Translations under genes and position numbers: made by a program | Shown: one piece after another, positions 1-64,000 of the stretch | Numbering within the stretch: the first letter of the stretch is position 1 | How the letters are laid out: every line of letters starts with the position of its first letter | The notes under the pieces: model-generated | What the model was told of the DNA's origin: nothing | The model's database searches: none | Seen by the model: only the letters and a program-made list of their open reading frames with translations | Source: an uncultured Bacilli bacterium | GTDB taxonomy: Bacteria > Bacillota_I > Bacilli_A > RF39 > UBA660 | DNA: 64,000 nucleotides | Direction: 5' to 3' | NCBI GenBank assembly: GCA_934096015.1 | Contig: CAKOLD010000002.1 | Location: forward strand, 393-64,392

Positions 1-56
1 CTTTTATTGAACATAAATACACTAAAAAAGTCTTAGATTAAAATTCTAAGACTTTT

Positions 57-473
57 TTATGCAAATAAGTTTTCTTTATATTTTATATTATATTCACTTT
101 GAATTAAACATAAATCATTATTATTAGTTTCTGAATATGTATTTTTATTGGAATAAAACATGAAAGGTTGACTATAGCCATTTTTAAAATTTATAATAAC
201 TTCTTTAATTTTAGGATTGTTTTTTAGAATTGTAAAAGCATTTTCTTTAAGGTTATTTTTTGTTAAATTATATTCAATTATTTCATTTGTTAATTTTATC
301 ATAAAAAAATTAGCTTTTAATCGATTACTATTTTCTTTTGGAGTAAATGCTATTTCATCTCCAGAATCATTTATATTTGATATATATAAATTATCAAACA
401 TATTAGGTGTTGCAATGATTGATTGATTAGTATCTAATTTAATGTTTATATCTTTAATACTTATGTTATTCAT
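57..473 (-). CDS. hypothetical protein (138 aa)
   Basis: ORF only; no recognisable motif. Confidence 0.35.
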   Translation of the reverse strand: MNNISIKDINIKLDTNQSIIATPNMFDNLYISNINDSGDEIAFTPKENSNRLKANFFMIKLTNEIIEYNLTKNNLKENAFTILKNNPKIKEVIINFKNGYSQPFMFYSNKNTYSETNNNDLCLIQSEYNIKYKENLFA

Positions 474-558
474 TTTATCACCTAAATTAATTATATATTA
501 TTAATTTTTTTTTGTCTATTAATTTTTAAAATTTGTTATAATATATTTGGTGTTACAG

Positions 559-903
559 ATGAATGAAATTCTTATTAAATTAAAAAAATCTAAGTTTAGA
601 TCAAGTTTTAAATTATCTGATAATGATAAAAAGTATATTGAAGATAAAGGGATAGAAAAAATAAAAGAGCATGCTTATGATTTTGTAAAAAATAGATTGG
701 CTTCTAAAAATTTAAAAAATGATGGCAAACAAACTCCTATGCATGGTCATCCTGTATTTGTTGCACAACACGCAACAGCAACGTGTTGTAGGGGATGTTT
801 ATATAAATGGCATCACATTCAAAAGAATCATAATTTAACTGAAACTGAGACTGAATATGTTGTAAAAGTAATAATGACTTGGATAAAAGAACAATTATTA
901 TAA
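559..903 (+). CDS. conserved Cys-cluster protein, DUF4186-like ('HPVFVAQHATATCCRGC')
   Basis: ORF 547..903 trimmed to first ATG (MNEILIK...); family assignment from remembered motif only. Confidence 0.45.
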   Translation: MNEILIKLKKSKFRSSFKLSDNDKKYIEDKGIEKIKEHAYDFVKNRLASKNLKNDGKQTPMHGHPVFVAQHATATCCRGCLYKWHHIQKNHNLTETETEYVVKVIMTWIKEQLL

Positions 904-951
904 AAAAACTTTATTTTTTAAAAAAAATGTGCTATTATACTTTTTGTAGAT

Positions 952-1028
952 GCGCCCATAGCTCAATTGGATAGAGCGTTAGACTACGGATCTAAAGGTT
1001 GGGGGTTCGACTCCCTCTGGGCGTACCA
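952..1028 (+). tRNA. tRNA-Arg (anticodon ACG)
   Basis: Cloverleaf readable: acceptor GCGCCCA/TGGGCGT, anticodon loop 'gactACGgatc', T-arm GGTTCGACTCC, encoded CCA. Confidence 0.85.
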
Positions 1029-1079
1029 TTTATTTTTTACTTGCATATATTATTATATATGTTATAATTAATATGTTTT

Positions 1080-1156
1080 CGAGAAGTAGCACAGCTTGGT
1101 AGTGCACTTGGTTTGGGACCAAGGGGTCGCAGGTTCGAATCCTGTCTTCTCGACCA
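1080..1156 (+). tRNA. tRNA-Pro (anticodon UGG)
   Basis: Acceptor CGAGAAG/CTTCTCG, anticodon stem cttgg/ccaag with loop 'tttggga', T-arm GGTTCGAATCC, encoded CCA. Confidence 0.85.
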
Positions 1157-1166
1157 TGAAGTTTAT

Positions 1167-1192
1167 AAAGCCTTTATTTAAGGCTTTTTTAT
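1167..1192 (+). terminator. rho-independent terminator after tRNA pair
   Basis: stem aaagcct/aggcttt followed by T6. Confidence 0.7.
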
Positions 1193-1319
1193 TATGTTAA
1201 TTTTTTTAACGTACTTTATAATCTAAATGCTTTGAGGGTAATTATGGTAAGATATTACAATAATTTTATTTAATGTTAAATATTAAGTAAAAAATAGGGT
1301 GAAATTCTTGACCCTATTT

Positions 1320-2543
1320 TTATCTGTATTTTTGATCGATAATTTTTTCAAAAGTATTTTCTATAAATTGTTTGGTTAGTCCTTTATTATATAAATAGTG
1401 GTTTTTTTCATAAGTTTCAGAATATTGATTTAAGGGAATTAATAGAAAATTATTTTGATTTTTGTCGTAGTAGTTTATAATTGGTTCTGTTTTAATATTA
1501 GTAATATTAATTGATTCATTTTGTTTGGTTATTGTTAGTGTTGATAATAATCCAATTTGATAGTTATCTAAAAATTCTTGATTGGCTCTATCTACAATTG
1601 GATCTGCAGAAACAAAATTTCCCATAGAATAATATACTAAAGTTTTGTGATTTTCACCGATTTCTTCTATTTTTTGAATATTATGTGAGTGAGATCCAAT
1701 AATAATATCTACACCTAAGTTGTTTAAATAGTTAGCAAGATAGGTTTGTTCTTCAGTTATTTGGTAAGTAAATTCTTTACCCCAGTGCATTAAAACGATG
1801 ACGACGTCAACGCTTTCTCTTAAATTAGTTATTTCATTTTTTAATATTTTTTTATATTCTTCTGTAACAGTTCTTGTGTCTGGATCTCTAAATAGTCCTA
1901 CTTTTTCTCTTAAGTTGTTGGGTATTTTACTATTTGTGCCCATGGTATATGCTAAAAATCCTATTTTTATTCCATTTATATTTTTAATATATAAATTGTT
2001 TCTTTTATTTGTGTCATTATAAGTTCCTACAGTCATAATATTAGAGTTATTTTTAAAGAAATCTATAGTTGAGTTTATTCCATCGATTCCTCTATCATAA
2101 GAATGGTTATTTGCAGTTCCTAAAATTTCTATACTTTGGTTTGCAATTAAATTTCCCATTGAACTTGGAGCACAAAAGGAATAACCAGTTCCTGATACTT
2201 CTAAAGAATCATTTCCGATAACTACTTCCATGTTTCCAATGGTTAAATCATCTTTTTTAAAATAATCATTGTTAACAATTTCAAAATATTTTGAAGAGTC
2301 ATATCCACTATTTATAGCATCATAAAAAGGTTGTTCAAATAATAAATCACCAATTAAAGTTAATTTAGCTTTTTGTTTATTTTGTTTAATTATTTTTTTA
2401 GTGGTGGAGGGTGTTTTTTGATTAGTATCTTTATCTTTTTTTTCTTCTTTAGTAATATTTTGAAATATGATTATACTTAATATGATAAGTATTAATAATA
2501 GTATTATTTTAAATTTCTTTTTTAATTTTAATTTTGTTTTCAT
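1320..2543 (-). CDS. CapA/PgsA-family metallophosphatase-like protein (membrane-anchored, Lys-rich N-terminus)
   Basis: motifs 'GTANNHSYD', 'VLMHWGKEF', 'IIGSHSH' typical of the CapA family; N-terminal TM. Confidence 0.7.
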   Translation of the reverse strand: MKTKLKLKKKFKIILLLILIILSIIIFQNITKEEKKDKDTNQKTPSTTKKIIKQNKQKAKLTLIGDLLFEQPFYDAINSGYDSSKYFEIVNNDYFKKDDLTIGNMEVVIGNDSLEVSGTGYSFCAPSSMGNLIANQSIEILGTANNHSYDRGIDGINSTIDFFKNNSNIMTVGTYNDTNKRNNLYIKNINGIKIGFLAYTMGTNSKIPNNLREKVGLFRDPDTRTVTEEYKKILKNEITNLRESVDVVIVLMHWGKEFTYQITEEQTYLANYLNNLGVDIIIGSHSHNIQKIEEIGENHKTLVYYSMGNFVSADPIVDRANQEFLDNYQIGLLSTLTITKQNESINITNIKTEPIINYYDKNQNNFLLIPLNQYSETYEKNHYLYNKGLTKQFIENTFEKIIDQKYR

Positions 2544-2646
2544 ATGTTACTCCTATGATTATTTTAGCATAATCGACATAAAAAACATATTGATTTTTGA
2601 CTTCTACATGTTATAATATTTGTATAAGATAGAAGGGAATTAATTT

Positions 2647-3168
2647 ATGAAAAAATTAAAAAATAATAAAAAAGGTTTTACGTTAGTAGAATTACTTGTA
2701 GTTATAGTTATTTTATCTGTAATTATTATTATATTAGGAAATACAGCATTACCTATGATGGGAAAATTGAAGAAAAATGGAATGTTAACTTATGCAGAGA
2801 GAGTTGTTTCTAATGCTGCTACTTCTATTCAAGCTGATTCAATTACAAATCCTACTATTGCTGGTAAAGGATATAGTATTGAAGATTTAATGGGGAGCAA
2901 GTCTTATTTTGGATGTGTGTATGTAAAAGTGGATAATACTACTGGAAGCCCAGTTTATACTTATACAGTACTTATGTATTCTAAGGCGGATAAATATCAA
3001 TTTAAAGGAGAAACAACAACTGCAACATTTGATGGTGACATTGATACTTTAGCACCAGGATATGGAGGAAGCATACCTGCAACTAATCTATATAATTCTA
3101 CTACATGTAATGTTGCTCCAACAGCTAGTAGCATCTATAAAGAAGCTGCACCAGCAGCAACACCATAA
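2647..3168 (+). CDS. prepilin-type N-terminal cleavage/methylation domain protein (type IV pilin / pseudopilin-like)
   Basis: N-terminus 'KKGFTLVELLVVIVILSVI' = class III signal (G/FTLVE) plus hydrophobic helix. Confidence 0.65.
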   Translation: MKKLKNNKKGFTLVELLVVIVILSVIIIILGNTALPMMGKLKKNGMLTYAERVVSNAATSIQADSITNPTIAGKGYSIEDLMGSKSYFGCVYVKVDNTTGSPVYTYTVLMYSKADKYQFKGETTTATFDGDIDTLAPGYGGSIPATNLYNSTTCNVAPTASSIYKEAAPAATP

Positions 3169-3226
3169 AATGAAAGTTTAATACTTTCTTTTTTTATGAT
3201 AAAATATAATATAAGTAGGTGGTTAG

Positions 3227-4267
3227 ATGATTGGTATAGCACTTGAAGGTGGAGGAGCAAAAGGAGCTTATGAAATAGGTGCTTATGTTGCTTTAAAAAA
3301 ACACTTAAAAAATATAAAAATGATTGCTGGGACTTCAATTGGTTCAATAAATGCGGCACTTTTAGTGCAAGGTGATATAAAAAAAGCAATGGATTTGTGG
3401 ATGAGTGTTGATTCTAGTATTTTTGGTTTTGATACAGAACTAAATAAAGAATTAAAAAAGAGTTTTAATTTAAAAAATATGAAAGCTGGATTAGAAGAAA
3501 TAAAAGCTGTTATAAAAAATAAAGGAATTGATACTAAAAAGTTACGTGATTTAATTGATGAAGCAATTGATGAAGATAGAGTCAGAAATAGTAAAATAAA
3601 ATTGGGTTTAGTTACAGTGCGTTTAAATGATTTAAAACCGTTAGAGGTTACGATAGATGATATACCTTATGGAAAATTAAAAGATTATTTAATGGCTAGT
3701 TGCTATTTACCGATTTTTAAGAGTGAAAAAATAATAGATAATAAATATTATATTGATGGGGGATTTTATAATAATTTGCCGGTTTCATTATTAGAAAAAA
3801 ATGGTTGTGATAAAATTTATGCAATTCGTTTAAATTCTTTAGGGATTGTAAAAAAATATACTGGTGATGTAGTGGTTATTAAGCCTAATAAAAGTACAGG
3901 CCCAGGAATTTTTTTCAGTAAAAATGATGTTACTAATAACATAAGAATGGGATATCTTGATGCGTTAAAATCATTAAATTTGGTGTTAGGGAAAACTTAT
4001 TATTTTAAAAAGAAAAAATTTTATTTTGTAAATGTGAAAAAAGTTTCTTCTAAGACACTTGATGTTATTAAATTAAAATTTAAAAGTGATGATTATAAGG
4101 AAATATTATTTTTAGCGTTAGAAGAAGTATTATTTTATAATAAATTTGATGTTTTAAAGTTATATGAGATTAATAAGACGTTGAAATTAATAAAAAAGGG
4201 TAAATTAAAGTGTAGAAGTAGTGTTATTAATGATTTTATTTATAGTGTTGATTGTAAAATAGGTTGA
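3227..4267 (+). CDS. patatin-like phospholipase
   Basis: 'GIALEGGGAKGAYEIG' (GxGxxG) and 'GTSIGS' (GxSxG) motifs, 'DGG' dyad region. Confidence 0.75.
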   Translation: MIGIALEGGGAKGAYEIGAYVALKKHLKNIKMIAGTSIGSINAALLVQGDIKKAMDLWMSVDSSIFGFDTELNKELKKSFNLKNMKAGLEEIKAVIKNKGIDTKKLRDLIDEAIDEDRVRNSKIKLGLVTVRLNDLKPLEVTIDDIPYGKLKDYLMASCYLPIFKSEKIIDNKYYIDGGFYNNLPVSLLEKNGCDKIYAIRLNSLGIVKKYTGDVVVIKPNKSTGPGIFFSKNDVTNNIRMGYLDALKSLNLVLGKTYYFKKKKFYFVNVKKVSSKTLDVIKLKFKSDDYKEILFLALEEVLFYNKFDVLKLYEINKTLKLIKKGKLKCRSSVINDFIYSVDCKIG

Positions 4268-4311
4268 TAATCTTTTTAAATAAATATATAATGTACTGAG
4301 GGAGTGAAGAT

Positions 4312-5031
4312 ATGGGAAGAGCATATGAAGTAAGAAAAGCTAGTATACAAAAAACTGGAGCTATTAAAGCTAAATTATATAGTACTTTTGCTAAAGAGAT
4401 ATATTTGGCTGCTAAAAATGGAGTTCCAGAGATTGATAGTAATATAAATTTAAAGAGAATTGTAGATAAAGCAAAAAAGCAACAAGTTCCTAGTGATATA
4501 ATTAATAGAGCCATTGAAAAAGCAAAAGGTGCAGGAGCTGAAGATTATCAAACAGTTATTTATGAAGGATTTGGACCTGGAGCTAGTACTTTGATAATTA
4601 AATGTTTAACTGATAATGTTAATAGAACTGTTGGTTTTGTTAGAACGGCTTTTAATAAGTGTCATAAGAGTTTAGGGGTTTCTAATAGTGTTAGTTATAA
4701 TTATGATTATTTAGGAGTTATTAGTTTTAAAACTAGTGATAGTGAAAGTGTATTTGAAATGCTATTAAATGAAGGCATTGAGCTTGTTGATTTTGAGTAT
4801 GAAGATGGTGAGGTTGTTATAACTTGTAATCCAACTGATATTCATGCTGTTAAAGATGTTTTAGAAAAAAATATTTCGGATATTGAATATGATTTAGATG
4901 AGGTTGGAATGTATCCTAAAGAAAAGGTTGTTTTAACAGGAGAAGATAAGGAATTATTTTTACGTTTATATTCTATGTTAGATGAAATAGAAGATGTAAC
5001 TGAGATTTATCATAACGTTGAGTTAGATTAA
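4312..5031 (+). CDS. YebC/PmpR-family (YeeN-like) transcriptional regulator
   Basis: 'YEGFGPGASTLIIKCLTDNVNRT' and N-terminal 'MGRAYEVRKA...' match the YebC/YeeN family pattern. Confidence 0.8.
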   Translation: MGRAYEVRKASIQKTGAIKAKLYSTFAKEIYLAAKNGVPEIDSNINLKRIVDKAKKQQVPSDIINRAIEKAKGAGAEDYQTVIYEGFGPGASTLIIKCLTDNVNRTVGFVRTAFNKCHKSLGVSNSVSYNYDYLGVISFKTSDSESVFEMLLNEGIELVDFEYEDGEVVITCNPTDIHAVKDVLEKNISDIEYDLDEVGMYPKEKVVLTGEDKELFLRLYSMLDEIEDVTEIYHNVELD

Positions 5032-5115
5032 TCTCTTTTTTGTTGTGTTTTTTGAGTTTATCTATTGCTTAGAATTATTTAATATGGTATCATTTTATGG
5101 TAGAGGAGGATATAA

Positions 5116-5736
5116 ATGAAAGAGAACAGAGCAATGACGGTTATGATGACTGTAATTGGAATAGCAACTTTGCTAGTTACGTTAGTTAGTGCAACATTTG
5201 CTTACTTTACAGCTAAAGTTACTGATAATAATCCTTTAAAAAATGATGTAACAGTTACAGGTGCTACGTTAGGTACTATAAGTTATACACATGGTGATAC
5301 TGTTACTTTAGCTAATGCTTTTCCAGGAGATTCTGATTCTAAAACATTTACTATTTCTTCGGAAGCGGCTTCTACTAATCCAGTTAGCTATGATGTTTAT
5401 TTAGTTACATCTGATAATACTTTTACTACTGGTAATTTGCATGCTACTTTAACAGGAGATTCGTCTAATGTAACTGGTAAAACTGCTATTACTTCTAATT
5501 TGAATGATACTTCTTTGGATTTATCTAACTATGGCCCTAATTCTAAAGTTAAGATTGGTAGTGGAGTTATACAACCTAATGCTACTACTGATACTTGGAC
5601 ATTGAAAATTCAACTTGTTGAGGCAAATGAAGAGCAGAATGCAGATCAAGGTGCTACGTTTACAGGAAAAATTGAAGTGGTTGCAAATATAGGTTATACA
5701 GCTGGTGGTGCTACAACTAGTGTTAGTGGAAACTAA
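5116..5736 (+). CDS. TasA/camelysin (peptidase M73)-family secreted fibre protein, SipW-type signal
   Basis: N-terminal 'LLVTLVSATFAYFTAKVTDNN' resembles the TasA/CalY 'GGTFAFFSDKE' SipW-cognate signal; tandem paralog; sipW next. Confidence 0.6.
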   Translation: MKENRAMTVMMTVIGIATLLVTLVSATFAYFTAKVTDNNPLKNDVTVTGATLGTISYTHGDTVTLANAFPGDSDSKTFTISSEAASTNPVSYDVYLVTSDNTFTTGNLHATLTGDSSNVTGKTAITSNLNDTSLDLSNYGPNSKVKIGSGVIQPNATTDTWTLKIQLVEANEEQNADQGATFTGKIEVVANIGYTAGGATTSVSGN

Positions 5737-5753
5737 GGAGAGGGATAATAATT

Positions 5754-6383
5754 ATGAATGAAAATAATAAAGGAACTACTATTTTATTAACAGTTATTGG
5801 AGTTGCAACTTTATTAGTTGCGGTTGTTGGAGCAACATTTGCTTATTTTACTGCAAATGTTAAGGATGTTAATCCTGATAAAACAGATGTAAATGTTAGT
5901 GCAGCAACAGTTGGTACTATTACTTTTACGCATGGTGATACAATTACATTACAAAATGCTTATCCTGGTGATTTAGATAGTAAAACATTTACTATTGCTG
6001 CTGATGCAACTAGTACTATACCTGTTGAATATAATATTTATTTGACAGTAACAAATAATACTTTTATAACAAATAATTTAGAATATAAATTGTCAGCTAC
6101 AAGTGTTACAGGAACAAATGGAACTGCATCTACTGGCTTACCTACATTGGAAGGAAGCCAATATGTAGCTTTAGATAGTACTACTTATGGAAATGCTAAA
6201 AAAGTTTTAATTGGAACAGCGAAATTAGGAACTAAAGGTACTGTTGATACTTGGACAATGGAAGTAAGATTAAAAGAAACAAATGAGTTACAAAATGATG
6301 ACCAAGGTAAGGAATTTAGTGGAAAATTAAGCGTTGAAGCTGTTACTAAATATTCTGCTGGAGGAAATACATACGGTGGTTAA
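5754..6383 (+). CDS. TasA/camelysin-family secreted fibre protein (paralog)
   Basis: 'LLVAVVGATFAYFTANVKD' signal; same architecture as preceding gene. Confidence 0.6.
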   Translation: MNENNKGTTILLTVIGVATLLVAVVGATFAYFTANVKDVNPDKTDVNVSAATVGTITFTHGDTITLQNAYPGDLDSKTFTIAADATSTIPVEYNIYLTVTNNTFITNNLEYKLSATSVTGTNGTASTGLPTLEGSQYVALDSTTYGNAKKVLIGTAKLGTKGTVDTWTMEVRLKETNELQNDDQGKEFSGKLSVEAVTKYSAGGNTYGG

Positions 6384-6448
6384 CACTTATAAGTAAATAT
6401 TTATTGATATTTGCTTTTTTTTTTTATATAATGAATTTATAGAATAAT

Positions 6449-7078
6449 ATGGTGATAAAAGTGGCTAGTTTGGATAAAGAGAAAAAAAAATATGCACCTA
6501 TATTTGAAAAAGTAGGAAGAGTTCTTTCATATGCTGCAATAGTAGTACTTATTTTTTGTGCTTTATTTTTTGTATATTATTTTATTTCAATTGCTGTTTA
6601 CAAGGCTAATCCTCAGAGTAAATTACCGCGTTTTGGGCTTTATACTATAATTAGTCCTAGTATGGAGCCAAAAATTAAGGTTTATGATGTGGTTGTAACA
6701 AAAACAGTGGATCCTAAAACAATTAAAGTTGGGGATGTTATATCTTTCATATCAAGTAGCACAATAAGTAGAGGACTATTAGTTACACATAGAGTTGTTA
6801 GTATTGCGATTGCTTCTAATGATGAGTTAGCTTTTAAAACTAAGGGTGATAATAATCAAACAGCGGATACTGCACCTGCAATGAGTTCTAGTATTGTGGG
6901 TAAAGTAATTTTTAAAATTCCTCAGTTAGGAAGAGTACAATTCTTTTTGGCTCAAAAAGCAGGATGGCTACTTATTGTGGTTATGCCTGCACTTGGAGTA
7001 ATAGTTTATGATTTTATTAAACTATTTAAGATGATTGATCCAAAGAAAATTGATAATAATAGTAAAACAAAGGAGTGA
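6449..7078 (+). CDS. sipW: signal peptidase I, SipW (archaeal/ER-type)
   Basis: 'ISPSMEPKIKVYDVVV' (SxSMEP catalytic Ser box), N-terminal TM, downstream of tasA-like genes. Confidence 0.75.
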   Translation: MVIKVASLDKEKKKYAPIFEKVGRVLSYAAIVVLIFCALFFVYYFISIAVYKANPQSKLPRFGLYTIISPSMEPKIKVYDVVVTKTVDPKTIKVGDVISFISSSTISRGLLVTHRVVSIAIASNDELAFKTKGDNNQTADTAPAMSSSIVGKVIFKIPQLGRVQFFLAQKAGWLLIVVMPALGVIVYDFIKLFKMIDPKKIDNNSKTKE

Positions 7079-7083
7079 AGAAG

Positions 7084-8115
7084 ATGAATAAAGATTTAGA
7101 AAAACTTTTAGATAAATCGATTAAAGTTTTGGCTGATAATGATGATAAAAAGGAACAAGAAAGATATCACTTATTACAGAGTGCTATTGAACAAACGCAA
7201 GAATATTTAGAATCTAATAATTATTCTAAAGAACTTAGTAATGATTTAACAAATGAGTTAAACGTTTCTATAAAACGTTTTAAAAATACAAAAGTACCTT
7301 TTATAATATTTTTAGTTATATTATGTACTATTATTTTTTCTGGGGCATTTTATGTTTCTTATTCTTATTTTTATGATTTCTTTTATAATGGAGGAGAGAT
7401 TGTTCCACCAAAAACAACTACTACAAAAACTACCAGAAAGATTTCAACAACTGGTGATGTTACAGATAGAGTGACTGACCCAGCTGAAAGTACAACGACT
7501 AATAAGACTGCTAAAACTACTAAGAAAGCAAATAAAACCACAAAGAAGAATAATAGTAATGATAATAGTAAGACTACAAAGAAAAATACTACTAATGATG
7601 GAGGTAAAAAAACTACATCTTCTAATGTTATAGATGATGATCCTAATGTACCAGAGTTTGTTACTGTTGTATTTGATAATGGAGAATTAATTGATTTAAA
7701 TAATATTATTCCATTAGATGATAATGATGGTTTAAATACTACGCCTGTTACATGGAAGTTAAATAGTACTTTATCTAAAGGTAGTAAGAATTATAAAATA
7801 ACATATTCAATTGATTTTATTGATAAAATTGAAGATATTTCTTCTTCTGAACTTTTGGATATAACTAAATTAAAATATCAATTATTAATTAAGAAAAATG
7901 GTTCTGTTTATTCTGATACTGGTGTACAATTGATGGCTGATTATCCTGAGGTGGAAAATGGTATTAGACCAATAATAACAGGAAGTTATAATAAAGGTGA
8001 AGAGTTATCTTTTGAACTTAGAATGTGGTTAGATAGTAGTACAGATAATTCACAACAAGGAAAGAAATATAGATTTAAAATAAATGTTCAGGCTTCTTAT
8101 GACTTTATGAATTAG
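7084..8115 (+). CDS. membrane protein with Thr/Lys-rich linker, co-operonic with sipW (TapA-position accessory protein?)
   Basis: ORF 7075..8115 trimmed to ATG after RBS aggag; single TM, low-complexity T/K/N linker, globular C-terminus. Confidence 0.45.
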   Translation: MNKDLEKLLDKSIKVLADNDDKKEQERYHLLQSAIEQTQEYLESNNYSKELSNDLTNELNVSIKRFKNTKVPFIIFLVILCTIIFSGAFYVSYSYFYDFFYNGGEIVPPKTTTTKTTRKISTTGDVTDRVTDPAESTTTNKTAKTTKKANKTTKKNNSNDNSKTTKKNTTNDGGKKTTSSNVIDDDPNVPEFVTVVFDNGELIDLNNIIPLDDNDGLNTTPVTWKLNSTLSKGSKNYKITYSIDFIDKIEDISSSELLDITKLKYQLLIKKNGSVYSDTGVQLMADYPEVENGIRPIITGSYNKGEELSFELRMWLDSSTDNSQQGKKYRFKINVQASYDFMN

Positions 8116-8136
8116 GATTTTACAATCCTTTTTTTG
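8114..8136 (+). terminator. rho-independent terminator
   Basis: stem aggatt/aatcct then T6. Confidence 0.7.
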
Positions 8137-8168
8137 TTTGATATAATATTTTTATTCAAGGTGAGTAA

Positions 8169-8918
8169 ATGAAAAGAAAAATAATTTTTATATTGTATGT
8201 TATCATCTTTTTGTTGGTAGCATCAATAAATGTTATTAGTATAAAGAAATTTTTTGATAAAAAACAATTTAAAAAACTTGATGATATAGTTGCAAATAAT
8301 TATGTTGTAAATTTAGTAAGTTTTAATGAAGAAGAAGTTTCTGAGGTTGTAGAGTCTCAAACTGAAAATGTTAGTACAGAACAAGAAAATAATACTATTA
8401 TTCCTTCTACTCAAGTTAGTGAGCCTACTTTAGAAATACCTAAAGCAGCTATTGAAGAAAAAAAGGAAATTGTAGAAACTAATCCAATTATTGCGGAAGC
8501 TTTATATGATGGATTAACAGAACAGGAATTAATAGATAAGTTAAATAGAAGTTTGAAAAATGAAATAGCAGAAACAGGTATTGATTTTGTAAATTTTTAT
8601 AAAAATACTGGTTTAGATCCTTATTTAGCTGTTGCGATTGTATTACATGAAACTGGTTGTTCTTGGAATTGTAGTAATTTAGTAAAAGAGTGTTTTAATG
8701 TTGGAGGATTAAAGGGTGGTCCTAACTTTTATAGAGATACCCGTTACACTTGTTATAGTTCAAAAGATGAAGGTGTGAATGCATATTTGAATATTTTATA
8801 TAATAATTATTATTCTCAAGGGTTAACAACTCCTGAATTAATTAATCCAAAATATGCTACTGGGACAACTTGGGCGGGAAAAATAAATTATTATATTGAA
8901 AAGATAAAAAACAATTAA
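8169..8918 (+). CDS. membrane-anchored peptidoglycan hydrolase, glucosaminidase (FlgJ/LytD-like) domain
   Basis: C-terminal 'YLAVAIVLHETG...NVGGLKGG' glucosaminidase-like block; N-terminal TM; acidic linker. Confidence 0.55.
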   Translation: MKRKIIFILYVIIFLLVASINVISIKKFFDKKQFKKLDDIVANNYVVNLVSFNEEEVSEVVESQTENVSTEQENNTIIPSTQVSEPTLEIPKAAIEEKKEIVETNPIIAEALYDGLTEQELIDKLNRSLKNEIAETGIDFVNFYKNTGLDPYLAVAIVLHETGCSWNCSNLVKECFNVGGLKGGPNFYRDTRYTCYSSKDEGVNAYLNILYNNYYSQGLTTPELINPKYATGTTWAGKINYYIEKIKNN

Positions 8919-9232
8919 ACCACCTGTTATGCAGGTTTGAGCAGAAAAGAGCTTCGCCAAGATATAGTAATAATCTTAAGAAGATTATGTTAATAAAAAA
9001 GTGTAAGAGAATACTAAGGCTCTTATAAAGTGAGAGTAAAAGACAGAAGACCGAATGTTCAACTAATAATCCAATAACAGTTAATTATATATTAGAAAGT
9101 CTAATAGAAAATAGTATTTATTTAGAACCTGTAACTACAAATAATGGAACAAATATAATAACAATTAATACTAATGTTAATCCAATAATTGAAGTTAAAA
9201 ATTGATTTAGTAGAATGGTTTTTAAAATTTGA

Positions 9233-9261
9233 TTGATATTTTATTTTAGTTTTGTTATAAT
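9233..9261 (+). promoter_or_regulatory. sigma-A-type promoter for tyrS leader
   Basis: TTGATA-17-TATAAT. Confidence 0.5.
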
Positions 9262-9264
9262 CAA

Positions 9265-9398
9265 TTTGTTAGCAATGAAAGAATTTACGACTCTGGAGCT
9301 AAATCGTAGAATTGCGTTAAATTTTAGGAGATAACAAAGTTATAAATTAAGGTGGTACCGCGGAAATTTCGCCCTTAAGTTTATAACTTTTTTTTATA
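9265..9398 (+). promoter_or_regulatory. T-box riboswitch leader (Tyr) with terminator
   Basis: conserved T-box 'AAGGTGGTACCGCG' at 9349-9362; terminator stem aagttataaattaagg/ccttaagtttataact + T8; 'UAC' in candidate specifier region. Confidence 0.6.
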
Positions 9399-9408
9399 GG
9401 AGGATTTT

Positions 9409-10599
9409 ATGAAATTATTTGATGAATTAAAATGGAGAGGATTAATAAAAGATATTACAAGTCCAGAATTAGAAGAAAAATTAAATGCTGGTGGGTTAAC
9501 ATTTTATATTGGAACTGACCCAACTGCTGATTCGATGCATATAGGACATTTATCTTCATTTTTAATAAGTAAAAGATTAAAAGATGCTGGTCATCATCCA
9601 ATATTATTAGTTGGTGGAGCAACTGGAATGATTGGAGATCCTAAAGCGACTACAGAAAGAGCTTTAATAAGTAAGGAAGAAGTATTGAAAAATTATGAAG
9701 GTTTAAAAAAACAAGCTGAAGAAATATTTGGATTTGAAGTTGTTAATAATTTTGACTGGTGTAAAGATATTAATATGCTTGATTTTTTAAGAGATTATGG
9801 TAAGTATTTTAATATTAATTATATGTTAGATAAGGATATAATTAGAAGAAGATTAGAATCTGGTATTACTTTTACGGAATTTTCTTATATGATTATACAA
9901 GCTTTAGATTTTATGCATTTACATAAAACGAGAGGTGTCGATTTACAAGTCGCTGGTAGTGATCAATGGGGAAATATAACTGCTGGTGTTGATTTAATAA
10001 AGAAGGCTTGTGGAGATACTGTATATGCGTTTACTATGCCTTTGGTAACTGATTCAAATGGTGTTAAATTTGGAAAAACTGAAGGTAATGCTTTATGGTT
10101 AGATAAGGAAAAAACAAGTCCATATGAAATGTATCAATTTTTACTTAACAGTGAAGATGTAATGGTTATTGATTATTTAAAAAGATTTACTTTTTTGAGT
10201 AAAGAAGAGATAGATGATATTGAAAAAGATCACTTAGTTGCTCCAGAAAAAAGGCTTGCTCATAAAACTTTAGCTTATGAAGTTGTTAAATTTTTACATG
10301 GAGAAGAAGAAGCTAATAAAGCAAGAGATATTAGCGAGGAGGTTTTTAAAACTGGTGTAAGTGATTTAATGCCAAGTCAAGAAATTGATAATGCTAATAT
10401 TACTGTTATCGATTTATTATGTTCTTTAGGGTTAGTTACTTCAAAAAGTGAAGCAAGAAGATTAGTACTTCAAGGAGGAATTTCTATAAATAAAGAGAAA
10501 ATTTTAGATCCAGAATTAATAATTTCATCATTATTTAAAGATAATTCTTTGATTTTACAAAAGGGTAAAAAAGTATTTATAAAAGTAAATTTGAAATAA
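9409..10599 (+). CDS. tyrS: tyrosyl-tRNA synthetase
   Basis: HIGH-type 'ADSMHIGHL', KMSKS-type 'KFGKTEG', C-terminal S4 domain; T-box upstream. Confidence 0.95.
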   Translation: MKLFDELKWRGLIKDITSPELEEKLNAGGLTFYIGTDPTADSMHIGHLSSFLISKRLKDAGHHPILLVGGATGMIGDPKATTERALISKEEVLKNYEGLKKQAEEIFGFEVVNNFDWCKDINMLDFLRDYGKYFNINYMLDKDIIRRRLESGITFTEFSYMIIQALDFMHLHKTRGVDLQVAGSDQWGNITAGVDLIKKACGDTVYAFTMPLVTDSNGVKFGKTEGNALWLDKEKTSPYEMYQFLLNSEDVMVIDYLKRFTFLSKEEIDDIEKDHLVAPEKRLAHKTLAYEVVKFLHGEEEANKARDISEEVFKTGVSDLMPSQEIDNANITVIDLLCSLGLVTSKSEARRLVLQGGISINKEKILDPELIISSLFKDNSLILQKGKKVFIKVNLK

Positions 10600-10647
10600 T
10601 TGATGATTTGTGATAATATAACTCTCAAGTTTTGGGGGTTATTTTTT

Positions 10648-11130
10648 ATGAAAAGGTGTATTTTAGAAATATTTTTTTCTTTAATTTTAATTTTTAGTAG
10701 TTATTTTATTTTTAATAATGAGGAGTTAGATTATTATCAAAAAGTTATAGATAGCTATGATAATGTAGTTGCTATAGATGTGAGTGAGAATTTTAAAAAT
10801 CTTGAATATTTAAGTACTGGGATTAGTGAATCTAAATTAACACTAAATAATATTAATAATAATTATAAACATATTAATTTGATTTTTAATTTATCTAGTA
10901 GTAGTGATGAACTAATTAATAATTTGTATTTAAGTGTAAATGGTGATTTAGTTAAATTAACTGATGTATTAGAGAAGCAAGAGGGAAGTGATTATTCTTT
11001 TTTGGTTGATACATATTATTTAACCAGTTATGAAAAGAAAGATTTATATTTAGGGTTATATTTAAATGATAATTATGTTATGAGTGACAAAGATATTATT
11101 AATTATAATTTTGTTGGAGAAATTATATAA
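10648..11130 (+). CDS. hypothetical membrane protein
   Basis: ORF 10600..11130 trimmed to ATG after GGGGG RBS; N-terminal TM. Confidence 0.4.
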   Translation: MKRCILEIFFSLILIFSSYFIFNNEELDYYQKVIDSYDNVVAIDVSENFKNLEYLSTGISESKLTLNNINNNYKHINLIFNLSSSSDELINNLYLSVNGDLVKLTDVLEKQEGSDYSFLVDTYYLTSYEKKDLYLGLYLNDNYVMSDKDIINYNFVGEII

Positions 11131-11191
11131 TAATGTCTTTTTTAATGCTATTATTTGTGTTAAAATTATGGTTAGAGTAAGGAGAATTTTT

Positions 11192-12910
11192 ATGGGAGAA
11201 AATGGATACTTGTTTTTGGGAATTATCTATTTTATTATTGCGACTATTTTAATTACGCTTACTTTGGTATTGATAAATAAACATAATAAGAAAAAATATA
11301 ATGAAGCTTTAAGAGTTCTAGAAAGAGATAAGAATTTAATTATATCAGCTTCAATATTAAGTGAACTTAATAAAGTTGAATCTTTAGTTAATAATAAAGA
11401 ATTAGAAAATGTTTATAATAATTGGAAAATTAAATTTAAACAGATTAAAGATAAAGAAGTTCCTAAGATTACTGATGAATTAATAGAAGTTGAAGAATTA
11501 TTTAAGACTAAAAAATATAAGCTTATTGAAGAAAAATTAGCAAAAATAGAACTTGATATATATTATGTTAAAAGTAAGGCTCAATTTTTATTAGGAGAAA
11601 TAAAAGAGATTACTTTGAGTGAATCTAAAAATAGAGAAATTGTAACCAAGTTAAAAACTAGTTATCGTAATATTTTTTTGAAATATAATAATCATAAGGA
11701 AGATTATTATTTAATTAATAGTCCTATTGAATTACAATTTGAGAATGTTGATAAATTATTTTCGACATTTGAAGTTGCTATGGATAATAATAAATATAGT
11801 GAAGTTGGAAAAATTGTTAAAGCTTTGGATGATATTATAGGAAATTTGGGAATAGTAGTAGATGAAGCTCCGAGTATAATTTTAATGGGTAAAAATATTA
11901 TACCTAAAAAAATTGAAGATATTAAATCAATATATGAAAGAATGGTTAAAGAAAATTACAATTTAGATTATTTGAATATTGATTATAATATAGAGGAATC
12001 AGAAAAGAAAATAGCTGATATATTTGATAGATTAAATGTATTAAATTTGGAAGATTCTATTTTTGAATTAAAAACTATTATGGATTATTTTGATGGTCTT
12101 TATAATGATTTTGAAAAAGAAAAAGTAAGTAAGAAAATGTTTTTAGAATATATGAGGGTTATTGGAATTAAAAGTAAAAAAATTAATTCTGTAATCGGAA
12201 GTATTAGTAGAAAAATAGATGAAATAAAATATAGTTATGATTTAAGTGATGATGAAATAGTTATTATTGATGAACTTAATTTGGAGAGTAAGAGTATTCA
12301 AAGTGATTATGAAATGATTGTTGAGAATTATCGTAATAAATCATTTGCATATACAAAACTTGATAAAGAAATGGAACTTTTAAATTTAAGAATTTCTAAG
12401 ATTGAAGATAAATTAAATTTTACATTAAAAAGTTTAGGTAGTTTAAAAGAAGATGAATTAAGAGCTCGTGAACAGTTAGAAGAAATAAAAGATATTTTAA
12501 ATAAATCAAAGAAAAAAATTAATAGTTTTAAATTGCCAGTTATTCCTAAGTGTTATTATATTGAGTTAGAAGAAGCTACTGAGGCAATAAGGGAAATGAT
12601 AAAGGAATTGGAACAACAACCAATATCAATTAAGACTTTGAATACGAGAGTTGATACGGCTAGAGATTTAGTTTTAAAATTATTTAATACAACTAATGAA
12701 ACTGTAAAGACAGCGTGGATGGCTGAAAATGCAATTGTTTATGGAAACAGATACAGAGCTAGTAATAAAGATATTAATGCTGGTTTAGAAAGAGCTGAAG
12801 TAGCTTTTATGAAGGGAAATTTTAAACTTAGTTTAGAAAATTCAATAAATGCGATTAATATAATTGAACCTGGTATTCATAAAAAACTTTTAAGCGCATA
12901 TGAAAAATAA
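11192..12910 (+). CDS. ezrA: septation ring formation regulator EzrA
   Basis: single N-terminal TM, ~570 aa of coiled coil, C-terminal 'YGNRYRASN' patch (EzrA QNR patch); start moved to ATG with RBS aggaga. Confidence 0.7.
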   Translation: MGENGYLFLGIIYFIIATILITLTLVLINKHNKKKYNEALRVLERDKNLIISASILSELNKVESLVNNKELENVYNNWKIKFKQIKDKEVPKITDELIEVEELFKTKKYKLIEEKLAKIELDIYYVKSKAQFLLGEIKEITLSESKNREIVTKLKTSYRNIFLKYNNHKEDYYLINSPIELQFENVDKLFSTFEVAMDNNKYSEVGKIVKALDDIIGNLGIVVDEAPSIILMGKNIIPKKIEDIKSIYERMVKENYNLDYLNIDYNIEESEKKIADIFDRLNVLNLEDSIFELKTIMDYFDGLYNDFEKEKVSKKMFLEYMRVIGIKSKKINSVIGSISRKIDEIKYSYDLSDDEIVIIDELNLESKSIQSDYEMIVENYRNKSFAYTKLDKEMELLNLRISKIEDKLNFTLKSLGSLKEDELRAREQLEEIKDILNKSKKKINSFKLPVIPKCYYIELEEATEAIREMIKELEQQPISIKTLNTRVDTARDLVLKLFNTTNETVKTAWMAENAIVYGNRYRASNKDINAGLERAEVAFMKGNFKLSLENSINAINIIEPGIHKKLLSAYEK

Positions 12911-12927
12911 AATGGTGGTGAATTTTT

Positions 12928-13866
12928 ATGTATTGTGAAAATTGCGGAAGTAAAGTAAAAGAAAATGATATTTATTGTGAGAATTGTGGTACAAAATTAA
13001 AAACTGTGGAAATCAAACAGAAGAAAAATACTAATTGGATATTGATAATACTTATAGTTTTTGGAAGTATATTGTTTCTTTCTTTTTTAGGAGCATTTGC
13101 CTTTTATCATATTTGGTCAATTTATGAAAATGAAATAAAAGAAGCTATTAATGATGTAAAAATTAGTATTGACGAAGAAATATTAAGTGATGATGATTAT
13201 TTAGAACATTATCCTTCAATAAAAGAAGTTTATTTAAATTCTAAAGATATAGATAGTGGATTTTATTCTTATTATAATGCAAGTAATATTTCAACAAGTT
13301 TGATGAATAAAAATAATTTAATTAGTATGGCTATTGTTAGTTTGGATAAAAATAAAAATTATGAAAATCCTCTTACATTGGATAATACTTTATATAATGT
13401 TGATATTAATAATTTTGAAAGTTTTAATTCTTTAGATACAGTGAGTGATGAATATTTTAAAGTTGATGAGTTGTTTGTAAAGTCATTTTCCAGAGATGTA
13501 GTTAATAATGAAGCTATGAAACTTTTTAATGTAACTGTTGAACAAGAAATCAGTTATAATAATGATATATGTAATGGATCTATAAGATTAGTTAATGATT
13601 CTTATAAATTTTATTATAAAGATTGTAATAATAAAAATTATTATTATACAAAAATTAAGGGAATTAAAGAATTAGATGATTATATACTAGTTGATGAATA
13701 TGTTGGATATGTAATGGATAATAAAGTTTATGATCGTTATGATGGAGAATTTGTATCTGATTTAGATCATGTTGGTGATTATTATGAATTGTTATCACAA
13801 TATACTAAGACTTTTAGAAAAAATAGTGATGGTAGTTATTTTTTAGAAAATGTTTCAAAAAAATAG
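12928..13866 (+). CDS. zinc-ribbon membrane protein
   Basis: 'CENCGSKV...CENCGTKL' zinc ribbon, then TM and extracellular domain. Confidence 0.45.
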   Translation: MYCENCGSKVKENDIYCENCGTKLKTVEIKQKKNTNWILIILIVFGSILFLSFLGAFAFYHIWSIYENEIKEAINDVKISIDEEILSDDDYLEHYPSIKEVYLNSKDIDSGFYSYYNASNISTSLMNKNNLISMAIVSLDKNKNYENPLTLDNTLYNVDINNFESFNSLDTVSDEYFKVDELFVKSFSRDVVNNEAMKLFNVTVEQEISYNNDICNGSIRLVNDSYKFYYKDCNNKNYYYTKIKGIKELDDYILVDEYVGYVMDNKVYDRYDGEFVSDLDHVGDYYELLSQYTKTFRKNSDGSYFLENVSKK

Positions 13867-13883
13867 TAATTGAAGTATTGTAA

Positions 13884-13912
13884 TTGACAAAATTAATCTT
13901 TAAGAATATAAT
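13884..13912 (+). promoter_or_regulatory. sigma-A-type promoter for ileS leader
   Basis: TTGACA-17-TATAAT. Confidence 0.6.
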
Positions 13913-13914
13913 TT

Positions 13915-14135
13915 AATACATAAAGCAGTTGAAGAAGACGTTAAATAGTATAATTTAAAGAGAGTTTGTGGTTGGTGAAAACAAATAAGGAACTATTTAT
14001 GAATCACTTCTGATGTGATTAAGTGATAAGCTTAATTCGTTACTCGCGTTAAGAGTTTAAGTGTATGATATTACTCATAAAATAAGGTGGTACCGCGAAT
14101 TTATTTCGTCCTTATGTTTATGAGTTTTTTTTATG
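13915..14135 (+). promoter_or_regulatory. T-box riboswitch leader (Ile) with terminator
   Basis: 'AGAGAG' stem-I base, 'AUC' candidate specifier, T-box 'AAGGTGGTACCGCG' at 14085-14098, terminator actcataaaataagg/ccttatgtttatgagt + T8. Confidence 0.7.
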
Positions 14136-14148
14136 AAAGGGTGGAAAT

Positions 14149-17100
14149 ATGAAGAATTTTAAAGAGCTTGATAAGAGAGCAGTTCATGAAGTTGAAAGTA
14201 CTATATTGAAAGAATGGAAAAAACAGGATATTTTAAATAAAACGATTTTAAATAGAAATAATTCTAAAAATTGGGTTTTTTACGATGGACCAGCAACTGC
14301 AAATGGAAATCCTGGTTTACACCATATGGTTGCTAAGTTTTTGAAAGATACTTTTTGTAAGTATCAAACTATGAAAGGAAATAAAGTTTTAAGAAAAATA
14401 GGTTGGGATACTCATGGATTACCAGTTGAAGTTCAAGTTGAAAAACAATTAGGTTTTTCAGGTAAAACTGATATTGAAAAATATGGTATCGAAAAATTTA
14501 ATGAAAAGTGTCGTCAAAGTGTTTGGGAAAATGAAAATGCTTTTAAAAGATTGACTGATGAAATGGGTCAATTTATTGATATGGATAATAAGTATATTAC
14601 TTATGATAATAATTATATTGAAACGGAATGGTATATTTTAAAGAAGTTTTTTGATGAAGGATTATTTTATGAGGGTGTAAAGATTCTTCCTTGGTGTCCA
14701 AGATGTGGAACTGGTTTAGCTAGTCATGAGGTTGCTCAAGGATATAAAGAAATTACTGCAAATACTGTAATAGTTCCTTTTAAACTTAAAGGTAAAGATG
14801 AGTATTTTTTAGTGTGGACAACAACTCCTTGGACTTTAATAAGTAATGTTGCTTTATGTGTTAATCCAGAAGAAAATTATGTTAAGGTAGATTCTAAAGG
14901 ATACAAGTTTATTTTAGCTGAAAAACTTGCAAGTAGTGTTTTGAATGATGAATATACAGTTTTAGAAACTTTTAAGGGTAAAGATTTAGAATATGTAGAG
15001 TATGAACAATTAATACCTAGCTTAGAAGTTAATGGTAAAGCTTTCTTTGTTACTGTAGATGATTATGTTACGATGACTGATGGAACTGGTATCGTACATA
15101 TTGCACCAGCTTTTGGAGAAGATGATGCTAATGTTGGTAAAAAATATAAATTGCCATATGTTAATCCTGTTAATGAAGATGCAACTTATAAAGAAGGATT
15201 ATGGAAGGGAATGAATATTTTTGATGCTGACTTAGAAGTTATTAAGTGGCTAAAAGCAAATGATAAATTGTTTAAAAAACAAAAAATGGTACATGATTAT
15301 CCACATTGTTGGAGATGTGATTCACCTTTAGTTTATTATTCAAGACCATCTTTCTATTTGGAAGTAACTAAATTAAAAGATGCTATAATTGCTGAAAATA
15401 AAAAAGTAAATTGGTATCCAAGTTTTGTTGGAGAAAAACGTTTTGGTAATTGGTTAGAAAATATGAATGACTGGGCAATATCAAGAAGTAGATATTGGGG
15501 AACTCCACTTCCTTTATGGCGTTGTAGCTGTGGTCATATGGAAATGATTGGTTCTAGAAAAGAACTAGTAGAAAAGGCTATTGAAAAGATAGATGAAACG
15601 ATTGATTTACATAGACCATATGTTGATGATGTACATATTACTTGTCCAGATTGTGGAAAAACAATGGATAGAGTTAAAGATGTAATTGATTGTTGGTTTG
15701 ACTCAGGAAGTATGCCATTTAGTCAATATCATTATCCTTTTGAAAATAAAGAATTATGGGAAAGTCAATATCCTGCTGACTTTATTGCAGAAGGTATAGA
15801 TCAAACAAGAGGTTGGTTTTATTCTTTATTAGTTATTGGTGTTTTTATGACGGGACATAGTCCTTACAAAAATGTTTTGGTTAATGAATTATTATTAGAT
15901 AAATTTGGTAAGAAAATGCATAAATCAAAAGGTAATGCAATTGAACCATTTACTTTAATGGAAAAATTTGGAGCAGATACAATAAGGTGGTATTTTCCTT
16001 ATGTTTCTCCGACATGGACTCCTTTAAAATTTGATGAAGATGGTTTGAAAGAAGTACATTCTAAATTCTTTAATCCATTTAAGAATACTTATTCCTTTTT
16101 CCAAATGTACGCTAATACTGATTTAATTGATATAGATAATTGTGATGTGAAACTAGAGGATAGAGAAGAAATTGATAAGTGGTTAATTAGTAAATATAAT
16201 AAATTATTAAAAGTTTGTACTGAAGGATATGATAAATATGATTTGAATCAAGTTGTTAAAGAAGTAACTGCTTTTGTTTCAGAGGATTTATCAAATTGGT
16301 ACATTAGAAGAAATAGAAATAGATTTTGGAGTAGTGAGTTAGATAATAGTAAAAAGAGTGTTTATAAAACTACTTATGAAGTTTTAGTAGGTTTATGTGA
16401 GTTATGTGCTCCAATTATACCATTTACGACTGAAGAAATTTATAAAGATCTAACTGGTTTAGAATCTGTTCATTTAGCTGATTTTCCACAGTGTGATGAA
16501 ACTAAAATTAATCAAGAAATTGAAACGAAAATGGATTTAGTTAGGGATTTAATTTCTACAGGTCGTTATGTAAGAGAAGAAGCTAAAATTAAAGTTCGTC
16601 AACCTATTAGTGAATGTTTGATCGATGGAAAATATAAAGACATTTTAGGAGATTTGGTTAATTTAATTAATGAAGAATTAAATGTTAAACAAGTGATTTT
16701 TGTAAATGATTTAGCAGAATATATGAATTTTACAATTAAACCTAATTTTAAAGTTTGTGGAGCAATGTTTGGATCTAAGATGAAGTTATATCAACAAACT
16801 TTATCTGATTTAAATGACGATGATATAGATTTATTGCTTAAAGAAGAAACAATTACAGTTGATTTTGATGGAGAAAGATTAGATATAACTCCTAATATGG
16901 TTGACATTAGAATTGAAGCTAAAGAAGGATTTAATGTGGGAATGGAAAATAATAAATTTATTATATTAAATACTGACTTAAGTAGAGATTTATTGCTTGA
17001 AGGATTGGCTCGTGAAATTGTTTCTAAGGTACAAAATTTACGTAAAGAAAATAATTTTAATATTATTGATAGAATTGAATTAGAATATTCTTCTGATGAT

Positions 17101-17250
17101 GAAGTTAAAGAAGCTATTAATGAATTTAAAGATTATATTATGAATGAAACTTTAGCTGTTGTTATTAAAGAAAATAGTAATTTAGAAAAAGCAAATTTAA
17201 TTGATATTAATGGTCATGATGTAAAAATAAAAATTGAAGTAACAAAATAA
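14149..17250 (+). CDS. ileS: isoleucyl-tRNA synthetase, long (type-2/eukaryote-like) form
   Basis: 'FYDGPATANGNPGLHH' class-I signature, 'KMHKSKGN' KMSKS, 1033 aa, T-box upstream. Confidence 0.95.
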   Translation: MKNFKELDKRAVHEVESTILKEWKKQDILNKTILNRNNSKNWVFYDGPATANGNPGLHHMVAKFLKDTFCKYQTMKGNKVLRKIGWDTHGLPVEVQVEKQLGFSGKTDIEKYGIEKFNEKCRQSVWENENAFKRLTDEMGQFIDMDNKYITYDNNYIETEWYILKKFFDEGLFYEGVKILPWCPRCGTGLASHEVAQGYKEITANTVIVPFKLKGKDEYFLVWTTTPWTLISNVALCVNPEENYVKVDSKGYKFILAEKLASSVLNDEYTVLETFKGKDLEYVEYEQLIPSLEVNGKAFFVTVDDYVTMTDGTGIVHIAPAFGEDDANVGKKYKLPYVNPVNEDATYKEGLWKGMNIFDADLEVIKWLKANDKLFKKQKMVHDYPHCWRCDSPLVYYSRPSFYLEVTKLKDAIIAENKKVNWYPSFVGEKRFGNWLENMNDWAISRSRYWGTPLPLWRCSCGHMEMIGSRKELVEKAIEKIDETIDLHRPYVDDVHITCPDCGKTMDRVKDVIDCWFDSGSMPFSQYHYPFENKELWESQYPADFIAEGIDQTRGWFYSLLVIGVFMTGHSPYKNVLVNELLLDKFGKKMHKSKGNAIEPFTLMEKFGADTIRWYFPYVSPTWTPLKFDEDGLKEVHSKFFNPFKNTYSFFQMYANTDLIDIDNCDVKLEDREEIDKWLISKYNKLLKVCTEGYDKYDLNQVVKEVTAFVSEDLSNWYIRRNRNRFWSSELDNSKKSVYKTTYEVLVGLCELCAPIIPFTTEEIYKDLTGLESVHLADFPQCDETKINQEIETKMDLVRDLISTGRYVREEAKIKVRQPISECLIDGKYKDILGDLVNLINEELNVKQVIFVNDLAEYMNFTIKPNFKVCGAMFGSKMKLYQQTLSDLNDDDIDLLLKEETITVDFDGERLDITPNMVDIRIEAKEGFNVGMENNKFIILNTDLSRDLLLEGLAREIVSKVQNLRKENNFNIIDRIELEYSSDDEVKEAINEFKDYIMNETLAVVIKENSNLEKANLIDINGHDVKIKIEVTK

Positions 17251-17269
17251 TGTTACTTTAATTTTTTTT
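17239..17269 (+). terminator. rho-independent terminator overlapping ileS stop
   Basis: stem gtaaca/tgttac then T-rich run. Confidence 0.55.
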
Positions 17270-17294
17270 ATGGTAAAATTTAAAAGGAGGATGT

Positions 17295-17960
17295 ATGAAA
17301 AAAGGTAAAATAATTGTTTTAGAAGGTGCAACTGATGGTATGGGTAAAAGTACCCAATTACAAGAACTTAAAAATCATTTTAAAGAGGATAGTGTTTCAA
17401 TTTATACGCATCATTTTCCTAGTTATGATAGTGTTCAAGGAAATTTAGTTACAGAATATTTAAAAGGGAATTTAGGAAAGTTAGAAGAATTAAATCCTTA
17501 TTTAATTAATACTTTTTATGCGGTTGATAGGGCAGTAACTTGGAATAAGGAATTAAAGAGCGAATTTAATAAGGGAAAGGTATTATTACTTGATAGATAT
17601 ACTACTAGTAGTTTAATATATCAATCTGCTTTTATTACGAATTTAGAAGAGAAGAAAAAGTTTTTAGATTATGTTGCTACTTATGAATATGAAAAATTAG
17701 GTATACCTAAACCAGATAAAGTCATATTTTTGTATGGAGATTTTGATGTTATTAATGAGTTACGTATGTCTAGGGTGGATAATGAAGGTGTTAAAAATGA
17801 TATTCATGAATCTAACCTTGAATTTTTGAAGAAAGTTTATGACAGTGCTTTATTTGTTGCAGATTATTTTAAATGGGACAAGATTAATTGTACTTCTAAT
17901 GGAAAAATGAGAACTATTAAAGAGATTAGTGAAGAAATATACGAAATAGCAAAAAAATAG
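17295..17960 (+). CDS. thymidylate (dTMP) kinase-family protein
   Basis: P-loop 'IVLEGATDGMGKSTQ', 'LLLDRYTTSSLIYQ' (DRY motif). Confidence 0.55.
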   Translation: MKKGKIIVLEGATDGMGKSTQLQELKNHFKEDSVSIYTHHFPSYDSVQGNLVTEYLKGNLGKLEELNPYLINTFYAVDRAVTWNKELKSEFNKGKVLLLDRYTTSSLIYQSAFITNLEEKKKFLDYVATYEYEKLGIPKPDKVIFLYGDFDVINELRMSRVDNEGVKNDIHESNLEFLKKVYDSALFVADYFKWDKINCTSNGKMRTIKEISEEIYEIAKK

Positions 17961-17990
17961 TGTTACAAATTGTAACACTTTTTAAAATTT
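17951..17990. terminator. bidirectional terminator between tmk-like (+) and lexA (-)
   Basis: perfect palindrome tgttacaa|ttgtaaca flanked by A-run and T-run. Confidence 0.7.
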
Positions 17991-18602
17991 TCTATATAAA
18001 CCAATGGCTTTTCCTAAGATTGTGCAGTTATCTAAAATTATTGGATTCATGGTATCATTTTCAGGTTGTAATCTAATATGATCTTTTTCTTTATAAAAAG
18101 TTTTTAAGGTAACTTCATTGTCAAATGTCAATGCAACTACAATATCACCATTTCTAGCTGTATTTTGTTTTTGAACAATTACATAATCTCCATCATATAT
18201 ACCAACGTTTATCATAGAATCTCCACAACATTTTAAAGTAAAAATGGTTTCTTTTGCTGGAACTAATGATGCAGGAAGTGAAAAAAATTCGTTTGGTTGT
18301 TCAATAGCTTCGATTGGGCTACCACATGAGATATTTCCTAATAATGGAGTTTTTACTAATTCTTCTTCTTTTTTTTCATATTCATTTTCTACCAATATTT
18401 CGATGGTTCTAAATTTTGAGTTTTCTTTTCTAATTATTCCTTTGTTTTCTAATTGTTTTAAGTGTGTGTGAACAGTTGCTGGACTAGATAAATTCATTCC
18501 TTTGCATATTTCTCTAACACTAGGTGGATATCCATGAGATACTACAAACTTTTTAATATAATTTAATACTTCTTCTTGTTTTTTAGTTAGTTTCTCGTTC
18601 AT
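17982..18602 (-). CDS. lexA: SOS repressor LexA
   Basis: N-terminal wHTH 'SVREICKGMNLSSPATVHTHLKQLE', C-terminal S24 'GDSMINVGI...K' Ser/Lys dyad. Confidence 0.9.
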   Translation of the reverse strand: MNEKLTKKQEEVLNYIKKFVVSHGYPPSVREICKGMNLSSPATVHTHLKQLENKGIIRKENSKFRTIEILVENEYEKKEEELVKTPLLGNISCGSPIEAIEQPNEFFSLPASLVPAKETIFTLKCCGDSMINVGIYDGDYVIVQKQNTARNGDIVVALTFDNEVTLKTFYKEKDHIRLQPENDTMNPIILDNCTILGKAIGLYRKF

Positions 18603-18645
18603 ATTTACCTCCTAAATTTATGTTAACACTTTCAATGTAAAAAGT

Positions 18646-18689
18646 CAAACATTTGTTTATATTTTAAATTGACACGAACAATTGTTTAT
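18646..18689. promoter_or_regulatory. two Cheo-type LexA operators in lexA / small-ORF divergent promoter region
   Basis: 'CAAACATTTGTTTA' and 'CGAACAATTGTTTA' resemble Firmicutes CGAAC-N4-GTTCG; TTGACA at 18669-18674. Confidence 0.55.
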
Positions 18690-18721
18690 GTTAACCTTAA
18701 ATTGTAGTAAGGAGTGATTGA

Positions 18722-18823
18722 ATGAAAAAGTATATTGAAAATTATAAAGGGGTTATTTTATTGTATCTTTTTGTTGTCTTATCTACTATGTTGTTAATTT
18801 ATAGGTATGCATCTTTGGCTTAA
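18722..18823 (+). CDS. 33-aa hydrophobic peptide ORF divergent from lexA (candidate SOS-induced membrane peptide)
   Basis: strong RBS AAGGAGTGA 6 nt upstream of ATG; MKKYIENYKGVILLYLFVVLSTMLLIYRYASLA; not in the ORF track (too short). Confidence 0.35.
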   Translation: MKKYIENYKGVILLYLFVVLSTMLLIYRYASLA

Positions 18824-18872
18824 TTTACTTGAATTAATTTTAATAATCTTTTATACTTATGTAGTGATATTT

Positions 18873-19997
18873 ATGAAAAAATTATTAATTACTTATGCCA
18901 GTTATGGAAGTGGTCATAAAGCTGTTGGAATGTATATAAAAGATTATTTTGAAGCAAGAGGCTATAAAGTTATGACTATTGATTTACTTAATTATGCTAT
19001 TCCAGTTATTGGGTCTTTTACTAAAGTTGCAAATGAATTTTTAATGACTAAAATTCCTAGTATGTGGAGTTTACTTTATTTTGCTTTTGATAATCGTTTG
19101 ACATGTCCGATATATCAAAAAACATCTTTAAAAATGTTTGATAATAAAAAATTAAGAAAAGAGATTGTTGATTTTAATCCTGATTTGGTAATTGCAACTC
19201 ATTTTTACGGTAGTAGTTTGATTGCTAAATATAAAAAGAATAATATTATAAATCCCAAACTAATTACGGTGGTCACTGATTATAAAGCTCATGAGATATG
19301 GTTAAAAGAAGTAAAAAATACTGATGCTATTATAGTTAGTGGAGTAGATGAAAAAAGAAAACTTATGAAGTATGGATATACTTTTAAACAAATTTATACT
19401 AGTGGTATTCCTATACTGCCTGTTTATGATTTAAATATAGGTCGAGAAAAATTAATAAAAAAATTTAAAATTAATAAAAATTATCCTACTGTTTTATTTT
19501 TTTGTGGTGGCGGGAATGGAGCTTTAAATAATTTAAAATATTTAAAGGTTATTTTGAAATCGGAAAATAAATTTAATTTACTTGTCATAGCTGGTAAAAA
19601 TAAAAAAGCCAAAGAAAAATCTTTGGATTATGTAAAAAAATATAATAAGAAAAATGCTAAAGTTTTTGGATTTGTTACTAATATTGCTGAATTTTACATG
19701 GTTAGTGATCTTGTAATAACTAAGCCAGGTGGAGCACAAGTTACTGAATGTTTATATTTTAAAAAACCAATGATGCTTATCAAATCTAATGGTGGGCAAG
19801 AAATAGAAAATAGATTATTTTTGATAAAAAAGGGATATGCTGTTGCTTCTTGGTCTATTTATGGATTTTTAAAGAAATTTGATAGAATGATTAGTGATAA
19901 TAGATTTTTAAGTAAGATTTCTTTAAAAATATCTAAAATTAATCAAGAAAAATCTATGGATAAATTATTTAATACAAGTGAAAAATTATTGAAATAA
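18873..19997 (+). CDS. ugtP: UgtP/MGDG-synthase-family (GT28) diacylglycerol glycosyltransferase
   Basis: 'LITYASYGSGHKAVG' N-terminus, C-terminal 'TKPGGAQVTEC' GT-B donor-binding block; start could also be 18807. Confidence 0.65.
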   Translation: MKKLLITYASYGSGHKAVGMYIKDYFEARGYKVMTIDLLNYAIPVIGSFTKVANEFLMTKIPSMWSLLYFAFDNRLTCPIYQKTSLKMFDNKKLRKEIVDFNPDLVIATHFYGSSLIAKYKKNNIINPKLITVVTDYKAHEIWLKEVKNTDAIIVSGVDEKRKLMKYGYTFKQIYTSGIPILPVYDLNIGREKLIKKFKINKNYPTVLFFCGGGNGALNNLKYLKVILKSENKFNLLVIAGKNKKAKEKSLDYVKKYNKKNAKVFGFVTNIAEFYMVSDLVITKPGGAQVTECLYFKKPMMLIKSNGGQEIENRLFLIKKGYAVASWSIYGFLKKFDRMISDNRFLSKISLKISKINQEKSMDKLFNTSEKLLK

Positions 19998-20042
19998 TAT
20001 TCATTAAATTATATAATATTTTGGCATTAAGGAAGTGTTGTT

Positions 20043-21446
20043 ATGAATTTACCAAATATGAAAGACGCTAAGGTTAGAAATAAGAGTGTTGTTCAATATA
20101 TAGATCAGGAAAATGTGATAAATAAAGATTTATATTGTAATAAAAAGTATTATATTAAAACATATGGATGTCAGATGAATGTTCATGATTCAGAAGAGAT
20201 AAAAGCTATGTTAGATAATTTAGGATTTGTTGAAACTGATGTTTTTGAAGATTCTGATTTAATAATATTAAATACTTGTGCAATAAGAGAAAATGCTCAT
20301 GATAAGGTTTTTGGTTTTTTAGGAAGATGTAAACATCTAAAAAAAGAAAAAAGTGATTTAATTATTGCTTTATGTGGATGTATGGCTCAAGAAGAAAATG
20401 TTGTAGATGAAATCAAGAAAAAACATCCTTATATTGATATAGTGTTTGGGACTCATAATATTAATGAACTTCCTAATTTACTGATGTGCAGTAATAATAA
20501 ACTTAATATAGAAGTCTTTAGTAAAGAAGGAAATGTTTTTGAAAATGTTTTATACCATAGAGATTCTAAAATAACAGCGTGGGTTAATATAATGTTTGGA
20601 TGTGATAAGTTTTGTACTTATTGTATAGTTCCTTATACTAGAGGGAAACAAAGAAGCAGAAAAAGTGCTGCCATTCTTAAAGAAGTTGTTAATTTAAGAG
20701 AACAGGGATATAAAGAAGTTACATTGCTTGGTCAAAATGTAAATGCTTACGGAAAAGATTTGGATGATGAGATTGATTTTGCAACTTTATTGAAAAAGGT
20801 TAGTGAAACAGGAATTGAACGAATTCGTTTTGTCACTAGTCATCCTTGGGATTTTAGCGATGAAATGATAGAAGTTATTTCCGAGTGTGATAATGTTATG
20901 CCTTATATTCATTTGCCATTACAAAGTGGTTCTGATAAAATTTTAAAATTGATGGGTAGACGTTATACTAAAGATGATTATCTAAAATTGGTAGATAAAA
21001 TTAAAAGTAAAATACCTAATGCATCTATTACAACTGATATTATTGTTGGTTTTCCTAATGAGACTGAGGAAGATTTTGAAGATACTTTGGAAGTTGTAAA
21101 TAAAGTTAAATATGATGGTGCTTTTACTTTTATTTACTCGCCTAGAGAAAACACTCCAGCTAGTAAAATGCCAGATTCTATTTCTTTAGAAACAAAAGAG
21201 AAAAGATTGCAGAGATTAAATGAAGTTGTAAATAAATATTCATTAATGAATAATAAAAAATTAGAGGAAAAAATAGTTAAAGTTTTATTACTTGGAGAAA
21301 GTGAAAAAGATCACAATAAGTTGTATGGCTATACTGATACGATGAAACTTGTAAATGTTGAAGGAAATAAAAAGTTAATTGGTAGTATAGTAGATGTAAA
21401 AATTCTTACAGCAAAAAGTTTTAGTTTGGATGGAATAGTTCTTTAA
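20043..21446 (+). CDS. miaB: tRNA-i6A37 methylthiotransferase MiaB
   Basis: UPF0004 'YIKTYGCQMNVHDSE', radical-SAM 'FGCDKFCTYC', C-terminal TRAM. Confidence 0.8.
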   Translation: MNLPNMKDAKVRNKSVVQYIDQENVINKDLYCNKKYYIKTYGCQMNVHDSEEIKAMLDNLGFVETDVFEDSDLIILNTCAIRENAHDKVFGFLGRCKHLKKEKSDLIIALCGCMAQEENVVDEIKKKHPYIDIVFGTHNINELPNLLMCSNNKLNIEVFSKEGNVFENVLYHRDSKITAWVNIMFGCDKFCTYCIVPYTRGKQRSRKSAAILKEVVNLREQGYKEVTLLGQNVNAYGKDLDDEIDFATLLKKVSETGIERIRFVTSHPWDFSDEMIEVISECDNVMPYIHLPLQSGSDKILKLMGRRYTKDDYLKLVDKIKSKIPNASITTDIIVGFPNETEEDFEDTLEVVNKVKYDGAFTFIYSPRENTPASKMPDSISLETKEKRLQRLNEVVNKYSLMNNKKLEEKIVKVLLLGESEKDHNKLYGYTDTMKLVNVEGNKKLIGSIVDVKILTAKSFSLDGIVL

Positions 21447-21505
21447 CTATTCCTTTTTTTTGAAGAGTTTGTTATAATTTTATTAGAAAATGGAGGGGAT
21501 AAGTA

Positions 21506-22426
21506 ATGGAAAATAATAATCAAGAGCCAATTGTGTTAGGAACTGTAAAGAAAGGTAAAACTGGAAAACCAATAGTTGCTATAATTATAATTTTATTAGT
21601 GTTATCACTTGTTTGGTTTTTACCTTTAATTGACAATAAATTTGGGGAGGAATCTATTATTGATTTAATAAAGAATGGTCAATTAATTGATTATTTAAAA
21701 AATGGAAAGAGTTCTAACAATGATAATAAGCCAGTGATGAAAATTGATTCTTCGATACCTCAACTTATTCAGGATACATTAATTTTAGAAAATGATAATT
21801 TAATTGTTAGTGATATAAAAGTTGCTAGTAATGTTTTAAGTTTTTCCATAAGAAGTAAAAATGCAACTTATGATGCATCTGAAAGTAATTTGTATTTAAA
21901 TTTATATGAAGGGAAAACTAAATTAATATATACTTATAGTTTAGATAGTGTTTATTCAATAAATGGAATACAGATTAAAGAAAATATTGTTAGTAGTGAT
22001 GTTAATAATGATTTTTATATTTCTTTAAATACACTTGATTCTAAGAATATTCCTGATGTTGTTTTAAGTAGTGATGAATCAGGGCTAGCTAGTTTAGACT
22101 GTGTTAATGGTAATGATACTTTTGAATATATATTTAGTAATAAAAAGTTGATTGAGATTAAAAGAACTTTTAAATATAAATTTGATGAAACTAAAGAACA
22201 AGAATATACTAATACTTATAAAAAATATAGTGATTTAAAAAATGAGAGAGAAAAATTTGGAATTACTACAGATATCATTGAAGATTATTATGGTTTTACT
22301 TATACTGAAGATATTTTGTTGGAGAGTGTTGATGTAACAAATTTGGATGGTAATTATTATAAAAAAGATACTGAGGCAAAAATTATTAATTATAAACAAG
22401 AAGCAAAAGGATTTGAGTGTGAATGA
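21506..22426 (+). CDS. hypothetical exported/membrane-anchored protein
   Basis: N-terminal TM; no motif. Confidence 0.4.
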   Translation: MENNNQEPIVLGTVKKGKTGKPIVAIIIILLVLSLVWFLPLIDNKFGEESIIDLIKNGQLIDYLKNGKSSNNDNKPVMKIDSSIPQLIQDTLILENDNLIVSDIKVASNVLSFSIRSKNATYDASESNLYLNLYEGKTKLIYTYSLDSVYSINGIQIKENIVSSDVNNDFYISLNTLDSKNIPDVVLSSDESGLASLDCVNGNDTFEYIFSNKKLIEIKRTFKYKFDETKEQEYTNTYKKYSDLKNEREKFGITTDIIEDYYGFTYTEDILLESVDVTNLDGNYYKKDTEAKIINYKQEAKGFECE

Positions 22427-23139
22427 TGTATCAATTTCATATAAATGAATTTGAAGGCCCTTTAGATTTATTACTTCATTTGATAAAAGTTAATGAAATG
22501 GATATTTATGATATAAATATTTCAGAAATAACAGAACAGTATATAACGTTTATTAATAATATGAAGGCAACGGATATGGATGTTGCTGCTGACTATCTTT
22601 TGATGGCTAGTGAACTTGTTCATATTAAAAGTAAGAATTTATTAGAAGTTGATGAAGACGAAGATGAAGAAAGTGATTTTTTAATAAATTCTAAAGAAGA
22701 ACTTACAAAAAGATTGTTAGAATATCAGGCTATTAAAGAATTAACTTCTTCTTTTAAAGACCTTAGTGAAAAAAGAAGTGAGATATATACTAAATTACCT
22801 GCTAATTTAGATGAATATAGAGAAAATGAAAAGATTAGTGGACAGGGATCATTAGATGATTTATTAAATGCTTTTCAACTTTTTTTGGAAAGACAAAAAT
22901 ATGTTAAACCAATAAATACAAAAATTACAAAAAAAGAATATAGTGTTGAAGAAAGATGTAAAACTATAAGAGATATGTTAAAAATTAATAGAAAACTAAA
23001 TTTTGTTGATTTATTTGAAGAATTTAACAAGAGTTATGTTGTAGTTACATTTCTTTCTTTATTAGAAATGACTAAAAATAATGAAATAATTTTAATTCAG
23101 GAAGATAATTTTAGTCCATTGTTGATAGAAAAGAAGTGA
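22423..23139 (+). CDS. scpA: segregation and condensation protein A
   Basis: 'EGPLDLLLHLI' kleisin N-terminus; overlaps scpB start. Confidence 0.85.
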   Translation: MMYQFHINEFEGPLDLLLHLIKVNEMDIYDINISEITEQYITFINNMKATDMDVAADYLLMASELVHIKSKNLLEVDEDEDEESDFLINSKEELTKRLLEYQAIKELTSSFKDLSEKRSEIYTKLPANLDEYRENEKISGQGSLDDLLNAFQLFLERQKYVKPINTKITKKEYSVEERCKTIRDMLKINRKLNFVDLFEEFNKSYVVVTFLSLLEMTKNNEIILIQEDNFSPLLIEKK

Positions 23140-23705
23140 TTGTTTTGAATAAGTTAGGAGTTTTGGAAGGAATACTATTTGTAGTAGGAGATGAAGGCAT
23201 TAATTTAAAAACTTTATGTGAAGTTATGAATATAAATGATGTTGAAGCTAAAGAGTTGTTATTAGAGTTAAAGAAGAATTATGAAAGTGATGCAAGAGGG
23301 ATTAGGATAAGCTATTTAGGAGATGCTTTTAAACTTACTACAAAAAAAGAACATAAAGAATATTATGAAAAGTTAATTGTTAATCCTGAGGCTAACACTT
23401 TGAGTCAAGCTGCATTGGAAACATTAGCAATAATAGCATATAATCAACCAATTACAAGATTAGAAATTGATGAATTACGTGGTGTAAATAGTGCTTTTGT
23501 AATTAGAAGATTAGTGGCAAAAGGTTTAATTAAAGAATCTGGTAAAAGTACTTTACCTGGTAGACCAAATTTATATAAAACTACCAAAGAATTCTTGGAT
23601 TATTTTGGGTTATGTACTTTAAGTGATTTACCTAGTTACGAAAAAACTGTAGATAGTGAAGAAGAAACTGATTTGTTTACATCAATTTATAAAGAGGAAA
23701 AATGA
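23136..23705 (+). CDS. scpB: segregation and condensation protein B
   Basis: 'LEGILFVVGDEG', tandem wHTH 'AALETLAIIAYNQPITRLEIDELRG'. Confidence 0.85.
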   Translation: MIVLNKLGVLEGILFVVGDEGINLKTLCEVMNINDVEAKELLLELKKNYESDARGIRISYLGDAFKLTTKKEHKEYYEKLIVNPEANTLSQAALETLAIIAYNQPITRLEIDELRGVNSAFVIRRLVAKGLIKESGKSTLPGRPNLYKTTKEFLDYFGLCTLSDLPSYEKTVDSEEETDLFTSIYKEEK

Positions 23706-24283
23706 AGGATTTAGAAGAAAACTTATTATTTGAAAATAGCATTATAAATGATGATGTTTTAGAAAATAGATTATTTGAATATAAAACAATGGTTAATGTT
23801 GAATTTATTAATTGTAAATTTGTTGCACTTAGCTTTTCTCAAGCTAATTTATCTAAATTGAAATTAGATCATTGTCAACTTATAAGTTGTAATATAGAAA
23901 AATCTAAAATTGTTAGTATTGAGATCAGCAATAGTAAAATATTAAATTTATCAATGGATGAAGCTAGCGTAACTGATTGTAAGATAATGGATTCTAACAT
24001 TAATGGAGTTAAAATTATTAATAGTAAAATTTCTAATACTTTATCAAGAAATAGTTGTTTAAAAAATTATGAATTTATAGATAGTGAAGTAAAAAGTAAT
24101 AATTATGATTATTGCGAATTGGCTGATTGGAGTTTTGTAAATACAATGTTTTTTTCTAGTGATTTTTATACATCTAAATTAGAAAGTTTTGATTTGAGTT
24201 TTAGAGATTTTTATGATTCTTCGTTTTCAACATTACAATTATTAGAAATTGTGAATTCTCAAGGAGTTGTTATAAAAGAGTAG
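23702..24283 (+). CDS. hypothetical protein, pentapeptide-repeat-like
   Basis: repetitive ~5-residue periodicity (L/F/I-x-x-S/C-x); third gene of scpAB operon. Confidence 0.35.
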   Translation: MKDLEENLLFENSIINDDVLENRLFEYKTMVNVEFINCKFVALSFSQANLSKLKLDHCQLISCNIEKSKIVSIEISNSKILNLSMDEASVTDCKIMDSNINGVKIINSKISNTLSRNSCLKNYEFIDSEVKSNNYDYCELADWSFVNTMFFSSDFYTSKLESFDLSFRDFYDSSFSTLQLLEIVNSQGVVIKE

Positions 24284-24318
24284 AAATATTATAATTTATC
24301 TGATATAATACTCTTATG

Positions 24319-24404
24319 CCTGCGTGGTGAAATCGGTAGACGCGCTGGACTCAAAATCCAGTGATAGCAATATCGTGTCGGTTCAAGTCCGACCGCAGGC
24401 ACCA
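24319..24404 (+). tRNA. tRNA-Leu (anticodon CAA)
   Basis: acceptor GCCTGCG/CGCAGGC, anticodon loop 'ctCAAaa', long variable arm, T-arm GGTTCAAGTCC, encoded CCA; TATAAT at ~24305. Confidence 0.85.
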
Positions 24405-24413
24405 GATTGTTAC

Positions 24414-24445
24414 CAAACTCGAACTTTTATAGTTTGAGTTTTAAT
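24414..24445 (+). terminator. weak stem-loop after tRNA-Leu
   Basis: aaactc...gagtttt. Confidence 0.35.
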
Positions 24446-24557
24446 ATGTCAAAATTTATGTTATGATACTTATCATATTTAAATTGATGATTGTCAATTT
24501 AGAAACACACTTGCAAATTGACAGAGTAAATTTTGTAATTTATAAAATATTTTAGAA

Positions 24558-25457
24558 TTGAGGAATAGAAATATGTTTAAAGATATCAGGTTATCTATTG
24601 ATAATAATAAAGTTGATTTTGAATATGAAATAGATGAAGATAAAGTAATTATTAAGACAAATGATGAATTAGAGATTGGAAAAAATTTGAAAATCTTTTA
24701 TGATGAAAACATATATGAGATTAAATTAAATAACAGTACAAAATTTAGTGAAGGCAAGGCTGCAGAAATACTTATTAATTTAGATATTAAAAAATTGTTT
24801 TTTTCAGTAATATTAAAAAATAATTTTTTTGTCAAAAGTGTTTATAAATATATAAACAAATTGATTAACAAAGAAATACTTATTAATGAAATAAAAATTT
24901 TTTTAAATTCTAAAATTGGCAAAAAATATAAAAAAGATTTGAGTGTTTTATTAGATAATATTGAAAATAAAGATAAATCTTTAGAAGAATTAATAATTAA
25001 TAACGAAAATGAATATGAAAGAATAACTGATTTAACAATCCATAATAAAACTTATATTGACATTGTTGAGAATATGAGTGAGTTGGAATTAATGTTACTA
25101 ATAACTTCTTACATTTTTGTACCATTTACACCAAATATAGATCAAGATTGTTTTAATGATTTAGTAAACGTGGCTAAAAATTATGATAACGCTTTAGAGA
25201 ATATTTGGCGTTTAGGGATGAATTATGATAGGAAAGGTTATAATTTTGATTTATTGGATAATTTCTTTGTAGATTCCAAAAATGTATATTATTTAGGTGA
25301 ATACATAAATGGTATTCATCAAATAAACCAAGAAAAAATAGTTAACACAATAATTAAAACAAAAGATAAAAGATTTATAAAACAAATTTTAGAGAATAAT
25401 TTAATTGTAGATAACTTAGATGAGGAATACAAAAACATTTTAGAATCTAGTATATAA
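24558..25457 (+). CDS. hypothetical protein
   Basis: ORF only. Confidence 0.4.
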   Translation: MRNRNMFKDIRLSIDNNKVDFEYEIDEDKVIIKTNDELEIGKNLKIFYDENIYEIKLNNSTKFSEGKAAEILINLDIKKLFFSVILKNNFFVKSVYKYINKLINKEILINEIKIFLNSKIGKKYKKDLSVLLDNIENKDKSLEELIINNENEYERITDLTIHNKTYIDIVENMSELELMLLITSYIFVPFTPNIDQDCFNDLVNVAKNYDNALENIWRLGMNYDRKGYNFDLLDNFFVDSKNVYYLGEYINGIHQINQEKIVNTIIKTKDKRFIKQILENNLIVDNLDEEYKNILESSI

Positions 25458-25498
25458 AAGTATTTTAGTAAGAAACATTGATAATGGTTTATTAATAA

Positions 25499-25612
25499 AA
25501 TATATATTTATGGGTATATAAAGATAATATAAAAGCAATCAAATTATATAAAAAATTAGGTTTTACTATATTAGAAAAGACTGATTTTACTTATGCTAAT
25601 TCAATATGCTGA
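25499..25612 (+). pseudogene. 3' remnant of a GNAT N-acetyltransferase gene
   Basis: open frame without start encoding '...NIKAIKLYKKLGFTILEKTDFTYANSIC*' (GNAT C-terminal motif). Confidence 0.4.
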
Positions 25613-25714
25613 AATACGGAAGAGGATTGATATCATTAAATATGAAGAAGGGTTAATATTTACAAATTTTGATGAAAGTTATAAAAAAGAATTATTAAAG
25701 AATATTAAAAAGGA

Positions 25715-25740
25715 CATAAAAAAGAACGATTTTTCGTTCT
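25715..25740 (-). terminator. terminator for minus-strand DUF4177 gene
   Basis: stem agaacga/tcgttct, T-run on minus strand. Confidence 0.6.
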
Positions 25741-25748
25741 AATAATAA

Positions 25749-25952
25749 TTATTTTTTTCTTTTAAAAGTTATAGCGAAAGTACTTTTTGCACCAAAAGCA
25801 TTTGTCATATATGAATATGTAACTAATTCCCAACCTTCAGAAGCTCTTTGATTAAGTAGTTCATCTAATTTAGCAATATCTTTTTCATCAGCACTATCAT
25901 TAAAGAACCATTTTGTTCGAGAATCTAATAACTCTGTTTTGTATTCAAACAT
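25749..25952 (-). CDS. DUF4177-like small protein
   Basis: 67 aa, pattern consistent with DUF4177 (recalled). Confidence 0.45.
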   Translation of the reverse strand: MFEYKTELLDSRTKWFFNDSADEKDIAKLDELLNQRASEGWELVTYSYMTNAFGAKSTFAITFKRKK

Positions 25953-26080
25953 TGTATTTATTTCCTATGGTAATCGTATCAAATTTTTAATTATTTTTAT
26001 ATAGTTTTATCAAAAAAACTATGGTATTCTGATATTGAGACTAGGTTATATACAATTTATGAAACGAGTGGGGAATAGTT

Positions 26081-26704
26081 ATGGAAATATTTAGTTTAAT
26101 TGTTATTTGGGTGTTTGTTATTTGGGTAGTTATAAGTGGATATTATTCTTGTGAATTACAGAAGAAAAATATAAAAAACTTGATTGAAAATGGTAAAAAA
26201 GCGAAAGCTAAGGTTATTGATTACATTAGCTTTAGGACTTATGATGGTGATAATTTTGATTATGTTTGTTATCCTTTGTTGGAAATTGATACCGGATATA
26301 GTAAATTTTTACATCTTTGTGTAAGAACTGATGGATGCAGATCTAATTTTGTTAGAAAAGATTTTCCTATTGGAAGTATAGTAGATGTTTATTATTTTGA
26401 ATCTAATGAAAGTATAGTTCAATTGAACTGGGAAAATAAGATTTTTTTAAATAAAAAATATAATAAGTTAGCTATGACATTTGATTTGCCGAAAGTGTTT
26501 GTTTTAAGTTCTATGGACCAAAAATTATCTTCTGATAAAGGTGTTAATATACCAGATTTACCGAATACAAATATAAAAGATAATGATATATGGATTGCGG
26601 GGTCCTCTTTAGAGAAAACTTCGCTTAAATTACATACAAGGATCAGTCTTTATTTATTAGCTGTAGCTATTTTTTTCACTTTTATGGTAATAAAGTTTGG
26701 TTAG
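26081..26704 (+). CDS. hypothetical membrane protein
   Basis: N- and C-terminal TM helices. Confidence 0.4.
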   Translation: MEIFSLIVIWVFVIWVVISGYYSCELQKKNIKNLIENGKKAKAKVIDYISFRTYDGDNFDYVCYPLLEIDTGYSKFLHLCVRTDGCRSNFVRKDFPIGSIVDVYYFESNESIVQLNWENKIFLNKKYNKLAMTFDLPKVFVLSSMDQKLSSDKGVNIPDLPNTNIKDNDIWIAGSSLEKTSLKLHTRISLYLLAVAIFFTFMVIKFG

Positions 26705-26763
26705 TAGTAGATTGTTCTTTTTTTAAATGTTATATTTATTATAGAAGTGAGGTGTGATTTTTT

Positions 26764-27033
26764 ATGGAGGGTATTCCTGCGGAGTATAAACCATTAAGTC
26801 CTTGGGCTTATTTTGGGTATAGTATTTTATTTTCTATTCCGTTAGTTGGATTTATATTACTAATTGTATTTTCTCTTGATAATAGTAATATAAATAGAAG
26901 AAATTTTGCTAGAAGTTATTGGTGTACATTAATTCTTTTAGTAATAATATTTATAATTCTAATTATTTTTGTTTCTACAATTGGTAATGATGTAGTAGAT
27001 ACATCAAATTTTATGTTTAATTTTTTAAAATAA
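26764..27033 (+). CDS. small integral membrane protein
   Basis: two TM helices. Confidence 0.3.
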   Translation: MEGIPAEYKPLSPWAYFGYSILFSIPLVGFILLIVFSLDNSNINRRNFARSYWCTLILLVIIFIILIIFVSTIGNDVVDTSNFMFNFLK

Positions 27034-27089
27034 TTTTTGGTTTAGTATTTATAGTTTATTGATATAATTATATTGAAGGAGAGACTTTT

Positions 27090-27701
27090 ATGCAAGCATT
27101 TATTATTTCGTTTATGAATAAGTTTGGATATTTAGGCATTACTTTTTTAATAGCTTTAGAAAATGTTTTTCCACCAATTCCTAGTGAAGTTATTTTAGGG
27201 TTTGGGGGATTTATGACTACCTATACTAAACTAAATGTTATTGGTGTTATATTATTTGCGACAATTGGTTCTATTGTGGGAGCTATTATACTTTATTATA
27301 TTGGCAAATTATTGAATAAGGAAAGATTAAAAAAAATTGTTAATGGTAAAATAGGAAAATTATTATTTTTAAAAGAAAGTGATATAGATAGTTCTTTTAA
27401 ATGGTTTGATACTAAAGGATATAGAACTGTATTTTTTTGTAGATTTGTACCGGTTGTTAGAAGTTTAATAAGTATACCAGCAGGTATGAGTAAGATGAAT
27501 TTTATTAAATTTTTAATTCTTACAACTATTGGATCTCTTATATGGAATACAGTTTTAGTAATTATTGGTTCTTTACTTGGTAATAATTGGGAAAGTTTAG
27601 TATTAGTTATAGATAAATATTCTTTTGTTGTTTTATTATTAATTATTATTTTTATTATAATTTTTGTTTATAAATTTTATAAAACTAGATTAAAAAAATA
27701 A
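27090..27701 (+). CDS. DedA/SNARE-associated family membrane protein
   Basis: 'LENVFPPIPSEVIL' DedA signature. Confidence 0.75.
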   Translation: MQAFIISFMNKFGYLGITFLIALENVFPPIPSEVILGFGGFMTTYTKLNVIGVILFATIGSIVGAIILYYIGKLLNKERLKKIVNGKIGKLLFLKESDIDSSFKWFDTKGYRTVFFCRFVPVVRSLISIPAGMSKMNFIKFLILTTIGSLIWNTVLVIIGSLLGNNWESLVLVIDKYSFVVLLLIIIFIIIFVYKFYKTRLKK

Positions 27702-27724
27702 GAGAGACTTTTAAGTCTTTTTTA
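27702..27724 (+). terminator. rho-independent terminator
   Basis: stem agact/agtct, T6. Confidence 0.55.
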
Positions 27725-27783
27725 ATTGCATAAAATATGATTTTGTGATAATGTTTTAATAGTAGGGTAGGTGCGTTTATTTT

Positions 27784-30591
27784 ATGAGAAATAGATTCAA
27801 AAAGAAACTGATGTTTGTTTTTGTATTGGTTGCTATAATTGGTAGTAGTTTTTTGTATTTAAATAATAATCAATTTAAAAATAAAAATAATTTAGTTGCT
27901 ATTGATTATAGTGAGGATGCTAATTATAAGGTTATATTTGATGCTAGTAGTGGATCATTATCTGGTTTTAATACTTATGGGTATACTAAATTAAGAGATG
28001 GAGTATATGGAGTTAATGATGTAAATAGTCAACCTGAATCAGTAACTTTTTCTGAAAGAAATGGTCACAACATAATGTATTGGAGTTTAGATGCTGCTTG
28101 TTCATCAAAAGATTTACAAGTGGGAGAGAATTTTGATTTATCTACTCATAAAGTCTATTATGCATGTTATGAAGAGGATGGTTTTGACAATGACGGTATA
28201 AGATACCCACAAGAAAATAGTTATGTTTCTGGAGCTATTGTTGAGTGTGGAGATCAAATTCATGTTACTTCTTGTTATGTAAAATTTGGAGGATCAGCTC
28301 GTGATTTAGGCTTTAAAGAATATTGTGATTTTGACAAAATAAAGAGAACTGATAGTGATTCTTTTGTAGAAGGATATGGAACAGTTTATAGAAATAGATT
28401 AAATAAAGCTCCTGTTCAAAATTGTAAGCAAAAATATACTGCATACTTTCATGAACATAGTTTTCAAAATGGAGAAGAAATTTTTGGTGATCAGTTAGAA
28501 TGTGGTTCTACAGAGTATGTAGAAAATGGTGTTTGTAAGTCTGTTGGTAATGCAGGTGATAAAGTAAAAACTCCAAATTCTTCTAATTTAAATTTTTATG
28601 GTAGAAAATTTATAGGATGGGCAGCAGATGATGATGGTGTAGATGTTAACTGTTCTGGCAGTTTAGTTACAGATTATGATGTAGTTATTAATAGTGACGT
28701 TCATTATTATGCTTGTTTTGAAAATAAACAAGAATCTTGTACTAGTTCTTCAAAAATTACTGATGCAGTTGGAACTAATGATGTTAAGGTTTGTTATAAT
28801 TCTGTAAAAAATAGTAGTGGTAATTATGTTTTAAATGCTATTAGTGGTGATTATGGAGAATTAATTTCTTGTAGAAGTGGATATGTATTAGATAATATCT
28901 CTTCGACTAATGTTACTGTTGATACATGTAATAAAGAAGGTATTTGTTATAAAAATTATAGACTTACTTGTAAAAGTCAAGAAAGACCTAAAATTACTTC
29001 AATTACTAATGGTACAGTTAGAAGCGATGGTTATGGTTTAATAGAATTTAGTGCTTATAGTGATGTTGGAATTAAAGGATATTATGCTAGTAGTTTTTAT
29101 GAACAACCAACAGTGAATAGTGGTTGGATATTTGATCCTAGAGGAAGTTATTCAATTAATAGTACTCCTGGTTTAGTATTTTTATGGGTTATTGATAATA
29201 ATAATTCTATTAGTTATTCAGCTATGGGATCAGTATTAGATACGGTAAATAGCGATACTACTTTAAGTTCTTTAGAAATTAAAACTTCTAATGGAGATAC
29301 TTTAAATCCAGAGTTAATTAGTGATGCTTTTGTAAGCAATGCTATAAATTCTAGTAATTATGTAAGATTATCTAATTCATTAGTTAAGGATAGTAAGATT
29401 TTAGCATCTGGTTTTAATCCTTTTGAAACGGGATATAAAATTACTACAAATTCTTCATCAATAACTGTTTATGCAACTTTAACAAGTAATGATTCTCATT
29501 ATGTAAGTGGTTTTGAACCTAGAACAGTGGATCTTGATTATGGTATTAATACTATTTTAATAAAGATACAAGATAAGAATGGTAAAGTAAGAACTTATAC
29601 TATTTTAGTAACTAGAAATGATGATAGAGATTCTACTAATACATTAAAAAGTATTACATTAAGTTCTGGAAAGATTAAGTTTGATCCTTATAAAACAGAA
29701 TATATTGTAAATGTTGGAAAAAATAAAAAGAGTGTTAGTGTAGATGGGGTTTTAAGTAGTAAGAGTTCTCAATTTGTAGATGGATTTGGTCCACGTAAAA
29801 TTGAACTTAAAAATGAACGCACAGAGGTATTATTAAAAGTACAAAGTCAAACTGGAACTATTAGAGCATATTCAATAATATTTGTAAAAACTGATAAAAA
29901 TGAAGAAGAAGGTGGAGAAGCTTTATTGTCTTCATTGAGTTTATCTAAAGCATATATTGCGTTTAATTCAGAAGTTTTTGAATATAATACTACTGTTGAA
30001 TATGAAGTTGATAGTTTGGATATATATGCTTTAGCACTTAATGGTGGAGATGCAGTAACAATTTATAAAAATAATCAAGGTGTAGAAGAAATTGTTAATC
30101 CATCTAATGTTGAACTTTCTCCTGGTTATAATAATTTTATAATTAAAGTTAGCAGTAAATCAGGAAAAGTAAATAAGTATTATTTGAATATTTTGAGAAA
30201 TGAAACTGGTTTAGATGTTTCTAGTGAAACGAAGTTAAGTATGCTTAGTATAGATGGATATGATATAAATTTTAATTCTGATAAATTGAATTATGAAGTT
30301 AAAATTAAATCGGAGAAGACTTTAGTTATAGCTGCAACACCTCAGAGTAATCGTTCAGAAATATTTATTAAAGGGAATGATAATTTAACAGCATTTAGTA
30401 CAGTTAGATTAAAAGTAGTTGCTGAAGATGGTCAATCTAGAGAATATATTATTGATATTCAAAAAGATAAATTTAATAAAAAAATAGAAACTATTGGTTT
30501 AATCAGTGGTGTTGGTATAATTTTATGTGGTATACTATTTATTGGTATAAAGAAAAGAAGAAAATCTATTAATGATTATTATGCAGAGTAG
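27784..30591 (+). CDS. large surface protein: Cys-rich N-region, >=4 cadherin-like beta-sandwich repeats, C-terminal TM anchor
   Basis: signal/TM at N-terminus; repeats 'LSSLxxxxGxLxFxxxxxxYxxxV' x4; 'IGLISGVGIILCGILFIGIKKRRK' C-terminal anchor. Confidence 0.6.
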   Translation: MRNRFKKKLMFVFVLVAIIGSSFLYLNNNQFKNKNNLVAIDYSEDANYKVIFDASSGSLSGFNTYGYTKLRDGVYGVNDVNSQPESVTFSERNGHNIMYWSLDAACSSKDLQVGENFDLSTHKVYYACYEEDGFDNDGIRYPQENSYVSGAIVECGDQIHVTSCYVKFGGSARDLGFKEYCDFDKIKRTDSDSFVEGYGTVYRNRLNKAPVQNCKQKYTAYFHEHSFQNGEEIFGDQLECGSTEYVENGVCKSVGNAGDKVKTPNSSNLNFYGRKFIGWAADDDGVDVNCSGSLVTDYDVVINSDVHYYACFENKQESCTSSSKITDAVGTNDVKVCYNSVKNSSGNYVLNAISGDYGELISCRSGYVLDNISSTNVTVDTCNKEGICYKNYRLTCKSQERPKITSITNGTVRSDGYGLIEFSAYSDVGIKGYYASSFYEQPTVNSGWIFDPRGSYSINSTPGLVFLWVIDNNNSISYSAMGSVLDTVNSDTTLSSLEIKTSNGDTLNPELISDAFVSNAINSSNYVRLSNSLVKDSKILASGFNPFETGYKITTNSSSITVYATLTSNDSHYVSGFEPRTVDLDYGINTILIKIQDKNGKVRTYTILVTRNDDRDSTNTLKSITLSSGKIKFDPYKTEYIVNVGKNKKSVSVDGVLSSKSSQFVDGFGPRKIELKNERTEVLLKVQSQTGTIRAYSIIFVKTDKNEEEGGEALLSSLSLSKAYIAFNSEVFEYNTTVEYEVDSLDIYALALNGGDAVTIYKNNQGVEEIVNPSNVELSPGYNNFIIKVSSKSGKVNKYYLNILRNETGLDVSSETKLSMLSIDGYDINFNSDKLNYEVKIKSEKTLVIAATPQSNRSEIFIKGNDNLTAFSTVRLKVVAEDGQSREYIIDIQKDKFNKKIETIGLISGVGIILCGILFIGIKKRRKSINDYYAE

Positions 30592-30599
30592 GTGTTATA

Positions 30600-31277
30600 T
30601 TGAAAAAGTATTTTGTTAGTTTAATAATTTTATTAATTTTTCCACTAATAGTTAAAGCTGAGAGTTGTAGTGGAATAAGTGAGACTTATTGTGAAAAAAG
30701 TAACTCATCATGTTTATCTGGATTACAAAACAATGGGTATAATAAATGGAGTACTTCAGGTAATACTGGAGAGACTTGTATTAAAGTAATTGCTGAAAGA
30801 AATGGGACAACAACTACATATTTGAGTGGAATGAATCCTAAAAGCAATTACAAGTGTAGTGATGGAAGTGTAGCAACTGCAACTAGAATTGCTTCGGCTC
30901 TTCCTAGCGAAGAGACTTCTGCTACAGGAAATTATTATGTTCCAGAACTATGGAAAGTAGTTTGTCCTACAAGTTCTTCTGGAAATAATTCTGGTAGTAA
31001 TACTGGTAATAATGGTAGTAATTCAGGAAATACGAATAATTCAGGGACAACAACTACACCGACTACAACAAGAAGTTCTTCTAGTGGATCAAGTAATAAT
31101 GGAACAACAAATAATGGAAATGGAACGTCAACTAATTCAAATGGTCAAATAACTGGTACAACTGAAAGTAAAGATACTGGTGTGAAGACTTATTTTATAG
31201 TTTTGTTTTTAATGGCTGGGGTAGCTTATTTGGTTTTAGTCGTTTCTAAAAAGAAAAATTTATTTAAAAATATTTGA
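30600..31277 (+). CDS. secreted Cys-rich protein with Ser/Thr/Asn/Gly-rich linker and C-terminal TM anchor
   Basis: TTG start with RBS; signal peptide; 'SGNNSGSNTGNNGSN...TTTTPTTT' linker; 'YFIVLFLMAGVAYLVLVVSKKK'. Confidence 0.45.
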   Translation: MKKYFVSLIILLIFPLIVKAESCSGISETYCEKSNSSCLSGLQNNGYNKWSTSGNTGETCIKVIAERNGTTTTYLSGMNPKSNYKCSDGSVATATRIASALPSEETSATGNYYVPELWKVVCPTSSSGNNSGSNTGNNGSNSGNTNNSGTTTTPTTTRSSSSGSSNNGTTNNGNGTSTNSNGQITGTTESKDTGVKTYFIVLFLMAGVAYLVLVVSKKKNLFKNI

Positions 31278-31323
31278 TTTATGAACCGTTTTGTAATATG
31301 ATAAATATATACAATATGGTAGT

Positions 31324-31351
31324 GGAGTCATATTGAATGACTCCTTTTTTT
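31324..31351 (+). terminator. rho-independent terminator
   Basis: stem ggagtca/tgactcc, T7. Confidence 0.75.
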
Positions 31352-31366
31352 GAAAGAGGTTAAGCT

Positions 31367-32467
31367 ATGAAAAAAATTAATTTTTTAGTGCTAGTTTTAT
31401 TTTGTTGCATGTTTTGTGTTTCAGTTAATGCTGCAAATTCTGGAGATTCAGTAGGCAGTAATTTAACTGAATATAGTTGTTCTAAGTTTCAAGATTCTAA
31501 TATGCTTATTGATAATGATACTTATTTTGGAAGATGTATGAAAGCTACTTGTAGTGGTAATAGATGGAAATTTAGTTATTATTCAACTGAATCAGTTTCT
31601 TGTTCAAATGGTAATTTAAATCCATATATTACTGTTTCTAAATCTGGATGTGATGATTATCAGAATAGTAGTTGTACAGGTACTGTAGTAAAATATTGTA
31701 CTACTTTAAATTATTTTGATTGTAATAGAACAGCTAATGGATCTAAATATGTAAAACCTACTAAAAAGGTAACAAAAACTACTACAGTTGCACCAACAAC
31801 AGAAGCTCCAACTACAGCTGCACCTTTAGATAATAATACTTACTTAAGTAGTTTAAAGGTATCTAGTGGATCAATTAATTTTAATAAAGATGTTAAAGAA
31901 TATAGCATTGAAGTTGAATCTACTATTTCTAGTATTAATGTTGAAGCAACTGCTGAATCTGGAACTTCAACTGTTAGTGGAACAGGGGCAGTAAGTTTGA
32001 GTGATGGAGTAAACACTGTAACTATTACGGTTACTGCCCAAGATGGAAGTACAGATAATTATGTAATTAATATTAACAGAAAAGAAGTATTATCTAAAAA
32101 TGCTAAATTAGCTTCTTTAACTGTTGATGGATATGATATAAATTTTGATCCTGATACTTATAATTATTCTTTAAAAATAAAAAAAGAAAGTACTTTGTCA
32201 ATAGAAGCAACTACAGAGGATAGTAGTGCAATTTATATGGTTCAAGGCAACGAAAATTTAAAAAATAATAGTATGATTAAAGTTGTTGTTACCGCTCCTG
32301 ATGGTGCAACTACTCAAGAATATACAATTACTGTACGTAAGTCTGGTAATGGAGCTGTTGTTATAGTAATTTTGGTTTTGATTTTAGCAATAGGTGGAGG
32401 AGTAGCTGGTTTCTATTTCTACACTAGAAAGAAAAATGCAGGGGATAAAGAGTATGAGTACGAATAA
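31367..32467 (+). CDS. surface protein: Cys-rich N-domain, Thr/Ala/Pro linker, two cadherin-like repeats, C-terminal TM anchor
   Basis: signal peptide; 'TYLSSLKVSSGSINF', 'AKLASLTVDGYDINF' repeats; C-terminal TM. Confidence 0.55.
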   Translation: MKKINFLVLVLFCCMFCVSVNAANSGDSVGSNLTEYSCSKFQDSNMLIDNDTYFGRCMKATCSGNRWKFSYYSTESVSCSNGNLNPYITVSKSGCDDYQNSSCTGTVVKYCTTLNYFDCNRTANGSKYVKPTKKVTKTTTVAPTTEAPTTAAPLDNNTYLSSLKVSSGSINFNKDVKEYSIEVESTISSINVEATAESGTSTVSGTGAVSLSDGVNTVTITVTAQDGSTDNYVININRKEVLSKNAKLASLTVDGYDINFDPDTYNYSLKIKKESTLSIEATTEDSSAIYMVQGNENLKNNSMIKVVVTAPDGATTQEYTITVRKSGNGAVVIVILVLILAIGGGVAGFYFYTRKKNAGDKEYEYE

Positions 32468-32861
32468 AAAGAAAATATTACTAGTAATTTCTATAATATT
32501 TATTGGTTTGCTTGCTTTTAAAGTTTATGCTGATCCAGCTCAAGAAGTTGGTTATGTTGGAGAAAACTTTTGTAGCGAAGATAGTGTAAAAAGATTATTA
32601 GTTATTGCTGGATATATCTTAATATTTGCCAAAATTTTAATTCCATTAATTATTATAATTAAGGGGAGTTTAGATGTTTTTCAAGCAGTTATTGCTAAAG
32701 ATAATAAAATTGTTGCCAGTGTAAAAACTTTAGCATTTAGGATTTTTTTAGGAATATTTATATTTTTTATTCCTAGTTTAGTAAAATGGACAGTTGGGTT
32801 ATTTCCGAATGATAATAATCAATGTTTTGATTGTGTTTTATCTCCAACTGAATGTAGATAA
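32454..32861 (+). CDS. VirB2/TrbC-like pilin-like small membrane protein (paralog 1 of 3), CxxC-containing tail
   Basis: signal segment, two hydrophobic helices around loop 'GSLDVFQAVIAKDNKIVASVK', tail 'CFDCVLSPTECR'; ORF 32436 trimmed to MSTNKKK. Confidence 0.45.
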   Translation: MSTNKKKILLVISIIFIGLLAFKVYADPAQEVGYVGENFCSEDSVKRLLVIAGYILIFAKILIPLIIIIKGSLDVFQAVIAKDNKIVASVKTLAFRIFLGIFIFFIPSLVKWTVGLFPNDNNQCFDCVLSPTECR

Positions 32862-32887
32862 ACTCTTTATTAAGAGTTTTTTCTTTT
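32861..32887 (+). terminator. rho-independent terminator after pilin-like gene
   Basis: stem aactctt/aagagtt, T-run. Confidence 0.75.
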
Positions 32888-32909
32888 AATATAAATAGAG
32901 GTGAGTAAA

Positions 32910-35423
32910 ATGAAAAAATTTTTACATTATTTTTTAGCATTTTTAATTCCTATATTAATTTTTTGTTTAGCAATGTATTTTATGAATTTGTATCCTTTTG
33001 GAGATCAATCCTTTAGAATAAAAGATGCTTTTAGTCAATATCCTGCTTTTTTTGAAGGTTTAAGACAAGGAAATTTCTTTACTTTTAAAATAGGTTTAGG
33101 CACTAATTTTTATCCAATATTTACAACCTATTTAGCTAATCCTCTTAATTTAGTGTATTTTTTATTTAAAAATTATCAATTTGAAATATTTTTCTTTCTT
33201 TTAATAATTTTTAAAATTGGATTAATAGGACTTAGTATGAATATATTATTGAATTATAAAAATGGATATAATAAATGGTCACTATTATTTTCTACAATAT
33301 ATTCTTTATGTGGATTTGTTTCACTTTATTATTTTAATTATCAATTTTTAGATGCATTATATATGTTACCATTAATTATGATAGGAATAGATAAAATAGT
33401 AAGTAATGATAAAAATTTAATGTATTTTATTACTCTTACTTTAATGATAATATTTCATTATTATACAGCTTATATGATATGTGTTTTTTTGGTAATTTAT
33501 TTTTTCTTTTTATTATATAATAAGGATTTTAATAAAAAGACTAAATTAAAAAAGATAAAAAAATTTTTTATTACAAGTTTATTTTGTGGTTTATGTTCTT
33601 CTTTTATAACTATTCCTACTTTTTACAGTTTATTGCAGGGAAGAACTTCATATTACGAAGGCTTAAAATATTTTGCTATTAATAAAAATGGAGGATCTTT
33701 CTTTTATAATTTAACTTCTTCTAGTACTTTTGTTACAGATTTAATAGGTACATGTGCACCAGTTTTTATTACTTTACTTGTTATAGTTTTAATTATTTTT
33801 ACTTTCTTTAGAAAAGATATCAATAAAAAATATAAGGCTTCTTTATTGATAATAATTTTATTATATTTTCTTTCTTTAAGTTTTAATTTATTTTATGATG
33901 CTTGGCATGTATTTCAGGAGCCAGTAGGATTACCTGGAAGGTTTGTTTTTACTTTTAATGCTTTTTTAGTTTTAATTTCTTATAATACTTTTTTAAATAT
34001 TCCTAAAATTAAAATTAAAAATAAAATTATTATTTATATAGTTACAATTGTTACAATATTATTATCATTTTTATATAAATTATATTTAATTAATTTTAAA
34101 GAATTAGATAATATTTATTATTATATGATAATATTCAATTTATTATCTTTATTTTGCTATATATTTTTTATGGATAAGAAAAAAGGCAAATATTTAATTA
34201 TATTTTTAGTATTATGTGAATTATTATGTAATCAAATATTTTCTTTTAATGTTTCATTTGCTTATGCTAAATATGATGATCGTACAGTTAATTTAAAAAA
34301 GGAAAAAGATATTGCTGAATTTTATGATAATTTAAAAAATAATAACTATCTAAGAATGGAAACGTATGATAGTTATAACAGTGGTATGTTTTATAATTAT
34401 AATTCTGTTAGTTATTACGTTTCAATTTATAATAATAATTTAAGTTTATTTGTAAATAAAAGTAATAAAAATAGTGAAAATAGTGAAAATTATATGCACA
34501 TAATTTCCTACAAATCCAATTTTTTATTTGATTCGTTTTTTGGCATTGGAAATACTGTTTATTTTAAATCAGATGATATGTGTTATGAAAAACATAATGG
34601 TGTAGTTATTAAAAGCTTAGGATTTTTAGTGAATAGTGATGATCTATATAATGATTTAAATAATTCTATTGATGATATTGTAAAATTGTATAATGATTTT
34701 ACAAAAAATAAGTATAATTTAAAATTGAAGGAATTAACACCAAGTATAGTATATGATAATGTTAAATTAAATGATGGTATTTTTTCTTTAATTAACGATA
34801 ATTACGATGGGAAAGTAAGGTTTAAATATATATTTGATGAAGATATGTATATTAATCTTGATTTATTAGAAGGACAGTATTTTACTTATTTGAAATCTGG
34901 AGTTGAATATGATACCGAAGATACCATCAATGTAATTTATAATAATAAAAAGGTTAATAGTGTGAATAAGGTAAGAAAAGGAGATAAGTTAGAAATCATT
35001 TTAACTATTCCAAGAGATTTAAAATCAGTTCTAAATAATTTTAAAAATATTACTGGTGTAAATAAACAAGTTTTTACTAATGTAATTAATGATTTAAATG
35101 AGAATGTTATTGAAGATATTACATTTAATTCTTTTGGGTTTACGGGGGATTTACAATCAACTTCTGATAAAAATTATGCAGTATTAACAATTCCTTATGA
35201 TGAAAATATTTTAATAAAAGTGGATGGAGAAAAAGTTAATTATAATAAAATATTAGGTGGGATAATAGGTTTTAAAATACCTGAGGGCCGCCATAAAATA
35301 GATTTTGAATATCACATAAAAGGCTTAAAAATGGGAATAATAATATCAAGTATTAGTTTAGTAGTGTTTTTGTTTACAAAAATTCTTGAAAAAAAAAATA
35401 ATACTAGGTATAATAATAGGTGA
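32910..35423 (+). CDS. YfhO-family GT-C membrane glycosyltransferase
   Basis: N-terminal 'MNLYPFGDQSFRIKDAFSQYPAFF' YfhO hallmark, ~13 TM in first 450 aa, large extracytoplasmic C-domain, final TM. Confidence 0.7.
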   Translation: MKKFLHYFLAFLIPILIFCLAMYFMNLYPFGDQSFRIKDAFSQYPAFFEGLRQGNFFTFKIGLGTNFYPIFTTYLANPLNLVYFLFKNYQFEIFFFLLIIFKIGLIGLSMNILLNYKNGYNKWSLLFSTIYSLCGFVSLYYFNYQFLDALYMLPLIMIGIDKIVSNDKNLMYFITLTLMIIFHYYTAYMICVFLVIYFFFLLYNKDFNKKTKLKKIKKFFITSLFCGLCSSFITIPTFYSLLQGRTSYYEGLKYFAINKNGGSFFYNLTSSSTFVTDLIGTCAPVFITLLVIVLIIFTFFRKDINKKYKASLLIIILLYFLSLSFNLFYDAWHVFQEPVGLPGRFVFTFNAFLVLISYNTFLNIPKIKIKNKIIIYIVTIVTILLSFLYKLYLINFKELDNIYYYMIIFNLLSLFCYIFFMDKKKGKYLIIFLVLCELLCNQIFSFNVSFAYAKYDDRTVNLKKEKDIAEFYDNLKNNNYLRMETYDSYNSGMFYNYNSVSYYVSIYNNNLSLFVNKSNKNSENSENYMHIISYKSNFLFDSFFGIGNTVYFKSDDMCYEKHNGVVIKSLGFLVNSDDLYNDLNNSIDDIVKLYNDFTKNKYNLKLKELTPSIVYDNVKLNDGIFSLINDNYDGKVRFKYIFDEDMYINLDLLEGQYFTYLKSGVEYDTEDTINVIYNNKKVNSVNKVRKGDKLEIILTIPRDLKSVLNNFKNITGVNKQVFTNVINDLNENVIEDITFNSFGFTGDLQSTSDKNYAVLTIPYDENILIKVDGEKVNYNKILGGIIGFKIPEGRHKIDFEYHIKGLKMGIIISSISLVVFLFTKILEKKNNTRYNNR

Positions 35424-35443
35424 AAATAAGGAGGAATGTTTAA

Positions 35444-35680
35444 ATGAAAGAAGCAAGTGGAGAATTAAGTATGACTGCTGTTGCAATTGTTGCAATTGCT
35501 GCATTAAGTGTTTTGTTCTTAACTGTTATATTTCCAAATATAAAACGTAGTTTAGAACATAATCAATTATGTTCTGCAGCATATGGGTGTACTAATTGTA
35601 CAGGTGGAGTATGTACTTGTACAGCGGTAAATAGCTCTGGTGCAACTACTACTGTAACTTGTGATGACCCAAATAAATAG
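35444..35680 (+). CDS. 78-aa membrane-anchored Cys/Thr/Gly-rich peptide (minor pilin-like?)
   Basis: strong RBS AAGGAGGA; 'MKEASGELSMTAVAIVAIAALSVLFLTVIF' then 'CSAAYGCTNCTGGVCTCTAVNSSGATTTVTC'. Confidence 0.4.
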   Translation: MKEASGELSMTAVAIVAIAALSVLFLTVIFPNIKRSLEHNQLCSAAYGCTNCTGGVCTCTAVNSSGATTTVTCDDPNK

Positions 35681-35704
35681 TCTTTATAGAAAGCTTGTTA
35701 TAAA

Positions 35705-36163
35705 GTGAGAGAGTCTATTGGTGGTGCATGGCTTTTAGGAATTGTTATGACTTTCATTGTTTTATTTGCTAGTTTTTTGGCAGTTTCAATTAATTATTCT
35801 AAAGCTTTTAAAGTTAAAAATAATGTTGTTGATTTAATAGAAAAAAATGAAGGTGTTAATAGTTCAACTGTTGCAGATATATATAATTATTTGCAGAGTG
35901 AAGGATATATTCTTAAGGGGCCATGTAGAAATGGTGGAAAAGGTTTTGACAAGGATGGCGTAGCAACTAATCAATCAAAGTCTTTGTATTGTGTTAAAGA
36001 AAATAAAATACAGGATACTGATACAGGACTTGAAAAATCTTATTATAGTGTAGAAGTGTTTTTTAGATTGGATTTGCCTATTTTTGGAGATGTTTTTACA
36101 TTCCATGTTAATGGAGAAACTATGAGTATATATTTTCCTAAAAATGGGTGGACATTAAGTTAG
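35705..36163 (+). CDS. small N-terminally anchored protein (pseudopilin/TadE-like topology?)
   Basis: N-terminal hydrophobic helix 'AWLLGIVMTFIVLFASFLAV'; start uncertain (GTG). Confidence 0.3.
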   Translation: MRESIGGAWLLGIVMTFIVLFASFLAVSINYSKAFKVKNNVVDLIEKNEGVNSSTVADIYNYLQSEGYILKGPCRNGGKGFDKDGVATNQSKSLYCVKENKIQDTDTGLEKSYYSVEVFFRLDLPIFGDVFTFHVNGETMSIYFPKNGWTLS

Positions 36164-36172
36164 TGAGGATTT

Positions 36173-37189
36173 ATGAACGTAATTATTGCAAATAAGCGAA
36201 AAGATTTGCTAGATAAACTTGATATTGATATTATTAAATCCGTTGATGGAGAATATTCTGTTGATGAATTAATTAGTATGTTTACTAATTTTTTCTTTAA
36301 TAAAATGATAGTGGATATTACTGCAATTAAGGATTTTAATAATATTAATAATATTAAAAAGTTTACTGAAGCAGTTGATGTTAATAAAGTAATTTTATTA
36401 CTTGGAGATTCTTCTTTAGAAAGTAGTAAAGAATTTATAAGCGATTTAATAAGTATGGGAATTTATAATTTTACTCAAACTCTTCAAGGGGTTATGGATT
36501 TATATAATAAACCTAATACTTATGATGATGTTAAAATGTATCATTCAGATACTAGTTTTAGTACTTTAAAGACTGAAAAAAAAGATATTGCTTTATATGA
36601 TGAGGCTTTGGAATTTAATGAAGATTTAAGAATTATAGGTGTTCAAGATTTAACTGATGGAGCTGGAGCTACTACGTTGGTTGTACAAATGGTTAAACAA
36701 CTTAATATAAATTATCCAACTATTGGGATTGAACTTAATAAACAAGATTTTATATTTTTTACTTCACCTTTTTTATATTCTTGTACTTCTAAAGCAGATG
36801 CTATTAAGAAGATTAATGAACATAAAGAGTGCAAAGTTGTAATTGTTGATTTAAATAAATTTGATGATACTAGCTTTTGTAATGATGTTATTTATCTTGT
36901 TGAACCTTCAACTATTAAATTAACAAAATTAATGAAACGTAATAGAGTTGTCTTTGATAATTTAAGGGGAAAGAAAATTATATTAAATAAAACTGCTCTT
37001 AAAGAGAAAGATGTATCTGAATTTGAAACTGAAATAGGTACTAGAGTATTTGCTTGTGTAAATAACTTTAATGATAGATCTGAAAGAGTGTTAACTGTTG
37101 ATTCTTTACTTGTTAAGTTAGGATTTACTAAACAGTATGTGGGTGATGGAAAAGCTCCTAAAAAAAGAGGACTTTTTAGTAGACATTAA
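36173..37189 (+). CDS. degenerate ParA/MinD-fold protein with N-terminal receiver-like domain (TadZ/CpaE-like architecture)
   Basis: 'GVQDLTDGAGATTLVVQMV' = deviant Walker A with Lys->Ala; 'CKVVIVDLN' Walker-B-like; N-terminal ~120 aa flavodoxin/receiver-like. Confidence 0.4.
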   Translation: MNVIIANKRKDLLDKLDIDIIKSVDGEYSVDELISMFTNFFFNKMIVDITAIKDFNNINNIKKFTEAVDVNKVILLLGDSSLESSKEFISDLISMGIYNFTQTLQGVMDLYNKPNTYDDVKMYHSDTSFSTLKTEKKDIALYDEALEFNEDLRIIGVQDLTDGAGATTLVVQMVKQLNINYPTIGIELNKQDFIFFTSPFLYSCTSKADAIKKINEHKECKVVIVDLNKFDDTSFCNDVIYLVEPSTIKLTKLMKRNRVVFDNLRGKKIILNKTALKEKDVSEFETEIGTRVFACVNNFNDRSERVLTVDSLLVKLGFTKQYVGDGKAPKKRGLFSRH

Positions 37190-37202
37190 CATTTATTCGT
37201 AA

Positions 37203-37231
37203 TTGACAAAAATATATAAATAATATATGAT
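37203..37231 (+). promoter_or_regulatory. strong sigma-A-type promoter for pilin-like gene
   Basis: TTGACA-17-TATGAT. Confidence 0.55.
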
Positions 37232-37257
37232 GTTGTTGTAGGAAAGAAGAGGTATAT

Positions 37258-37623
37258 ATGAATTTAGTAATGTTAGGGGCATTTAATGATTTTTGTTCAG
37301 AAATGTCTGGGATGTTAAAAATTGTTGGTTATGTTGTAACAATTTTTAAAGTAGCTATACCTTTAATAATCGTTATTTATGGAATGATTGATTTAGGTAA
37401 AGCAGTAGTTGCTAGTAAAGATGATGAAATTAAAAAGGCTGCTAAACAAGTTGGTGTTAGATTAGCTGCAGGTATTTTAATTTATTTCATACCATCATTA
37501 GTAATGTTAGTATTTGGATGGATAAGTGACTATAATAATTTAATGACTGAATCTGAATTCCAAGTTTGTTCAAATTGTATTTTGAAACCTGGGGATTGTG
37601 AAGGAAAAGGTTTAGATGGATAA
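37258..37623 (+). CDS. VirB2/TrbC-like pilin-like small membrane protein (paralog 2), CxxC tail
   Basis: 'IPLIIVIYGMIDLGKAVVASKDDEIKKAAKQVGVRLAAGILIYFIPSLV' helix-loop-helix; 'CSNCILKPGDCEG'. Confidence 0.45.
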   Translation: MNLVMLGAFNDFCSEMSGMLKIVGYVVTIFKVAIPLIIVIYGMIDLGKAVVASKDDEIKKAAKQVGVRLAAGILIYFIPSLVMLVFGWISDYNNLMTESEFQVCSNCILKPGDCEGKGLDG

Positions 37624-37650
37624 AACAACTTTACAGTTGTTTTTTTGTTT
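37623..37650 (+). terminator. rho-independent terminator after pilin-like gene
   Basis: stem aaacaact/agttgttt, T-run. Confidence 0.75.
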
Positions 37651-37682
37651 GTTATAATATTTAGTGTATTATACTAAATAGA

Positions 37683-38294
37683 TTGAGTTGGTGGCATGTG
37701 GATAAAAAAGTAGTTGTTGTATTAATAATTATATATTGTGCTTTATGTTGTATTAAAGTTAATGCCGATGTTAGAGTTAATGTTGGGGAAACCAAAAGTG
37801 TTTTTAGAAATAGTGCTTGTACAATAACTAATTGTACAACACTTGATAGTAATGTTGAAGTTTCGTTTAATAATGATGTTTGTAAAGCAAAGGCCTTAAC
37901 TGTAGGTGAAGCTAATGTTAAAATAACTTGTGAACAAGGTGAAGAAAAGATTATTAAAGTTAATGTCGTAGATGGTAATTCTAATAATACAACGGTTCCT
38001 AATACTAGTGCTAGTGTTGCCGAAGCTAATTGTTCATCTTTGGCGTTGCTTGTAAAGGATTTACAAGGTGTTTTTAAAATAATTAAATTTGTTGTTCCAA
38101 TATTGATTGTTGTAATGAGTACTTATGATTTTATTAAAGCTATTGCTGGCAAGGTTGAAGGAGAAATGAAAAAGGCTTTTCAAAAACTTTTAAAAAGATT
38201 GTTATTTGCAATTATATTGTTTTTCTTGCCTAATATATTAGATTTCTTTTTGGGCTTAATTGACCCTAGTTATACAACTTGTATAAATAGTTAG
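37683..38294 (+). CDS. pilin-like paralog 3 with N-terminal Cys-containing beta-rich extracellular domain
   Basis: C-terminal 90 aa 'FVVPILIVVMSTYDFIKAIAGKVEGEMKKAFQKLLKRLLFAIILFFLPNIL' aligns with paralogs 1 and 2; start uncertain (TTG/GTG). Confidence 0.4.
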   Translation: MSWWHVDKKVVVVLIIIYCALCCIKVNADVRVNVGETKSVFRNSACTITNCTTLDSNVEVSFNNDVCKAKALTVGEANVKITCEQGEEKIIKVNVVDGNSNNTTVPNTSASVAEANCSSLALLVKDLQGVFKIIKFVVPILIVVMSTYDFIKAIAGKVEGEMKKAFQKLLKRLLFAIILFFLPNILDFFLGLIDPSYTTCINS

Positions 38295-38310
38295 AAATGG
38301 AGGTGTTCTA

Positions 38311-40401
38311 ATGAGCAATCTGGTTTTAAATGCATCTTTGATAGGAGATTGGTTTTATGGTATTTGGATTAATCTTTGGCTTTTAATAGATAACGTTGTT
38401 TATTTGTTTATAAATTGGATGTATCGTATATTTATTTTAGTTGCTAAAGTAGATATTTTCGGTGGTGGAGAACAAATTGAAGCTATTACTAGAAGAATAT
38501 ATATTATTGTTGGTATTGCCATGTTGTTTATATTTGCTTATAACTTAATATTGTTAATTGTTAATCCAGATGGAAAACAGTTAGGTAATATGTCACAAGT
38601 TATAAAAAATGCTATTATTTCTATTGCTCTTGTAACACTTTTACCTTTAATTTTTAGTTATATGACTACTGTTCAAAATCATATTATAGATGGTGATGTT
38701 ATCGGTAATTTGATTTTTGGAACAGCAAATAACAAAAATTCTTCAAACGAGAAAGCAGGTATTAATGTTGCTTTGAGTATTTTTTCGGCTTTTTATCATC
38801 CTGATGGACAATCATATAATTCTTGTAAAGCTGATCCTTCTGCACATTCTTTATGTGCAACTTACGTCCAAGCTTATGATGATGCTTTAGCAAACGAAAA
38901 TATGACTTTGTTTATTTGGAATGAGGATTTGAAAGATGGTGCTAAAGATAACGACATGGAGTATAACTGGATAATTTCTACTGGTGCAGGTATTTTTGCT
39001 TTGTGGATGTTTGTTTCTTTTGCACTAGATATTGGAGTACGTGTTGGGAAGATGGCTTTTTATGAGCTTGTTTCACCCATTCCCGTGATGTTGCGTATAA
39101 TGCCTAATGATAAGAAATTTAATGCATGGTTTAATGGAATCAAGAGTACTTATATTTCTCTTTTTGTTAGATTAGCGATCATATATTTTTCTATGTATGC
39201 AATTACTTTAGTTCCTGATGTACTTAGTAATATGTGGGCAGATATGTCGCAAGATAATGTAGTTTTAGCGATGCTTGCAAATGTTGTTATTATTTTGGGT
39301 ATTCTTAAATTTGCTCAAGAGGCACCTAAATTATTTAAAGATGTCCTTGGTGGCAGTGGTGATATTAGTCTTGGTATTGCTAGCAAAATTAAAGATAATA
39401 AAGCTCTTGCAACTGGTACAAGTTTTGTACGTGGTGGAGTTTATGGTGCTACTACTGGCGAAGGATTTGGTGGAAGAGTATCAGGATTCTTTGGTGGAGC
39501 TACTAGGGGAGCAAGATATGGATATCAAGATGGTGTTAATAGATTAGAAGAATCTAGAGAAGCTAAAGAAAATGGTTCAACATTTAGAGGAAGAATGGCT
39601 GATAGGGCACGTTATGGATTAGGAATGCAAACTCGTGCTGATGCTGCTGATAGAAATTTAGAAAGACAATATGCTGCAGAAGTTGAACAAAATGAGAAAG
39701 ATCTTATTCAAATTCAAAAAGATAGAGATAGAGAGAATATCGCAACAAGACAAGCTTACAATAAAGAGGTTATGGGATATCGTTCAGATATAAAGAAAAT
39801 TGCTGATAGTTGGGCTGAAAGAACTAACTCACAATTTACATATGATGCTGGCGATAGCTATATTGACCATAATGGAAATAATGTTGATATTAAGGGAAAT
39901 TTAAGTCAATTAAATCAAATGTATGAATCTGCAAAAGCAAATGGTGCTGATGCCCAAACTCTTAGCAAATTGCAAGGTGCAATTTCTAAGGCTAAAGGTA
40001 ATATTAGAAATCAAATTGTTGATTCTGTAATGAATGGAACAGCAGAAAGCCGCGGAATTGGTTCTAATGATGTTGCTAAGATTAATGGTGATATTGAGTC
40101 TATAAATACAATGATTAGGGATAATCAAGTTGGTTTAAAAGCAGATGGTACTGCAACATTAACTACTGAAGTGACGGATGCTAAGGGTGTATTTAGTGGT
40201 GTTGAAAATGCAGTTTTAGAACAAGAAAGAGATATAGAAAGTGTTAATAGAAACTTGGATAGAAAACAACAAGAGATCGAAAGACGTCAAAAAGAAATTG
40301 AAAATCGTAAAAAAGAAGCTAAGGCTAGTGATCGATACAAGAGTGTTAGAGCGGATGCAGATGCAATAAATCATAAAAAAGGTGGCGGAAATGCTAAATG
40401 A
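38311..40401 (+). CDS. VirB6/TrbL-like polytopic T4SS channel protein with long charged/coiled-coil C-terminal domain
   Basis: >=6 TM helices in first 330 aa, Gly-rich segment, coiled-coil tail; upstream of VirB3/VirB4 as in PrgH-PrgI-PrgJ and Tn916 orf15. Confidence 0.5.
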   Translation: MSNLVLNASLIGDWFYGIWINLWLLIDNVVYLFINWMYRIFILVAKVDIFGGGEQIEAITRRIYIIVGIAMLFIFAYNLILLIVNPDGKQLGNMSQVIKNAIISIALVTLLPLIFSYMTTVQNHIIDGDVIGNLIFGTANNKNSSNEKAGINVALSIFSAFYHPDGQSYNSCKADPSAHSLCATYVQAYDDALANENMTLFIWNEDLKDGAKDNDMEYNWIISTGAGIFALWMFVSFALDIGVRVGKMAFYELVSPIPVMLRIMPNDKKFNAWFNGIKSTYISLFVRLAIIYFSMYAITLVPDVLSNMWADMSQDNVVLAMLANVVIILGILKFAQEAPKLFKDVLGGSGDISLGIASKIKDNKALATGTSFVRGGVYGATTGEGFGGRVSGFFGGATRGARYGYQDGVNRLEESREAKENGSTFRGRMADRARYGLGMQTRADAADRNLERQYAAEVEQNEKDLIQIQKDRDRENIATRQAYNKEVMGYRSDIKKIADSWAERTNSQFTYDAGDSYIDHNGNNVDIKGNLSQLNQMYESAKANGADAQTLSKLQGAISKAKGNIRNQIVDSVMNGTAESRGIGSNDVAKINGDIESINTMIRDNQVGLKADGTATLTTEVTDAKGVFSGVENAVLEQERDIESVNRNLDRKQQEIERRQKEIENRKKEAKASDRYKSVRADADAINHKKGGGNAK

Positions 40402-40426
40402 TAATGAATAAAGAGTGGGTGAAAGT

Positions 40427-40735
40427 ATGAATGATCAATTTTTAATACCAGCAAATTCTAAAAAATCTATGTTAATATTAAGTTTCTTTAATGTAACTGA
40501 TTTAATAATATTTGGTAGTGGATGTTTGTTAACTTTTATTTTGTTAATGACAATTAATCAAAATACAATTGAATCAGCTGCAATAATTTTGGCACCGGTG
40601 CTTGTAACAGGTATTTTAGTATTACCTGTTCCTAATCACCATAATGTTAGAACTTTTATAAAAAACGTTTATCAATATTTTGCTAATAGAAGAACTTATT
40701 TTTGGAGAGGTTGGTGTATAAGACATGGCAAGTAA
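40427..40735 (+). CDS. VirB3-like small two-TM protein
   Basis: ~100 aa, two TM helices, directly precedes VirB4 (PrgI / ConD position). Confidence 0.4.
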   Translation: MNDQFLIPANSKKSMLILSFFNVTDLIIFGSGCLLTFILLMTINQNTIESAAIILAPVLVTGILVLPVPNHHNVRTFIKNVYQYFANRRTYFWRGWCIRHGK

Positions 40736-41276
40736 TTCTAAATTTACAGAAGATTGGTTACCAATTAGAAATATAAAGAATGGTTTTATTGAACTTGAAG
40801 GTAAATATTATGTGACTGGTGTAAAAATAGAACCTAAAAATATATTTATTTTAGATTATACTGAACAACAAGCAATTATATTTAATTTTAGAAATGTTTA
40901 TAATTCAATTGATTATGAATTTTGGTTAATGGTTGCTGATAGACCTGTTGATATTAATATGTATTTAGCACAATTACAACTTTTATATAATCAAGCTCCA
41001 AATCAACAAATAAGAAAATTAATTGCTCAAGATATTAATAAAGGAGAAAGATTTAGAAGTACTGAAATCAATGCTGTTGATACAGAGTACTTTATTATAT
41101 TTAGAGATAAAAAAATTGAAACTCTTCAAAAAAGAGTACATCAGTTAATATCAAGTCTTGCTTCATGTGGACTTAATTCCAAACAAGTTAGCGATGAGGA
41201 TTTAAGAGTATTATTGGATAGTTTTCTAAATGGAAATAGAAAAACGGAATTTGGGACGGTGATTGCTAGTGAATAA
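40725..41276 (+). CDS. VirB4-family ATPase, N-terminal fragment (split gene)
   Basis: 'DWLPIRNIKNGFIELEGKYYVTGVKIEPKNIF' typical Gram-positive VirB4 N-terminus; ends TAA at 41274 while the ATPase domain continues in the +1 frame. Confidence 0.55.
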   Translation: MASNSKFTEDWLPIRNIKNGFIELEGKYYVTGVKIEPKNIFILDYTEQQAIIFNFRNVYNSIDYEFWLMVADRPVDINMYLAQLQLLYNQAPNQQIRKLIAQDINKGERFRSTEINAVDTEYFIIFRDKKIETLQKRVHQLISSLASCGLNSKQVSDEDLRVLLDSFLNGNRKTEFGTVIASE

Positions 41277-43071
41277 TAAATTAAAAAGTGAGTTGGCTCC
41301 TAAAGGTTTAGATTTTAATATAAATGATTTTGTTATTAGCGATATGTATTGTACTATTTTAACTATTGTTAATTTTCCAAAGATGATTGGCCCAGGATTT
41401 CTTGCTAATGTAACTAGTATCCCTGGTGTTAAATTAGTTATTAAACATATTCCTATAGAATTTTCAACTATGTCAAAAATGATTAATAAAGAGATAGCTG
41501 ATTTAAAGCAAAGATATCAAAGTGAAAATGATAGAACTATGCAAGAAAGTATTAGACAAGATTATGAGTCTTTAGAGTCATTTGTATCTATGCTTGCTTC
41601 TACTCAATCTAGAATATTTGATTTTCAAATGCATGTTATGTTATCTGCTGAAACTAAAGATCAGTTGGAAATGAAAAAAATTCAAGTAAGAAATTATTTG
41701 GATGCTTTGGGTATGAGAGGAATACCAATGATGTTTGAACAAGAGAAAGTTCTAAAATCTATAATTCCAATTTTTCCTAAACAAGATATTGAAGCTAGAG
41801 TAGGAACGCCGATACCTAGTCCTACTATTGCAGCAATGTATCCTTTTGTATTTGATAGTATAAAAGATCCTGGAAATAATAATTCAGCTCCAACTTTGCT
41901 TGGTGTAGATTTTTCAGGAGGAGTTGTATTATTTAACCAATTTTTATACCAAATTAGAAAAGAGTTTAATAGAAATAATGCTAATATGATTATATTAGGT
42001 ACGAGTGGTAGTGGTAAATCTACTGCTGCAAAATTAATGCTTAGAACTCATATAAGAAATGGTTGTCAAATTATTTGTATAGATCCTGAAGGTGAACTTG
42101 AGGAAATGACAAAAACTTATGGTGGTGATTTTATTTCTCTAGGAAAAGGTGGAGAATTTGGTTTAATTAATCCATTAGAAGTTGTTGCAGATGTTGATGA
42201 GGATGAATTAAAACAAGGTTTAGGTTATACAGTTTTAACTAGAACTTTGCAATCTTTAAAAGCATTTTTAAAGTATTATAGTCCATCTATTGAAGAAGAT
42301 GTACTTGCAATGTTTAGTGAAGTATTACAAGATACTTATAAACGTTTTAATATTGATTTTAATACTGATTTTAGTAATTTTAAACCTGAAGATTTTCCGA
42401 CTTTTGATGATGTCTATTCAACTATTAAGGGGAGATTATTATCTATTCCAGAAATGACAAAAGAAAAAGATGTTTTGGAAAGATTAGAATTAAAGATAAG
42501 ACCTTTTGTTAAAGAATTACGTTATTATTTTACTGGCCATACTACTATTGAGCGAGATAGTGACTTTATGGTATTTAATATAAAAGAAGTTATGAATAGT
42601 GATGAAAATATTCGAAATGCATTATTCTTTAATATCTTAAAGTTTGCTTGGGGATTATGTTTAGATAAATCTGTAAATACAGTTATGCTTGTAGATGAAG
42701 CTCACGTTCTTTTAGGAAGTAGAAATGAATTGGGTGCAGAATTCTTAGCACAAATTCAAAGACGTAGTAGAAAATACAATACAGGTACAATAATAATTAC
42801 TCAACAACCAACTGACTTTGCTGCTGATAAAATAATAGTTCACGGTAAAGCAATATTTGATAATGCTTCTTATTATTTAGTTATGGGACTTAAAAAACAA
42901 GCAGTAGAGGATTTAGCAAAATTAATTGATTTGAATGATAATGAAAAAGAGAGTATTAAAACGTATTCTCAAGGTGAGGCTTTGTTTGTTTGTGGTAATA
43001 GAAGAATGAGAATAAATGTGGTTGTTACTCAAGAAGAATTAGATTCCTTTGGGTCAGGCGGAGGATTATAG
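41263..43071 (+). CDS. VirB4/TraE-family ATPase, C-terminal part (Walker A and B)
   Basis: 'IILGTSGSGKST' Walker A, 'VMLVDEAHVLL' Walker B; TTG start immediately after in-frame TGA. Confidence 0.8.
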   Translation: MLVNNKLKSELAPKGLDFNINDFVISDMYCTILTIVNFPKMIGPGFLANVTSIPGVKLVIKHIPIEFSTMSKMINKEIADLKQRYQSENDRTMQESIRQDYESLESFVSMLASTQSRIFDFQMHVMLSAETKDQLEMKKIQVRNYLDALGMRGIPMMFEQEKVLKSIIPIFPKQDIEARVGTPIPSPTIAAMYPFVFDSIKDPGNNNSAPTLLGVDFSGGVVLFNQFLYQIRKEFNRNNANMIILGTSGSGKSTAAKLMLRTHIRNGCQIICIDPEGELEEMTKTYGGDFISLGKGGEFGLINPLEVVADVDEDELKQGLGYTVLTRTLQSLKAFLKYYSPSIEEDVLAMFSEVLQDTYKRFNIDFNTDFSNFKPEDFPTFDDVYSTIKGRLLSIPEMTKEKDVLERLELKIRPFVKELRYYFTGHTTIERDSDFMVFNIKEVMNSDENIRNALFFNILKFAWGLCLDKSVNTVMLVDEAHVLLGSRNELGAEFLAQIQRRSRKYNTGTIIITQQPTDFAADKIIVHGKAIFDNASYYLVMGLKKQAVEDLAKLIDLNDNEKESIKTYSQGEALFVCGNRRMRINVVVTQEELDSFGSGGGL

Positions 43072-43083
43072 GCGGTGAAGCTA

Positions 43084-45165
43084 ATGAATATGAAAAAATA
43101 TAAGTTATTAAAACAAGGTATTATTTCGATATGCTTAGTTTTAATAGCTCTTTTTTCTATTAGAGTTGAAGCAGCTAACTTTGCGTATGCTGATTTTGAC
43201 TGGGATAAATTTTATGATGAAAATATAGATTATTGGACTGATTATTGTACTCATAATTCTGGTAATATGTCTGTTAAAGAATGTGTAGAAATTGTTTTGT
43301 CTGGAAAAAAAGAATATTATGTAAAATTATATAAATTACTAGCAAAATATGAAAGAAAAGGGTTTAAATTAAATGATAACATTGTGTTAGCAACTTCTTT
43401 TTTTGATTTAACACCAGATACATTTACAGAATTACCAGAAGAGTATAAAAAAGAATACATGGATGGTTCAGCTTATAATATTGATACTGAAGAAGATATT
43501 GATAGTTATGATGTTGATACTGATGAAAGTATTGAATATTATCAAAATGAAAAAGATTCTTTAAAAATTTTATTAAAGCATATGTTTTCTTATAAAGCTG
43601 TTTGTAATGGGAATGCTGGAACGCCATCTGTGGATTCTAATGGAAATAAATATTGTGCTTCTGGAACTCTAGATGGAGATACTTGTAGTTCAGTAATAAA
43701 AACTTATGATTTAAATTATTCTGAATATTTAATATCTAAATTAGGTTTTATTGGAAGATTATTTGGTTTAAAAGACAAAAATAGAGATGATTGTTTAAAT
43801 AATGGTGGGGTTAGTTATAAAGTAATTAATGGAAAACAAATTAATTATGATATATATTGGAAGTTTTTAACGGAATCTACTTATTTTGATACGAAAAAAC
43901 ATTTAACAAATAGGTATAAAAAAATATTAGAAAAAACTAATCATTCTCGTATGACTGAATTAAGTGAAAGTGAGTATGAAGCTAATGAAGCTGATATTAT
44001 TAAGATACGTGAAAGAATAGTTAAAGAAATTAAGTCAATACTCGAAGATTATGAAGATTATATGGCTAATACTCCTGATAGTTATAGTTCTAGTTGTACT
44101 GGAGGATCTTTATGGTGGCCTATAGGTGGAGATACTACTACTAATGAAGGTAATGCAATTTTTGCTAAAGATGCTCCTAGTAACTTAAATATTAATAGTC
44201 CTTATGGAAATCGTAAGCATCCTATTACTGGAGAAATGAAGAACCACACTGGTGTTGATTTAGCTGGAACTGAAAATGTTAGTAATGTAATTGCGGTAAA
44301 AGATGGTGTTGTTGTTTATCCCACAAGTAGCGACCCAACTAATTGTCCAAGTAGTACTTCACTTGATAATTGTGGTGGAGGTTATGGAAATTATGTAGTT
44401 ATTCAACATAATGATGGAACTTATACCTTGTATGCGCACATGTACGCTTCTAGTATAACTGTTAAAGAAGGCGATAGTGTAAAACAAGGCCAAGTTATAG
44501 GTAAAGTTGGTAGTAGTGGAAATTCTACTGGAGCACATTTACACTTTGAAGTTAGACAAGGAACCAATAGTTCAAGTTCTAGTGTTGATCCTATGACAAT
44601 ATTATCTAGTGAAAATCCTCGAACTATGAGTGGAGTTTGTGGCGGAACTGCATCAAGTGATTTTATTACATTTTTACATTCTTGGGAAAATGGTAATGCT
44701 GCACCAGAAAGAGATGGAAAATACGTAGTACATGATGATGGCGCTGGTATTCCAACTGTTGGATATGGAGTAGCGTTAAAATATAATATTGAAAGATTTA
44801 GACAAAAGGGAATTGATGTTACAGGAATGACTTTTGGTGATACAATTGATAAATCAATAGTGGATGCTGTTGAGAATGAAGAAATAAATGAAGCATTTAA
44901 TAATGTTAGAAATAAATTATCTGAAAATAATATTACTTTAGCTGAATATCAAATTGAAGCTTTAGTAAGTCGTTATTATAATTGTGGTAATATTAATAAT
45001 TTTCCTTCTATGTATTTAAATTATGGTGATACTGACGCTTTATATGATAATTATATGAGCAAACCAGTAACTGGACAGGGAGTTGGATACTTAAGTGGTC
45101 TTGAAAGAAGAAGAAAAGCTGAATGGCAATTGTTTCATTATCATAATTATGAACTTAACAGTTAG
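43084..45165 (+). CDS. secreted bifunctional peptidoglycan hydrolase: M23/LytM peptidase + phage-type (GH24-like) lysozyme domain
   Basis: signal peptide; 'HTGVDLAG...GYGNYVVIQH...GAHLHFEV' (HxxxD, HxH); 'ERDGKYVVHDDGAGIPTVGYGV' (E-D-T lysozyme triad). Confidence 0.75.
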   Translation: MNMKKYKLLKQGIISICLVLIALFSIRVEAANFAYADFDWDKFYDENIDYWTDYCTHNSGNMSVKECVEIVLSGKKEYYVKLYKLLAKYERKGFKLNDNIVLATSFFDLTPDTFTELPEEYKKEYMDGSAYNIDTEEDIDSYDVDTDESIEYYQNEKDSLKILLKHMFSYKAVCNGNAGTPSVDSNGNKYCASGTLDGDTCSSVIKTYDLNYSEYLISKLGFIGRLFGLKDKNRDDCLNNGGVSYKVINGKQINYDIYWKFLTESTYFDTKKHLTNRYKKILEKTNHSRMTELSESEYEANEADIIKIRERIVKEIKSILEDYEDYMANTPDSYSSSCTGGSLWWPIGGDTTTNEGNAIFAKDAPSNLNINSPYGNRKHPITGEMKNHTGVDLAGTENVSNVIAVKDGVVVYPTSSDPTNCPSSTSLDNCGGGYGNYVVIQHNDGTYTLYAHMYASSITVKEGDSVKQGQVIGKVGSSGNSTGAHLHFEVRQGTNSSSSSVDPMTILSSENPRTMSGVCGGTASSDFITFLHSWENGNAAPERDGKYVVHDDGAGIPTVGYGVALKYNIERFRQKGIDVTGMTFGDTIDKSIVDAVENEEINEAFNNVRNKLSENNITLAEYQIEALVSRYYNCGNINNFPSMYLNYGDTDALYDNYMSKPVTGQGVGYLSGLERRRKAEWQLFHYHNYELNS

Positions 45166-45174
45166 GAGATATTT

Positions 45175-45672
45175 ATGAAGAAAAATAATATAATATTAGT
45201 TATTATTTTAGTTTTACTATTTGCAGTTGCTTTAACTTTGGTATATTTAGAAAAAAGAGATGGTAAAGATGCTCTAGTAACTGAAAATAAAAAGGTTAGT
45301 GTTTTAAAAAATTATAATGAGTTTTATACAGTAAATTCTTGTGTATATCGTTATTTAACTTATGTTCAATCTCGTAATACTGATTTTTTATTAAAAGTAT
45401 TGGATGATAGTTTTGTTAAAAATAATAATATTAATTCTACTAATGTTTTAAATTTTATTAATGTTTATGAGGGAAATATTAATTTTAATTCAAGAAAGAT
45501 GTTTTATGAAAAAGTTAATAGCCATATAACAAAATATTATGTTTATGGATATGTTGAAAAAGATATTATAGATGATGATCCTTTAAGGTATGAAGCTTAT
45601 TATATAGTTAATTTAGATAGTAAGAATAAGGTTTTTTCAATTATGCCTTATAGTGGAGAGTTATTTAAATAG
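45175..45672 (+). CDS. small N-terminally anchored protein, NTF2-sized ectodomain (VirB8/PrgL-like?)
   Basis: one TM + ~130 aa; position after the hydrolase as PrgL after PrgK. Confidence 0.3.
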   Translation: MKKNNIILVIILVLLFAVALTLVYLEKRDGKDALVTENKKVSVLKNYNEFYTVNSCVYRYLTYVQSRNTDFLLKVLDDSFVKNNNINSTNVLNFINVYEGNINFNSRKMFYEKVNSHITKYYVYGYVEKDIIDDDPLRYEAYYIVNLDSKNKVFSIMPYSGELFK

Positions 45673-45680
45673 GTGAGATT

Positions 45681-46169
45681 ATGGAATATATAAAAAAAAA
45701 TATTATGTTAATTATTTTTGTAATATTAGTTATAATATCTTGTATAGTTCTTGTGTTATCTAAAAAAAGTAAAGAAGATGGTTATTATGAAAGAGAAGAA
45801 GTTACTTTAAAAAATTATGAAGTAAATGAGTATATTCCAGTGAATATTACTTATGATCAAATGGCGAGAATTTATTTGCAAGAATATATTTATAAAATAC
45901 TCAATGATAGAGAAGAAGCTTATAATTTATTGGATGCAAATTATAGAAAAGAAAAATTTGGAAGTTATGAAAAATTTAATGAGTATATTGAGGGTATTTT
46001 AAGTGATAAAACTAGACAAGCAGTTGTTTTAAAATATGCTGTAACTGATAAATCTAATTATAGAGATTTTGATATAATTGATGCTAATAATAATTTATTT
46101 ATATTTAGAGAAACTGGGGTTTTACAATACCGGGTTTATTTTGATAGGTATACAGTTTCAATGAGATAG
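45681..46169 (+). CDS. small N-terminally anchored protein, NTF2-sized ectodomain (VirB8-like?)
   Basis: same architecture as preceding gene. Confidence 0.3.
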   Translation: MEYIKKNIMLIIFVILVIISCIVLVLSKKSKEDGYYEREEVTLKNYEVNEYIPVNITYDQMARIYLQEYIYKILNDREEAYNLLDANYRKEKFGSYEKFNEYIEGILSDKTRQAVVLKYAVTDKSNYRDFDIIDANNNLFIFRETGVLQYRVYFDRYTVSMR

Positions 46170-46185
46170 AAAGGAGGAGATCCTT

Positions 46186-47943
46186 ATGGAAAAGTATGAA
46201 GCAAGAAGAGATGGGGAAAAGACTGAAAAAGAACAATTTGAGGAGTCTAATGAAAAACTTGCTAAAACCGCTTTAAAGGGAGCTGCGACTTATTTTGCTC
46301 CAGGAGTTGGTGGTACAGTTGTAGATATGGCTAGTAATACTAAAGCTGGGCAGAAAATAATAAAAGGTGCTGGAAAACTTATGCAACGTACAGAACTTGG
46401 AAAACATGCTGTTAAACTTGATAAAAGTGGAGTGACCGATGCTGCAGATAAGGCTTTAGATTATGTAAATCCAGGTAGTGGTGCCGCTGGTGCTGCAAAA
46501 GGAGCTACTAGTGGTGCTGCAAAAAATGGAGTATCAGGAGCCACAAAAAATGGAGCGGGAGAAGCTGCTAAAAATTCTTTAACAAAAGGATCAACTCATT
46601 CCGATTCTTCTTTAGGAAAATCTAGTGAAATTCCTCAAGGAGATGAATTAAATAATACTTCAAAATCAAATAAAAAATCATTACTTGATTTTGGTGGTGG
46701 AAATTCTAGTGGAGGATTTAATCTTGATATAGTGGGATTAATTGGTAAAAAGAAGTTAATTATAGCTGGTTCTGTAGTGTTTTTATTTTTAATAATAATG
46801 GTTTCTATTGTTTCTGCGAAAGACTTTGGTAACTTAGATTTAACTAATGGTTCTACGGCAATGCCAAGTGGTTCTAGAGGAAGTAGAAATTGTACAGTAG
46901 AAGAGGTAGAAAATAATTTGCTATATGTAGGGGATTCTCGTATTGAAGGTATGAGGGATTCTTTAGATAATACAAATGTGCAGTATGTTGCTGCAAGCAG
47001 TCAAGGTTATTCGTGGTTAACTTCAACTGCTACTAGCGAGTTAGAGTCTACTATAAAAGATGGCTCAATAGTTGTTTTAAGTTTGGGAGTTAATGATTTA
47101 TACAATATTGATAATTATATTAATTATTATAAAGAATTAATGGCGAAATATCCAAATAATACTTTTTATGTTATGAGTGTTAATCCTGTTGATGATGCTA
47201 AAGCAAGTGCTAGTGGGGATCCTGCAAGAAATAGTGATATAGAGGAATTTAATAATAAATTAAAGAGTGCTTTTCCAGATAAATATATTGATTCTTATAA
47301 TGCAATTAAAGGAAGTATTAATACTAACGATGGGGTTCATTATAATACTGATACAAATAAAGAAATTAATAATTATGTAACTAGTTCAATAAGTAGTTCT
47401 GGTAATACGAGATGTGGTACTAGTGCTGGAGCTGGAGGCGATTTAGCAGGTAAATTAGAGGAGGTTGGTACTTGGTATATTGCAAATGTTTCTACTTATC
47501 AGAATGGTAATTCTGGATCTAGAAAATATTATCAAACTCCGTTTGGTTCTAGATCTTTTGGTGATGATTGTACGGAATTTGTTGCAGCTTACATGAGTTA
47601 TATGTGTGGAAGTGATGTTCCTGAATCATATTCTGGAGATATGGTTTATCCTGATGGATCGTGGGCGCAAAGCGTTGCAAGTTGTGGATGGAAGGCTTAT
47701 AGTAGTGATGAAATAGATTCTTTACAAACTGGTGATGTTTTGATAGCACATGCAGGTGCTTTATATAGTACTAAAGGTCATCATGGAGAAATTTATATAA
47801 ATGAAAATCAGACTTTTGGATGGGGAAGTGTTAAAAGTTCTTATCCTACAAGTAACAGTATTCAAAAAGTTGAAAGTGGTGGCCATGTCCATTACAAGGA
47901 TTCTACTCATGATTATGTAACGATATATAGATATGAAGGTTAG
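46186..47943 (+). CDS. membrane-anchored SGNH/GDSL hydrolase + CHAP domain protein
   Basis: Gly/Ala-rich N-region, central TM, SGNH blocks 'VGDSR','GVNDL','DGVHYN'; CHAP 'DDCTEFVAAY' Cys and 'GHHGEIY' His. Confidence 0.6.
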   Translation: MEKYEARRDGEKTEKEQFEESNEKLAKTALKGAATYFAPGVGGTVVDMASNTKAGQKIIKGAGKLMQRTELGKHAVKLDKSGVTDAADKALDYVNPGSGAAGAAKGATSGAAKNGVSGATKNGAGEAAKNSLTKGSTHSDSSLGKSSEIPQGDELNNTSKSNKKSLLDFGGGNSSGGFNLDIVGLIGKKKLIIAGSVVFLFLIIMVSIVSAKDFGNLDLTNGSTAMPSGSRGSRNCTVEEVENNLLYVGDSRIEGMRDSLDNTNVQYVAASSQGYSWLTSTATSELESTIKDGSIVVLSLGVNDLYNIDNYINYYKELMAKYPNNTFYVMSVNPVDDAKASASGDPARNSDIEEFNNKLKSAFPDKYIDSYNAIKGSINTNDGVHYNTDTNKEINNYVTSSISSSGNTRCGTSAGAGGDLAGKLEEVGTWYIANVSTYQNGNSGSRKYYQTPFGSRSFGDDCTEFVAAYMSYMCGSDVPESYSGDMVYPDGSWAQSVASCGWKAYSSDEIDSLQTGDVLIAHAGALYSTKGHHGEIYINENQTFGWGSVKSSYPTSNSIQKVESGGHVHYKDSTHDYVTIYRYEG

Positions 47944-47950
47944 TGGTAAA

Positions 47951-48640
47951 ATGCGAATGAAAAAAATATTTTTGTTGTTTGTAATGTTGTTTATGCTAAC
48001 AGGATGTACTGCGAATTATGAGTTGTCATACTATAATGATAGCTTGGAAGAAAAATTGATTATTCCTAGTTCAAATGTAGAAACAAGTAATGGCTATACT
48101 TTAAATGCTTTGTTGGAAGATTATTTTAATAATATGAATTTATTAGTTAATTATAAAATTCAATCAGGTGATGGGGATGATAATAATTATCCACATTATA
48201 ATAAAAGTTTTAGTACGGTTTCTGGTCTAAATTTAAATTATTCTTATTCTGAGAAGGAAGATTTTAATAATTCTTCTATAGTTTATAGTTTATTTGAAAA
48301 AGTTAATATTACTGATAATTATATAAAAGCCAGAGAGATAAAAAATATATTTAATAATTATGAATTATTGGATGAAATAAATATTGTTTTTAAAACTGAT
48401 AAGAATGTTACTAGTAATAATGCAGATAAAATTGTTAATGACGAGTATATATGGGTTATTAATAAAAATAATTATCAAAATAAAATTATTAACATTACTT
48501 ATGATAATAAAAAAAAGATAAATGTATTTGGAGAAAAAGAAAATTCTATTTTAAATTATATATTAATTATATTAGGATCAGTATTGGCATTAGGGGTTTT
48601 AATAGTATTTTTTAAAATAAGTATTTCTAATAAAAAATAA
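47951..48640 (+). CDS. lipoprotein with C-terminal TM anchor
   Basis: lipobox 'FMLTGC'; C-terminal 'ILIILGSVLALGVLIVFF'; start moved to ATG 47951. Confidence 0.45.
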   Translation: MRMKKIFLLFVMLFMLTGCTANYELSYYNDSLEEKLIIPSSNVETSNGYTLNALLEDYFNNMNLLVNYKIQSGDGDDNNYPHYNKSFSTVSGLNLNYSYSEKEDFNNSSIVYSLFEKVNITDNYIKAREIKNIFNNYELLDEINIVFKTDKNVTSNNADKIVNDEYIWVINKNNYQNKIINITYDNKKKINVFGEKENSILNYILIILGSVLALGVLIVFFKISISNKK

Positions 48641-48686
48641 TAGTAAAAAATAAAAAAATATTATATAATGATGAAAGGAGGCCGCT

Positions 48687-50879
48687 ATGAAATTTAAAGT
48701 TAATCCTAAAGATTTAGTTATATTTGCAGTTTTTTGTGTTTTTCTTTTGTTTTTAAGTTCATTGGCGGTTACGAATGCTATTACAATTATTAATGAAGGA
48801 AAGTTTGTGGGATTTCATCCTCTTTTAGGTTTTACTCCGGATTATATTGTTGGAACGCTTGGAGTATTTATTGGAGTTTTGATTGTTGTATTTGTTAGTG
48901 TCTCATCTTATATTTTTGATAGAAGTAAGGGATTTGGTTTAGAAATAGGAGAAAAAGAAGAAAAAGGCTATAATCGTTGGACTAAAGAATCTGAGATGAA
49001 AAAAGCTTTTAAAGTTGCTAAAGTTGATATTGCTCAAGAAACTGCAGATGTTGCTGGTATACCATTAATTAATGACGGTAAGAGCATGTGGGTTGATAAT
49101 GGAGAATTTCATAATTTAGTTGTAGGAGCAACTGGTAGTGGTAAAACTACTGCATTAGTTCACCCTTTAATTCATTCGTTAATTAAACGTGGGGAAAGTA
49201 TGGTTGTAACTGATCCCAAAGGAGAAATTTACAAAGAACACGCAGAAAGATTAAAATCAAGAGGTTATAATATAATTGTACTTAATTTCCGTGATCCTAA
49301 TATGGGTAATGCTTGGAATCCTTTAACTTTACCATACAGGTTATATAAAAGTGGAAACGTAGATAAAGCTACTGAGTTATTGGATGATGTTGGTAGCAAT
49401 ATTTTTAAAGATAAAAAAGCTCAAGATCCTTTTTGGGAGAATAGTGCTTCGGATTATTTTGCTGGTGTAGCTTTAGGATTGTTTCAGGATGCTAAAGAAG
49501 AAGAAGTTAATTTAAATTCTATTAGTTATGCTACTACAATTGGTGAAGAAAGATTTGCTGGCAATTCTACTTACATTAAAGAATATTTTGGTTTAAAAGG
49601 AGAACAATCTAGTGCTTATACTTTTGCTTCAAATACTATTAATTCTCCTACAGATACTAAGGGAGGTATTTTATCAGTATTTAGAGGTAAAATACGTTTA
49701 TTTGCATCTCGTGAACAATTGTCAGAAATGCTAAGTCACAGTGATTTTGAAATGGCAAGTATTGGAAAACAAAAGACTGCTGTATTTATGATTATTCATG
49801 ATGAAAAAACTACATATCATGCTTTAGCAACAATATTTATTAAGCAATGTTATGAAACATTAATTGATGTTGCTCAAAAGAGTCCTAATGGAAAATTACC
49901 TTTTAGAACTAATTTTATATTAGATGAGTTTGCCAATATGCCACCTTTAAAAGATGTTACAACAATGGTAACTGCGGCAAGAAGTCGTGATATTAGAATG
50001 ACTATGATTATTCAAAACTTTGCTCAACTTAATGATGTTTATGGTAAAGATGATGCTGAAACTATAAGAGGTAACTGTGGTAATTTGATTTATTTATTAA
50101 CAACAGAACTTGCTGCTTTAGAAGAGATTAGTAAGTTATGTGGTGAAAAGAAAAGTAAAGAGAAAGATAAAACTGCTTCAACCCCTTTGGTTACTGTTTC
50201 TGATTTGCAAAAAATGAAGATGAATGAAGTAATTATTATCAGACAGAGAATGGGACCTTTTAGAACTAAGCTTATTCCAAGTTATCAAATAGATTGGGGT
50301 AAAAAGTTTCCTAAGGCAGAATTTGTTGAAAGACAAACTACACCAATTGCTTTATTTGATTTGAGAGAGTTTGTTAAAGTTAGAAGAAGAGATAAGATAT
50401 TTAATGCAGGTGGAGGTAATCCATTTGCAAAACCAGCAGAACCTGGAATGCCAAATGCATCAGTGCCTTCAAATTCAAATAGTAACTCTATATTTCCTCC
50501 AGGAAAAAATGGAGTTAATGTTGATGATTTTCTAAAAAAATTAGATCAACAAATAGCAGCATTAGAAAAAGAAGAACAAGAATTAAAAGAAAAACCTAAG
50601 GTTGAAAAAAGACCACCCAGAGAAGAAAGTAAAAATGAAATTGATACTTTTGATTTATTAGATTTAACAGAGAAAAAACAACCTGAGAAAAAGGAAGAAA
50701 AATTTGAAACATTTAACGATATTTTAAATGCTAATTCAAATAGTAGTTTTGTAAAACGAGAGATGCCAAAAACTGAATCTAAAAAGCCAGAAAAAATAGA
50801 AAAACTTGATGATATAGTTGTTTCAGAACATGATGTTAGTGATGATGAATTTTTTGATGATTTTTTTGGAGATGAATAA
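48687..50879 (+). CDS. VirD4/TraG-family type IV coupling protein with long acidic C-terminal tail
   Basis: two N-terminal TMs, Walker A 'VVGATGSGKTT', Walker B 'NFILDEFANM', tail '...SDDEFFDDFFGDE'. Confidence 0.8.
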   Translation: MKFKVNPKDLVIFAVFCVFLLFLSSLAVTNAITIINEGKFVGFHPLLGFTPDYIVGTLGVFIGVLIVVFVSVSSYIFDRSKGFGLEIGEKEEKGYNRWTKESEMKKAFKVAKVDIAQETADVAGIPLINDGKSMWVDNGEFHNLVVGATGSGKTTALVHPLIHSLIKRGESMVVTDPKGEIYKEHAERLKSRGYNIIVLNFRDPNMGNAWNPLTLPYRLYKSGNVDKATELLDDVGSNIFKDKKAQDPFWENSASDYFAGVALGLFQDAKEEEVNLNSISYATTIGEERFAGNSTYIKEYFGLKGEQSSAYTFASNTINSPTDTKGGILSVFRGKIRLFASREQLSEMLSHSDFEMASIGKQKTAVFMIIHDEKTTYHALATIFIKQCYETLIDVAQKSPNGKLPFRTNFILDEFANMPPLKDVTTMVTAARSRDIRMTMIIQNFAQLNDVYGKDDAETIRGNCGNLIYLLTTELAALEEISKLCGEKKSKEKDKTASTPLVTVSDLQKMKMNEVIIIRQRMGPFRTKLIPSYQIDWGKKFPKAEFVERQTTPIALFDLREFVKVRRRDKIFNAGGGNPFAKPAEPGMPNASVPSNSNSNSIFPPGKNGVNVDDFLKKLDQQIAALEKEEQELKEKPKVEKRPPREESKNEIDTFDLLDLTEKKQPEKKEEKFETFNDILNANSNSSFVKREMPKTESKKPEKIEKLDDIVVSEHDVSDDEFFDDFFGDE

Positions 50880-50883
50880 TTAA

Positions 50884-50907
50884 ACTCACAATATTGTGAG
50901 TTTTTTT
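50884..50907 (+). terminator. strong rho-independent terminator ending the T4SS block
   Basis: perfect palindrome actcacaat|attgtgagt, T7. Confidence 0.8.
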
Positions 50908-50967
50908 ATATAAAGATATATCTACAAATCATAGATTTTTTTAATATGCTTGTATGTTATAGTTTAA

Positions 50968-51540
50968 ATGGAGGTGGTAGTTATTATTTATTTGATGAGA
51001 CATGGACTTGATGATGAAAATTATATTGGTGGATGGAGTGATGTTCACTTAATTAAGCAAGGAAAAGAAGATGTTCTTGCTAATTCTGATTGGATAAAAG
51101 AAAATTTAGAGATTAAACAAATTATTTGTAGTGATGTTATGAGGTGTAAGGAAACAGCAGAAATAGTTAATAAAAAAATTGAGGTTCCCATAAGATATAC
51201 AGATATTTTAAAAGAACAAAATAAGGGAATTCTAAATGGTATGCAAAAAGAAGAAGCTAGTGGAAATTATAAAGATTTTTTAGATAATTTAGATATTTAT
51301 AGTGTTTATCCAGGAGGCGAATCTTTAGTTGATTTGTATAAAAGAGTTCAAAAGAATTTACAAAAAATTTTTGCAGAAGATGATAATACATTGATGATTA
51401 CACATAGGGGAGTCATTAATATGATTTATTATATTTTACTTGACAAGAAAATAGATATGAATAAAGAACAATTTAATGTAGAAACTGCATCTATTCATGA
51501 ATTAGATAAAAAACTAAAAAAAATTAGGAGAATTAAATGA
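50968..51540 (+). CDS. histidine phosphatase (phosphoglycerate-mutase-like) family protein
   Basis: 'IYLMRHG' catalytic RHG motif; start may be the internal ATG 50995. Confidence 0.6.
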   Translation: MEVVVIIYLMRHGLDDENYIGGWSDVHLIKQGKEDVLANSDWIKENLEIKQIICSDVMRCKETAEIVNKKIEVPIRYTDILKEQNKGILNGMQKEEASGNYKDFLDNLDIYSVYPGGESLVDLYKRVQKNLQKIFAEDDNTLMITHRGVINMIYYILLDKKIDMNKEQFNVETASIHELDKKLKKIRRIK

Positions 51541-52664
51541 TTAGAAAAGTAGTATTGACTGGCGGTCCTGGTAGTGGTAAGACCACGATATTAAATTATA
51601 TTAAAGAACATTTTAAGGATAGTGGTAAAAAATTATTAGTTGTGAATGAAACTGCAACAGATATGATTAATTCGGGAGTCAAATGTTTTGGGGAAGATAA
51701 CATTGATATTTTAGATTTTCAAGAACTTGTCTTAAAACTGCAATTATCTAAAGAAGATATTTATGACAAAGCTGCTTATATGTATTCTAAAAAATATCCA
51801 TTAGAGAATATATTAATAATTTATGATAGGGGAACTATTGATAATAGAGCCTTTATAACAGATGAACAATTTAAGAATTTGTTAAGCAATGTTAGTAATT
51901 GTAATTGTTTAGATTTGTTAAATAATTATGACTTAGTAATTGATTTGGTTAGTTCTACAGAATTTTATACCACTAGTAATAATTCGGCGAGAAGTGAGGA
52001 TGTTGAAACTGCATTAAGTCTTGGAGTAAGAATTTTAAAATGTTGGGAAGGACATCCTAAATTAAAAATAGTTTTGCCTAAAGAAACAATAACTGAAAAA
52101 GTTGAAGAAGTTATTAATTATTTAGATGATCTTATGAAGGAAAAACAGCAAAAACAACAAAAAAAATTTTTAGTTGACTTAAATAAAAGTGATTTAGATT
52201 ATATTTTTAATATAGGAAGTAGTTTTAATATTGAACAAACATATTTGTTGAGTGTAAATGATGAGGAGAGAAGGCTGAGAAAGATATCTGTTTTTAACGA
52301 TTTATTTTACAATTTATCAATATATAAAGTCTTAAACGAAGAAACAAAAATATTGGTTACAAATAAAAAAGTAGATGAGGATACTTATAATGAGTTATTA
52401 AAATTTAAAATTCCTGATAAAAAAACTCTTGTTAAAAAAAGAGTATACTTTGATTATAATGGAATTTATATGTATATAGATATATTTTATGATAATGGAA
52501 AAATAGAAGATGTTGGATTTTTAGAGTTAGATGGAGATTTTAAAAACTATGTAATTCCTTCATTCTTATCTATAATTAGAGATGTTTCTAAAAATCCTAA
52601 ATACAATAATTTTAATAAGGCTAGTGAAAAAAGTTTAGTATTAAAAAAGTCATGTAGTCATTAG
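51537..52664 (+). CDS. P-loop NTPase (AAA_28/NadR-kinase-like) fused to CYTH-like domain
   Basis: 'VVLTGGPGSGKTT' Walker A; C-terminal 'KKFLVDL...RRLRKISVF...KKRVYFDYNGIYMYIDIF...VGFLELD' CYTH-like (EXE residues not conserved). Confidence 0.5.
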   Translation: MIRKVVLTGGPGSGKTTILNYIKEHFKDSGKKLLVVNETATDMINSGVKCFGEDNIDILDFQELVLKLQLSKEDIYDKAAYMYSKKYPLENILIIYDRGTIDNRAFITDEQFKNLLSNVSNCNCLDLLNNYDLVIDLVSSTEFYTTSNNSARSEDVETALSLGVRILKCWEGHPKLKIVLPKETITEKVEEVINYLDDLMKEKQQKQQKKFLVDLNKSDLDYIFNIGSSFNIEQTYLLSVNDEERRLRKISVFNDLFYNLSIYKVLNEETKILVTNKKVDEDTYNELLKFKIPDKKTLVKKRVYFDYNGIYMYIDIFYDNGKIEDVGFLELDGDFKNYVIPSFLSIIRDVSKNPKYNNFNKASEKSLVLKKSCSH

Positions 52665-53423
52665 TTCTGGATATTTTTTTGTTTCAATATTTTTAAGATT
52701 TAGGTCAAAGTGTTTAGCAAGATTAACTAGATTATTATATTCTTCTTTTGAGTTTCTTTCGTAATTGAGTATTTCTAATTCAATAAATAATCCTAAATTT
52801 TCAACTTTATCAAATCTTATTTCATATTTATTTTGGCATCTATATATAATTCTTTTTTTATTAACTTTTGCTATTATGTTGTGATTAAGATTTAGTAAAA
52901 TAATATTTAAATTATTGGAATTATCAATAATTACTTCGTATTTATTGTAGTAGTTATCATTACTTTTTTTATAAGATAGAAAACAGTTGTTTCCAATTTC
53001 TCTTATTCTAAGCCAAGAATGTTTATTGTTAGTATTATAGTAAGTATCGATTTCATATTTTTCTGTTATAAATTTTGCTTCTTTCTTGACATTATTTTTA
53101 ATTTTTAAATAGTCACTTTCATTAATCTTAAATTTTAGGGAAGTTTCTATATTGTTTTTTGTGGTTTCTCCATAAAGCAAGTAAGAAATATTACAATTTA
53201 ATATTTCACTTAGTTTACATATTGAATCAAGATCAGGAGTTGTTCTATTATTTTCCCAACTAGATATGGTTTTGTTAGTAAAGAATAGTTTTTCTCCTAA
53301 TTCTTCTTGTGTTAATTTATTTTTTTCTCTTAATTTTTTAATTCTATTACCAATATTATTCATTTTTACCTCTAAATTTATTATATATTGTAGAGTGTTA
53401 TTTAACAATAAAAAAGACTTCAA
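52650..53423 (-). CDS. XRE-family HTH fused to CYTH (CyaB/ThTPase-like) domain
   Basis: 'LTQEELGEKLFFTNKTISSWENNRTTP' HTH; 'IETSLKFKI...SWLRIRE...KYEVII...LGLFIELEI' CYTH blocks. Confidence 0.55.
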   Translation of the reverse strand: MKSFLLLNNTLQYIINLEVKMNNIGNRIKKLREKNKLTQEELGEKLFFTNKTISSWENNRTTPDLDSICKLSEILNCNISYLLYGETTKNNIETSLKFKINESDYLKIKNNVKKEAKFITEKYEIDTYYNTNNKHSWLRIREIGNNCFLSYKKSNDNYYNKYEVIIDNSNNLNIILLNLNHNIIAKVNKKRIIYRCQNKYEIRFDKVENLGLFIELEILNYERNSKEEYNNLVNLAKHFDLNLKNIETKKYPELMTT

Positions 53424-54364
53424 AGTAGATTGTCATCTTTAAAGCCTTTTTTATTTTTACAAATATAAAGTGGTCTTTTTTTGGTTTCTGTATAGGTTTT
53501 AGATATATATTCACCAATTAAACCTAATATAAATAGTTGGATACCACCAATTAAAAGAATTGTACAAAGTATGGAAGCGTATCCTGGAACTTCTTTTCCT
53601 ATAATAAGAGTTTTGATAATTATTATTGAAAAGTAAATTATGGATATTAAAGAAAAACAGGTTCCCAATATAGTAGCAACTTTTAAAGGGTTATTGCTAT
53701 AATTTATTATTCCATCAATAGCATATTTAATTTGTTCATTTGTTTTGAACTTAGTTTTACCACTGTATCTTTTTTCTACTTCATAATACATATATTCTGT
53801 ATTAAAACCAATCCAATAAAATATTCCTTTAGAGAATCTATTTGCTTCGTTAATTTCGCAAATTGCTTCAACAACATTTCTTCTAAACATTCTAAAGTCG
53901 CTTGCACCGTTAATTAATTTAATATTACTAATACGATTTATTATTGAATAAAACATTTTTTTATTTATTCTTGCAAAAATGTTTTCCTTTTTTCTGTTTT
54001 TCATAACCATGGCTATTTGATCAGTTTCCGGATGTGTTTCTAAATGATTTAACATGGCTATTAAATATTTAGGATTTTGTTGTAGGTCACTATCTATTAT
54101 AGCTGTGTATTCTCCACAAGAGTGTTTTAATCCTGCAAGCATAGCAGCTTCTTTACCAAAGTTACGAGAAAATTCGATAATTTTAATATGTTTTTTATCT
54201 TTATTATAAAGATTATCTATTTTATCTTTTGTGCTATCTGTTGATCCATCATTTATAAATATTATTTCATATTTTAGATTTTCACATTGTTTTGTTATTT
54301 TTTTATATAATTCATTTATATTTCCTTCTTCATTGAAAGTAGGGATTATAATGCTTAATTTCAT
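53420..54364 (-). CDS. GT2 polyprenyl-phosphate glycosyltransferase (GtrB/CsbB-like) with two C-terminal TMs
   Basis: 'LSIIIPTFNEEGNI', 'INDGSTD', 'DSDLQ' DXD, C-terminal TM pair. Confidence 0.8.
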   Translation of the reverse strand: MKLSIIIPTFNEEGNINELYKKITKQCENLKYEIIFINDGSTDSTKDKIDNLYNKDKKHIKIIEFSRNFGKEAAMLAGLKHSCGEYTAIIDSDLQQNPKYLIAMLNHLETHPETDQIAMVMKNRKKENIFARINKKMFYSIINRISNIKLINGASDFRMFRRNVVEAICEINEANRFSKGIFYWIGFNTEYMYYEVEKRYSGKTKFKTNEQIKYAIDGIINYSNNPLKVATILGTCFSLISIIYFSIIIIKTLIIGKEVPGYASILCTILLIGGIQLFILGLIGEYISKTYTETKKRPLYICKNKKGFKDDNLL

Positions 54365-54617
54365 TTTATACCTCCTTATAGATTATAGCATGTATATTTA
54401 AAAAGTTATATAGTTTTTATTTTTATTAAAAAAGTAAAAATTTGTAATTTAGGGCTTGAAATAAGCATAATTTTAGTATATAATGGATTATGTTTAACTG
54501 GCATGGATGTGTGAGGTTGCTGATACACTAGGGAGAGTTGTGAAATGTTTTCTTGGGTTTCAGGTAATTCAGACGGAGCAAGTTTATACAAGATATAAGC
54601 GAAGGGAGGACATTTAA

Positions 54618-54923
54618 ATGTCAAAAATTAAAATTAAGTTGAAAGCGTATGATCATAGAGTGCTTGATAATGCAGCTTTAAAGATTGTTGACGTAGTTAA
54701 AAGAACTGGTGGAGAGATTTCAGGACCTATTCCACTACCTACAGAAAAAGAAATTTTTACTGTATTAAAAGCAGTTCATAAATATAAAGATTCTCGTGAA
54801 CAATTTGAAAGACGTACTCATAAAAGACTTATTGATATTAAAAATCCTAGTAAAGAAACTATGGACAGCTTAACACGCTTAGATTTACCAAGTGGTGTTG
54901 ATATTAAAATTGAAACAAAATAA
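54618..54923 (+). CDS. rpsJ: 30S ribosomal protein S10
   Basis: sequence and S10-operon context. Confidence 0.95.
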
Positions 54924-54936
54924 TGGAGGTATTTAG

Positions 54937-55674
54937 ATGAAAGGAATCTTAGGACGTAAAGTCGGTATGACCGAAGTATTTACTAAAGATGGTAAAGTTG
55001 TTCCTGTAACAGTTATTTCTGTGGAACCTAATGTTATAACTCAAGTTAAAACTGTTGAAACTGATGGTTATAATGCTATTCAACTTGGTGTAACTGATAA
55101 AAAGGAAAAACATGCTACAAAAGCAGAATTAGGACATGCAAAAAAAGCTGGTGTCACTCCTAAGCGCTTCTTAAAAGAAATAAGAGTTGAAGATACTACT
55201 TCTTATACACTTGGAAGCGAAGTTAAAGCTGACACATTTGAAATTGGAGAAAAAGTTGATGTTACTGGTACTAGTAAGGGTAAAGGATTTGCTGGTGTTA
55301 TAAAACGTCATAATCAATCTCGTGGACCAGAGACACATGGTTCAAGATATCATAGAAGACCTGGTTCAATGGGAACTATGAGACCAATGAGAGTTTTGAA
55401 AGGTAAAAAGTTAGCAGGACATATGGGTAATGAAACTGTTACTATTCAAAATCTTGAAATTATTGATATTAATTTAAATGATAATTATATTTTAGTTAGT
55501 GGAAATGTTCCTGGACCAAAGAAATCATTAGTTTTAATAAAATCTGCTGTTAAGGGTGGAAGTGTTACTCCTAAGGATTTAGTGAGTTATGAAACTGAAA
55601 CAGTTGTAGATGAAGTAGTGGAGGAAACAGTGGAACAAAATAATGAAGTTGCCACTGAAACTACAGAAGCTTAA
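54937..55674 (+). CDS. rplC: 50S ribosomal protein L3 (acidic C-terminal extension)
   Basis: '[19 protein letters not shown]' L3 signature. Confidence 0.95.
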
Positions 55675-55698
55675 TTCTGTTGAAAGGAGACTTATTAA

Positions 55699-56322
55699 AT
55701 GTCAAAATTAGATGTTATAAACCTTAAGGGTGAAAAAATAAATGATTTAAAACTTAATGATAATATTTGGAATATAGAACCTAATGATGTAGTTTTAAAG
55801 AAAGCTATAGATTTACAAATGGCTTCTTTAAGACAAGGAACTCATAAAACTAAAACTCGTTCAGAAGTTAGTGGTGGAGGAAGAAAACCTTTCCGTCAAA
55901 AAGGAACTGGTAATGCTCGTCAAGGTACTATTCGTGCTCCTCATTATAGAGGCGGTGGAATTGTATTTGGAGTTACACCTCGTAGTTACACTTTTAAAAT
56001 GAATAAGAAAGAAAGACAACTTGCTTTAAAAACTGCTTTAACTTATAAAGCAAAAGAAAAAGAATTGGTTGTTGTTGATTCATTAATTACTGATAGCATT
56101 AAAACTAAGGATGTTAAAAAATTAATGGAATCATTAAAATTGGCTGGTAAAGTATTATTTATAGCTAATGGTGATGCTGAAAAATTATATTTAGCTACTA
56201 GAAACTTAGGATATGCTTTAGTTCTAACAATGGATGAAGTTAATTGCTATGATTTAGTTAATGCTGATACAGTTGTTATGGACATTGATACTATTAATCA
56301 TATAGAGGAGGTGCTTAAATAA
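55699..56322 (+). CDS. rplD: 50S ribosomal protein L4
   Basis: sequence and context. Confidence 0.93.
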   Translation: MSKLDVINLKGEKINDLKLNDNIWNIEPNDVVLKKAIDLQMASLRQGTHKTKTRSEVSGGGRKPFRQKGTGNARQGTIRAPHYRGGGIVFGVTPRSYTFKMNKKERQLALKTALTYKAKEKELVVVDSLITDSIKTKDVKKLMESLKLAGKVLFIANGDAEKLYLATRNLGYALVLTMDEVNCYDLVNADTVVMDIDTINHIEEVLK

Positions 56323-56591
56323 TGAAATACGATATTATTTATTCACCAGTTATTACTGAAAAAAGTAGTGAACTTGCAAGTAAGAATGTTTATGTATTCA
56401 AAGTTGCAAAGTCTGCTAATAAAATTCAAATTAAGGATGCTATTGAATCTTTATTCAATGTAAAGGTTAAAAGTGTTCATACTTTAAATACAAAAAGTAA
56501 AGCTAAGCGTGTTGGAAGATATGCTGGCAAAACTAAAACATATAAGAAGGCTTACGTTACATTAGAGAACGGTCAAGCTATAGAAATGTAA
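56322..56591 (+). CDS. rplW: 50S ribosomal protein L23
   Basis: sequence and context; TAATG overlap. Confidence 0.93.
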   Translation: MKYDIIYSPVITEKSSELASKNVYVFKVAKSANKIQIKDAIESLFNVKVKSVHTLNTKSKAKRVGRYAGKTKTYKKAYVTLENGQAIEM

Positions 56592-56605
56592 GGCGGTGAA
56601 ATATT

Positions 56606-57436
56606 ATGGGTATAAAGAAATATAATCCTACTACAAATGGACGTAGAGGAATGTCAACTTTAACTAATGATGAAATCACTACTAATAGACCAGAAAAGAG
56701 TTTACTAGCTAGCTTTAGTAAAACTGGTGGAAGAAATAATCAAGGTAGAATGACTGTTCAACATATTGGTGGTGGAGCTAAGAAAAAATACCGTGTTATT
56801 GATTTTAAAAGAAATAAATTTGGTGTTACTGGTAAGGTAGCTACTATAGAATATGATCCAAATCGTAATGCTAATATAGCTTTAATTACTTATTTAGATG
56901 GTGAAAAAAGATATATTATTGCACCAAAAGATTTAACTGTTGGTATGATTGTTGAAAGTGGAGAAGTATGTGACGTTAAAGTCGGAAATGCTATGAAACT
57001 TAAGAATATGCCAGTTGGTACTACAATTCATTGTATAGAGTTAAAACCTGGTAAAGGTGCAGAACTTGCTCGTTCTGCTGGAGCTTCTGCTCAAATATTA
57101 GGTAGAGATGGTAAATATGTAATTGTACGTTTACAAAGTGGTGAAACAAGAAAGATTCTTGGTGAATGTATGGCAACAGTTGGTACAGTTGGTAATGAAG
57201 ATTATGAACTTATTAACTGGGGTAAAGCTGGACGTGTTCGTCATTTAGGAATCAGACCTACAAACCGTGGTTCTGTTATGAACCCTAATGACCATCCACA
57301 TGGTGGTGGAGAAGGACGTGCTCCAATTGGTAGAAAAGGGCCTGTTACTCCTTGGGGTAAACCTGCTCTTGGATATAAAACTCGTAAAAATAAGAAAGCT
57401 TCTGACAAGTTAATTGTTAGTAAGAAAAAGAAATAG
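56606..57436 (+). CDS. rplB: 50S ribosomal protein L2
   Basis: 'HPHGGGEGR' motif. Confidence 0.95.
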
Positions 57437-57446
57437 GTGAGTGTTT

Positions 57447-57710
57447 ATGGCTAGAAGTTTAAAAAAAGGACCTTATGTAAGTGAAAGCTTAATGAAAAAG
57501 ATCCAAAAATTAAATGAATCAAATAAAAAAGAAGTTGTAAAAACTTGGTCTCGTCGTTCAACTATTTTTCCAGAATTTATTGGACATACTATAGCAGTTC
57601 ATAATGGTAAAGAATTTATACCAGTTTATTGTACTGAAGATATGGTTGGTCATAAATTAGGAGAATTTGCGTTGACAAGAAAATTTGGCGGACACGCAGG
57701 ACAAAAGTAG
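57447..57710 (+). CDS. rpsS: 30S ribosomal protein S19
   Basis: start placed at ATG after RBS AGGTGAG (ORF track begins 57441). Confidence 0.93.
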
Positions 57711-57723
57711 GAGGTAGAGATTG

Positions 57724-58065
57724 ATGGAAGCGTATGCAATACATAAGTCTGCTATGGTAGCTCCTCGTAAAGCTCGTATGACTCTTGATTTAATAAGAGG
57801 AAAAAAAGCTAGCGAAGCAGTTGCTATATTAGAAAATACTAATACTAAATCAAGCAGACTAATTTTAAAAGTGTTAAATTCTGCAGTTGCTAATGCAACA
57901 AATAATTTAAATTTAAATGAAGCTGATTTAAGAGTTTCAGAATGTTTTATCAATCCAGGACCTGTACTAAAACGTTCTAAGATTGGAAGTCGTTCTAAGG
58001 TTGATAGAAGAGATAAAAGAACGAGTCATATTACTGTTAAAGTAAGTGACGGTAAGGAGGCTTAA
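57724..58065 (+). CDS. rplV: 50S ribosomal protein L22
   Basis: start ATG after RBS GGAGGTAG. Confidence 0.93.
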
Positions 58066-58067
58066 CA

Positions 58068-58748
58068 GTGGGACAAAAAGTAAATCCTAATGGATTGAGA
58101 CTTGGTGTAAATAAAGATTGGCAAAGTTCATGGTATGCATCTAAAAGAGATTTTGCAAAATATTTAAATAACGATATTAAAATCCGTGATTATTTAAATA
58201 AAAAATTAGCTGATGCTGCTGTTTCAAGTATAATTATTGAAAGAAAAAAGAACAGATGCGATATTAAAATAATTTCTGCAAAACCTGGTATTATTATCGG
58301 ACGTGGTGGAGAAGATATTGAGAAGTTAAGAACTGCTCTTAAAAAATTAGTTGATGAAGAAATTTATGTGACTATAGTAGAAGAAAAGAATCCAGATTTG
58401 AATGCGAAATTAGTTGCTGATTCTATTGCAAAACAAATTGAAAATAGAGCTAATTTCCGTAATGTTCAAAAGAAAGCTATTAGAAATACTATGAAGGCTG
58501 GAGCTAAAGGTATTAAGACTGCTGTTTCTGGTAGACTTGCAGGAGCTGAAATGGCTAGAACTGAAGGTTATACTGAAGGAACTGTTCCACTTCATACTAT
58601 TAGAGCTAATGTTGATTATGCTATAAGTGAAGCTAATACTACTTATGGTAAAATCGGTGTTAAAGTTTGGATTTATAAAGGTGAAATCCTTCCTACTAAA
58701 GATGTAAAGGAGGAAAAGAAAAATGCCATTAATGCCAAAAAGAACTAA
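58068..58748 (+). CDS. rpsC: 30S ribosomal protein S3
   Basis: GTG start; KH domain '[13 protein letters not shown]'. Confidence 0.95.
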
Positions 58749-59154
58749 ATATAGAAAACCTCATAGATTAACTTATGATGGTCATGCTAAAGGTAATTTA
58801 AAAGTTAACTTTGGAGAATATGGTTTACAAGCTAAAGAAGGTGGATATGTTTCAGCTCGTCAAATTGAAGCTGCTCGTATCGCAATGACACGTTATATGA
58901 AACGTGGTGGAAAAGTATGGATTAATATTTTCCCTCAATTAGCTCGTACTAAAAAACCTTTAGAAACTCGTCAAGGTAAAGGAAAAGGTAACGTTGAAGA
59001 ATGGGTTGCTGTTGTTAAAGAAGGAAAAGTTATGTTTGAAATAGCTGGAGTTAGTGAAGAAGTTGCTCGTGAAGCTTTAAGATTAGCAAGTCATAAATTA
59101 AGTGTAAAAACTAAATTTGTAAAAAAAGAAAGTGGTGAAGATAGTGAAAACTAG
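58723..59154 (+). CDS. rplP: 50S ribosomal protein L16
   Basis: 'MPKRTKYRK'. Confidence 0.93.
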
Positions 59155-59341
59155 CGAAATAAGAAAAATGTCCACTGAAGATATAAATAAAAAAATCGTT
59201 GAACTTAAGGCTGAGCTTTTTGATTTAAGAATGCGTCAAGCAACTGGTAATTTAGAAAAGCCTCATAAGATTAATGAATTAAGAAAAACTATTGCAAGAC
59301 TTAAAACAGTCTTAAATGAATTAGATGGGAGTGAAAAATAA
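59144..59341 (+). CDS. rpmC: 50S ribosomal protein L29
   Basis: GTG start giving '[14 protein letters not shown]...' (ORF track starts 59132). Confidence 0.85.
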
Positions 59342-59601
59342 TGGAAGAAACTAAAAAACAAGAGTTAATTGGTCGTGTAGTAAGTGATCAAAATGATAAA
59401 ACTATTACTGTTTTAGTTGAAACTTATAGAAAACACCCACTATATCACAAGAGAGTTAAATATTCTAAGAAATATCGTGCTCATGATGAAAAAAATATTG
59501 CTAAAGTAGGAGACACAGTTAAGATAGTACAAACTCGTCCATTATCTAAAACTAAAAGATATGAACTTGTAGATGTACTTGAAAAAGCTGTTGTTCTATA
59601 G
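59341..59601 (+). CDS. rpsQ: 30S ribosomal protein S17
   Basis: sequence and context. Confidence 0.93.
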
Positions 59602-59610
59602 GAGGTTATT

Positions 59611-59979
59611 ATGGTTCAACAAGAAACTAGATTAAAAGTTGCTGATAACTCTGGAGCAAAAGAACTTTTAGTAATCAGAGTATTAGGTGGAAGCAAAGTT
59701 AAATTTGGAAACATTGGAGATGTAGTTGTTGGAACTGTTAAAAAAGCAGTACCTAATTCTAATGTTAAAAAAGGTAAAGTAGTTAAAGCTGTTATTGTAA
59801 GAAGTGTACAAGGTGTTAGAAGAGAAGATGGTTCTTACATTAAATTTGATGACAATGCATGTGTATTAATTAAGGAAGATAAGAGTCCTATTGGAACTCG
59901 TGTTCTTGGACCAGTAGCAAGAGAACTTCGTGAAAAAGATTTTATGAAGATTGTATCACTTGCTCCTGAGGTTTTATAG
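59611..59979 (+). CDS. rplN: 50S ribosomal protein L14
   Basis: sequence and context. Confidence 0.95.
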
Positions 59980-59987
59980 GAGGTACT

Positions 59988-60275
59988 ATGAAAGTTAAAG
60001 TTGGAGATAAAGTAAAAGTTATTGCTGGTAAAGATAAAGGTAAAACTGGTACAGTAAGAGTAACTTTAAGAAATAAAGATAAAGTTGTAGTTGAAGGTGT
60101 TAATATTGTAAAAAAACATATGAAACCTAATGCTATGAACGAAACTGGTGGAATTTTAGAAGTAGAAGCACCAATTCATGTATCTAATGTAAGTGTCATT
60201 AAAGAGGAAAAAGCTACTAAAAAAGAAACAAAGTCTACTAAAAAAAGTAAAAAAGTAGGTGAAGAGAATGAATAG
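59988..60275 (+). CDS. rplX: 50S ribosomal protein L24
   Basis: KOW '[16 protein letters not shown]'. Confidence 0.93.
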
Positions 60276-60807
60276 TTTAAGAGATAAATATGAAAACGAA
60301 ATAAAAAATAATTTAATGGAACAATTTAAGTATGAATCAATTATGCAAGTTCCAAAATTAGAAAAAATCGTTGTTAATATTGGTGTAGGGGAAGCTGCAC
60401 ATGATTCTAAATATATTGAAGCTGCTGCTAAAGATTTAGAGTTAATAACTGGTCAAAAACCTGTTATAACTAAAGCTAAGAAGTCTATTGCAGGTTTCAA
60501 ATTAAGAGAGGGTCAAACTATTGGTACTAAAGTTACTTTACGTGGGGAAAATATGTATGTATTTATGGAAAAACTTATAAGAGTTGCTTTACCACGTGTT
60601 CGTGATTTTAGAGGAGTTAATCCAAAAGCATTTGATGGAAAAGGTAATTATACTTTAGGTTTAAAAGAACAAATTATCTTCCCAGAAATTGAATATGATA
60701 ATGTTTTAAAAATTAGAGGAATGGATATTGTTTTTGTTACAACTGCAAAAACAAATGAAGAAGCTCATGCATTACTTGCTGGCTTCGGAATGCCATTTAG
60801 AAAGTAG
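60268..60807 (+). CDS. rplE: 50S ribosomal protein L5
   Basis: start at ATG '[12 protein letters not shown]' after RBS. Confidence 0.93.
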
Positions 60808-60815
60808 GTGGATGT

Positions 60816-61001
60816 ATGGCAAAAACAAGTATGAAAGTTAAAAATAAAAGAACTCCTAAATTTAAAGTAAGAAGTTATACTCGTTGTGAGAGATGCGGAC
60901 GTCCACACGGAGTTTTACGTAAATTTAAATTATGTCGTATTTGCTTTAGAGAATTAGCAAATGAAGGTAAAATACCTGGCGTTAAGAAATCAAGTTGGTA
61001 G
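60816..61001 (+). CDS. rpsN: 30S ribosomal protein S14 type Z (zinc-binding, 61 aa)
   Basis: '[20 protein letters not shown]'. Confidence 0.93.
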
Positions 61002-61015
61002 AAAGGAAGTAAATT

Positions 61016-61414
61016 ATGGTAAACGATAGAATAGCTGATATGCTTACAAGAATTCGTAATGCAAATCAATTAAAATATGATAATGTTACTGTACTTGGTT
61101 CTAAGACAAATGAAGAAATTGCTAGAATTTTAAAAGAACAAGGTTACATCAGTGATTATAAAGTTAATAAAAGTATTACTGGTGATACAATTGAATTAGG
61201 ATTAAAGTATGCAGATAATAAAAAAGAAAGAGTAATTACTGGACTTAAAAGAATTAGTAAACCAGGGTTAAGAGTTTATGCTAAACATGATGAACTTCCT
61301 AGAGTACTAAATGGTTTAGGTATTGCAATAATTTCTACTTCTGAAGGTATCATGACTGATAAAGAAGCTAGAGGAAAAAATCTAGGAGGAGAAGTACTTG
61401 CTTATATTTGGTAA
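61016..61414 (+). CDS. rpsH: 30S ribosomal protein S8
   Basis: sequence and context. Confidence 0.95.
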
Positions 61415-61426
61415 GGAAAAATAGTT

Positions 61427-61963
61427 ATGAGTAGAATAGGAAATAGAGAATTAGTTATTCCTGCAGGTGTTGAAGTAGTTGTTGCTGATAATAAAGTAAC
61501 AGTTAAAGGACCTAAAGGTGAATTAAGTAATGAATTTAATGAAAATATTAGTATTTCAGTTGTAGATAATAAAGTTATTTGCAAGAGAAATAGTGAAAAT
61601 AAAGAAATAAAGAGTCTTCATGGTACTACTAATGCTCTTATTAAGAACATGATTGTAGGAGTTAGTGAAGGTTATAAAAAGGATTTAGAGGCTGTAGGTG
61701 TTGGTTACAGATTTAATGTAGCTGGTAATAAAATAACAGTTTCTGCTGGATATTCTCATCCAGTTGAAGTAATAGTTCCTAGTGATTTAAAAGCTGAATC
61801 TACTAGTAATACTGAAATATCTATCAGTGGTATAGATAAACAAAAAGTTTCTGAATTTGCGGCTAATATTCGTAAAATAAGAGAACCAGAACCTTATAAA
61901 GGTAAAGGTATTCGTTATAAAGGCGAAAAAGTTAGACGTAAAGAAGGAAAGAAAGCAGCTTAA
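61427..61963 (+). CDS. rplF: 50S ribosomal protein L6
   Basis: sequence and context. Confidence 0.95.
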   Translation: MSRIGNRELVIPAGVEVVVADNKVTVKGPKGELSNEFNENISISVVDNKVICKRNSENKEIKSLHGTTNALIKNMIVGVSEGYKKDLEAVGVGYRFNVAGNKITVSAGYSHPVEVIVPSDLKAESTSNTEISISGIDKQKVSEFAANIRKIREPEPYKGKGIRYKGEKVRRKEGKKAA

Positions 61964-61984
61964 TAGGGTAAGGAGAGTTTATTT

Positions 61985-62341
61985 ATGATTAAAAAGGAAT
62001 CTAAGAATGATGTTAGAAAAAGAAGACATCAACGTGTTAGAAATAAAATATCTGGAACATCAATGGTACCAAGATTAAATGTATTTAGATCTAATTCTCA
62101 AATTTTCGCTCAAATTATTGATGATGAAAATGGAACTACTCTAGTAAGTTCTTCTTCAGTAGAATTAAAGATTAAAAATGGCGGAAACATTGAAGGAGCT
62201 GCTGTTGTTGGAAAAGATATAGCTGAAAAAGCAAAAAAAGCAAAAATTAAGGAAGTTGTATTTGATAGAGGTGGATACCTATATCATGGACGTGTAAAAG
62301 CTTTAGCAGAAGCTGCACGTGAAAACGGCTTAGAGTTCTAG
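61985..62341 (+). CDS. rplR: 50S ribosomal protein L18
   Basis: sequence and context. Confidence 0.93.
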
Positions 62342-62352
62342 GAGGTACGGAT

Positions 62353-62862
62353 ATGGCAAGAAATGAAAAAAATTATGACAATAAAAAGAAACTTTTAGAA
62401 GAAAAAGTTGTTTCTATTTCTCGTGTTACTAAGGTAACAAGTGGTGGACGTCATTTCCGTTTCGCTGCAACTATGGCAGTTGGTGATGGAAAAGGTTTAG
62501 TTGGAATAGGAACTGGAAAAGCTAATGAAGTACCAGAAGCAATTAAAAAAGGTATTCAAGCTGCTAATAAAAATTTAGTAAAGGTTGCTATTGTTGATAA
62601 TAGAACTATTCCACATGATGCTATTGGTACTTGTGGAAGAGCTAGAGTTTTAATTAAACCTGCTAAAGAAGGTACTGGTGTTATTGCTGGTGGAGCTGTT
62701 CGTGTTATATTAGAACTAGCTGGTGTTAAAGATATAGTTAGTAAGTCTTTAGGATCAAATACAAAAGTAAATATGGCTAAAGCTACATTAGAAGCTTTAA
62801 AGAGCCAACGTACTGCTGAACATATTGCAGAATTACGTGGATTAAAGAAAGAGGAGTTATAA
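62353..62862 (+). CDS. rpsE: 30S ribosomal protein S5
   Basis: sequence and context. Confidence 0.95.
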
Positions 62863-62863
62863 T

Positions 62864-63304
62864 ATGAAGTTAGAAAATTTAGTAAATACTCCTGAAAGAA
62901 AAGAAACTAAAAGAGTTGGTCGTGGACCTGGTTCAGGAATGGGTAAAACATCAACTCGTGGACAAAAAGGACAAAAAGCTAGAAGTGGTGCTAGTATTTC
63001 TCCTTGGTTTCAAGGTGGACAAAGTCCTTTATATAGAAGATTACCTAAGAGAGGATTTAATAATGCAAGATTCAAAATTGAATTTGCTGTTATTAACTTA
63101 GATGATTTAAATAAATTTAATGATGGAGATGTTGTTACTCCTGAATTATTAAAAGAAAAAGGAATTATAAAAAAACAATTAGCTGGTGTTAAAGTTTTAG
63201 CAGACGGTGAATTGACAAAGAAAATTACAGTTAAAGCTCACAGATTTTCATCTGCAGCTGTAACTAAAATAGAAAATGCAGGCGGAACAGTTGAGGTGAT
63301 TTAA
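62864..63304 (+). CDS. rplO: 50S ribosomal protein L15
   Basis: follows rpsE directly (no rpmD). Confidence 0.93.
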
Positions 63305-64000
63305 TGTTTTCAAATCTTAAGGGATTATTTAGTCCTACTAACAAAGATTTAAGAAAAAGAATTTACTTCACTTTCTTGTTACTTGCAGTATACTCTCTAG
63401 GAACTAATATTATAGTTCCTGGGGCTAAGAGTATTACTACTGAACTTGGATTTTTAGAATTATTAAATTTAATAAGTGGTGGGGGTTTAAAAAGTTTTTC
63501 GATCTTTGCTTTAGGTGTAAGTCCATATATTACTGCATCAATTATTACTCAATTGTTGCAAATGGATATAATACCTTATTTTAAAGAATTAAAAGAGCAA
63601 GGAGCAACTGGTAGACAAAAGATTAATAAAATAAATAGATATTTAGGAATTATTTTTGCATTTATTCAAGGGTATATATTTTCAGTAGCTTTTTTACAAA
63701 ATTTAGGTACTATGGAAATATTAAAAACAACTTTAATACTTACTGGTGGTACTGCAGTTGTCTTATGGATGGCTGATGAAATTACTAATAAAGGGTTAGG
63801 AAATGGTGTATCTTTGATTATTATGGCAGGTATTGTTCAAAGTTTACCAAATACATTTATTACTGTTTTTAAAGATTTGATTTTAAATGGTAATTTTAGT
63901 TCTTTTGTCGGTATAATGTTATTTGTATTATTTGTTATTACTTATATTTTAATTGTTGTAGGTGTTATATACATGCAACTTGCAGAAAGAAGAGTAAGTA
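63304..64000 (+). CDS. secY: preprotein translocase SecY (5' partial, runs off window)
   Basis: 'LGVSPYITASIITQLL' SecY TM2 signature; TAATG overlap with rplO. Confidence 0.9.
   Translation, partial: MFSNLKGLFSPTNKDLRKRIYFTFLLLAVYSLGTNIIVPGAKSITTELGFLELLNLISGGGLKSFSIFALGVSPYITASIITQLLQMDIIPYFKELKEQGATGRQKINKINRYLGIIFAFIQGYIFSVAFLQNLGTMEILKTTLILTGGTAVVLWMADEITNKGLGNGVSLIIMAGIVQSLPNTFITVFKDLILNGNFSSFVGIMLFVLFVITYILIVVGVIYMQLAERRVS

Follow-up and report, generated by a model that had tools for sequence, protein, structure and literature searches.

A 33-codon open reading frame (ORF) that is read divergently from lexA in the 64-kb stretch of DNA analyzed here (hereafter the window; 27% GC) is, on comparative grounds, a real and selected gene linked to lexA. 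We propose that it encodes a LexA-repressed, bitopic membrane peptide that would be derepressed upon DNA damage and would pause septation via the late divisome, plausibly via FtsW-bPBP, and we put the probability of this reading at roughly 55%. The regulatory half of the proposal is a strong inference that rests on a conserved arrangement of promoters and operators, and the division-inhibition half, which draws by analogy on position, regulation, architecture, and phage homologues, is held with moderate confidence. Systems of this kind are well known. What is new is an unnamed peptide family, its reduction in the window to a helix plus six residues, and the sharing of the family with phages.

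The features of the locus are collected in Table 1. The two divergent genes are separated by a 119-nt spacer, and lexA is followed on its 3′ side by a terminator-like hairpin (17979–17959). A preliminary description, made from the letters of the window, had reported the ORF at 18722–18823 with a strong ribosome-binding site, and both stand as described. It had also reported two Cheo-like boxes at lexA. The boxes are present and are the two top-scoring operator sites of the window, but their right ends had each been placed one base too high and lie at 18659 and 18688. Box 2, which had been said to overlap the TTGACA −35 element, abuts that element instead: the −35 hexamer occupies 18669–18674, and the box begins at 18675.

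Table 1. Features of the lexA/small-gene locus, in window coordinates.
Feature	Position	Strand	Basis or remark
lexA, 206 aa	17982..18602	-	Pfam LexA_DNA_bind E 1.3e-23, Peptidase_S24 E 1.9e-31
lexA Shine-Dalgarno AGGAGGT	18607..18613	-	Direct reading; CCTCC kept there in relatives
lexA promoter TTGACT (18648-18643), spacer 17, TG-extended TAACAT (18625-18620)	18620..18648	-	Promoter scan
LexA box 1 CAAACATTTGTTTA (predicted)	18646..18659		Overlaps lexA -35; 17.7 bits
Small-gene promoter TTGACA (18669-18674), spacer 17, TG (18689-18690), -10 TAACCT (18692-18697)	18669..18697	+	Direct reading
LexA box 2 CGAACAATTGTTTA (predicted)	18675..18688		Fills small-gene promoter spacer; 18.9 bits
Small-gene Shine-Dalgarno AAGGAG, 7 nt ahead of ATG	18709..18714	+	Direct reading
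Small gene, 33 codons, product MKKYIENYKGVILLYLFVVLSTMLLIYRYASLA	18722..18823	+	Profile match E 8.8e-15, 53.7 bits
Promoter-like site TTGAAT-17-TATACT ahead of glycosyltransferase gene	18829..18857	+	Promoter scan
ugtP, MGDG-synthase/UgtP-like glycosyltransferase	18873..19997	+	Pfam MGDG_synth E 3.2e-20, Glyco_tran_28_C

Conservation of the small ORF was assessed in 80 species-representative loci with a related LexA. A profile built from nine seed peptides was searched against all six-frame segments of these loci and of the window, and 74 of the 80 loci, like the window itself, each yielded exactly one match (E 1e-6 to 1e-23; best background E 0.075). All 74 homologues are divergently oriented to lexA at a distance of about 120 nt, irrespective of the downstream gene; conservation at the lexA loci of relatives had been named as a check in the preliminary description. 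Of the six loci that gave no profile match, five have a small one-helix ORF in the same slot, and the sixth, L074, is cut by a contig end. A Shine-Dalgarno (SD) sequence of the AGAAAGAAGGAG type precedes all 74 homologues, which start with ATG in 73 cases and with GTG in one. Over the first 33 codons, the median pairwise dN/dS is 0.38 in frame, whereas the two shifted frames give 0.79 and 1.87; changes are fewest at codon position 2. Boxes, promoters, SD, and ORF are conserved in 74 of the 80 related species-level genomes.

Control of the small gene by LexA within the SOS response, as had been proposed, is strongly supported by comparative genomics. The pattern CRAACN4GTTY occurs four times in the window against 1.1 occurrences expected, and two of the four lie in the 119-nt spacer, 29 nt apart; such counts are modest evidence, and it is the comparative evidence that is decisive. 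A symmetrized 16-mer operator matrix was built from the relatives alone, with the window excluded, and its consensus, TCGAACAATTGTTCGA, is the classical Cheo consensus. When the 64 kb were scanned with this matrix, 18674–18689 ranked first (18.9 bits) and 18645–18660 second (17.7 bits), the next site reaching 9.0 bits. Beside the lexA promoter, the block GTCAAACAAATGTTY at box 1 is near-invariant in 71 of the 80 loci and is still recognizable at lexA loci with only ~48% LexA identity, and the lexA promoter itself is conserved in 71 loci as TTAACAT...GTCAA. The small-gene promoter, aligned over 74 loci, reads TTGACA-[CGAACAAATGTTTnTG]-TAnnnT. Box 2 has the same position within the promoter spacer in ~70 relatives, and a predicted LexA box is found in this spacer in essentially every relative. 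From these sequences we infer LexA binding and induction by DNA damage.

In the window, box 2 together with the adjoining TGT fills the 17-nt promoter spacer up to TGnTAACCT. The −10 element, TAACCT, has three of six consensus matches and is weaker than in the relatives, which is why the promoter scan omitted this promoter, and the right half of box 2 reads GTTTA, not GTTCG. The relative L028 has a small-gene promoter of TTGACA-17-TAAGAT with TG (10/12 to consensus) and a lexA promoter of the same layout as in the window (11/12).

The product of the small gene is essentially one transmembrane (TM) helix, as the preliminary description had it: AlphaFold2 models the window peptide as a single helix spanning residues 2–32 (pLDDT 88.7). 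The N-terminal segment MKKYIENYK (+2, three lysines) is followed by the hydrophobic helix at approximately residues 10–27 and then by the six residues RYASLA. Across 249 family members, the net charge of the N-terminal flank averages +2.0 versus +0.27 beyond the helix, a bias from which an N-in, C-out orientation is predicted. The peptide is accordingly modeled as a bitopic single-helix membrane protein whose N-terminus would be cytoplasmic.

An exhaustive HMMER search of 1.84 billion representatives, with a family cut-off of E ≤ 1e-3, returned 260 cluster representatives, all between 33 and 83 aa, all unnamed, and none with a Pfam domain; a word-indexed search returned 135 proteins, likewise all unnamed or “hypothetical” and devoid of Pfam domains. 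No family covering the peptide was found in Pfam, NCBIfam, or PHROGs. Most members are 44–52 aa long, lengths of 45–50 aa being usual; an example is the 49-aa relative MKKKLMDMGGLILFYSVIVIGVLLLNFRFSHLNNKNNENINNTYIAMNK. The consensus core of the family is MKK..YGG.ILFY.VII.GVLLLNARF.YLN, with a fuller N-terminus of the form MKK.L..YGG, and the tail beyond this core is variable, N/E/Q-rich, and often ends in (I/V)A(M/I)(N/G)x. The most conserved segment is a juxtamembrane motif (N26, R28, and L32) of the N-x-R-F-x-Y-L-N type. The window copy keeps the conserved Y15, L25, and R28, and it retains the YLN of the motif only as L32. The distant members P0173 and P0216 are likewise divergent from lexA. 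By sequence comparison, the family is unnamed and appears to have no relation to described SOS division inhibitors.

The slot that the small gene occupies is a familiar one. In a metagenome scan, lexA loci with ~48% LexA identity were found to carry, as the divergent gene, a YneA-type gene encoding an N-terminal TM helix and a LysM domain; Pfam detects LysM in the slot-equivalent genes of L097, L098, L103, and L106 (E 1e-8 to 1e-10), and L100 has a 51-aa YneA-like remnant consisting of the helix only. These distant loci have the same layout as the window, with a first box at the promoter of lexA and a second in the promoter spacer of the divergent gene. The sosA gene of Staphylococcus aureus also adjoins lexA (PMC6851548), and the earlier assignment of the slot to YneA/SosA-type genes is upheld. 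Membership of the small ORF in the YneA/SosA family is not. No LysM domain was found with Pfam in the window peptide or in four longer relatives, and an hhalign comparison of the family alignment (A2) with a YneA-like alignment (A6) gave a probability of 0.2% over one aligned column. The comparison with SosA was made with one model, NCBIfam NF041581 (cut-off 60 bits), which scored the window peptide at 12.2 bits (E 0.15) over model positions 2–26 only. Of 44 family members, five matched this model (best E 0.034), and no other NCBIfam model was matched by more than two; the matches cover the hydrophobic helix only. Judged by sequence, the small ORF occupies the yneA slot but is not YneA.

What the peptide shares with YneA of Bacillus subtilis and Listeria is the slot divergent from lexA, a Cheo box in the promoter, and an N-terminal single TM helix with the C-terminus outside, the last of these being predicted for the peptide. 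YneA is ~105 aa long, against 33–50 aa here. The peptide has no counterpart of the extracellular, peptidoglycan-binding LysM domain of YneA, which is required for YneA activity (PMC13396833). Localization of YneA depends on its TM helix, which binds TM7 of FtsW, and inhibition requires LysM; SosA, ChiZ, and SidA are predicted binders of the same FtsW helix (PMC13396833).

The peptide also resembles SosA in plan, but not in sequence. S. aureus SosA has 77 aa, in line with the earlier remark that the ORF product is shorter than any described SosA, and its TM helix lies at approximately residues 10–30; a highly conserved membrane-proximal segment is essential, the far C-terminus is variable and serves turnover by CtpA, and activity needs ~15–25 extracellular residues (PMC6851548). 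Both proteins are encoded beside lexA, have an N-terminal helix, lack LysM, and carry a conserved motif just outside the membrane. The motif of the peptide family, N.RF.YLN, differs from that of SosA, however, and the part outside the membrane amounts to 6 residues in the window copy versus ~47 in SosA.

SidA of Caulobacter crescentus is, like the product described here, a small membrane peptide, and it is LexA-regulated, damage-induced, and FtsW-binding. With ~29 aa it is essentially just a helix, so that a size of 33 aa would not be unprecedented for the class, and SidA would show that a bare TM peptide can suffice as an SOS division inhibitor. SidA is alphaproteobacterial and belongs with a different LexA box.

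Homologues of the peptide were also found in phages and prophages. One of them, the distant member P0235, lies in a prophage-like region in which an integrase, an HTH repressor, a divergent HTH protein, a 100-aa gene, the small peptide, and a DnaD-like replication gene follow one another in this order. A scan of IMG/VR, in which a sub-alignment of the family served as query, yielded five viral contigs with homologues, and the neighbors on two of these (L148 and L150) were annotated using PHROGs. On L148 they comprise a transcriptional repressor, an Erf-like annealing protein, an exonuclease, SSB, and a replisome organizer, and on L150 a DnaB-like helicase, an M23 endolysin, and a large terminase subunit. 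Against a profile made from the lexA-linked copies only, the phage copies score 36–51 bits, the best background being 9.9; the peptide itself matched no PHROG family. The phage homologues belong to early operons, in which a cro-like regulator precedes them and replication genes follow, and no LexA box was found near them. The family thus appears to have two homes, the host SOS regulon and lytic-direction phage early operons.

A holin was considered for these phage proteins and rejected, the peptide having a single helix and the phage copies lying in early or replication regions, away from the endolysin. The copy on L150 is loosely near an endolysin gene, and a separate 104-aa membrane protein is encoded before that endolysin.

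The early-operon placement matches the precedent of phage membrane division inhibitors such as SP01 gp56, a membrane-bound protein whose points of action are FtsL/DivIC and the recruitment of PBP2B/FtsW (bioRxiv 10.1101/2020.02.06.938217). Like the phage homologues, SP01 gp56 and lambda Kil are small early phage proteins, and both of these known proteins stop host division; neither has a sequence relationship to the peptide. For gp56 and Kil, we know of no case in which a host SOS gene and a phage gene belong to one family.

In the mechanism that we propose, a LexA dimer on box 1 would cover the lexA −35 element and thereby provide autoregulation, and a second dimer on box 2, between the −35 element and the extended −10 element, would keep the small gene off by occluding RNA polymerase. 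Upon DNA damage, RecA-stimulated self-cleavage of LexA would free both promoters, and a transcript with a leader of ~18 nt would then be translated from the strong SD. The peptide would insert with its N-terminus inside, and its helix and juxtamembrane motif may dock onto a protein of the late divisome, for which the septal peptidoglycan synthase FtsW-bPBP is the most plausible candidate. Septation would be blocked transiently, making the peptide a functional counterpart of YneA and SosA, and phages of the same hosts could use their early-operon homologues for the same purpose. In weighing the division-inhibitor reading, we counted for it the reality of the gene, its lexA linkage and operators, the position in the yneA/sosA slot, the SosA-like plan of a helix with a conserved membrane-proximal motif, the parallel with the FtsW-binding helix of YneA, the early-operon homologues of phages, and the signs of a divisome and a cell wall. 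Counted against it were the mere six residues past the membrane, where YneA needs LysM and SosA an extracellular stretch, together with the lack of detectable homology to characterized inhibitors, the weak −10 element, the GTTTA half-box, and the absence of FtsW and PBP genes from the window. A bolder version, in which the bare helix with its motif of ~6 residues is a sufficient and portable SEDS-bPBP inhibitor that the host uses under LexA and that temperate or lytic phages use as well, is tentative, and we would lean against it.

The architecture and regulation described previously could equally belong to a small hydrophobic SOS peptide that acts on membrane integrity. In such a case, the gene would encode an SOS-induced membrane toxin, TisB-like in its effect, that lowers proton-motive force or ATP and leads to growth arrest or persistence instead of a block specific to division. 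TisB is a LexA-controlled hydrophobic peptide of ~30 aa, and the peptide studied here is also very small, hydrophobic, and under predicted LexA control, with almost nothing outside the membrane in the window copy; phages, too, carry small membrane-active proteins. The hallmarks of a type I toxin–antitoxin system such as E. coli TisB/IstR-1 are nevertheless missing from the locus, in which neither an antitoxin RNA nor a long structured leader was found. The leader of ~18 nt exposes a strong SD, the small-gene mRNA is less structured than its shuffled versions (z +1.55), and Rfam gave no match at E ≤ 1 for positions 17000–20500 and none for the enlarged spacer of L003. No antisense partner of the small gene is evident, nor is there a conserved antisense promoter. 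Unlike mobile multi-copy toxins, the gene occurs once per locus in 74 species of a Gram-positive lineage, always at the same chromosomal place beside lexA, and no charged or polar residues line the helix. In addition, conservation peaks in the juxtamembrane motif outside the membrane (N26, R28, and L32), which suggests a specific protein contact. The TisB-like option, which the preliminary description had left standing beside the YneA/SosA-type one, is therefore not retained as such, and we regard a toxin of this kind as unlikely.

The gene downstream of the small ORF differs among relatives. In 34 loci it is a MazG-like gene of ~100 codons that is translationally coupled to the small gene (gap −8 to +14 nt), and in ~27 loci it encodes an MGDG-synthase/UgtP-like glycosyltransferase, as in the window. 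Elsewhere, it is miaB (five loci) or transketolase (~seven loci), and some relatives with transketolase next keep the B. subtilis-like order. These neighbors, the translational coupling to the MazG-like gene, and the lack of a terminator between the small gene and the promoter-like site on the ugtP side could point to another membrane role, with the peptide acting as a modulator of the UgtP-like enzyme or of envelope lipids, as an anchor for the MazG-like protein, or, given its homologues in phages, as a phage-derived exclusion factor. However, the linkage to lexA is constant while the downstream gene changes, the glycosyltransferase gene has a conserved promoter of its own, and the phage copies occur without either partner. 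They also lie in the early operon of the lytic direction, whereas exclusion genes usually sit in the region expressed in lysogens. Taken as a whole, roles of this sort seem distinctly unlikely, and the comparative data indicate that the linkage of the small gene is to lexA and not to the varying downstream gene. The same variation of the neighbor led us to discard a reading of the ORF as a leader peptide or uORF for the gene that follows.

It had been suggested that ugtP might start at 18807, in which case its mRNA would cover the small frame. The glycosyltransferase homologues all have N-termini of the form MKK(K/L)(I/L)L..Y(A)(R/T/S)YGSGHK, and because these agree, the start was placed at 18873; the extension from 18807 shows no conservation, and this objection to the small gene falls away. 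In relatives, the gap ahead of the glycosyltransferase gene contains a conserved TTGTTT-17-TATAAT followed by an SD. ugtP is a neighbor and not part of the lexA/small-gene unit, and SOS read-through into it is possible since no terminator intervenes.

The 33-aa window copy retains the conserved core of the family but not the variable tail. The three relatives closest to it (L001, L002, and L003) have 34 aa and stop at the same place, just past the R...L motif, and divergence between the window and these relatives is considerable, with a saturated dS of 1.5–1.9 and a dN of 0.49–0.60; in the metagenome scan with LexA, the best relative had 81% identity. Further short forms are P0227 (33 aa), P0186 (34 aa), P0221 (35 aa), and L073 (35 aa). 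By this comparison, the short form has held steady within its clade although synonymous sites are saturated.

One could still hold that the family is functional while the window copy is truncated, weakened, or inactive, a reading that is compatible with the other ones. Most members have 44–52 aa and a tail in which the (I/V)A(M/I)(N/G)x ending is common, the −10 element of the window is weaker than that of the relatives, and SosA is inactivated by C-terminal loss of 30–40 residues, although SosA minus its last 10 residues is more, not less, active (PMC6851548). Against truncation stand the short form common to L001, L002, and L003, with its shared stop despite the saturated dS, the retention of the core through the R...L motif in all short forms, and the intact SD, ATG, promoter, and operator of the window. 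We consider a defective window copy very unlikely.

The weakest alternative is a chance ORF without a product in AT-rich DNA, with boxes that serve lexA autoregulation only. At 27% GC, short ORFs are common in the window, and a look-up of the exact 33-aa product gave no gene call on record, but a random 33-codon frame would be open with an estimated probability of only ~0.05 at this composition, the frame has stayed open, together with its SD and start codon, in 74 of 80 species and shows amino-acid conservation and frame-specific constraint, and longer homologues are called as genes in hundreds of assemblies, so that the comparative data already refute this reading, to which we assign next to no probability.

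SOS division inhibitors of Gram-positive bacteria have been found lineage by lineage, as the unrelated small membrane proteins YneA, SosA, ChiZ, and DivS, and the mechanism by which such inhibitors block septal synthases is only now being worked out. The locus adds an unnamed family with 260 cluster representatives, from uncultured, genome-reduced gut Bacilli, and it is a reminder that 33-codon genes escape annotation. An effector reduced to a helix and a short motif raises the question of what the minimal inhibitory element is, and presence of the family in phage early operons links a host checkpoint to phage takeover. If the bolder version of our proposal is correct, this would be, to our knowledge, the first case in which the effector of a host SOS checkpoint is homologous to a phage takeover factor. 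The peptide would then be a minimal natural FtsW-binding peptide, short enough for synthesis, and, if FtsW is bound, a compact natural lead for SEDS inhibitors.

The host is an uncultured gut bacterium that is known from metagenome-assembled genomes (MAGs) only, and its nearest relatives in public data, with LexA identities of 63–83%, are likewise MAGs of uncultured “Bacilli” or “Tenericutes” from the gut. For most RF39 and parts of RFN20 and ML615J-28, thin peptidoglycan walls have been predicted, and for two RFN20 families none (PMC10868615). No ftsW or PBP gene lies within the 64-kb window, which also encodes EzrA (E 1.6e-97), a glucosaminidase-domain protein, and YfhO. EzrA and the glucosaminidase-domain protein, together with the M23 endolysin of related phages, indicate that the host has both a divisome and a cell wall.

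At more distant lexA loci, where LexA identity is about 48% and GC content 31–48%, the divergent slot occupied in the window by the 33-aa membrane peptide is filled by a YneA-like gene encoding a TM helix plus LysM. These loci carry two Cheo-type LexA boxes, one in the promoter spacer and one just 5′ of the SD. One of them, L100, has a version of 51 aa that consists of the helix only. The similarity of its N-terminal region to that of the other YneA-like genes suggests that LysM has been lost at this locus too.

In 34 loci of relatives (L008–L049 and L066–L075), a conserved ~100-codon gene lies directly 3′ of the small gene, separated from it by −8 to +14 nt; the window is without this gene. 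No Pfam domain was found in the product. A profile search against PDB sequences matched YpjD of B. subtilis (2gta; E = 0.003) and further MazG-type pyrophosphohydrolases, and Foldseek ranked DCTPP1, YpjD, and iMazG at the top (E about 0.07), using a query model of mediocre quality (pLDDT 68). One member is named “NTP pyrophosphatase” in one JGI record. The gene probably encodes a LexA-controlled house-cleaning NTP pyrophosphatase that is co-transcribed with the peptide.

The ~50 nt that separate the small gene from the gene for the UgtP-like glycosyltransferase hold a conserved promoter, TTGTTT-17-TATAAT in the relatives and TTGAAT-17-TATACT in the window, and an SD. A conserved ATTCATTGTTTTATTTT block is seen upstream of this promoter. 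On the other side of the small gene, the spacer toward lexA measures 527 nt in the close relative L003, versus the usual ~120 nt, and contains an inserted stretch of ~400 nt with higher GC content and a second copy of box 1, the LexA box at the lexA promoter; an Rfam search of this spacer returned nothing.

Homologues of the peptide also occur in phage and prophage early regions, in two arrangements. In one, a cro-like regulator is followed by the peptide and then by Erf, exonuclease, SSB, and replisome-organiser genes; in the other, the peptide gene lies amid replication genes, upstream of lysis and terminase genes. These homologues have a longer basic N-terminus (KLRLKE.VK). No LexA box was found near them, and they matched no PHROG family.

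Features of the window and of the fetched loci (L-numbers)
Feature	Position	Strand	Remark
PGA_cap (CapA-like) protein	window 1320-2543	-	
Glucosaminidase-domain protein	window 8169-8918	+	
EzrA	window 11192-12910	+	E 1.6e-97
Promoter in the gap before UgtP-like glycosyltransferase	window 18829-18857		equivalent gaps in L023-L067
YfhO	window 32901-35423	+	
Enlarged lexA-peptide spacer	L003 ~3475-4000		same contig as L081
MazG-like gene, ~100 codons (example)	L024 3750-3388	-	
YneA-like gene, TM+LysM	L097 985-1326	-	
YneA-like gene, TM+LysM	L098 906-1364	-	
YneA-like gene, helix only	L100 91-246		51 aa
YneA-like gene, TM+LysM	L102 906-1331	-	
YneA-like gene, TM+LysM	L105 908-1294	-	
YneA-like gene, TM+LysM	L106 917-1303	-	
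Phage/prophage early-region homologue	L144 2501-2683		
Phage/prophage early-region homologue	L146 282-449		
Phage/prophage early-region homologue	L147 12-170		
Phage/prophage early-region homologue	L148 3998-4156		
Phage/prophage early-region homologue	L149 1932-2072		
Phage/prophage early-region homologue	L150 4001-4141		

The presence in the window of EzrA, a glucosaminidase-domain protein, YfhO, and a PGA_cap protein indicates that the organism has an FtsZ-type divisome and a peptidoglycan-containing cell envelope.

Further observations concern the plus strand of the window. On inspection of the ORF list by eye, the product of the ORF at 2647–3168 begins like a type IV pilin or pseudopilin (KKGFTLVELLVVIVILS), and those at 5116–5736 and 5754–6383 are tandem paralogues of about 207 aa, both with an N-terminal hydrophobic segment followed by FAYFTA. 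Large membrane or secreted ORFs form a long run, all on the plus strand, at ~27784–50879, which includes a 935-aa protein with cadherin-like domains and several ORFs of 600–730 aa and may represent a conjugative or surface-structure island.

What the first reader, a model, noticed from the sequence alone, without database searches (positions are those of the whole stretch)
27784..50879. pCF10 Prg/Pcf-like type IV secretion gene set with no relaxase, integrase or oriT partner in a 30-kb neighbourhood
Seen: a co-directional, tightly packed block encodes a VirB6-like polytopic protein (38311-40401), a VirB3-like protein, a VirB4 ATPase (Walker A/B), an M23+lysozyme cell-wall hydrolase, two small N-anchored NTF2-sized proteins, an SGNH+CHAP hydrolase, a lipoprotein and a VirD4 coupling protein (48687-50879). 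The VirD4 has an acidic '...DDEFFDDFFGDE' tail. Upstream lie three anchored surface proteins and pilin-like genes. The order adhesins -> VirB6 -> VirB3 -> VirB4 -> hydrolase -> VirB8-like -> VirD4 mirrors prgA/B/C ... prgH-I-J-K-L ... pcfC of Enterococcus pCF10 (MPF-FATA class). In pCF10, ICEBs1 and Tn916 a relaxase, integrase/recombinase and regulatory genes sit within a few kb of these genes. Here the block ends at a strong terminator (50884-50907). Nothing between tRNA-Leu (24.4 kb) and rpsJ (54.6 kb) looks like a MOB relaxase, Rep, tyrosine/serine recombinase or DDE transposase. Inference: either a domesticated or decayed conjugation apparatus, or a T4SS variant used for something other than self-transfer (protein or DNA export, adhesion/pilus display, contact-dependent interaction). 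A relaxase-less, pilin- and adhesin-decorated Gram-positive T4SS would be undescribed.
Basis: partly seen in the sequence, partly recalled or inferred. Interest (0 to 1): 0.8.

Follow-up and report, generated by a model that had tools for sequence, protein, structure and literature searches.

The report
Relaxase-less chromosomal type IV secretion system
An uncultured, small-genome gut bacterium carries a complete conjugation-type secretion machine with pilins and adhesins but no DNA-processing or integration genes, and several hundred related species keep the same intact gene set in their chromosomes, so it looks like a permanent cell organelle rather than a mobile element.

Summary
Window 35.4-50.9 kb is a tightly packed, co-directional Gram-positive-type (MPF-FATA) type IV secretion operon. 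It encodes VirB6-like, VirB3-like, a split VirB4 (TrsD-like N-part plus ATPase), an M23+lysozyme hydrolase, two small anchored proteins (one modelled: VirB8/NTF2 fold), a second hydrolase, a lipoprotein and VirD4. Upstream lie three VirB2-like pilin paralogues, two prepilin-like proteins, a TadZ/CpaE-like protein and cadherin-like adhesins. No scanned ORF in the 64 kb matches a relaxase, recombinase or transposase family, and there is no att repeat. The flanks are housekeeping genes.

The block is neither decayed nor part of an ordinary ICE. The same ordered set sits in the chromosomes of at least several hundred species-level gut MAGs labelled Bacilli/Tenericutes. VirB4 is 73-87% identical across the best 80 loci, under strong purifying selection, and co-diverges with neighbouring housekeeping genes. 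The nearest plasmid VirB4 is 29% identical. The closest curated family is the mycoplasma ICE ATPase.

"pCF10-like" is only generic. "Undescribed" is partly wrong: Patescibacteria have an analogous relaxase-less, pilin-bearing chromosomal T4SS. I found no description for this Bacilli lineage. The cargo is unknown. I favour contact-dependent non-self transfer; mycoplasma-style chromosomal conjugation is the main rival.

The parts
27784..30591 (+). Large surface protein: N-terminal signal/anchor, Cadherin-like beta-sandwich domains, C-terminal TM anchor (putative adhesin)
   Evidence: Pfam Cadherin-like 2e-22. Sequence read. Homologues lie upstream of the block in several close relatives.
30600..31277 (+). 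Ser/Thr/Asn-rich surface protein with a signal peptide and a C-terminal TM anchor
   Evidence: Sequence. No family hit.
31367..32467 (+). Second Cadherin-like surface protein with a C-terminal TM anchor
   Evidence: Pfam Cadherin-like 2e-17. Present in 20 of 84 related loci.
32436..32861 (+). VirB2-like pilin paralogue (141 aa)
   Evidence: Homologous to the 121-aa paralogue. The family as a whole hits Pfam T4SS_pilin PF18895 (19 members, best 4e-5). Present in 33 loci.
35444..35680 (+). Small prepilin-like protein (78 aa): leader MKEASG followed by a hydrophobic helix and a Cys-rich tail
   Evidence: N-terminus nearly invariant across orthologues. In distant relatives it sits directly after CpaB, a T2SSE ATPase and two TM proteins. 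No Pfam hit.
35705..36163 (+). Prepilin-like minor subunit (152 aa) sharing the leader M[KR]E[AS]xG; TadE-like by position only
   Evidence: Alignment. Present in 49 loci, sometimes duplicated. dN/dS 0.38.
36173..37189 (+). TadZ/CpaE-like two-domain protein: receiver-like N-domain plus ParA/MinD-fold C-domain with a degenerate Walker A (HAGATT)
37258..37623 (+). VirB2-like pilin (121 aa, two hydrophobic helices)
   Evidence: Family-level hits to PF18895 and T4SS_CagC. One to four copies in 54 or more loci.
37683..38294 (+). Protein with an extracellular N-domain and a VirB2-like C-terminal module (203 aa)
   Evidence: The C-terminus aligns with the pilin paralogues. Weak NCBIfam MMCAP2_0566 hit. 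Synteny.
38311..40401 (+). VirB6-like polytopic membrane protein with a long charged C-terminal extension
   Evidence: NCBIfam MMCAP2_0566 4.6e-17 and Mbov_0396 1.5e-10, both below cutoff. Present in 62 loci.
40415..40735 (+). VirB3-like small membrane protein
   Evidence: Pfam TcpE E=0.002. Matches positions 3-79 of the fused mycoplasma VirB4 profile. Present in 80 loci.
40725..41276 (+). TrsD-like protein, the VirB4 N-terminal domain as a separate ORF
   Evidence: NCBIfam VirB4_plasma positions 99-282, 7e-19. PF26593 TraC-like in relatives. Homologous to pBMB68 hyp227. Present in 82 loci. dN/dS 0.12.
41263..43071 (+). VirB4 ATPase (C-terminal motor part)
   Evidence: Pfam and NCBIfam. More than 7000 homologues. 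73-87% identity across 80 species-level loci. dN/dS 0.08.
43075..45165 (+). Cell-wall hydrolase: M23 peptidase plus phage-type lysozyme (VirB1 role)
   Evidence: Pfam 9.5e-28 and 7.6e-9.
45175..45672 (+). VirB8-like protein (TM helix plus NTF2 domain)
45681..46169 (+). Second small N-anchored protein, presumed second VirB8-like
   Evidence: Same size, anchor and position. Present in about 30 loci. Not modelled.
46186..47943 (+). Second secreted or anchored hydrolase (possible SGNH part plus Cys-peptidase part)
   Evidence: Weak Lipase_GDSL_2, E=0.006. The gene at this position in relatives carries Peptidase_C39_2/C70 or NlpC/P60-like domains.
47933..48640 (+). Lipoprotein with a C-terminal TM segment
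   Evidence: LPAM_1 E=0.0018 and a lipobox Cys. Present in about 40 loci.
48687..50879 (+). VirD4 coupling protein with a long variable linker
   Evidence: Pfam 5e-55. NCBIfam conju_CD1115 above cutoff. dN/dS 0.22.
50838..50876 (+). Invariant C-terminal docking-type motif of VirD4 (SDDEFFDDFFGDE)
   Evidence: The core DD-x-[FY][FY]-DDFF is present at the extreme C-terminus of all 64 distinct orthologues.
50882..50903 (+). Intrinsic terminator-like hairpin plus T-run that ends the operon

Best explanation
The block is not a mobile element. It is a chromosomally fixed, vertically inherited type IV secretion machine of the Gram-positive (MPF-FATA) kind, typical of a large lineage of uncultured, small-genome gut Bacilli.

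Shown anatomy:
- Cytoplasmic engine: VirB3-like, TrsD-like and VirB4, plus the coupling ATPase VirD4.
- Membrane and wall channel: a VirB6-like protein and a VirB8-like protein, with a presumed second one.
- Two peptidoglycan hydrolases and a lipoprotein.
- An unusually rich surface set: three VirB2-like pilin paralogues, two prepilin-like proteins that share one leader, a TadZ-like organiser, and cadherin-like adhesins.

Inferred mechanism:
- Adhesins and pili hold another cell.
- The hydrolases open peptidoglycan.
- VirD4 recruits substrates through its invariant acidic-aromatic C-terminal tail.
- VirD4 hands the substrates to the VirB4-powered VirB6/VirB8 channel.

No relaxase, recombinase or oriT-sized gap accompanies the genes in the window. 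The relaxase of the nearest plasmid system has no homologue in any of the 84 related loci. I therefore think the cargo is not the locus's own DNA. Most likely it is protein or another macromolecule exchanged with a partner cell, as proposed for the analogous Patescibacteria system. The 'domesticated, functional, not an ICE' part I hold at about 0.85. The non-DNA cargo part I hold at about 0.45.
For: - Components identified.
- Housekeeping flanks on both sides (TyrRS, EzrA, IleRS, MiaB, ScpA/B, LexA; S10 operon).
- No compositional break across the block.
- No relaxase, recombinase or transposase family in any scanned window ORF.
- No tRNA-Leu duplicate or long direct repeat.
- The same ordered gene set occurs in 84 loci.
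- The closest relatives keep the same VirD4 - GT2 - rpsJ junction.
- Purifying selection on the engine (dN/dS: VirB4 0.08, TrsD 0.12, VirD4 0.22).
- Co-divergence with neighbouring RmuC/VTT (rho 0.77-0.88, Mantel p 0.001); VirB4 is more conserved than RmuC.
- The VirB4 clade is isolated. The next relatives are at 44-46%, then 34% or less, and the nearest plasmid is at 29%.
- Recurrent flank gene clusters are housekeeping.
- The pBMB68 MobP3 relaxase has no hit in the window or in the 84 loci.
- No recurrent integrase among flank ORFs.
- The VirD4 tail motif is invariant.
- Precedent of an essential, relaxase-less, pilin-bearing T4SS in Patescibacteria: PMC10633639, PMC12102498.
Against: - VirD4 still scores as a bona fide conjugative T4CP (CD1115 family, above cutoff).
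- The closest curated relatives (mycoplasma ICE) move DNA, including chromosomal DNA.
- In Southlakia the T4SS lacks a recognisable T4CP, so the analogy is imperfect.
- A relaxase could be encoded elsewhere in the genome. I could not scan whole genomes.
- Singleton ORFs in the relatives' flanks were not individually scanned against Pfam.
- No effector candidate was identified.
- There are no expression data and no culture.
Confidence: 0.45

Rival explanations
1. It is a chromosomally encoded conjugation machine that transfers chromosomal DNA between cells of the lineage, as mycoplasma chromosomal transfer does. It would use an unlinked or unrecognisable relaxase, or no sequence-specific nicking at all.
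For: - The best curated matches are mycoplasma ICE proteins. VirB3, TrsD and VirB4 together correspond to the fused Mbov_0397 ATPase, and VirB6 matches Mbov_0396/MMCAP2_0566.
- Mycoplasma ICEs mediate chromosomal transfer, and their relaxase is still only putative (PMC12857230 sec. 21; PMC6030558; Phyre2 hit of CDS3 to MobM).
- VirD4 passes the conjugative CD1115 cutoff.
- Its invariant acidic-aromatic tail recalls, from my memory, the F TraD tail that docks the relaxosome protein TraM.
Against: - No relaxase next to VirD4 in the window, and no homologue of the pBMB68 relaxase in any of the 85 regions. Related systems keep a relaxase there: MobP3 beside VirD4 in pBMB68, and in mycoplasma ICEs the putative MobM-like CDS3, which by its CDS number precedes the VirD4 homologue CDS5.
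- No intergenic gap over 89 nt that could hold an oriT.
- Every conserved block protein is a membrane or secreted protein, or an ATPase or ATPase-fold protein, so no candidate for a divergent nickase exists within the block.
Confidence: 0.3
2. It is mainly a pilus and adhesion organelle, or a DNA uptake or DNA release device, built from T4SS and Tad parts. Translocation into another cell would not be its main role.
For: - Three VirB2-like pilins, two prepilin-like proteins, a TadZ-like protein and cadherin-like adhesins are in the operon.
- Distant relatives have a fuller Tad-type set fused upstream: CpaB, a T2SSE ATPase and two TM proteins.
- T4SS-derived DNA uptake and release systems exist (ComB, GGI, Ced; PMC12857230).
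Against: - A strongly conserved T4CP with a conserved docking tail is not needed for pilus display.
- GGI-type DNA release needs a relaxase.
- The window clade lacks the Tad ATPase and platform genes nearby.
Confidence: 0.12
3. It is the internal part of an ordinary ICE or integrated plasmid whose relaxase and integrase lie outside the window or elsewhere in the element.
For: - tRNA-Leu lies 3.4 kb upstream of the first gene of the block.
- Several window-specific genes of unknown function lie between the tRNA and the block.
Against: - Both sides of the interval are core genes. The S10 operon starts 3.7 kb after VirD4, and ScpA/B and MiaB lie before the tRNA.
- No att repeat.
- The genes between the tRNA and the block are absent from the 84 related loci, whereas the block is conserved.
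- In other species the block sits between different housekeeping genes, with no recurrent mobility genes.
Confidence: 0.04
4. It is a decaying remnant of a conjugative element that has lost its DNA-processing genes and is on the way to loss.
For: - Relaxase-less MPF clusters in genomes are commonly read this way (my own knowledge of CONJscan-type surveys).
- The window clade has lost the Tad ATPase and platform genes that distant relatives keep next to the block.
Against: - All genes are intact in the window, and the ordered set is kept wherever the contig extends in the 84 related loci examined.
- Strong purifying selection on the engine.
- The VirD4 tail is invariant.
- VirB4 is more conserved than the housekeeping RmuC.
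Confidence: 0.03

Closest known systems
Patescibacteria (CPR) chromosomal T4SS, e.g. Southlakia epibionticum SEML1_0006-0019 (PMC10633639; PMC12102498)
   Same: - Monoderm host with a reduced genome.
- Chromosomal and lineage-wide.
- MPF-FATA-derived.
- No relaxase.
- A separate TrsD-like ORF before VirB4.
- Peptidase and lysozyme right after virB4.
- Arrays of divergent VirB2-like pilins detected with the same Pfam model (PF18895).
   Different: - Here VirD4 is in the operon and strongly conserved. In Patescibacteria the T4CP is mostly unlinked, and it is unrecognised or non-essential in Southlakia.
- VirB8-like proteins are present here and rarely detected there.
- Tad-type prepilin and TadZ-like genes and cadherin-like adhesins are added here.
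- The host phylum differs.
- Among the 10 nearest VirB4 cluster representatives I looked up, the named ones are Erysipelotrichales, not Patescibacteria. A direct relationship was not shown.
Mycoplasma integrative conjugative elements (MICE): CDS17/Mbov_0397 VirB4, CDS16/Mbov_0396, CDS5 VirD4
   Same: - Best curated sequence matches for VirB4, TrsD, VirB3 and VirB6.
- Related host group (Bacilli/Mollicutes).
- A lipoprotein sits in the module.
- No firmly identified relaxase.
   Different: - All scores are below the NCBIfam cutoffs.
- MICE fuse VirB3, the N-domain and VirB4 into one protein.
- MICE carry a DDE transposase and are mobile, multi-copy and strain-variable.
- MICE lack VirB1- and VirB8-like parts (PMC12857230).
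- Here the host evidently has a cell wall (hydrolases, EzrA) and the locus is fixed.
Bacillus cereus-group plasmid tra regions: pBMB68 (putative conjugative region, transfer not shown) and pAW63 (conjugative)
   Same: - Nearest plasmid VirB4 (29%).
- Same order in pBMB68: VirB6/TrbL, PrgI/VirB3, TrsD-like, VirB4, then a hydrolase.
- A linked SAF(CpaB)-AAA-T2SSE ATPase set in pBMB68, as in the distant subclade of this lineage.
- pAW63 is reported to carry VirD4, VirB4 and a 'VirB11' ATPase (PMC9673590).
   Different: - Those are plasmids with a MobP3 relaxase directly before VirD4.
- Sequence identity is only about 27-32%.
- No VirB2-like pilin is annotated in the pBMB68 region.
Enterococcus pCF10 Prg/Pcf
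   Same: - Same broad class (MPF-FATA).
- Same generic order: VirB6, VirB3, VirB4, hydrolase, VirB8-like, then T4CP.
   Different: - No PrgA/B/C homologues and no LPXTG anchors.
- No PcfG relaxase or oriT.
- VirB4 is split.
- VirB2-like and Tad-type genes are present.
- The best family matches lie elsewhere.
Streptococcus suis 89K island T4SS (effector secretion) and Pseudomonas PAPI-1 (T4P plus VirB4/VirD4)
   Same: - 89K is the precedent for a Gram-positive T4SS that exports a protein.
- PAPI-1 is the precedent for a type IV-pilus-class filament working with VirB4/VirD4 (PMC12857230).
   Different: - 89K and PAPI-1 are mobile islands, not lineage-wide chromosomal loci (my own knowledge).
- No sequence relationship was tested.

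Membership tests
Gram-positive (MPF-FATA) type IV secretion system | VirB4-family ATPase | tested here: met
   Pfam P-loop_TraG/AAA_10. NCBIfam VirB4_plasma 2e-100 and conju_CD1110 3e-48.
Gram-positive (MPF-FATA) type IV secretion system | VirD4-type coupling protein | tested here: met
   Pfam T4SS-DNA_transf 5e-55. NCBIfam conju_CD1115 294 bits, above the 250 cutoff.
Gram-positive (MPF-FATA) type IV secretion system | VirB6-like polytopic channel protein and VirB3-like protein | tested here: inconclusive
   Only sub-threshold hits: MMCAP2_0566 62 bits against a 90 cutoff, TcpE E=0.002, VirB4_plasma N-terminus E=0.013. Position and conservation agree.
Gram-positive (MPF-FATA) type IV secretion system | VirB8-like NTF2-fold protein | tested here: met
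Gram-positive (MPF-FATA) type IV secretion system | VirB1-role peptidoglycan hydrolase | tested here: met
   M23 9.5e-28 plus phage lysozyme 7.6e-9.
Self-transmissible ICE or conjugative plasmid | Relaxase (MOB) with the T4SS | tested here: not met
   No relaxase family in any scanned window ORF. The MobP3 relaxase of the nearest plasmid has no tblastn hit in the window or in 84 related loci. The rest of the genome could not be searched.
Self-transmissible ICE or conjugative plasmid | Integrase, recombinase or DDE transposase, and att repeats at the borders | tested here: not met
   No such Pfam family. No duplicate of the tRNA-Leu 3' end. No long direct repeats. No recurrent integrase in the relatives' flanks.
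Self-transmissible ICE or conjugative plasmid | Accessory, patchy distribution and phylogeny decoupled from the host | tested here: not met
   Found in 561 or more confirmed stretches of a one-genome-per-species set. Co-divergence with neighbouring housekeeping genes, rho 0.77-0.88. Same junction to rpsJ in the closest species. Presence or absence per genome across the whole lineage was not computed.
pCF10 Prg/Pcf system | PrgA/PrgB/PrgC LPXTG surface proteins and the PcfG relaxase | tested here: not met
   The surface proteins hit only the Cadherin-like family or nothing, and they end in TM anchors. No relaxase.
Mycoplasma ICE (MICE) | Mbov_0397-type VirB4 and Mbov_0396-type TM protein above family cutoffs | tested here: not met
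   These are the best hits, but they are below cutoff: 337 against 590 bits, and 41 against 70 bits.
Mycoplasma ICE (MICE) | DDE (Mutator-like) transposase CDS22; mobile, multi-copy element | tested here: not met
   No transposase in the window. Fixed chromosomal position.
Patescibacteria-type chromosomal T4SS | Chromosomal, relaxase-less, with TrsD + VirB4 and a peptidase/lysozyme after virB4 | tested here: met
   compared with the descriptions in PMC12102498.
Patescibacteria-type chromosomal T4SS | Array of divergent VirB2-like pilins in the cluster | tested here: met
   The window has three paralogues. Of the 144 proteins scanned in alignment A4, 19 hit PF18895 (best 4e-5) and 2 hit T4SS_CagC. 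The output does not say which members matched. The 121-aa window pilin, the only member whose own table is shown, had no hit at E<=0.05.
Patescibacteria-type chromosomal T4SS | VirB4 belongs to the monophyletic Patescibacteria clade | not tested
   No tree with Patescibacteria sequences was built. The nearest named outgroups found are Erysipelotrichales at about 33%.
Tad/Flp pilus system | TadA/CpaF ATPase, TadB/C platform, CpaB | tested here: not met
   Absent from the 64-kb window (tblastn). Present upstream of the block in 15-21 more distant loci: T2SSE in 13 of 13 members, RcpC/CpaB in 6 of 11.
Tad/Flp pilus system | TadZ/CpaE organiser; Flp and TadE-type prepilins | tested here: inconclusive
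   The TadZ-like two-domain fold is supported. The 78-aa and 152-aa proteins share a prepilin-like leader. Flp_Fap and TadE were not among the 25 most-matched families listed in the batch scans.

The most novel reading that the evidence does not exclude
Two unrelated reduced-genome monoderm lineages, Patescibacteria and these uncultured gut Bacilli, have independently turned a conjugation machine into a permanent, pilus-bearing contact organelle. These abundant gut bacteria would then live by physical attachment to other cells, bacterial or host, and depend on T4SS-mediated exchange. A related reading is that this chromosomal system is the stock from which the mycoplasma ICE transfer machinery was derived.
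Probability: 0.25. Interest if true: 0.85.

Novelty: new variant of a known kind. Interest (0 to 1): 0.65.

Why it matters
Whether Gram-positive T4SSs do anything other than conjugation is a stated open question (PMC12857230, section 22).

This locus offers a large natural test set. A relaxase-less T4SS, complete with coupling protein, pilins and adhesins, is fixed in the chromosome of hundreds of species of a common but uncultured gut lineage.

- If it mediates contact-dependent exchange, it changes how these organisms' ecology and cultivation should be approached. Co-culture with a partner would be the obvious route.
- If it mediates chromosomal conjugation, it extends mycoplasma-type gene flow to walled gut bacteria.

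The invariant VirD4 tail gives a concrete handle for finding the substrate or adaptor.

Tried and rejected
- Exact look-up of the window's VirD4 found no record.
- A profile search of the 338-aa protein family against PDB sequences found nothing. Only the structure prediction resolved it.
I had to spend protein searches to build permitted alignments.
- The batch Pfam scan of the Tad-region proteins was swamped by generic P-loop families. Flp, TadE and T2SSF assignments for the 78-aa, 152-aa and two TM proteins stay unproven.
- A PHROGs scan of 142 flank ORFs shows only families hit by two members, so singleton integrases could be hidden.
- NG86 dN/dS for envelope genes (0.6-0.8) is unreliable, because dS of about 0.7-0.95 is probably saturated in this AT-rich genome.
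- A search for att-like repeats and oriT-like hairpins gave only low-complexity AT matches and the terminator.
- Literature searches for RF39/RFN20 plus T4SS terms gave nothing relevant. The GTDB order of the host could not be confirmed from papers, so 'RF39/RFN20-like' is from my memory only.
- Rejected readings: ordinary ICE, decayed remnant, and a specific pCF10 relationship. Reasons are given under the rivals and the membership tests.

Full report
**1. What is in the window**

The window has about 26% G+C, with long intact ORFs under code 11.

- Upstream of tRNA-Leu (24318-24404) lie housekeeping genes: TyrRS, EzrA, IleRS, MiaB, ScpA/ScpB, thymidylate kinase, LexA and YebC.
- From 54618 the S10 ribosomal-protein operon begins.
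- Composition shows no break across the 24-55 kb interval.

**2. The observation**

Firm identifications:
- VirD4: Pfam 5e-55; NCBIfam conju_CD1115 at 294 bits, above the 250 cutoff.
- VirB4 motor.
- M23 + lysozyme hydrolase.
- Two Cadherin-like surface proteins.

VirB6-like and VirB3-like rest on sub-threshold family hits plus conserved position. 'SGNH+CHAP' is only weakly supported.

One correction: VirB4 is split. ORF 40725-41276 matches positions 99-282 of the mycoplasma VirB4 profile, and ORF 41263-43071 matches positions 293-891. The VirB3-like ORF matches positions 3-79. This TrsD-like + VirB4 arrangement is conserved in every relative. All homologues are about 596 aa, and a 187-aa 'TraC-like' gene precedes them. 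It is not a frameshift.

The genes from 35444 to 50879 are separated by at most 68 nt, or they overlap. No + strand terminator-like site lies between 35.3 and 50.4 kb. The only two on that strand are a weak 5-bp stem at 50497, inside virD4, and a hairpin with a T-run at 50882-50903 that closes the block.

**3. No mobility genes**

- Pfam scans covered almost every ORF of 170 aa or more in the upstream flank and every listed ORF of the 24.4-54.6 kb interval. None matched a relaxase, Rep, tyrosine or serine recombinase, or transposase family.
- Three small ORFs (10600-11130, and two under 140 aa at 57-903) and the ribosomal-protein operon were not scanned.
- The 3' end of tRNA-Leu is not duplicated.
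- No long direct repeats bracket the region.
- No intergenic gap in the block exceeds 89 nt, and no notable hairpin other than the terminator exists.
- Every conserved protein of the block is a membrane or secreted protein, or an ATPase or ATPase-fold protein. No room is left for a cryptic nickase inside it.

**4. The small 'pilin-like' genes**

Three paralogues form one family: 32436-32861, 37258-37623, and the C-terminal part of 37683-38294. In a batch scan of 144 proteins that included 53 members of this family from related loci, 19 proteins hit Pfam T4SS_pilin PF18895 (best 4e-5) and two hit T4SS_CagC. The output does not name the matching members, and the 121-aa window pilin scored nothing at E<=0.05 on its own. 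They are therefore VirB2-like pilins at family level, which MPF-FATA systems normally lack (PMC12102498).

The 78-aa and 152-aa proteins share a six-residue leader, M[KR]E[AS]xG, followed by a hydrophobic helix. The leader is nearly invariant across species, which is a prepilin-like signature.

**5. Relatives**

VirB4 has more than 7000 homologues. The best 120 are 80% or more identical and come from MAGs named Bacilli or Mollicutes, on contigs of up to 1.15 Mb.

The best 80 loci are 73-87% identical. They come from human, rabbit, goat and chicken gut MAGs labelled uncultured Bacilli, Tenericutes, Erysipelotrichales, Firmicutes CAG:582 or Ca. Onthousia, and they include one closed 1.52-Mb chromosome.

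tblastn synteny over 84 loci shows this order, wherever the contig extends far enough: (adhesins) - pilin - 78-aa - 152-aa (one or two copies) - 338-aa - pilins (one to four copies) - VirB6 - VirB3 - TrsD - VirB4 - hydrolase - VirB8-like (two copies) - hydrolase - lipoprotein - VirD4. Some envelope genes fall below detection in the more divergent loci.

- The closest species share the window's VirD4 - GT2(-) - rpsJ junction (L007 and L009; L005 and L011 show GT2 only).
- More distant species place the block between other housekeeping genes: DnaI-like, RmuC, DedA/VTT, rhodanese, isochorismatase, and by reading of the sequences M16 peptidases and MurG/MurB.
- In 15-21 of the more divergent loci the block is preceded, on the same strand, by CpaB/RcpC (6 of 11 members, best 8e-7), a T2SSE ATPase (13 of 13, best 1e-28) and two polytopic membrane proteins. 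That is a fuller Tad-type pilus module fused to the T4SS.
- The window and its clade lack these four genes nearby but keep the prepilin-like and TadZ-like genes under purifying selection (dN/dS 0.38).

**6. Inheritance and constraint**

dN/dS values from NG86, comparing the window with L005-L011:

| Gene | dN/dS |
|---|---|
| VirB4 | 0.08 |
| TrsD | 0.12 |
| VirB3 | 0.21 |
| VirD4 | 0.22 |

Envelope and surface parts evolve much faster, although dS is probably saturated.

- Pairwise identities of VirB4 and VirD4 correlate with those of the adjacent housekeeping RmuC and VTT genes (rho 0.77-0.88, Mantel p 0.001). VirB4 (mean 78%) is more conserved than RmuC (69%).
- In a search of 1.84 billion cluster representatives, the lineage's full-length VirB4 proteins fall into a single full-length 50% cluster. 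The other close hits are fragments. The next relatives are at 44-46% (rare, unnamed), then 34% or less. The named ones are Thomasclavelia/Coprobacillus, Solobacterium and Erysipelotrichaceae.
- The nearest of 72,556 plasmids is at 29%.

Together this indicates long vertical inheritance of a functional system. It does not fit an ICE, nor a remnant.

**7. Relationship to known systems**

The best curated families are the mycoplasma ICE ATPase (Mbov_0397) and TM protein (Mbov_0396/MMCAP2_0566). All scores are below cutoff.

The nearest plasmid region is B. thuringiensis pBMB68. Its order is MobP3 relaxase - VirD4 - ... - TrbL/VirB6 - PrgI - a 227-aa protein - VirB4 - NlpC/P60 ... SAF protein - AAA ATPase - T2SSE ATPase.

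- The 227-aa protein is a TrsD homologue.
- The SAF and T2SSE proteins match those of the distant subclade.
- The relaxase has no match in the window or in the 84 loci.

So a T4SS linked to SAF/T2SSE-type pilus genes also exists on a Bacillus plasmid, there with a relaxase. This lineage keeps the combination without the relaxase.

The pCF10 comparison is only generic. There are no PrgA/B/C homologues, no LPXTG anchors and no PcfG.

**8. Literature**

A relaxase-less, chromosomal, MPF-FATA-derived T4SS is described for Patescibacteria. It has TrsD + VirB4, a peptidase/lysozyme after virB4, and VirB2-like pilin arrays. In Southlakia it is essential for epibiotic growth (PMC10633639; PMC12102498; PMC12857230).

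Differences here are the linked, conserved VirD4, the VirB8-like proteins, the Tad-type genes and the adhesins.

Mycoplasma ICEs transfer themselves and chromosomal DNA. Their relaxase is only putative.

I found no paper that links RF39/RFN20-type Bacilli with a T4SS.

**9. A new detail**

The extreme C-terminus of VirD4 carries the motif DD-x-[FY][FY]-DDFF in all 64 distinct orthologues. The 150-250-aa linker before it varies freely. This looks like a docking motif for an adaptor or substrate. The partner is unknown.

**10. Verdict**

The locus is a domesticated, lineage-wide chromosomal T4SS with VirB2-like pilins and Tad-type remnants. It is a new variant of a known kind, and the Bacilli counterpart of the Patescibacteria system. 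Its closest sequence ties are to mycoplasma ICE machinery.

The cargo is unresolved. I favour contact-dependent transfer of something other than its own DNA (0.45). Mycoplasma-style chromosomal conjugation follows at 0.30.

Limits:
- No whole-genome relaxase scan was possible.
- Host taxonomy rests on record titles.
- Several assignments (VirB6, VirB3, Flp/TadE-like, second hydrolase) are weak.
- There are no expression or phenotype data.

Noticed in passing
window 50838-50876 (VirD4 C-terminus); VirD4 orthologues in L001-L084: An invariant acidic-aromatic tail motif, DD-x-[FY][FY]-DDFF, sits at the very end of all 64 distinct VirD4 orthologues. It follows a linker that varies in length and sequence. 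The partner is unknown. It resembles, from memory, the F TraD tail that binds TraM, and SSB C-terminal tails.
   Followed up: partly
window 32901-35423 and 53420-54364 (- strand): A YfhO-family membrane protein (Pfam 3e-120) is inserted in the middle of the adhesin/pilin part. It has the lowest G+C of the window (about 19%) and is absent from all 84 related loci. A GT2 glycosyltransferase lies next to rpsJ and is shared with the closest relatives. From my own knowledge, the pair resembles the CsbB/YfhO-type teichoic-acid glycosylation pair.
   Followed up: partly
window 50968-53423; L055 4000-5659; L052 10209-10721: A histidine phosphatase, an AAA_28 ATPase and a divergently oriented HTH protein lie between VirD4 and GT2 in the window only; L005, L007, L009 and L011 lack them. 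Homologues of the first two sit directly upstream of the T4SS core in L055, and a homologue of the HTH protein sits right after VirB4 in L052. This could be a recurrent accessory module or an insertion hot spot.
   Followed up: no
L032-L083 (e.g. L066 24-3580; L068 108-3133): In the more divergent species the T4SS operon is preceded by CpaB/RcpC, a T2SSE (TadA/CpaF-type) ATPase and two polytopic membrane proteins. Together with the prepilin-like and TadZ-like genes this makes a fuller Tad-type pilus cluster fused to the T4SS. The window's clade has lost or relocated these four genes.
   Followed up: partly
window 2647-3168: A 173-aa protein carries a prepilin N-terminal methylation motif (N_methyl, 1.7e-9). 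A type IV pilin or competence pseudopilin system is therefore probably encoded elsewhere in the genome, and its peptidase might also process the T4SS-linked prepilin-like proteins.
   Followed up: no
window 5116-7078 (three ORFs of 206-209 aa) and 7075-8115: Three consecutive ORFs of similar size, and a following 346-aa ORF, have no Pfam match. They may be paralogues of unknown function.
   Followed up: no
window 40415-43071 compared with NCBIfam NF045975: Three separate ORFs here (VirB3-like, TrsD-like, VirB4) map in order onto one fused 894-position profile of the mycoplasma ICE ATPase. The fusion therefore probably arose in the mycoplasma branch, or fission occurred here.
   Followed up: partly
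L021, L022, L034, L017 (record titles): Some contigs that carry this Bacilli-type locus are deposited under Phocaeicola vulgatus, Muribaculaceae or Clostridium MAG names. They are probably mis-binned contigs rather than true hosts.
   Followed up: no
L046 12196-12750 (- strand) and three further loci (flank cluster 16): A collagen-like G-P-T repeat protein recurs downstream of the T4SS core in four loci (eight copies in all). Similar ORFs match PHROG 'tail fiber' families.
   Followed up: no

Follow-up and report, generated by a model that had tools for sequence, protein, structure and literature searches.

It is an open question whether Gram-positive T4SSs build pili, and another what organizes the cytoplasmic side of these machines (PMC12857230). 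A locus of an uncultured bacterium of the Bacilli (lineage RF39) raises both. Three consecutive unannotated genes, encoding proteins of 78, 152 and 338 aa (p78, p152 and p338), lie there within a VirB4/VirD4 gene cluster, and it may be asked what these proteins contribute to the machine. The window (the whole stretch of DNA analyzed) is 64,000 nucleotides long. A sequence-only reading of it had placed the three ORFs at the positions listed here and proposed a strong ribosome-binding site ahead of p78; both proposals are borne out.

35430-35434, + strand: Shine-Dalgarno sequence GGAGG, 9 nt before the p78 ATG (sequence read)
35444-35680, + strand: p78, 78 aa, ATG start (sequence read)
35705-36163, + strand: p152, 152 aa, GTG start (sequence read)
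36173-37189, + strand: p338, 338 aa, ATG start (sequence read)

The gaps between these genes are short (24 nt between p78 and p152, 9 nt between p152 and p338). Because only 7 nt separate the YfhO stop codon from the GGAGG of p78, co-transcription of p78 and YfhO is probable. None of the three proteins has a significant match in Pfam or NCBIfam, and each founds a family of its own. Searches with the trio, the isolated p338 domains and all p78 and p152 alignment members returned noise only (GRDA, ATG9 and DUF7327), and sequence-profile searches of the PDB gave no match for any of the three families. The p78 and p338 families are large, with 3,789 and 3,496 relatives found, respectively (clusters at 90% identity), and p152 has at least 187 relatives, a count bounded by the word index of the search. 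The size of these families and the recurring order p78-p152-p338 with T4SS neighbors show that the three are real conserved genes and not chance ORFs.

The genes surrounding the trio are as follows.

32436-32861, + strand: p141, two-TM hairpin protein, VirB2-like, paralogue of p121
37258-38294, + strand: p121 and p203, VirB2-like hairpin proteins, directly downstream of p338
38311-43071, + strand: VirB6-like protein (696 aa), VirB3/TcpE-like protein (106 aa), VirB4 N-domain (183 aa) and VirB4 ATPase (602 aa)
43075-50879, + strand: M23+lysozyme cell-wall hydrolase, two N-anchored 160-aa proteins, a 585-aa protein, a lipoprotein and VirD4

The VirD4 protein matches the T4SS-DNA_transf and CD1115 families (294 bits against an NCBIfam cut-off of 250). 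VirB4, which is split into the two genes listed above, matches P-loop_TraG/AAA_10 and VirB4_plasma (2e-100). The VirB6-like protein matches the MMCAP2_0566/Mbov_0396 family, the VirB3-like protein has a weak match to TcpE, and a homologue of the downstream VirB2-like hairpin proteins (locus L033) has a faint match to PF18895 (T4SS_pilin). A monoderm, MPF_FATA-like set (VirB4, VirD4, VirB6-like, VirB3-like and cell-wall hydrolase) is thus present in one cluster, which is flanked by the housekeeping genes scpAB and the S10 operon. No Pfam match to a relaxase, Rep_trans or an integrase was found in 24-53 kb; divergent relaxases might evade Pfam. The cluster has no evident gene for a MinE/ParB-like activator or a MinE/MinC/ParB-type partner, and literature searches combining RF39 and T4SS found nothing relevant.

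The order p78-p152-p338-p121-p203 recurs in 27 of the 29 genome loci holding p338, and wherever those 27 extend far enough it is continued by VirB6-VirB3-VirB4N-VirB4C-hydrolase. In most relatives, a p141 homologue is the nearest detected upstream cluster gene of p78 (gaps of 51-1,848 nt). Distant p338 relatives have T4SS neighbors in three of four metagenomic contexts (full in L030 and L033, partial on the short contig L035); the family member P0181 lies on a 3.6-kb contig (L034) from which the usual neighbors are missing. The trio had been placed inside a VirB4/VirD4 system without TadA/B/C, and the strict synteny agrees with this placement. No gene for TadA/B/C or an A24 peptidase occurs in the window or in related loci, where the neighbors are VirB3/4/6/D4. 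A Pfam scan of 63 of the 64 window ORFs with 100 aa or more (the remaining ORF, 61016-61414, lies in the ribosomal-protein stretch) gave no significant match to T2SSE, TadB/C or peptidase A24.

The largest protein of the trio, p338, is divided as follows.

36173-36547, + strand: N-domain, aa 1-125, CheY/flavodoxin-like (beta/alpha)5 pseudo-receiver (AF2, Foldseek)
36548-36622, + strand: linker, aa 126-150, low model confidence (AF2)
36623-37132, + strand: C-domain, aa 151-320, MinD/ParA (SIMIBI) fold (AF2, Foldseek)
37133-37189, + strand: C-terminal tail, aa 321-338, variable spacer then KKxGLFxK (pLDDT<50)

A CheY/flavodoxin-like N-domain followed by a MinD/ParA-like C-domain had been claimed for this protein, with structure prediction and a fold search as the suggested check. 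The AF2 model (pLDDT 81.5) and Foldseek agree with this architecture, and the best matches are SIMIBI proteins rather than an unrelated fold. The C-domain matches MinD (4v02), BcsQ (6yay), FlhG (4rz2), ParF (4dzz), ParA, HypB and MeaB with a probability of 1.00 (TM-target 0.61 for ParF 4dzz). The N-domain has the order b1-a1-b2-a2-b3-a3-b4-a4-b5-a5 of a (beta/alpha)5 receiver fold and is covered by CheB (6ymz, probability 0.97) and by the IcmF B12+MeaB unit. Of the receiver phospho-acceptor pocket, whose positions were assigned from the AF2 model and not from structural superposition, the b3 Asp alone is retained (D48 at the end of beta3, invariant in 60/60). N7 (59/60) at the end of b1 stands in for the acidic pair, G[IL]YNF[TS] takes the place of GAxDYLxKP, and b5 ends in Y-N-F, with no Lys. 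The linker is highly variable in length and composition, and through it family members reach 523 aa. The basic-aromatic tail KKxGLFxK is like that of E. coli MinD (KKGFLKRLFGG); it is found in this clade and some distant members and is missing from many. The motif is too short for hydrophobic-moment scoring of the tail to be discriminating. By its likeness to MinD, the tail may bind the membrane.

The p338 P-loop reads L-T-D-G-A-G-A-T-T-L in this genome and N-[VLI]-T-x-x-A-G-[AST]-T-[ST] across the family, with K or R at neither Walker-A lysine position. The sequence-only reading had noted DGAGATTL and the loss of the signature Lys. None of 110 p338 sequences (60 diverse and 50 close members) has K or R at either position. 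The canonical Lys position (166) is A, S or T in 60/60 diverse members, and the signature Lys position (161) is T in 58/60. Elsewhere the pocket varies little or not at all: position 165 carries G in 59/60 and position 167 carries T or S in 60/60, the switch-I-like E187 and D226 of the Walker B sequence VDLN are each found in 60/60, and N228 is found in 59/60. The sequence YLxEPS is also conserved in the C-domain, and basic residues lie near the pocket at K175 (48/60) and K190 (45/60, plus R in 6). Near-invariance of this kind points to a ligand site that has been conserved and not to a decayed or dead one, with nucleotide binding possible. The earlier verdict "likely non-catalytic" has to be qualified on this account.

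The same reading had proposed that p338 is similar to TadZ/CpaE. The architecture of p338 does resemble that of these proteins, which likewise have an atypical receiver-like N-domain ahead of a MinD/ParA-fold domain, lack the canonical P-loop Lys and are encoded beside small proteins with a hydrophobic N-terminus; family membership is putative and unproven. The Walker-A consensus of TadZ is K/RGGxGxS/T, without the canonical Lys (bioRxiv 10.64898/2026.07.08.737194). The corresponding p338 sequence, T-[ED]-[HG]-A-G-[AS]-T, departs from this consensus and keeps G-x-[ST] alone; in p338 the signature Lys and the GG are missing as well. It further differs in keeping an invariant Asp at the phospho-acceptor position, in its MinD-like basic-aromatic tail, and in having VirB4/VirD4 rather than TadA/B/C as neighbors. 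Searches of Pfam and NCBIfam at E<=5, with isolated domains included, gave no AAA_31, CbiA, BcsQ or TadZ N-domain match to p338 (best match E=0.018, below cut-off), whereas the control CpaE2 of pSymA matched AAA_31 (1.9e-12), BcsQ, CbiA and Response_reg. An hhalign comparison of the 60-sequence p338 profile with nine CpaE sequences, run without secondary-structure scoring, gave a weak match (score 25.8, P=0.02, HH probability 2.3%; 19 column-shuffled control profiles scored at most 17.7). This weak match extends over 284 colinear columns and both domains (24-338 against 46-409), and P=0.31 was obtained with MinD. Comparisons with single CpaE and single MinD sequences were not significant, and TadZ 3FKQ is not among the best 50 Foldseek matches of the p338 model.

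The two smaller proteins are each anchored by one helix, as had been claimed for p152. In p78, the N-terminal 34 residues (MK[ED]A[ST]GELSMTA[VI]AVVAIAA[IV]GV[VL]FTTLIWPxIK) contain one hydrophobic helix and are almost invariant, in contrast to a variable C-terminal part of 45 residues with many Cys, Thr and Asn. The C-tail sequence quoted earlier for p78 is right, as is its count of six Cys, which span 31 residues (C43-C73) and not 25. Four of the six are conserved (C43, C49, C59 and C73). Among the best-scoring 120 p78 members, Cys counts are 4, 6 or 8 and always even, which fits disulfides. The p152 protein starts with M-R-E-[AS]-I-G-G-x-W and has conserved C74 and C96; in its AF2 model (pLDDT 85, pTM 0.74), an N-terminal helix of 43 residues is followed by a second helix and by a sheet of four strands. 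Both proteins begin with M-[KR]-[ED]-[AS]-x-G followed by about 23 hydrophobic residues, and in the window and the scanned loci this motif is exclusive to their two families. Identity is about 77-79% in the N-terminal helices and 33-45% in the Cys-bearing C-domains, a gradient that resembles that of pilins. The flanking K+R counts, which average about 1 N-terminally and 2.2-2.4 C-terminally of the helix, do not favor an N-in/C-out topology. The top Foldseek matches of p152 were levivirus coat proteins (E about 0.3), which were taken as noise.

Could the trio be a diverged Tad remnant on a T4SS, with p78 Flp-like, p152 TadE/F-like and p338 TadZ-like? This possible but unlikely reading would make p78 and p152 class III prepilins, cut after Gly6 by the prepilin peptidase of the genome and polymerized into a filament or tip, and TadA would be replaced by VirB4 or by a ComGA-type ATPase whose gene lies elsewhere. 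It draws on the TadZ domain order of p338, its lack of the canonical P-loop Lys (as in the TadZ consensus) and its best, though weak, colinear profile match to CpaE. It would also account for the six-residue start of p78 and p152 (Gly6 in 117/120 and 120/120 members listed) ahead of the hydrophobic stretch, their conservation gradient, the long N-helix and 4-stranded sheet of p152, and the tandem arrays of both p78 and p152 genes at locus L017. A canonical ComG-type prepilin in the window (2647-3168), which matches N_methyl (PF07963), implies a prepilin peptidase in the genome. However, none of 24 p78 and 47 p152 members matches Flp_Fap (PF04964) or TadE (PF07811) at E<=1 or E<=10, or N_methyl, while a control pSymA ORF matches TadE at 5e-10; one p78 member has a non-significant match to archaeal Pilin_N (E=0.082). 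Residues around the supposed cleavage site also count against a prepilin: residue +5 is T in p78 and F or L in p152, not Glu; residue +1 is Glu or Gly, with no Glu-Tyr after Gly; and at -1, 3/120 members carry Ser and L030 carries Ala. The p78 leader has a net charge of -1, the flank charges disfavor N-in, TadA/B/C/V are absent from the window, and Foldseek gave neither a pilin nor any PDB match at E<=0.001 for the p152 model. The earlier suggestion of a "minor pilin or tip peptide" keeps its plausibility through the gradient, the shared motif and the p152 fold, and loses ground on the family, Foldseek and charge results. Far less probable is that p78 is the precursor of a RiPP or bacteriocin, in which a conserved leader would precede a Cys/Thr/Ser-rich core and which would leave the cell through the T4SS or in parallel with it. 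A conserved N-terminus ahead of a variable Cys/Thr-rich C-terminus would suit such a precursor, but what is conserved is a hydrophobic helix of 23 residues and not a soluble leader, the even Cys counts fit disulfides, and p78 is locked in T4SS synteny beside p152, which has the same N-terminal motif. Lanthipeptide, sactipeptide, thiopeptide and cyclodehydratase enzymes and a peptidase-ABC exporter are absent from the window, whose sole radical-SAM enzyme (20043-21446, 14 kb upstream) is MiaB/RimO-like. The doubt already cast on the RiPP likeness of the p78 tail, and the statement that no modification enzymes are nearby, were thus justified.

Two further explanations concern the machine and its organizer. 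It is conceivable, although doubtful, that p338 is an active nucleotide-dependent switch, binding ATP, GTP or another phospho-ligand in its Lys-less pocket, dimerizing, cycling on and off the membrane via its C-tail and timing or licensing T4SS assembly in the manner of MinD and FlhG. The invariance of G165, T167, E187, D226 and N228 would be unexpected in a decayed site, K175 and K190 could substitute for the missing lysines, the TadZ Walker-A consensus likewise lacks the canonical Lys, and TadZ has reportedly been crystallized with ATP bound. In its C-tail, p338 is similar to the membrane-targeting sequence of MinD, whose membrane binding depends on dimerization. Against a switch are the absence of both deviant Walker-A lysines, the lack of an evident MinE/ParB-like activator gene in the cluster and the absence of the C-tail in many members. 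A housekeeping MinD role for p338 was rejected. Rather improbable is a hybrid machine in which a chromosomal T4SS without a relaxase match has taken up a degenerate Tad module (a Flp-like and a TadE-like subunit with a TadZ-like pseudo-ATPase) and, with its VirB2-like array, forms a Gram-positive surface filament driven by VirB4 rather than by a TadA/PilB ATPase, maybe for a host-dependent (epibiotic) way of life as in Patescibacteria.

The preferred explanation, given a probability of about 0.5, is that the trio encodes conserved accessory subunits of a chromosomal MPF_FATA-like T4SS without a relaxase match in uncultured, low-GC gut Bacilli. In the best reading, p338 is a non-canonical scaffold or adaptor and p78 and p152 are bitopic T4SS subunits. 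The proposed arrangement is as follows. Cytoplasmic p338, composed of a pseudo-receiver, a flexible linker and a MinD/ParA-fold domain, would run no canonical ATPase cycle and would instead be a scaffold or an adaptor for positioning, a role that TadZ/CpaE, FlhG, BcsQ and VirC1 fill in their own systems. The MinD-like basic-aromatic C-tail may tether it to the membrane in this clade, and it would dock on a T4SS ATPase, on the short and nearly invariant start of p78 and p152 (M-[KR]-[ED]-[AS]-x-G), or on both. The p78 and p152 proteins would be single-helix membrane proteins with nearly invariant helices and variable, probably disulfide-bonded C-domains, most likely built into a surface or envelope-spanning structure along with the three VirB2-like hairpin proteins encoded next to them. 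Several observations count against this explanation: the invariance of the p338 pocket is compatible with nucleotide binding and switching, the tail is missing in many distant p338 members, P0181 lacks the usual neighbors, the flank charges of p78 and p152 are unfavorable, and p152 has no significant Foldseek match.

Known systems offer partial parallels. With MinD, FlhG, BcsQ and ParF, p338 shares the C-domain fold, a P-loop, a switch-I acidic residue, an hhhhD Walker B and EPS or PE after beta-7, and its tail is like the membrane-targeting sequence of MinD/FlhG. It differs from them in that both lysines of KGGxGK[ST] are missing and a receiver-like domain has been added at the N-terminus; searches at the sequence level gave no match, and a MinE/MinC/ParB-type partner gene is not evident. 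VirC1 of Agrobacterium is a ParA-fold spatial adaptor dedicated to a VirB/D4 system; it is a canonical Walker-A ATPase that recruits the relaxosome. In contrast, p338 lacks the Lys, has an added pseudo-receiver and belongs to a system without a relaxase match. In Mycoplasma ICE T4SSs, VirB3, VirB4N and VirB4C are fused, whereas they are three genes here; Mycoplasma ICE families (Mbov_0396/0397 and MMCAP2_0566) are the best NCBIfam matches of the VirB6-like protein and VirB4, below cut-offs. The idea that a TadZ-like factor was co-opted, also part of the sequence-only reading, has a precedent in T7SSf TsfV, in which a TadZ-like atypical receiver domain was co-opted by a non-Tad Gram-positive secretion system (PMC11217815). 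The receiver-like domain of TsfV is fused to an AAA+ ATPase in a T7SS, and that of p338 to a MinD-fold domain in a T4SS. Patescibacteria have chromosomal, relaxase-less monoderm T4SSs with VirB2-like arrays (PMC12102498; PMC12857230). Like the present cluster, these have an MPF_FATA-type VirB1/3/4/6/8/D4-like set and several divergent VirB2-like hairpin genes, and the hosts of both have reduced genomes. They differ from the cluster of these Bacilli in that they belong to another phylum and that counterparts of p78, p152 and p338 are not described there, and the terms ParA, MinD and TadZ are absent from one of the papers (PMC12102498).

The cluster yields three abundant, unannotated metagenomic protein families tied to a Gram-positive T4SS, one of them a MinD/ParA-fold family with a lysine-less conserved pocket and a pseudo-receiver, and two of them membrane-anchored with pilin-like conservation. 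It parallels, in gut Bacilli, the T4SS that is essential for the epibiotic growth of Patescibacteria. If the trio is core to the machine, its proteins would be concrete candidates for the scaffold and the surface parts that are still missing, and their genes would provide a marker set for finding such T4SSs in gut metagenomes.

The three genes under study, each named by the length of its product in residues (p338 being the MinD/ParA-shaped protein), are as follows:

35444-35680, forward strand: p78, ATG start
35705-36163, forward strand: p152, GTG start
36173-37189, forward strand: p338, ATG start

The ORFs lie where the sequence-only reading had placed them, and the ribosome binding site it ascribed to p78 is present as GGAGG, 9 nt 5' of the start codon and 7 nt past the stop of a YfhO gene. 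Gaps of 24 nt (p78/p152) and 9 nt (p152/p338) separate the genes. The window (G+C ~26%) encodes IleRS, LexA, ScpAB, EzrA and the S10 ribosomal operon and is thus chromosomal DNA. Relatives number 3,496 for p338 (90% clustering; 499 clusters at 50% identity, drawn from 1.84 billion representatives), 3,789 for p78 and at least 187 for p152, where the word index limits the count. No Pfam domain is found in the three families, and the few named members are all labelled 'hypothetical protein [Bacilli bacterium]'. The trio are real genes, tied to one machine, in whose gene cluster the following also lie:

27784-32467: secreted proteins opening the cluster, with signal peptides and C-terminal TM anchors
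32436-32861: p141, VirB2-like
32901-35423: YfhO-family membrane glycosyltransferase (840 aa), between p141 and p78
37258-37623: p121, VirB2-like
37683-38294: p203, VirB2-like
40415-43071: VirB3-like protein (106 aa), VirB4 N-domain (VirB4N, 183 aa) and VirB4 ATPase (VirB4C, 602 aa), three separate ORFs

VirB4 has P-loop_TraG and AAA_10 matches (Pfam) and matches the Mycoplasma-ICE VirB4 model at 2e-100, yet under the model cut-off (NCBIfam). VirD4 matches T4SS-DNA_transf (5e-55) and the CD1115 family over its cut-off, the VirB6-like protein is of the MMCAP2_0566/Mbov_0396 family, the TcpE/VirB3-like protein gives a weak match and the hydrolase has M23 and lysozyme domains. By this gene set, the T4SS is of monoderm (MPF_FATA-like) type. 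Within 24-53 kb, Pfam detects neither a relaxase nor an integrase domain. The Mycoplasma ICE model (894 aa) spans as one protein what is three ORFs here, a split kept in every related locus reaching the region (L001-L030 and L033). The VirB3-like and VirB4N ORFs overlap by 11 nt in the window (40725-40735); VirB4N and VirB4C share 4-14 nt here, as they do in most loci, and in a few the two ORFs abut. Identity across loci is ~73-87% for the VirB4 ATPase versus 30-55% for other cluster genes.

Surrounding the trio is a VirB2-like 'pilin array' of paralogous two-TM hairpins, made up of p141, p121 and the p203 C-terminus, and these proteins carry Cys-rich extracellular ends. A hairpin homologue on the metagenomic contig L033 has a faint T4SS_pilin match; on another, L030, one hairpin copy forms a fusion with a large ectodomain rich in Cys. 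Likely adhesins of the T4SS, the secreted proteins combine beta-sandwich domains of cadherin-like type with Thr/Pro linkers and N-terminal regions rich in Cys. YfhO upstream of p78 is particular to the window, only one related locus (L007) having a short, weak match there. Three further loci of the window are noted:

2647-3168: stand-alone canonical ComG-type prepilin (MKKLKNNKKG/FTLVELL; PF07963, TIGR02532, weak ComGC/D/E)
5116-8115: TasA/SipW-type candidate locus, identified by eye
53420-54364, reverse strand: GT2 glycosyltransferase, 18 kb downstream of the YfhO gene

YfhO and GT2 might be a CsbB/YfhO-type surface glycosylation pair set within the T4SS operon. The 5116-8115 locus looks like a TasA/SipW-type fibre locus: two tandem 206-209-aa proteins, with N-termini ending '...ATFAYFTA' like SipW-dependent TasA/camelysin signals, are followed by a protein with a 'SPSMEP' signal-peptidase motif. 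These proteins have no Pfam match at 1e-3.

In a scan of the GTDB species genomes, p338 occurs at 29 loci. The host MAGs are mostly titled uncultured Bacilli, Tenericutes or Mollicutes, and the hosts are suspected to belong to order RF39; Muribaculaceae titles on six of the 29 look like bin contamination. In 27 loci tblastn gives the gene order cadherin-like adhesins, p141, p78, p152, p338, p121 and p203, then, where reach allows, VirB6-like, VirB3-like, VirB4N, VirB4C, M23/lysozyme hydrolase, p165, p162 and p585 (the last three further cluster proteins). L017 and L025 give trio and p121-like matches only, though 10 kb of downstream flank is present. Distant p338 relatives on metagenomic contigs share the T4SS neighbourhood in three of the four cases examined (fully on L030 and L033, partly on the short contig L035). 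The remaining relative, P0181, lies on a 3.6-kb contig (L034) without the small upstream genes (p78, p152). The downstream called gene there has in-frame TGA codons; either genetic code 4 may be in use in this lineage, or its context may differ. Identity of p338 is only 54% to the nearest GTDB species representative and 70-99% to metagenome proteins. The window's own lineage seems to be missing from the representative set.

The AF2 model of p338 (50-sequence alignment; pLDDT 81.5) divides into a (beta/alpha)5 N-domain (residues 1-125), a linker modelled with low confidence (126-150) and an alpha/beta C-domain (151-320). Linker length is highly variable, with family members of up to 523 aa. The best match is not an unrelated fold, since SIMIBI NTPases head the list of PDB structures matched by Foldseek: IcmF, whose B12 and MeaB domains align with both p338 domains (E-value: 2.5e-8), MinD (4v02; E-value: 7e-5), BcsQ, FlhG and HypB (probability 1.00) and ParF (4dzz; TM-target 0.61). 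CheB is also matched (E-value: about 1e-4). Whole or split into domains, p338 has no sequence-level match (Pfam, NCBIfam, PDB profile search); as a control, genuine CpaE from S. meliloti pSymA matches AAA_31, BcsQ, CbiA and Response_reg. The CpaE2 frame of this control (L031, 19831-21591, reverse strand) has its AAA_31 match at aa 162-325 and continues, with no stop codon between, to a TadE-like stretch (TadE at 445-486), either a natural CpaE-TadE fusion or a sequence/annotation quirk. The proposed architecture of p338 and its co-option by the T4SS hold, but TadZ membership and pilin identity are not demonstrated.

The P-loop of p338 reads LTDGAGATTL, as reported earlier. Scored over 60 diverse members, position 166 (canonical Lys) holds A, S or T, with K/R in none (0/60), and position 161 (deviant 'signature' Lys) is Thr in 58. 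G165 is kept in 59 and N228 in 59, all 60 have T or S at T167, and E187 (switch-I-like) and D226 (Walker B) are invariant. Random decay would not keep G165, T167, E187, D226 and N228. The pocket is probably still used, but not in canonical catalysis. The canonical Lys is likewise missing from the TadZ consensus, K/RGGxGxS/T (bioRxiv 10.64898/2026.07.08.737194); the loss in p338 goes further. The N-domain is a pseudo-receiver, as of the phospho-acceptor residues it keeps the b3 Asp alone (D48, 60/60), with N7 in place of the acidic pair and the b5 Lys absent. The C-terminal KKxGLFxK of this clade (variants elsewhere include GLFGLFRR and GIFDIFKG) resembles the membrane-targeting tail of E. coli MinD, KKGFLKRLFGG, and is absent from many distant members.

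Both small proteins start with M-[KR]-[ED]-[AS]-x-G and a hydrophobic helix, a pattern confined to the p78 and p152 families in the window and 30 related loci scanned. Among the 120 best-scoring clusters listed, p78 residues 1-34 are near-invariant (MK[ED]A[ST]GELSMTA[VI]AVVAIAA[IV]GV[VL]FTTLIWPxIK) and the Cys count is 4, 6 or 8 in all 120. The p78 tail had been quoted correctly, but its six Cys are spread over 31 residues, not 25. Identity falls from 77% in the N-terminal segment to 33% in the C-terminal part of p78 and from 79% to 45% in p152, a gradient also shown by pilins, and the tandem duplicates in L017 (8568-9982; two p78-like genes, two p152-like) resemble pilin gene arrays. In the AF2 model of p152 (pLDDT 85, pTM 0.74) the N-terminal helix is 43 residues long and is accompanied by another helix and a sheet of four strands. 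No p78 or p152 member scanned matches Flp_Fap, TadE or N_methyl, and neither protein has a PDB match by sequence or fold. Glu at +5 is absent, and the motif Gly is replaced by Ser or Ala in a few members. Mean K+R rises from ~1 ahead of the helix to 2.2-2.4 behind it, and the net charge of the p78 N-flank is -1; these charges run against an N-in orientation. These several results weigh against the pilin label. The ComG-type prepilin implies that a prepilin peptidase is encoded elsewhere in the genome, outside the window, as possibly is a Com pilus; putative cleavage of p78 and p152 after Gly6 is therefore possible. Their C-domains are read as extracellular because of even Cys counts, T/N/S/D-rich composition and the similar Cys-rich segments of clearly secreted neighbours.

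The proposed model is as follows. p338 would be a non-canonical MinD/ParA-fold adaptor at the T4SS cytoplasmic face, analogous to TadZ, FlhG, BcsQ or VirC1. p78 and p152 would act with the VirB2-like proteins as bitopic subunits in its envelope or surface portion; if N-in, their near-invariant short N-termini would be the only parts able to reach p338, a contact resembling the PilN-PilM arrangement of type IVa pili. That the trio is a true Tad-derived filament module is unlikely: the TadZ-like architecture and pilin-like gradient are in keeping with it, and the missing Flp_Fap and TadE matches speak against it. It is equally doubtful that p338 is an active nucleotide switch: the invariant Walker B Asp and switch-I-like Glu favour it, and the P-loop devoid of Lys speaks against it. 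A RiPP precursor role for p78, suggested by its Cys-rich tail, is very improbable, the conserved N-terminal part being a hydrophobic helix. A housekeeping MinD role for p338 was rejected on account of its fixed T4SS synteny and the lack of MinC or MinE beside it.

A T4SS of this combination, essential for epibiotic growth, was recently described in Patescibacteria (PMC12102498; PMC12857230). Both systems are chromosomal, lack a relaxase and have a monoderm gene set with several divergent VirB2-like genes, and the array around the trio resembles the VirB2 arrays reported there. A literature search found no paper on such a T4SS in RF39-like Bacilli. The three families, hitherto without annotation, are best described as a TadZ/MinD-like adaptor and pilin-like bitopic subunits of a monoderm T4SS, and the interest of the cluster lies chiefly in the lysine-less, conserved pocket of p338 and the parallel with the Patescibacterial T4SS.
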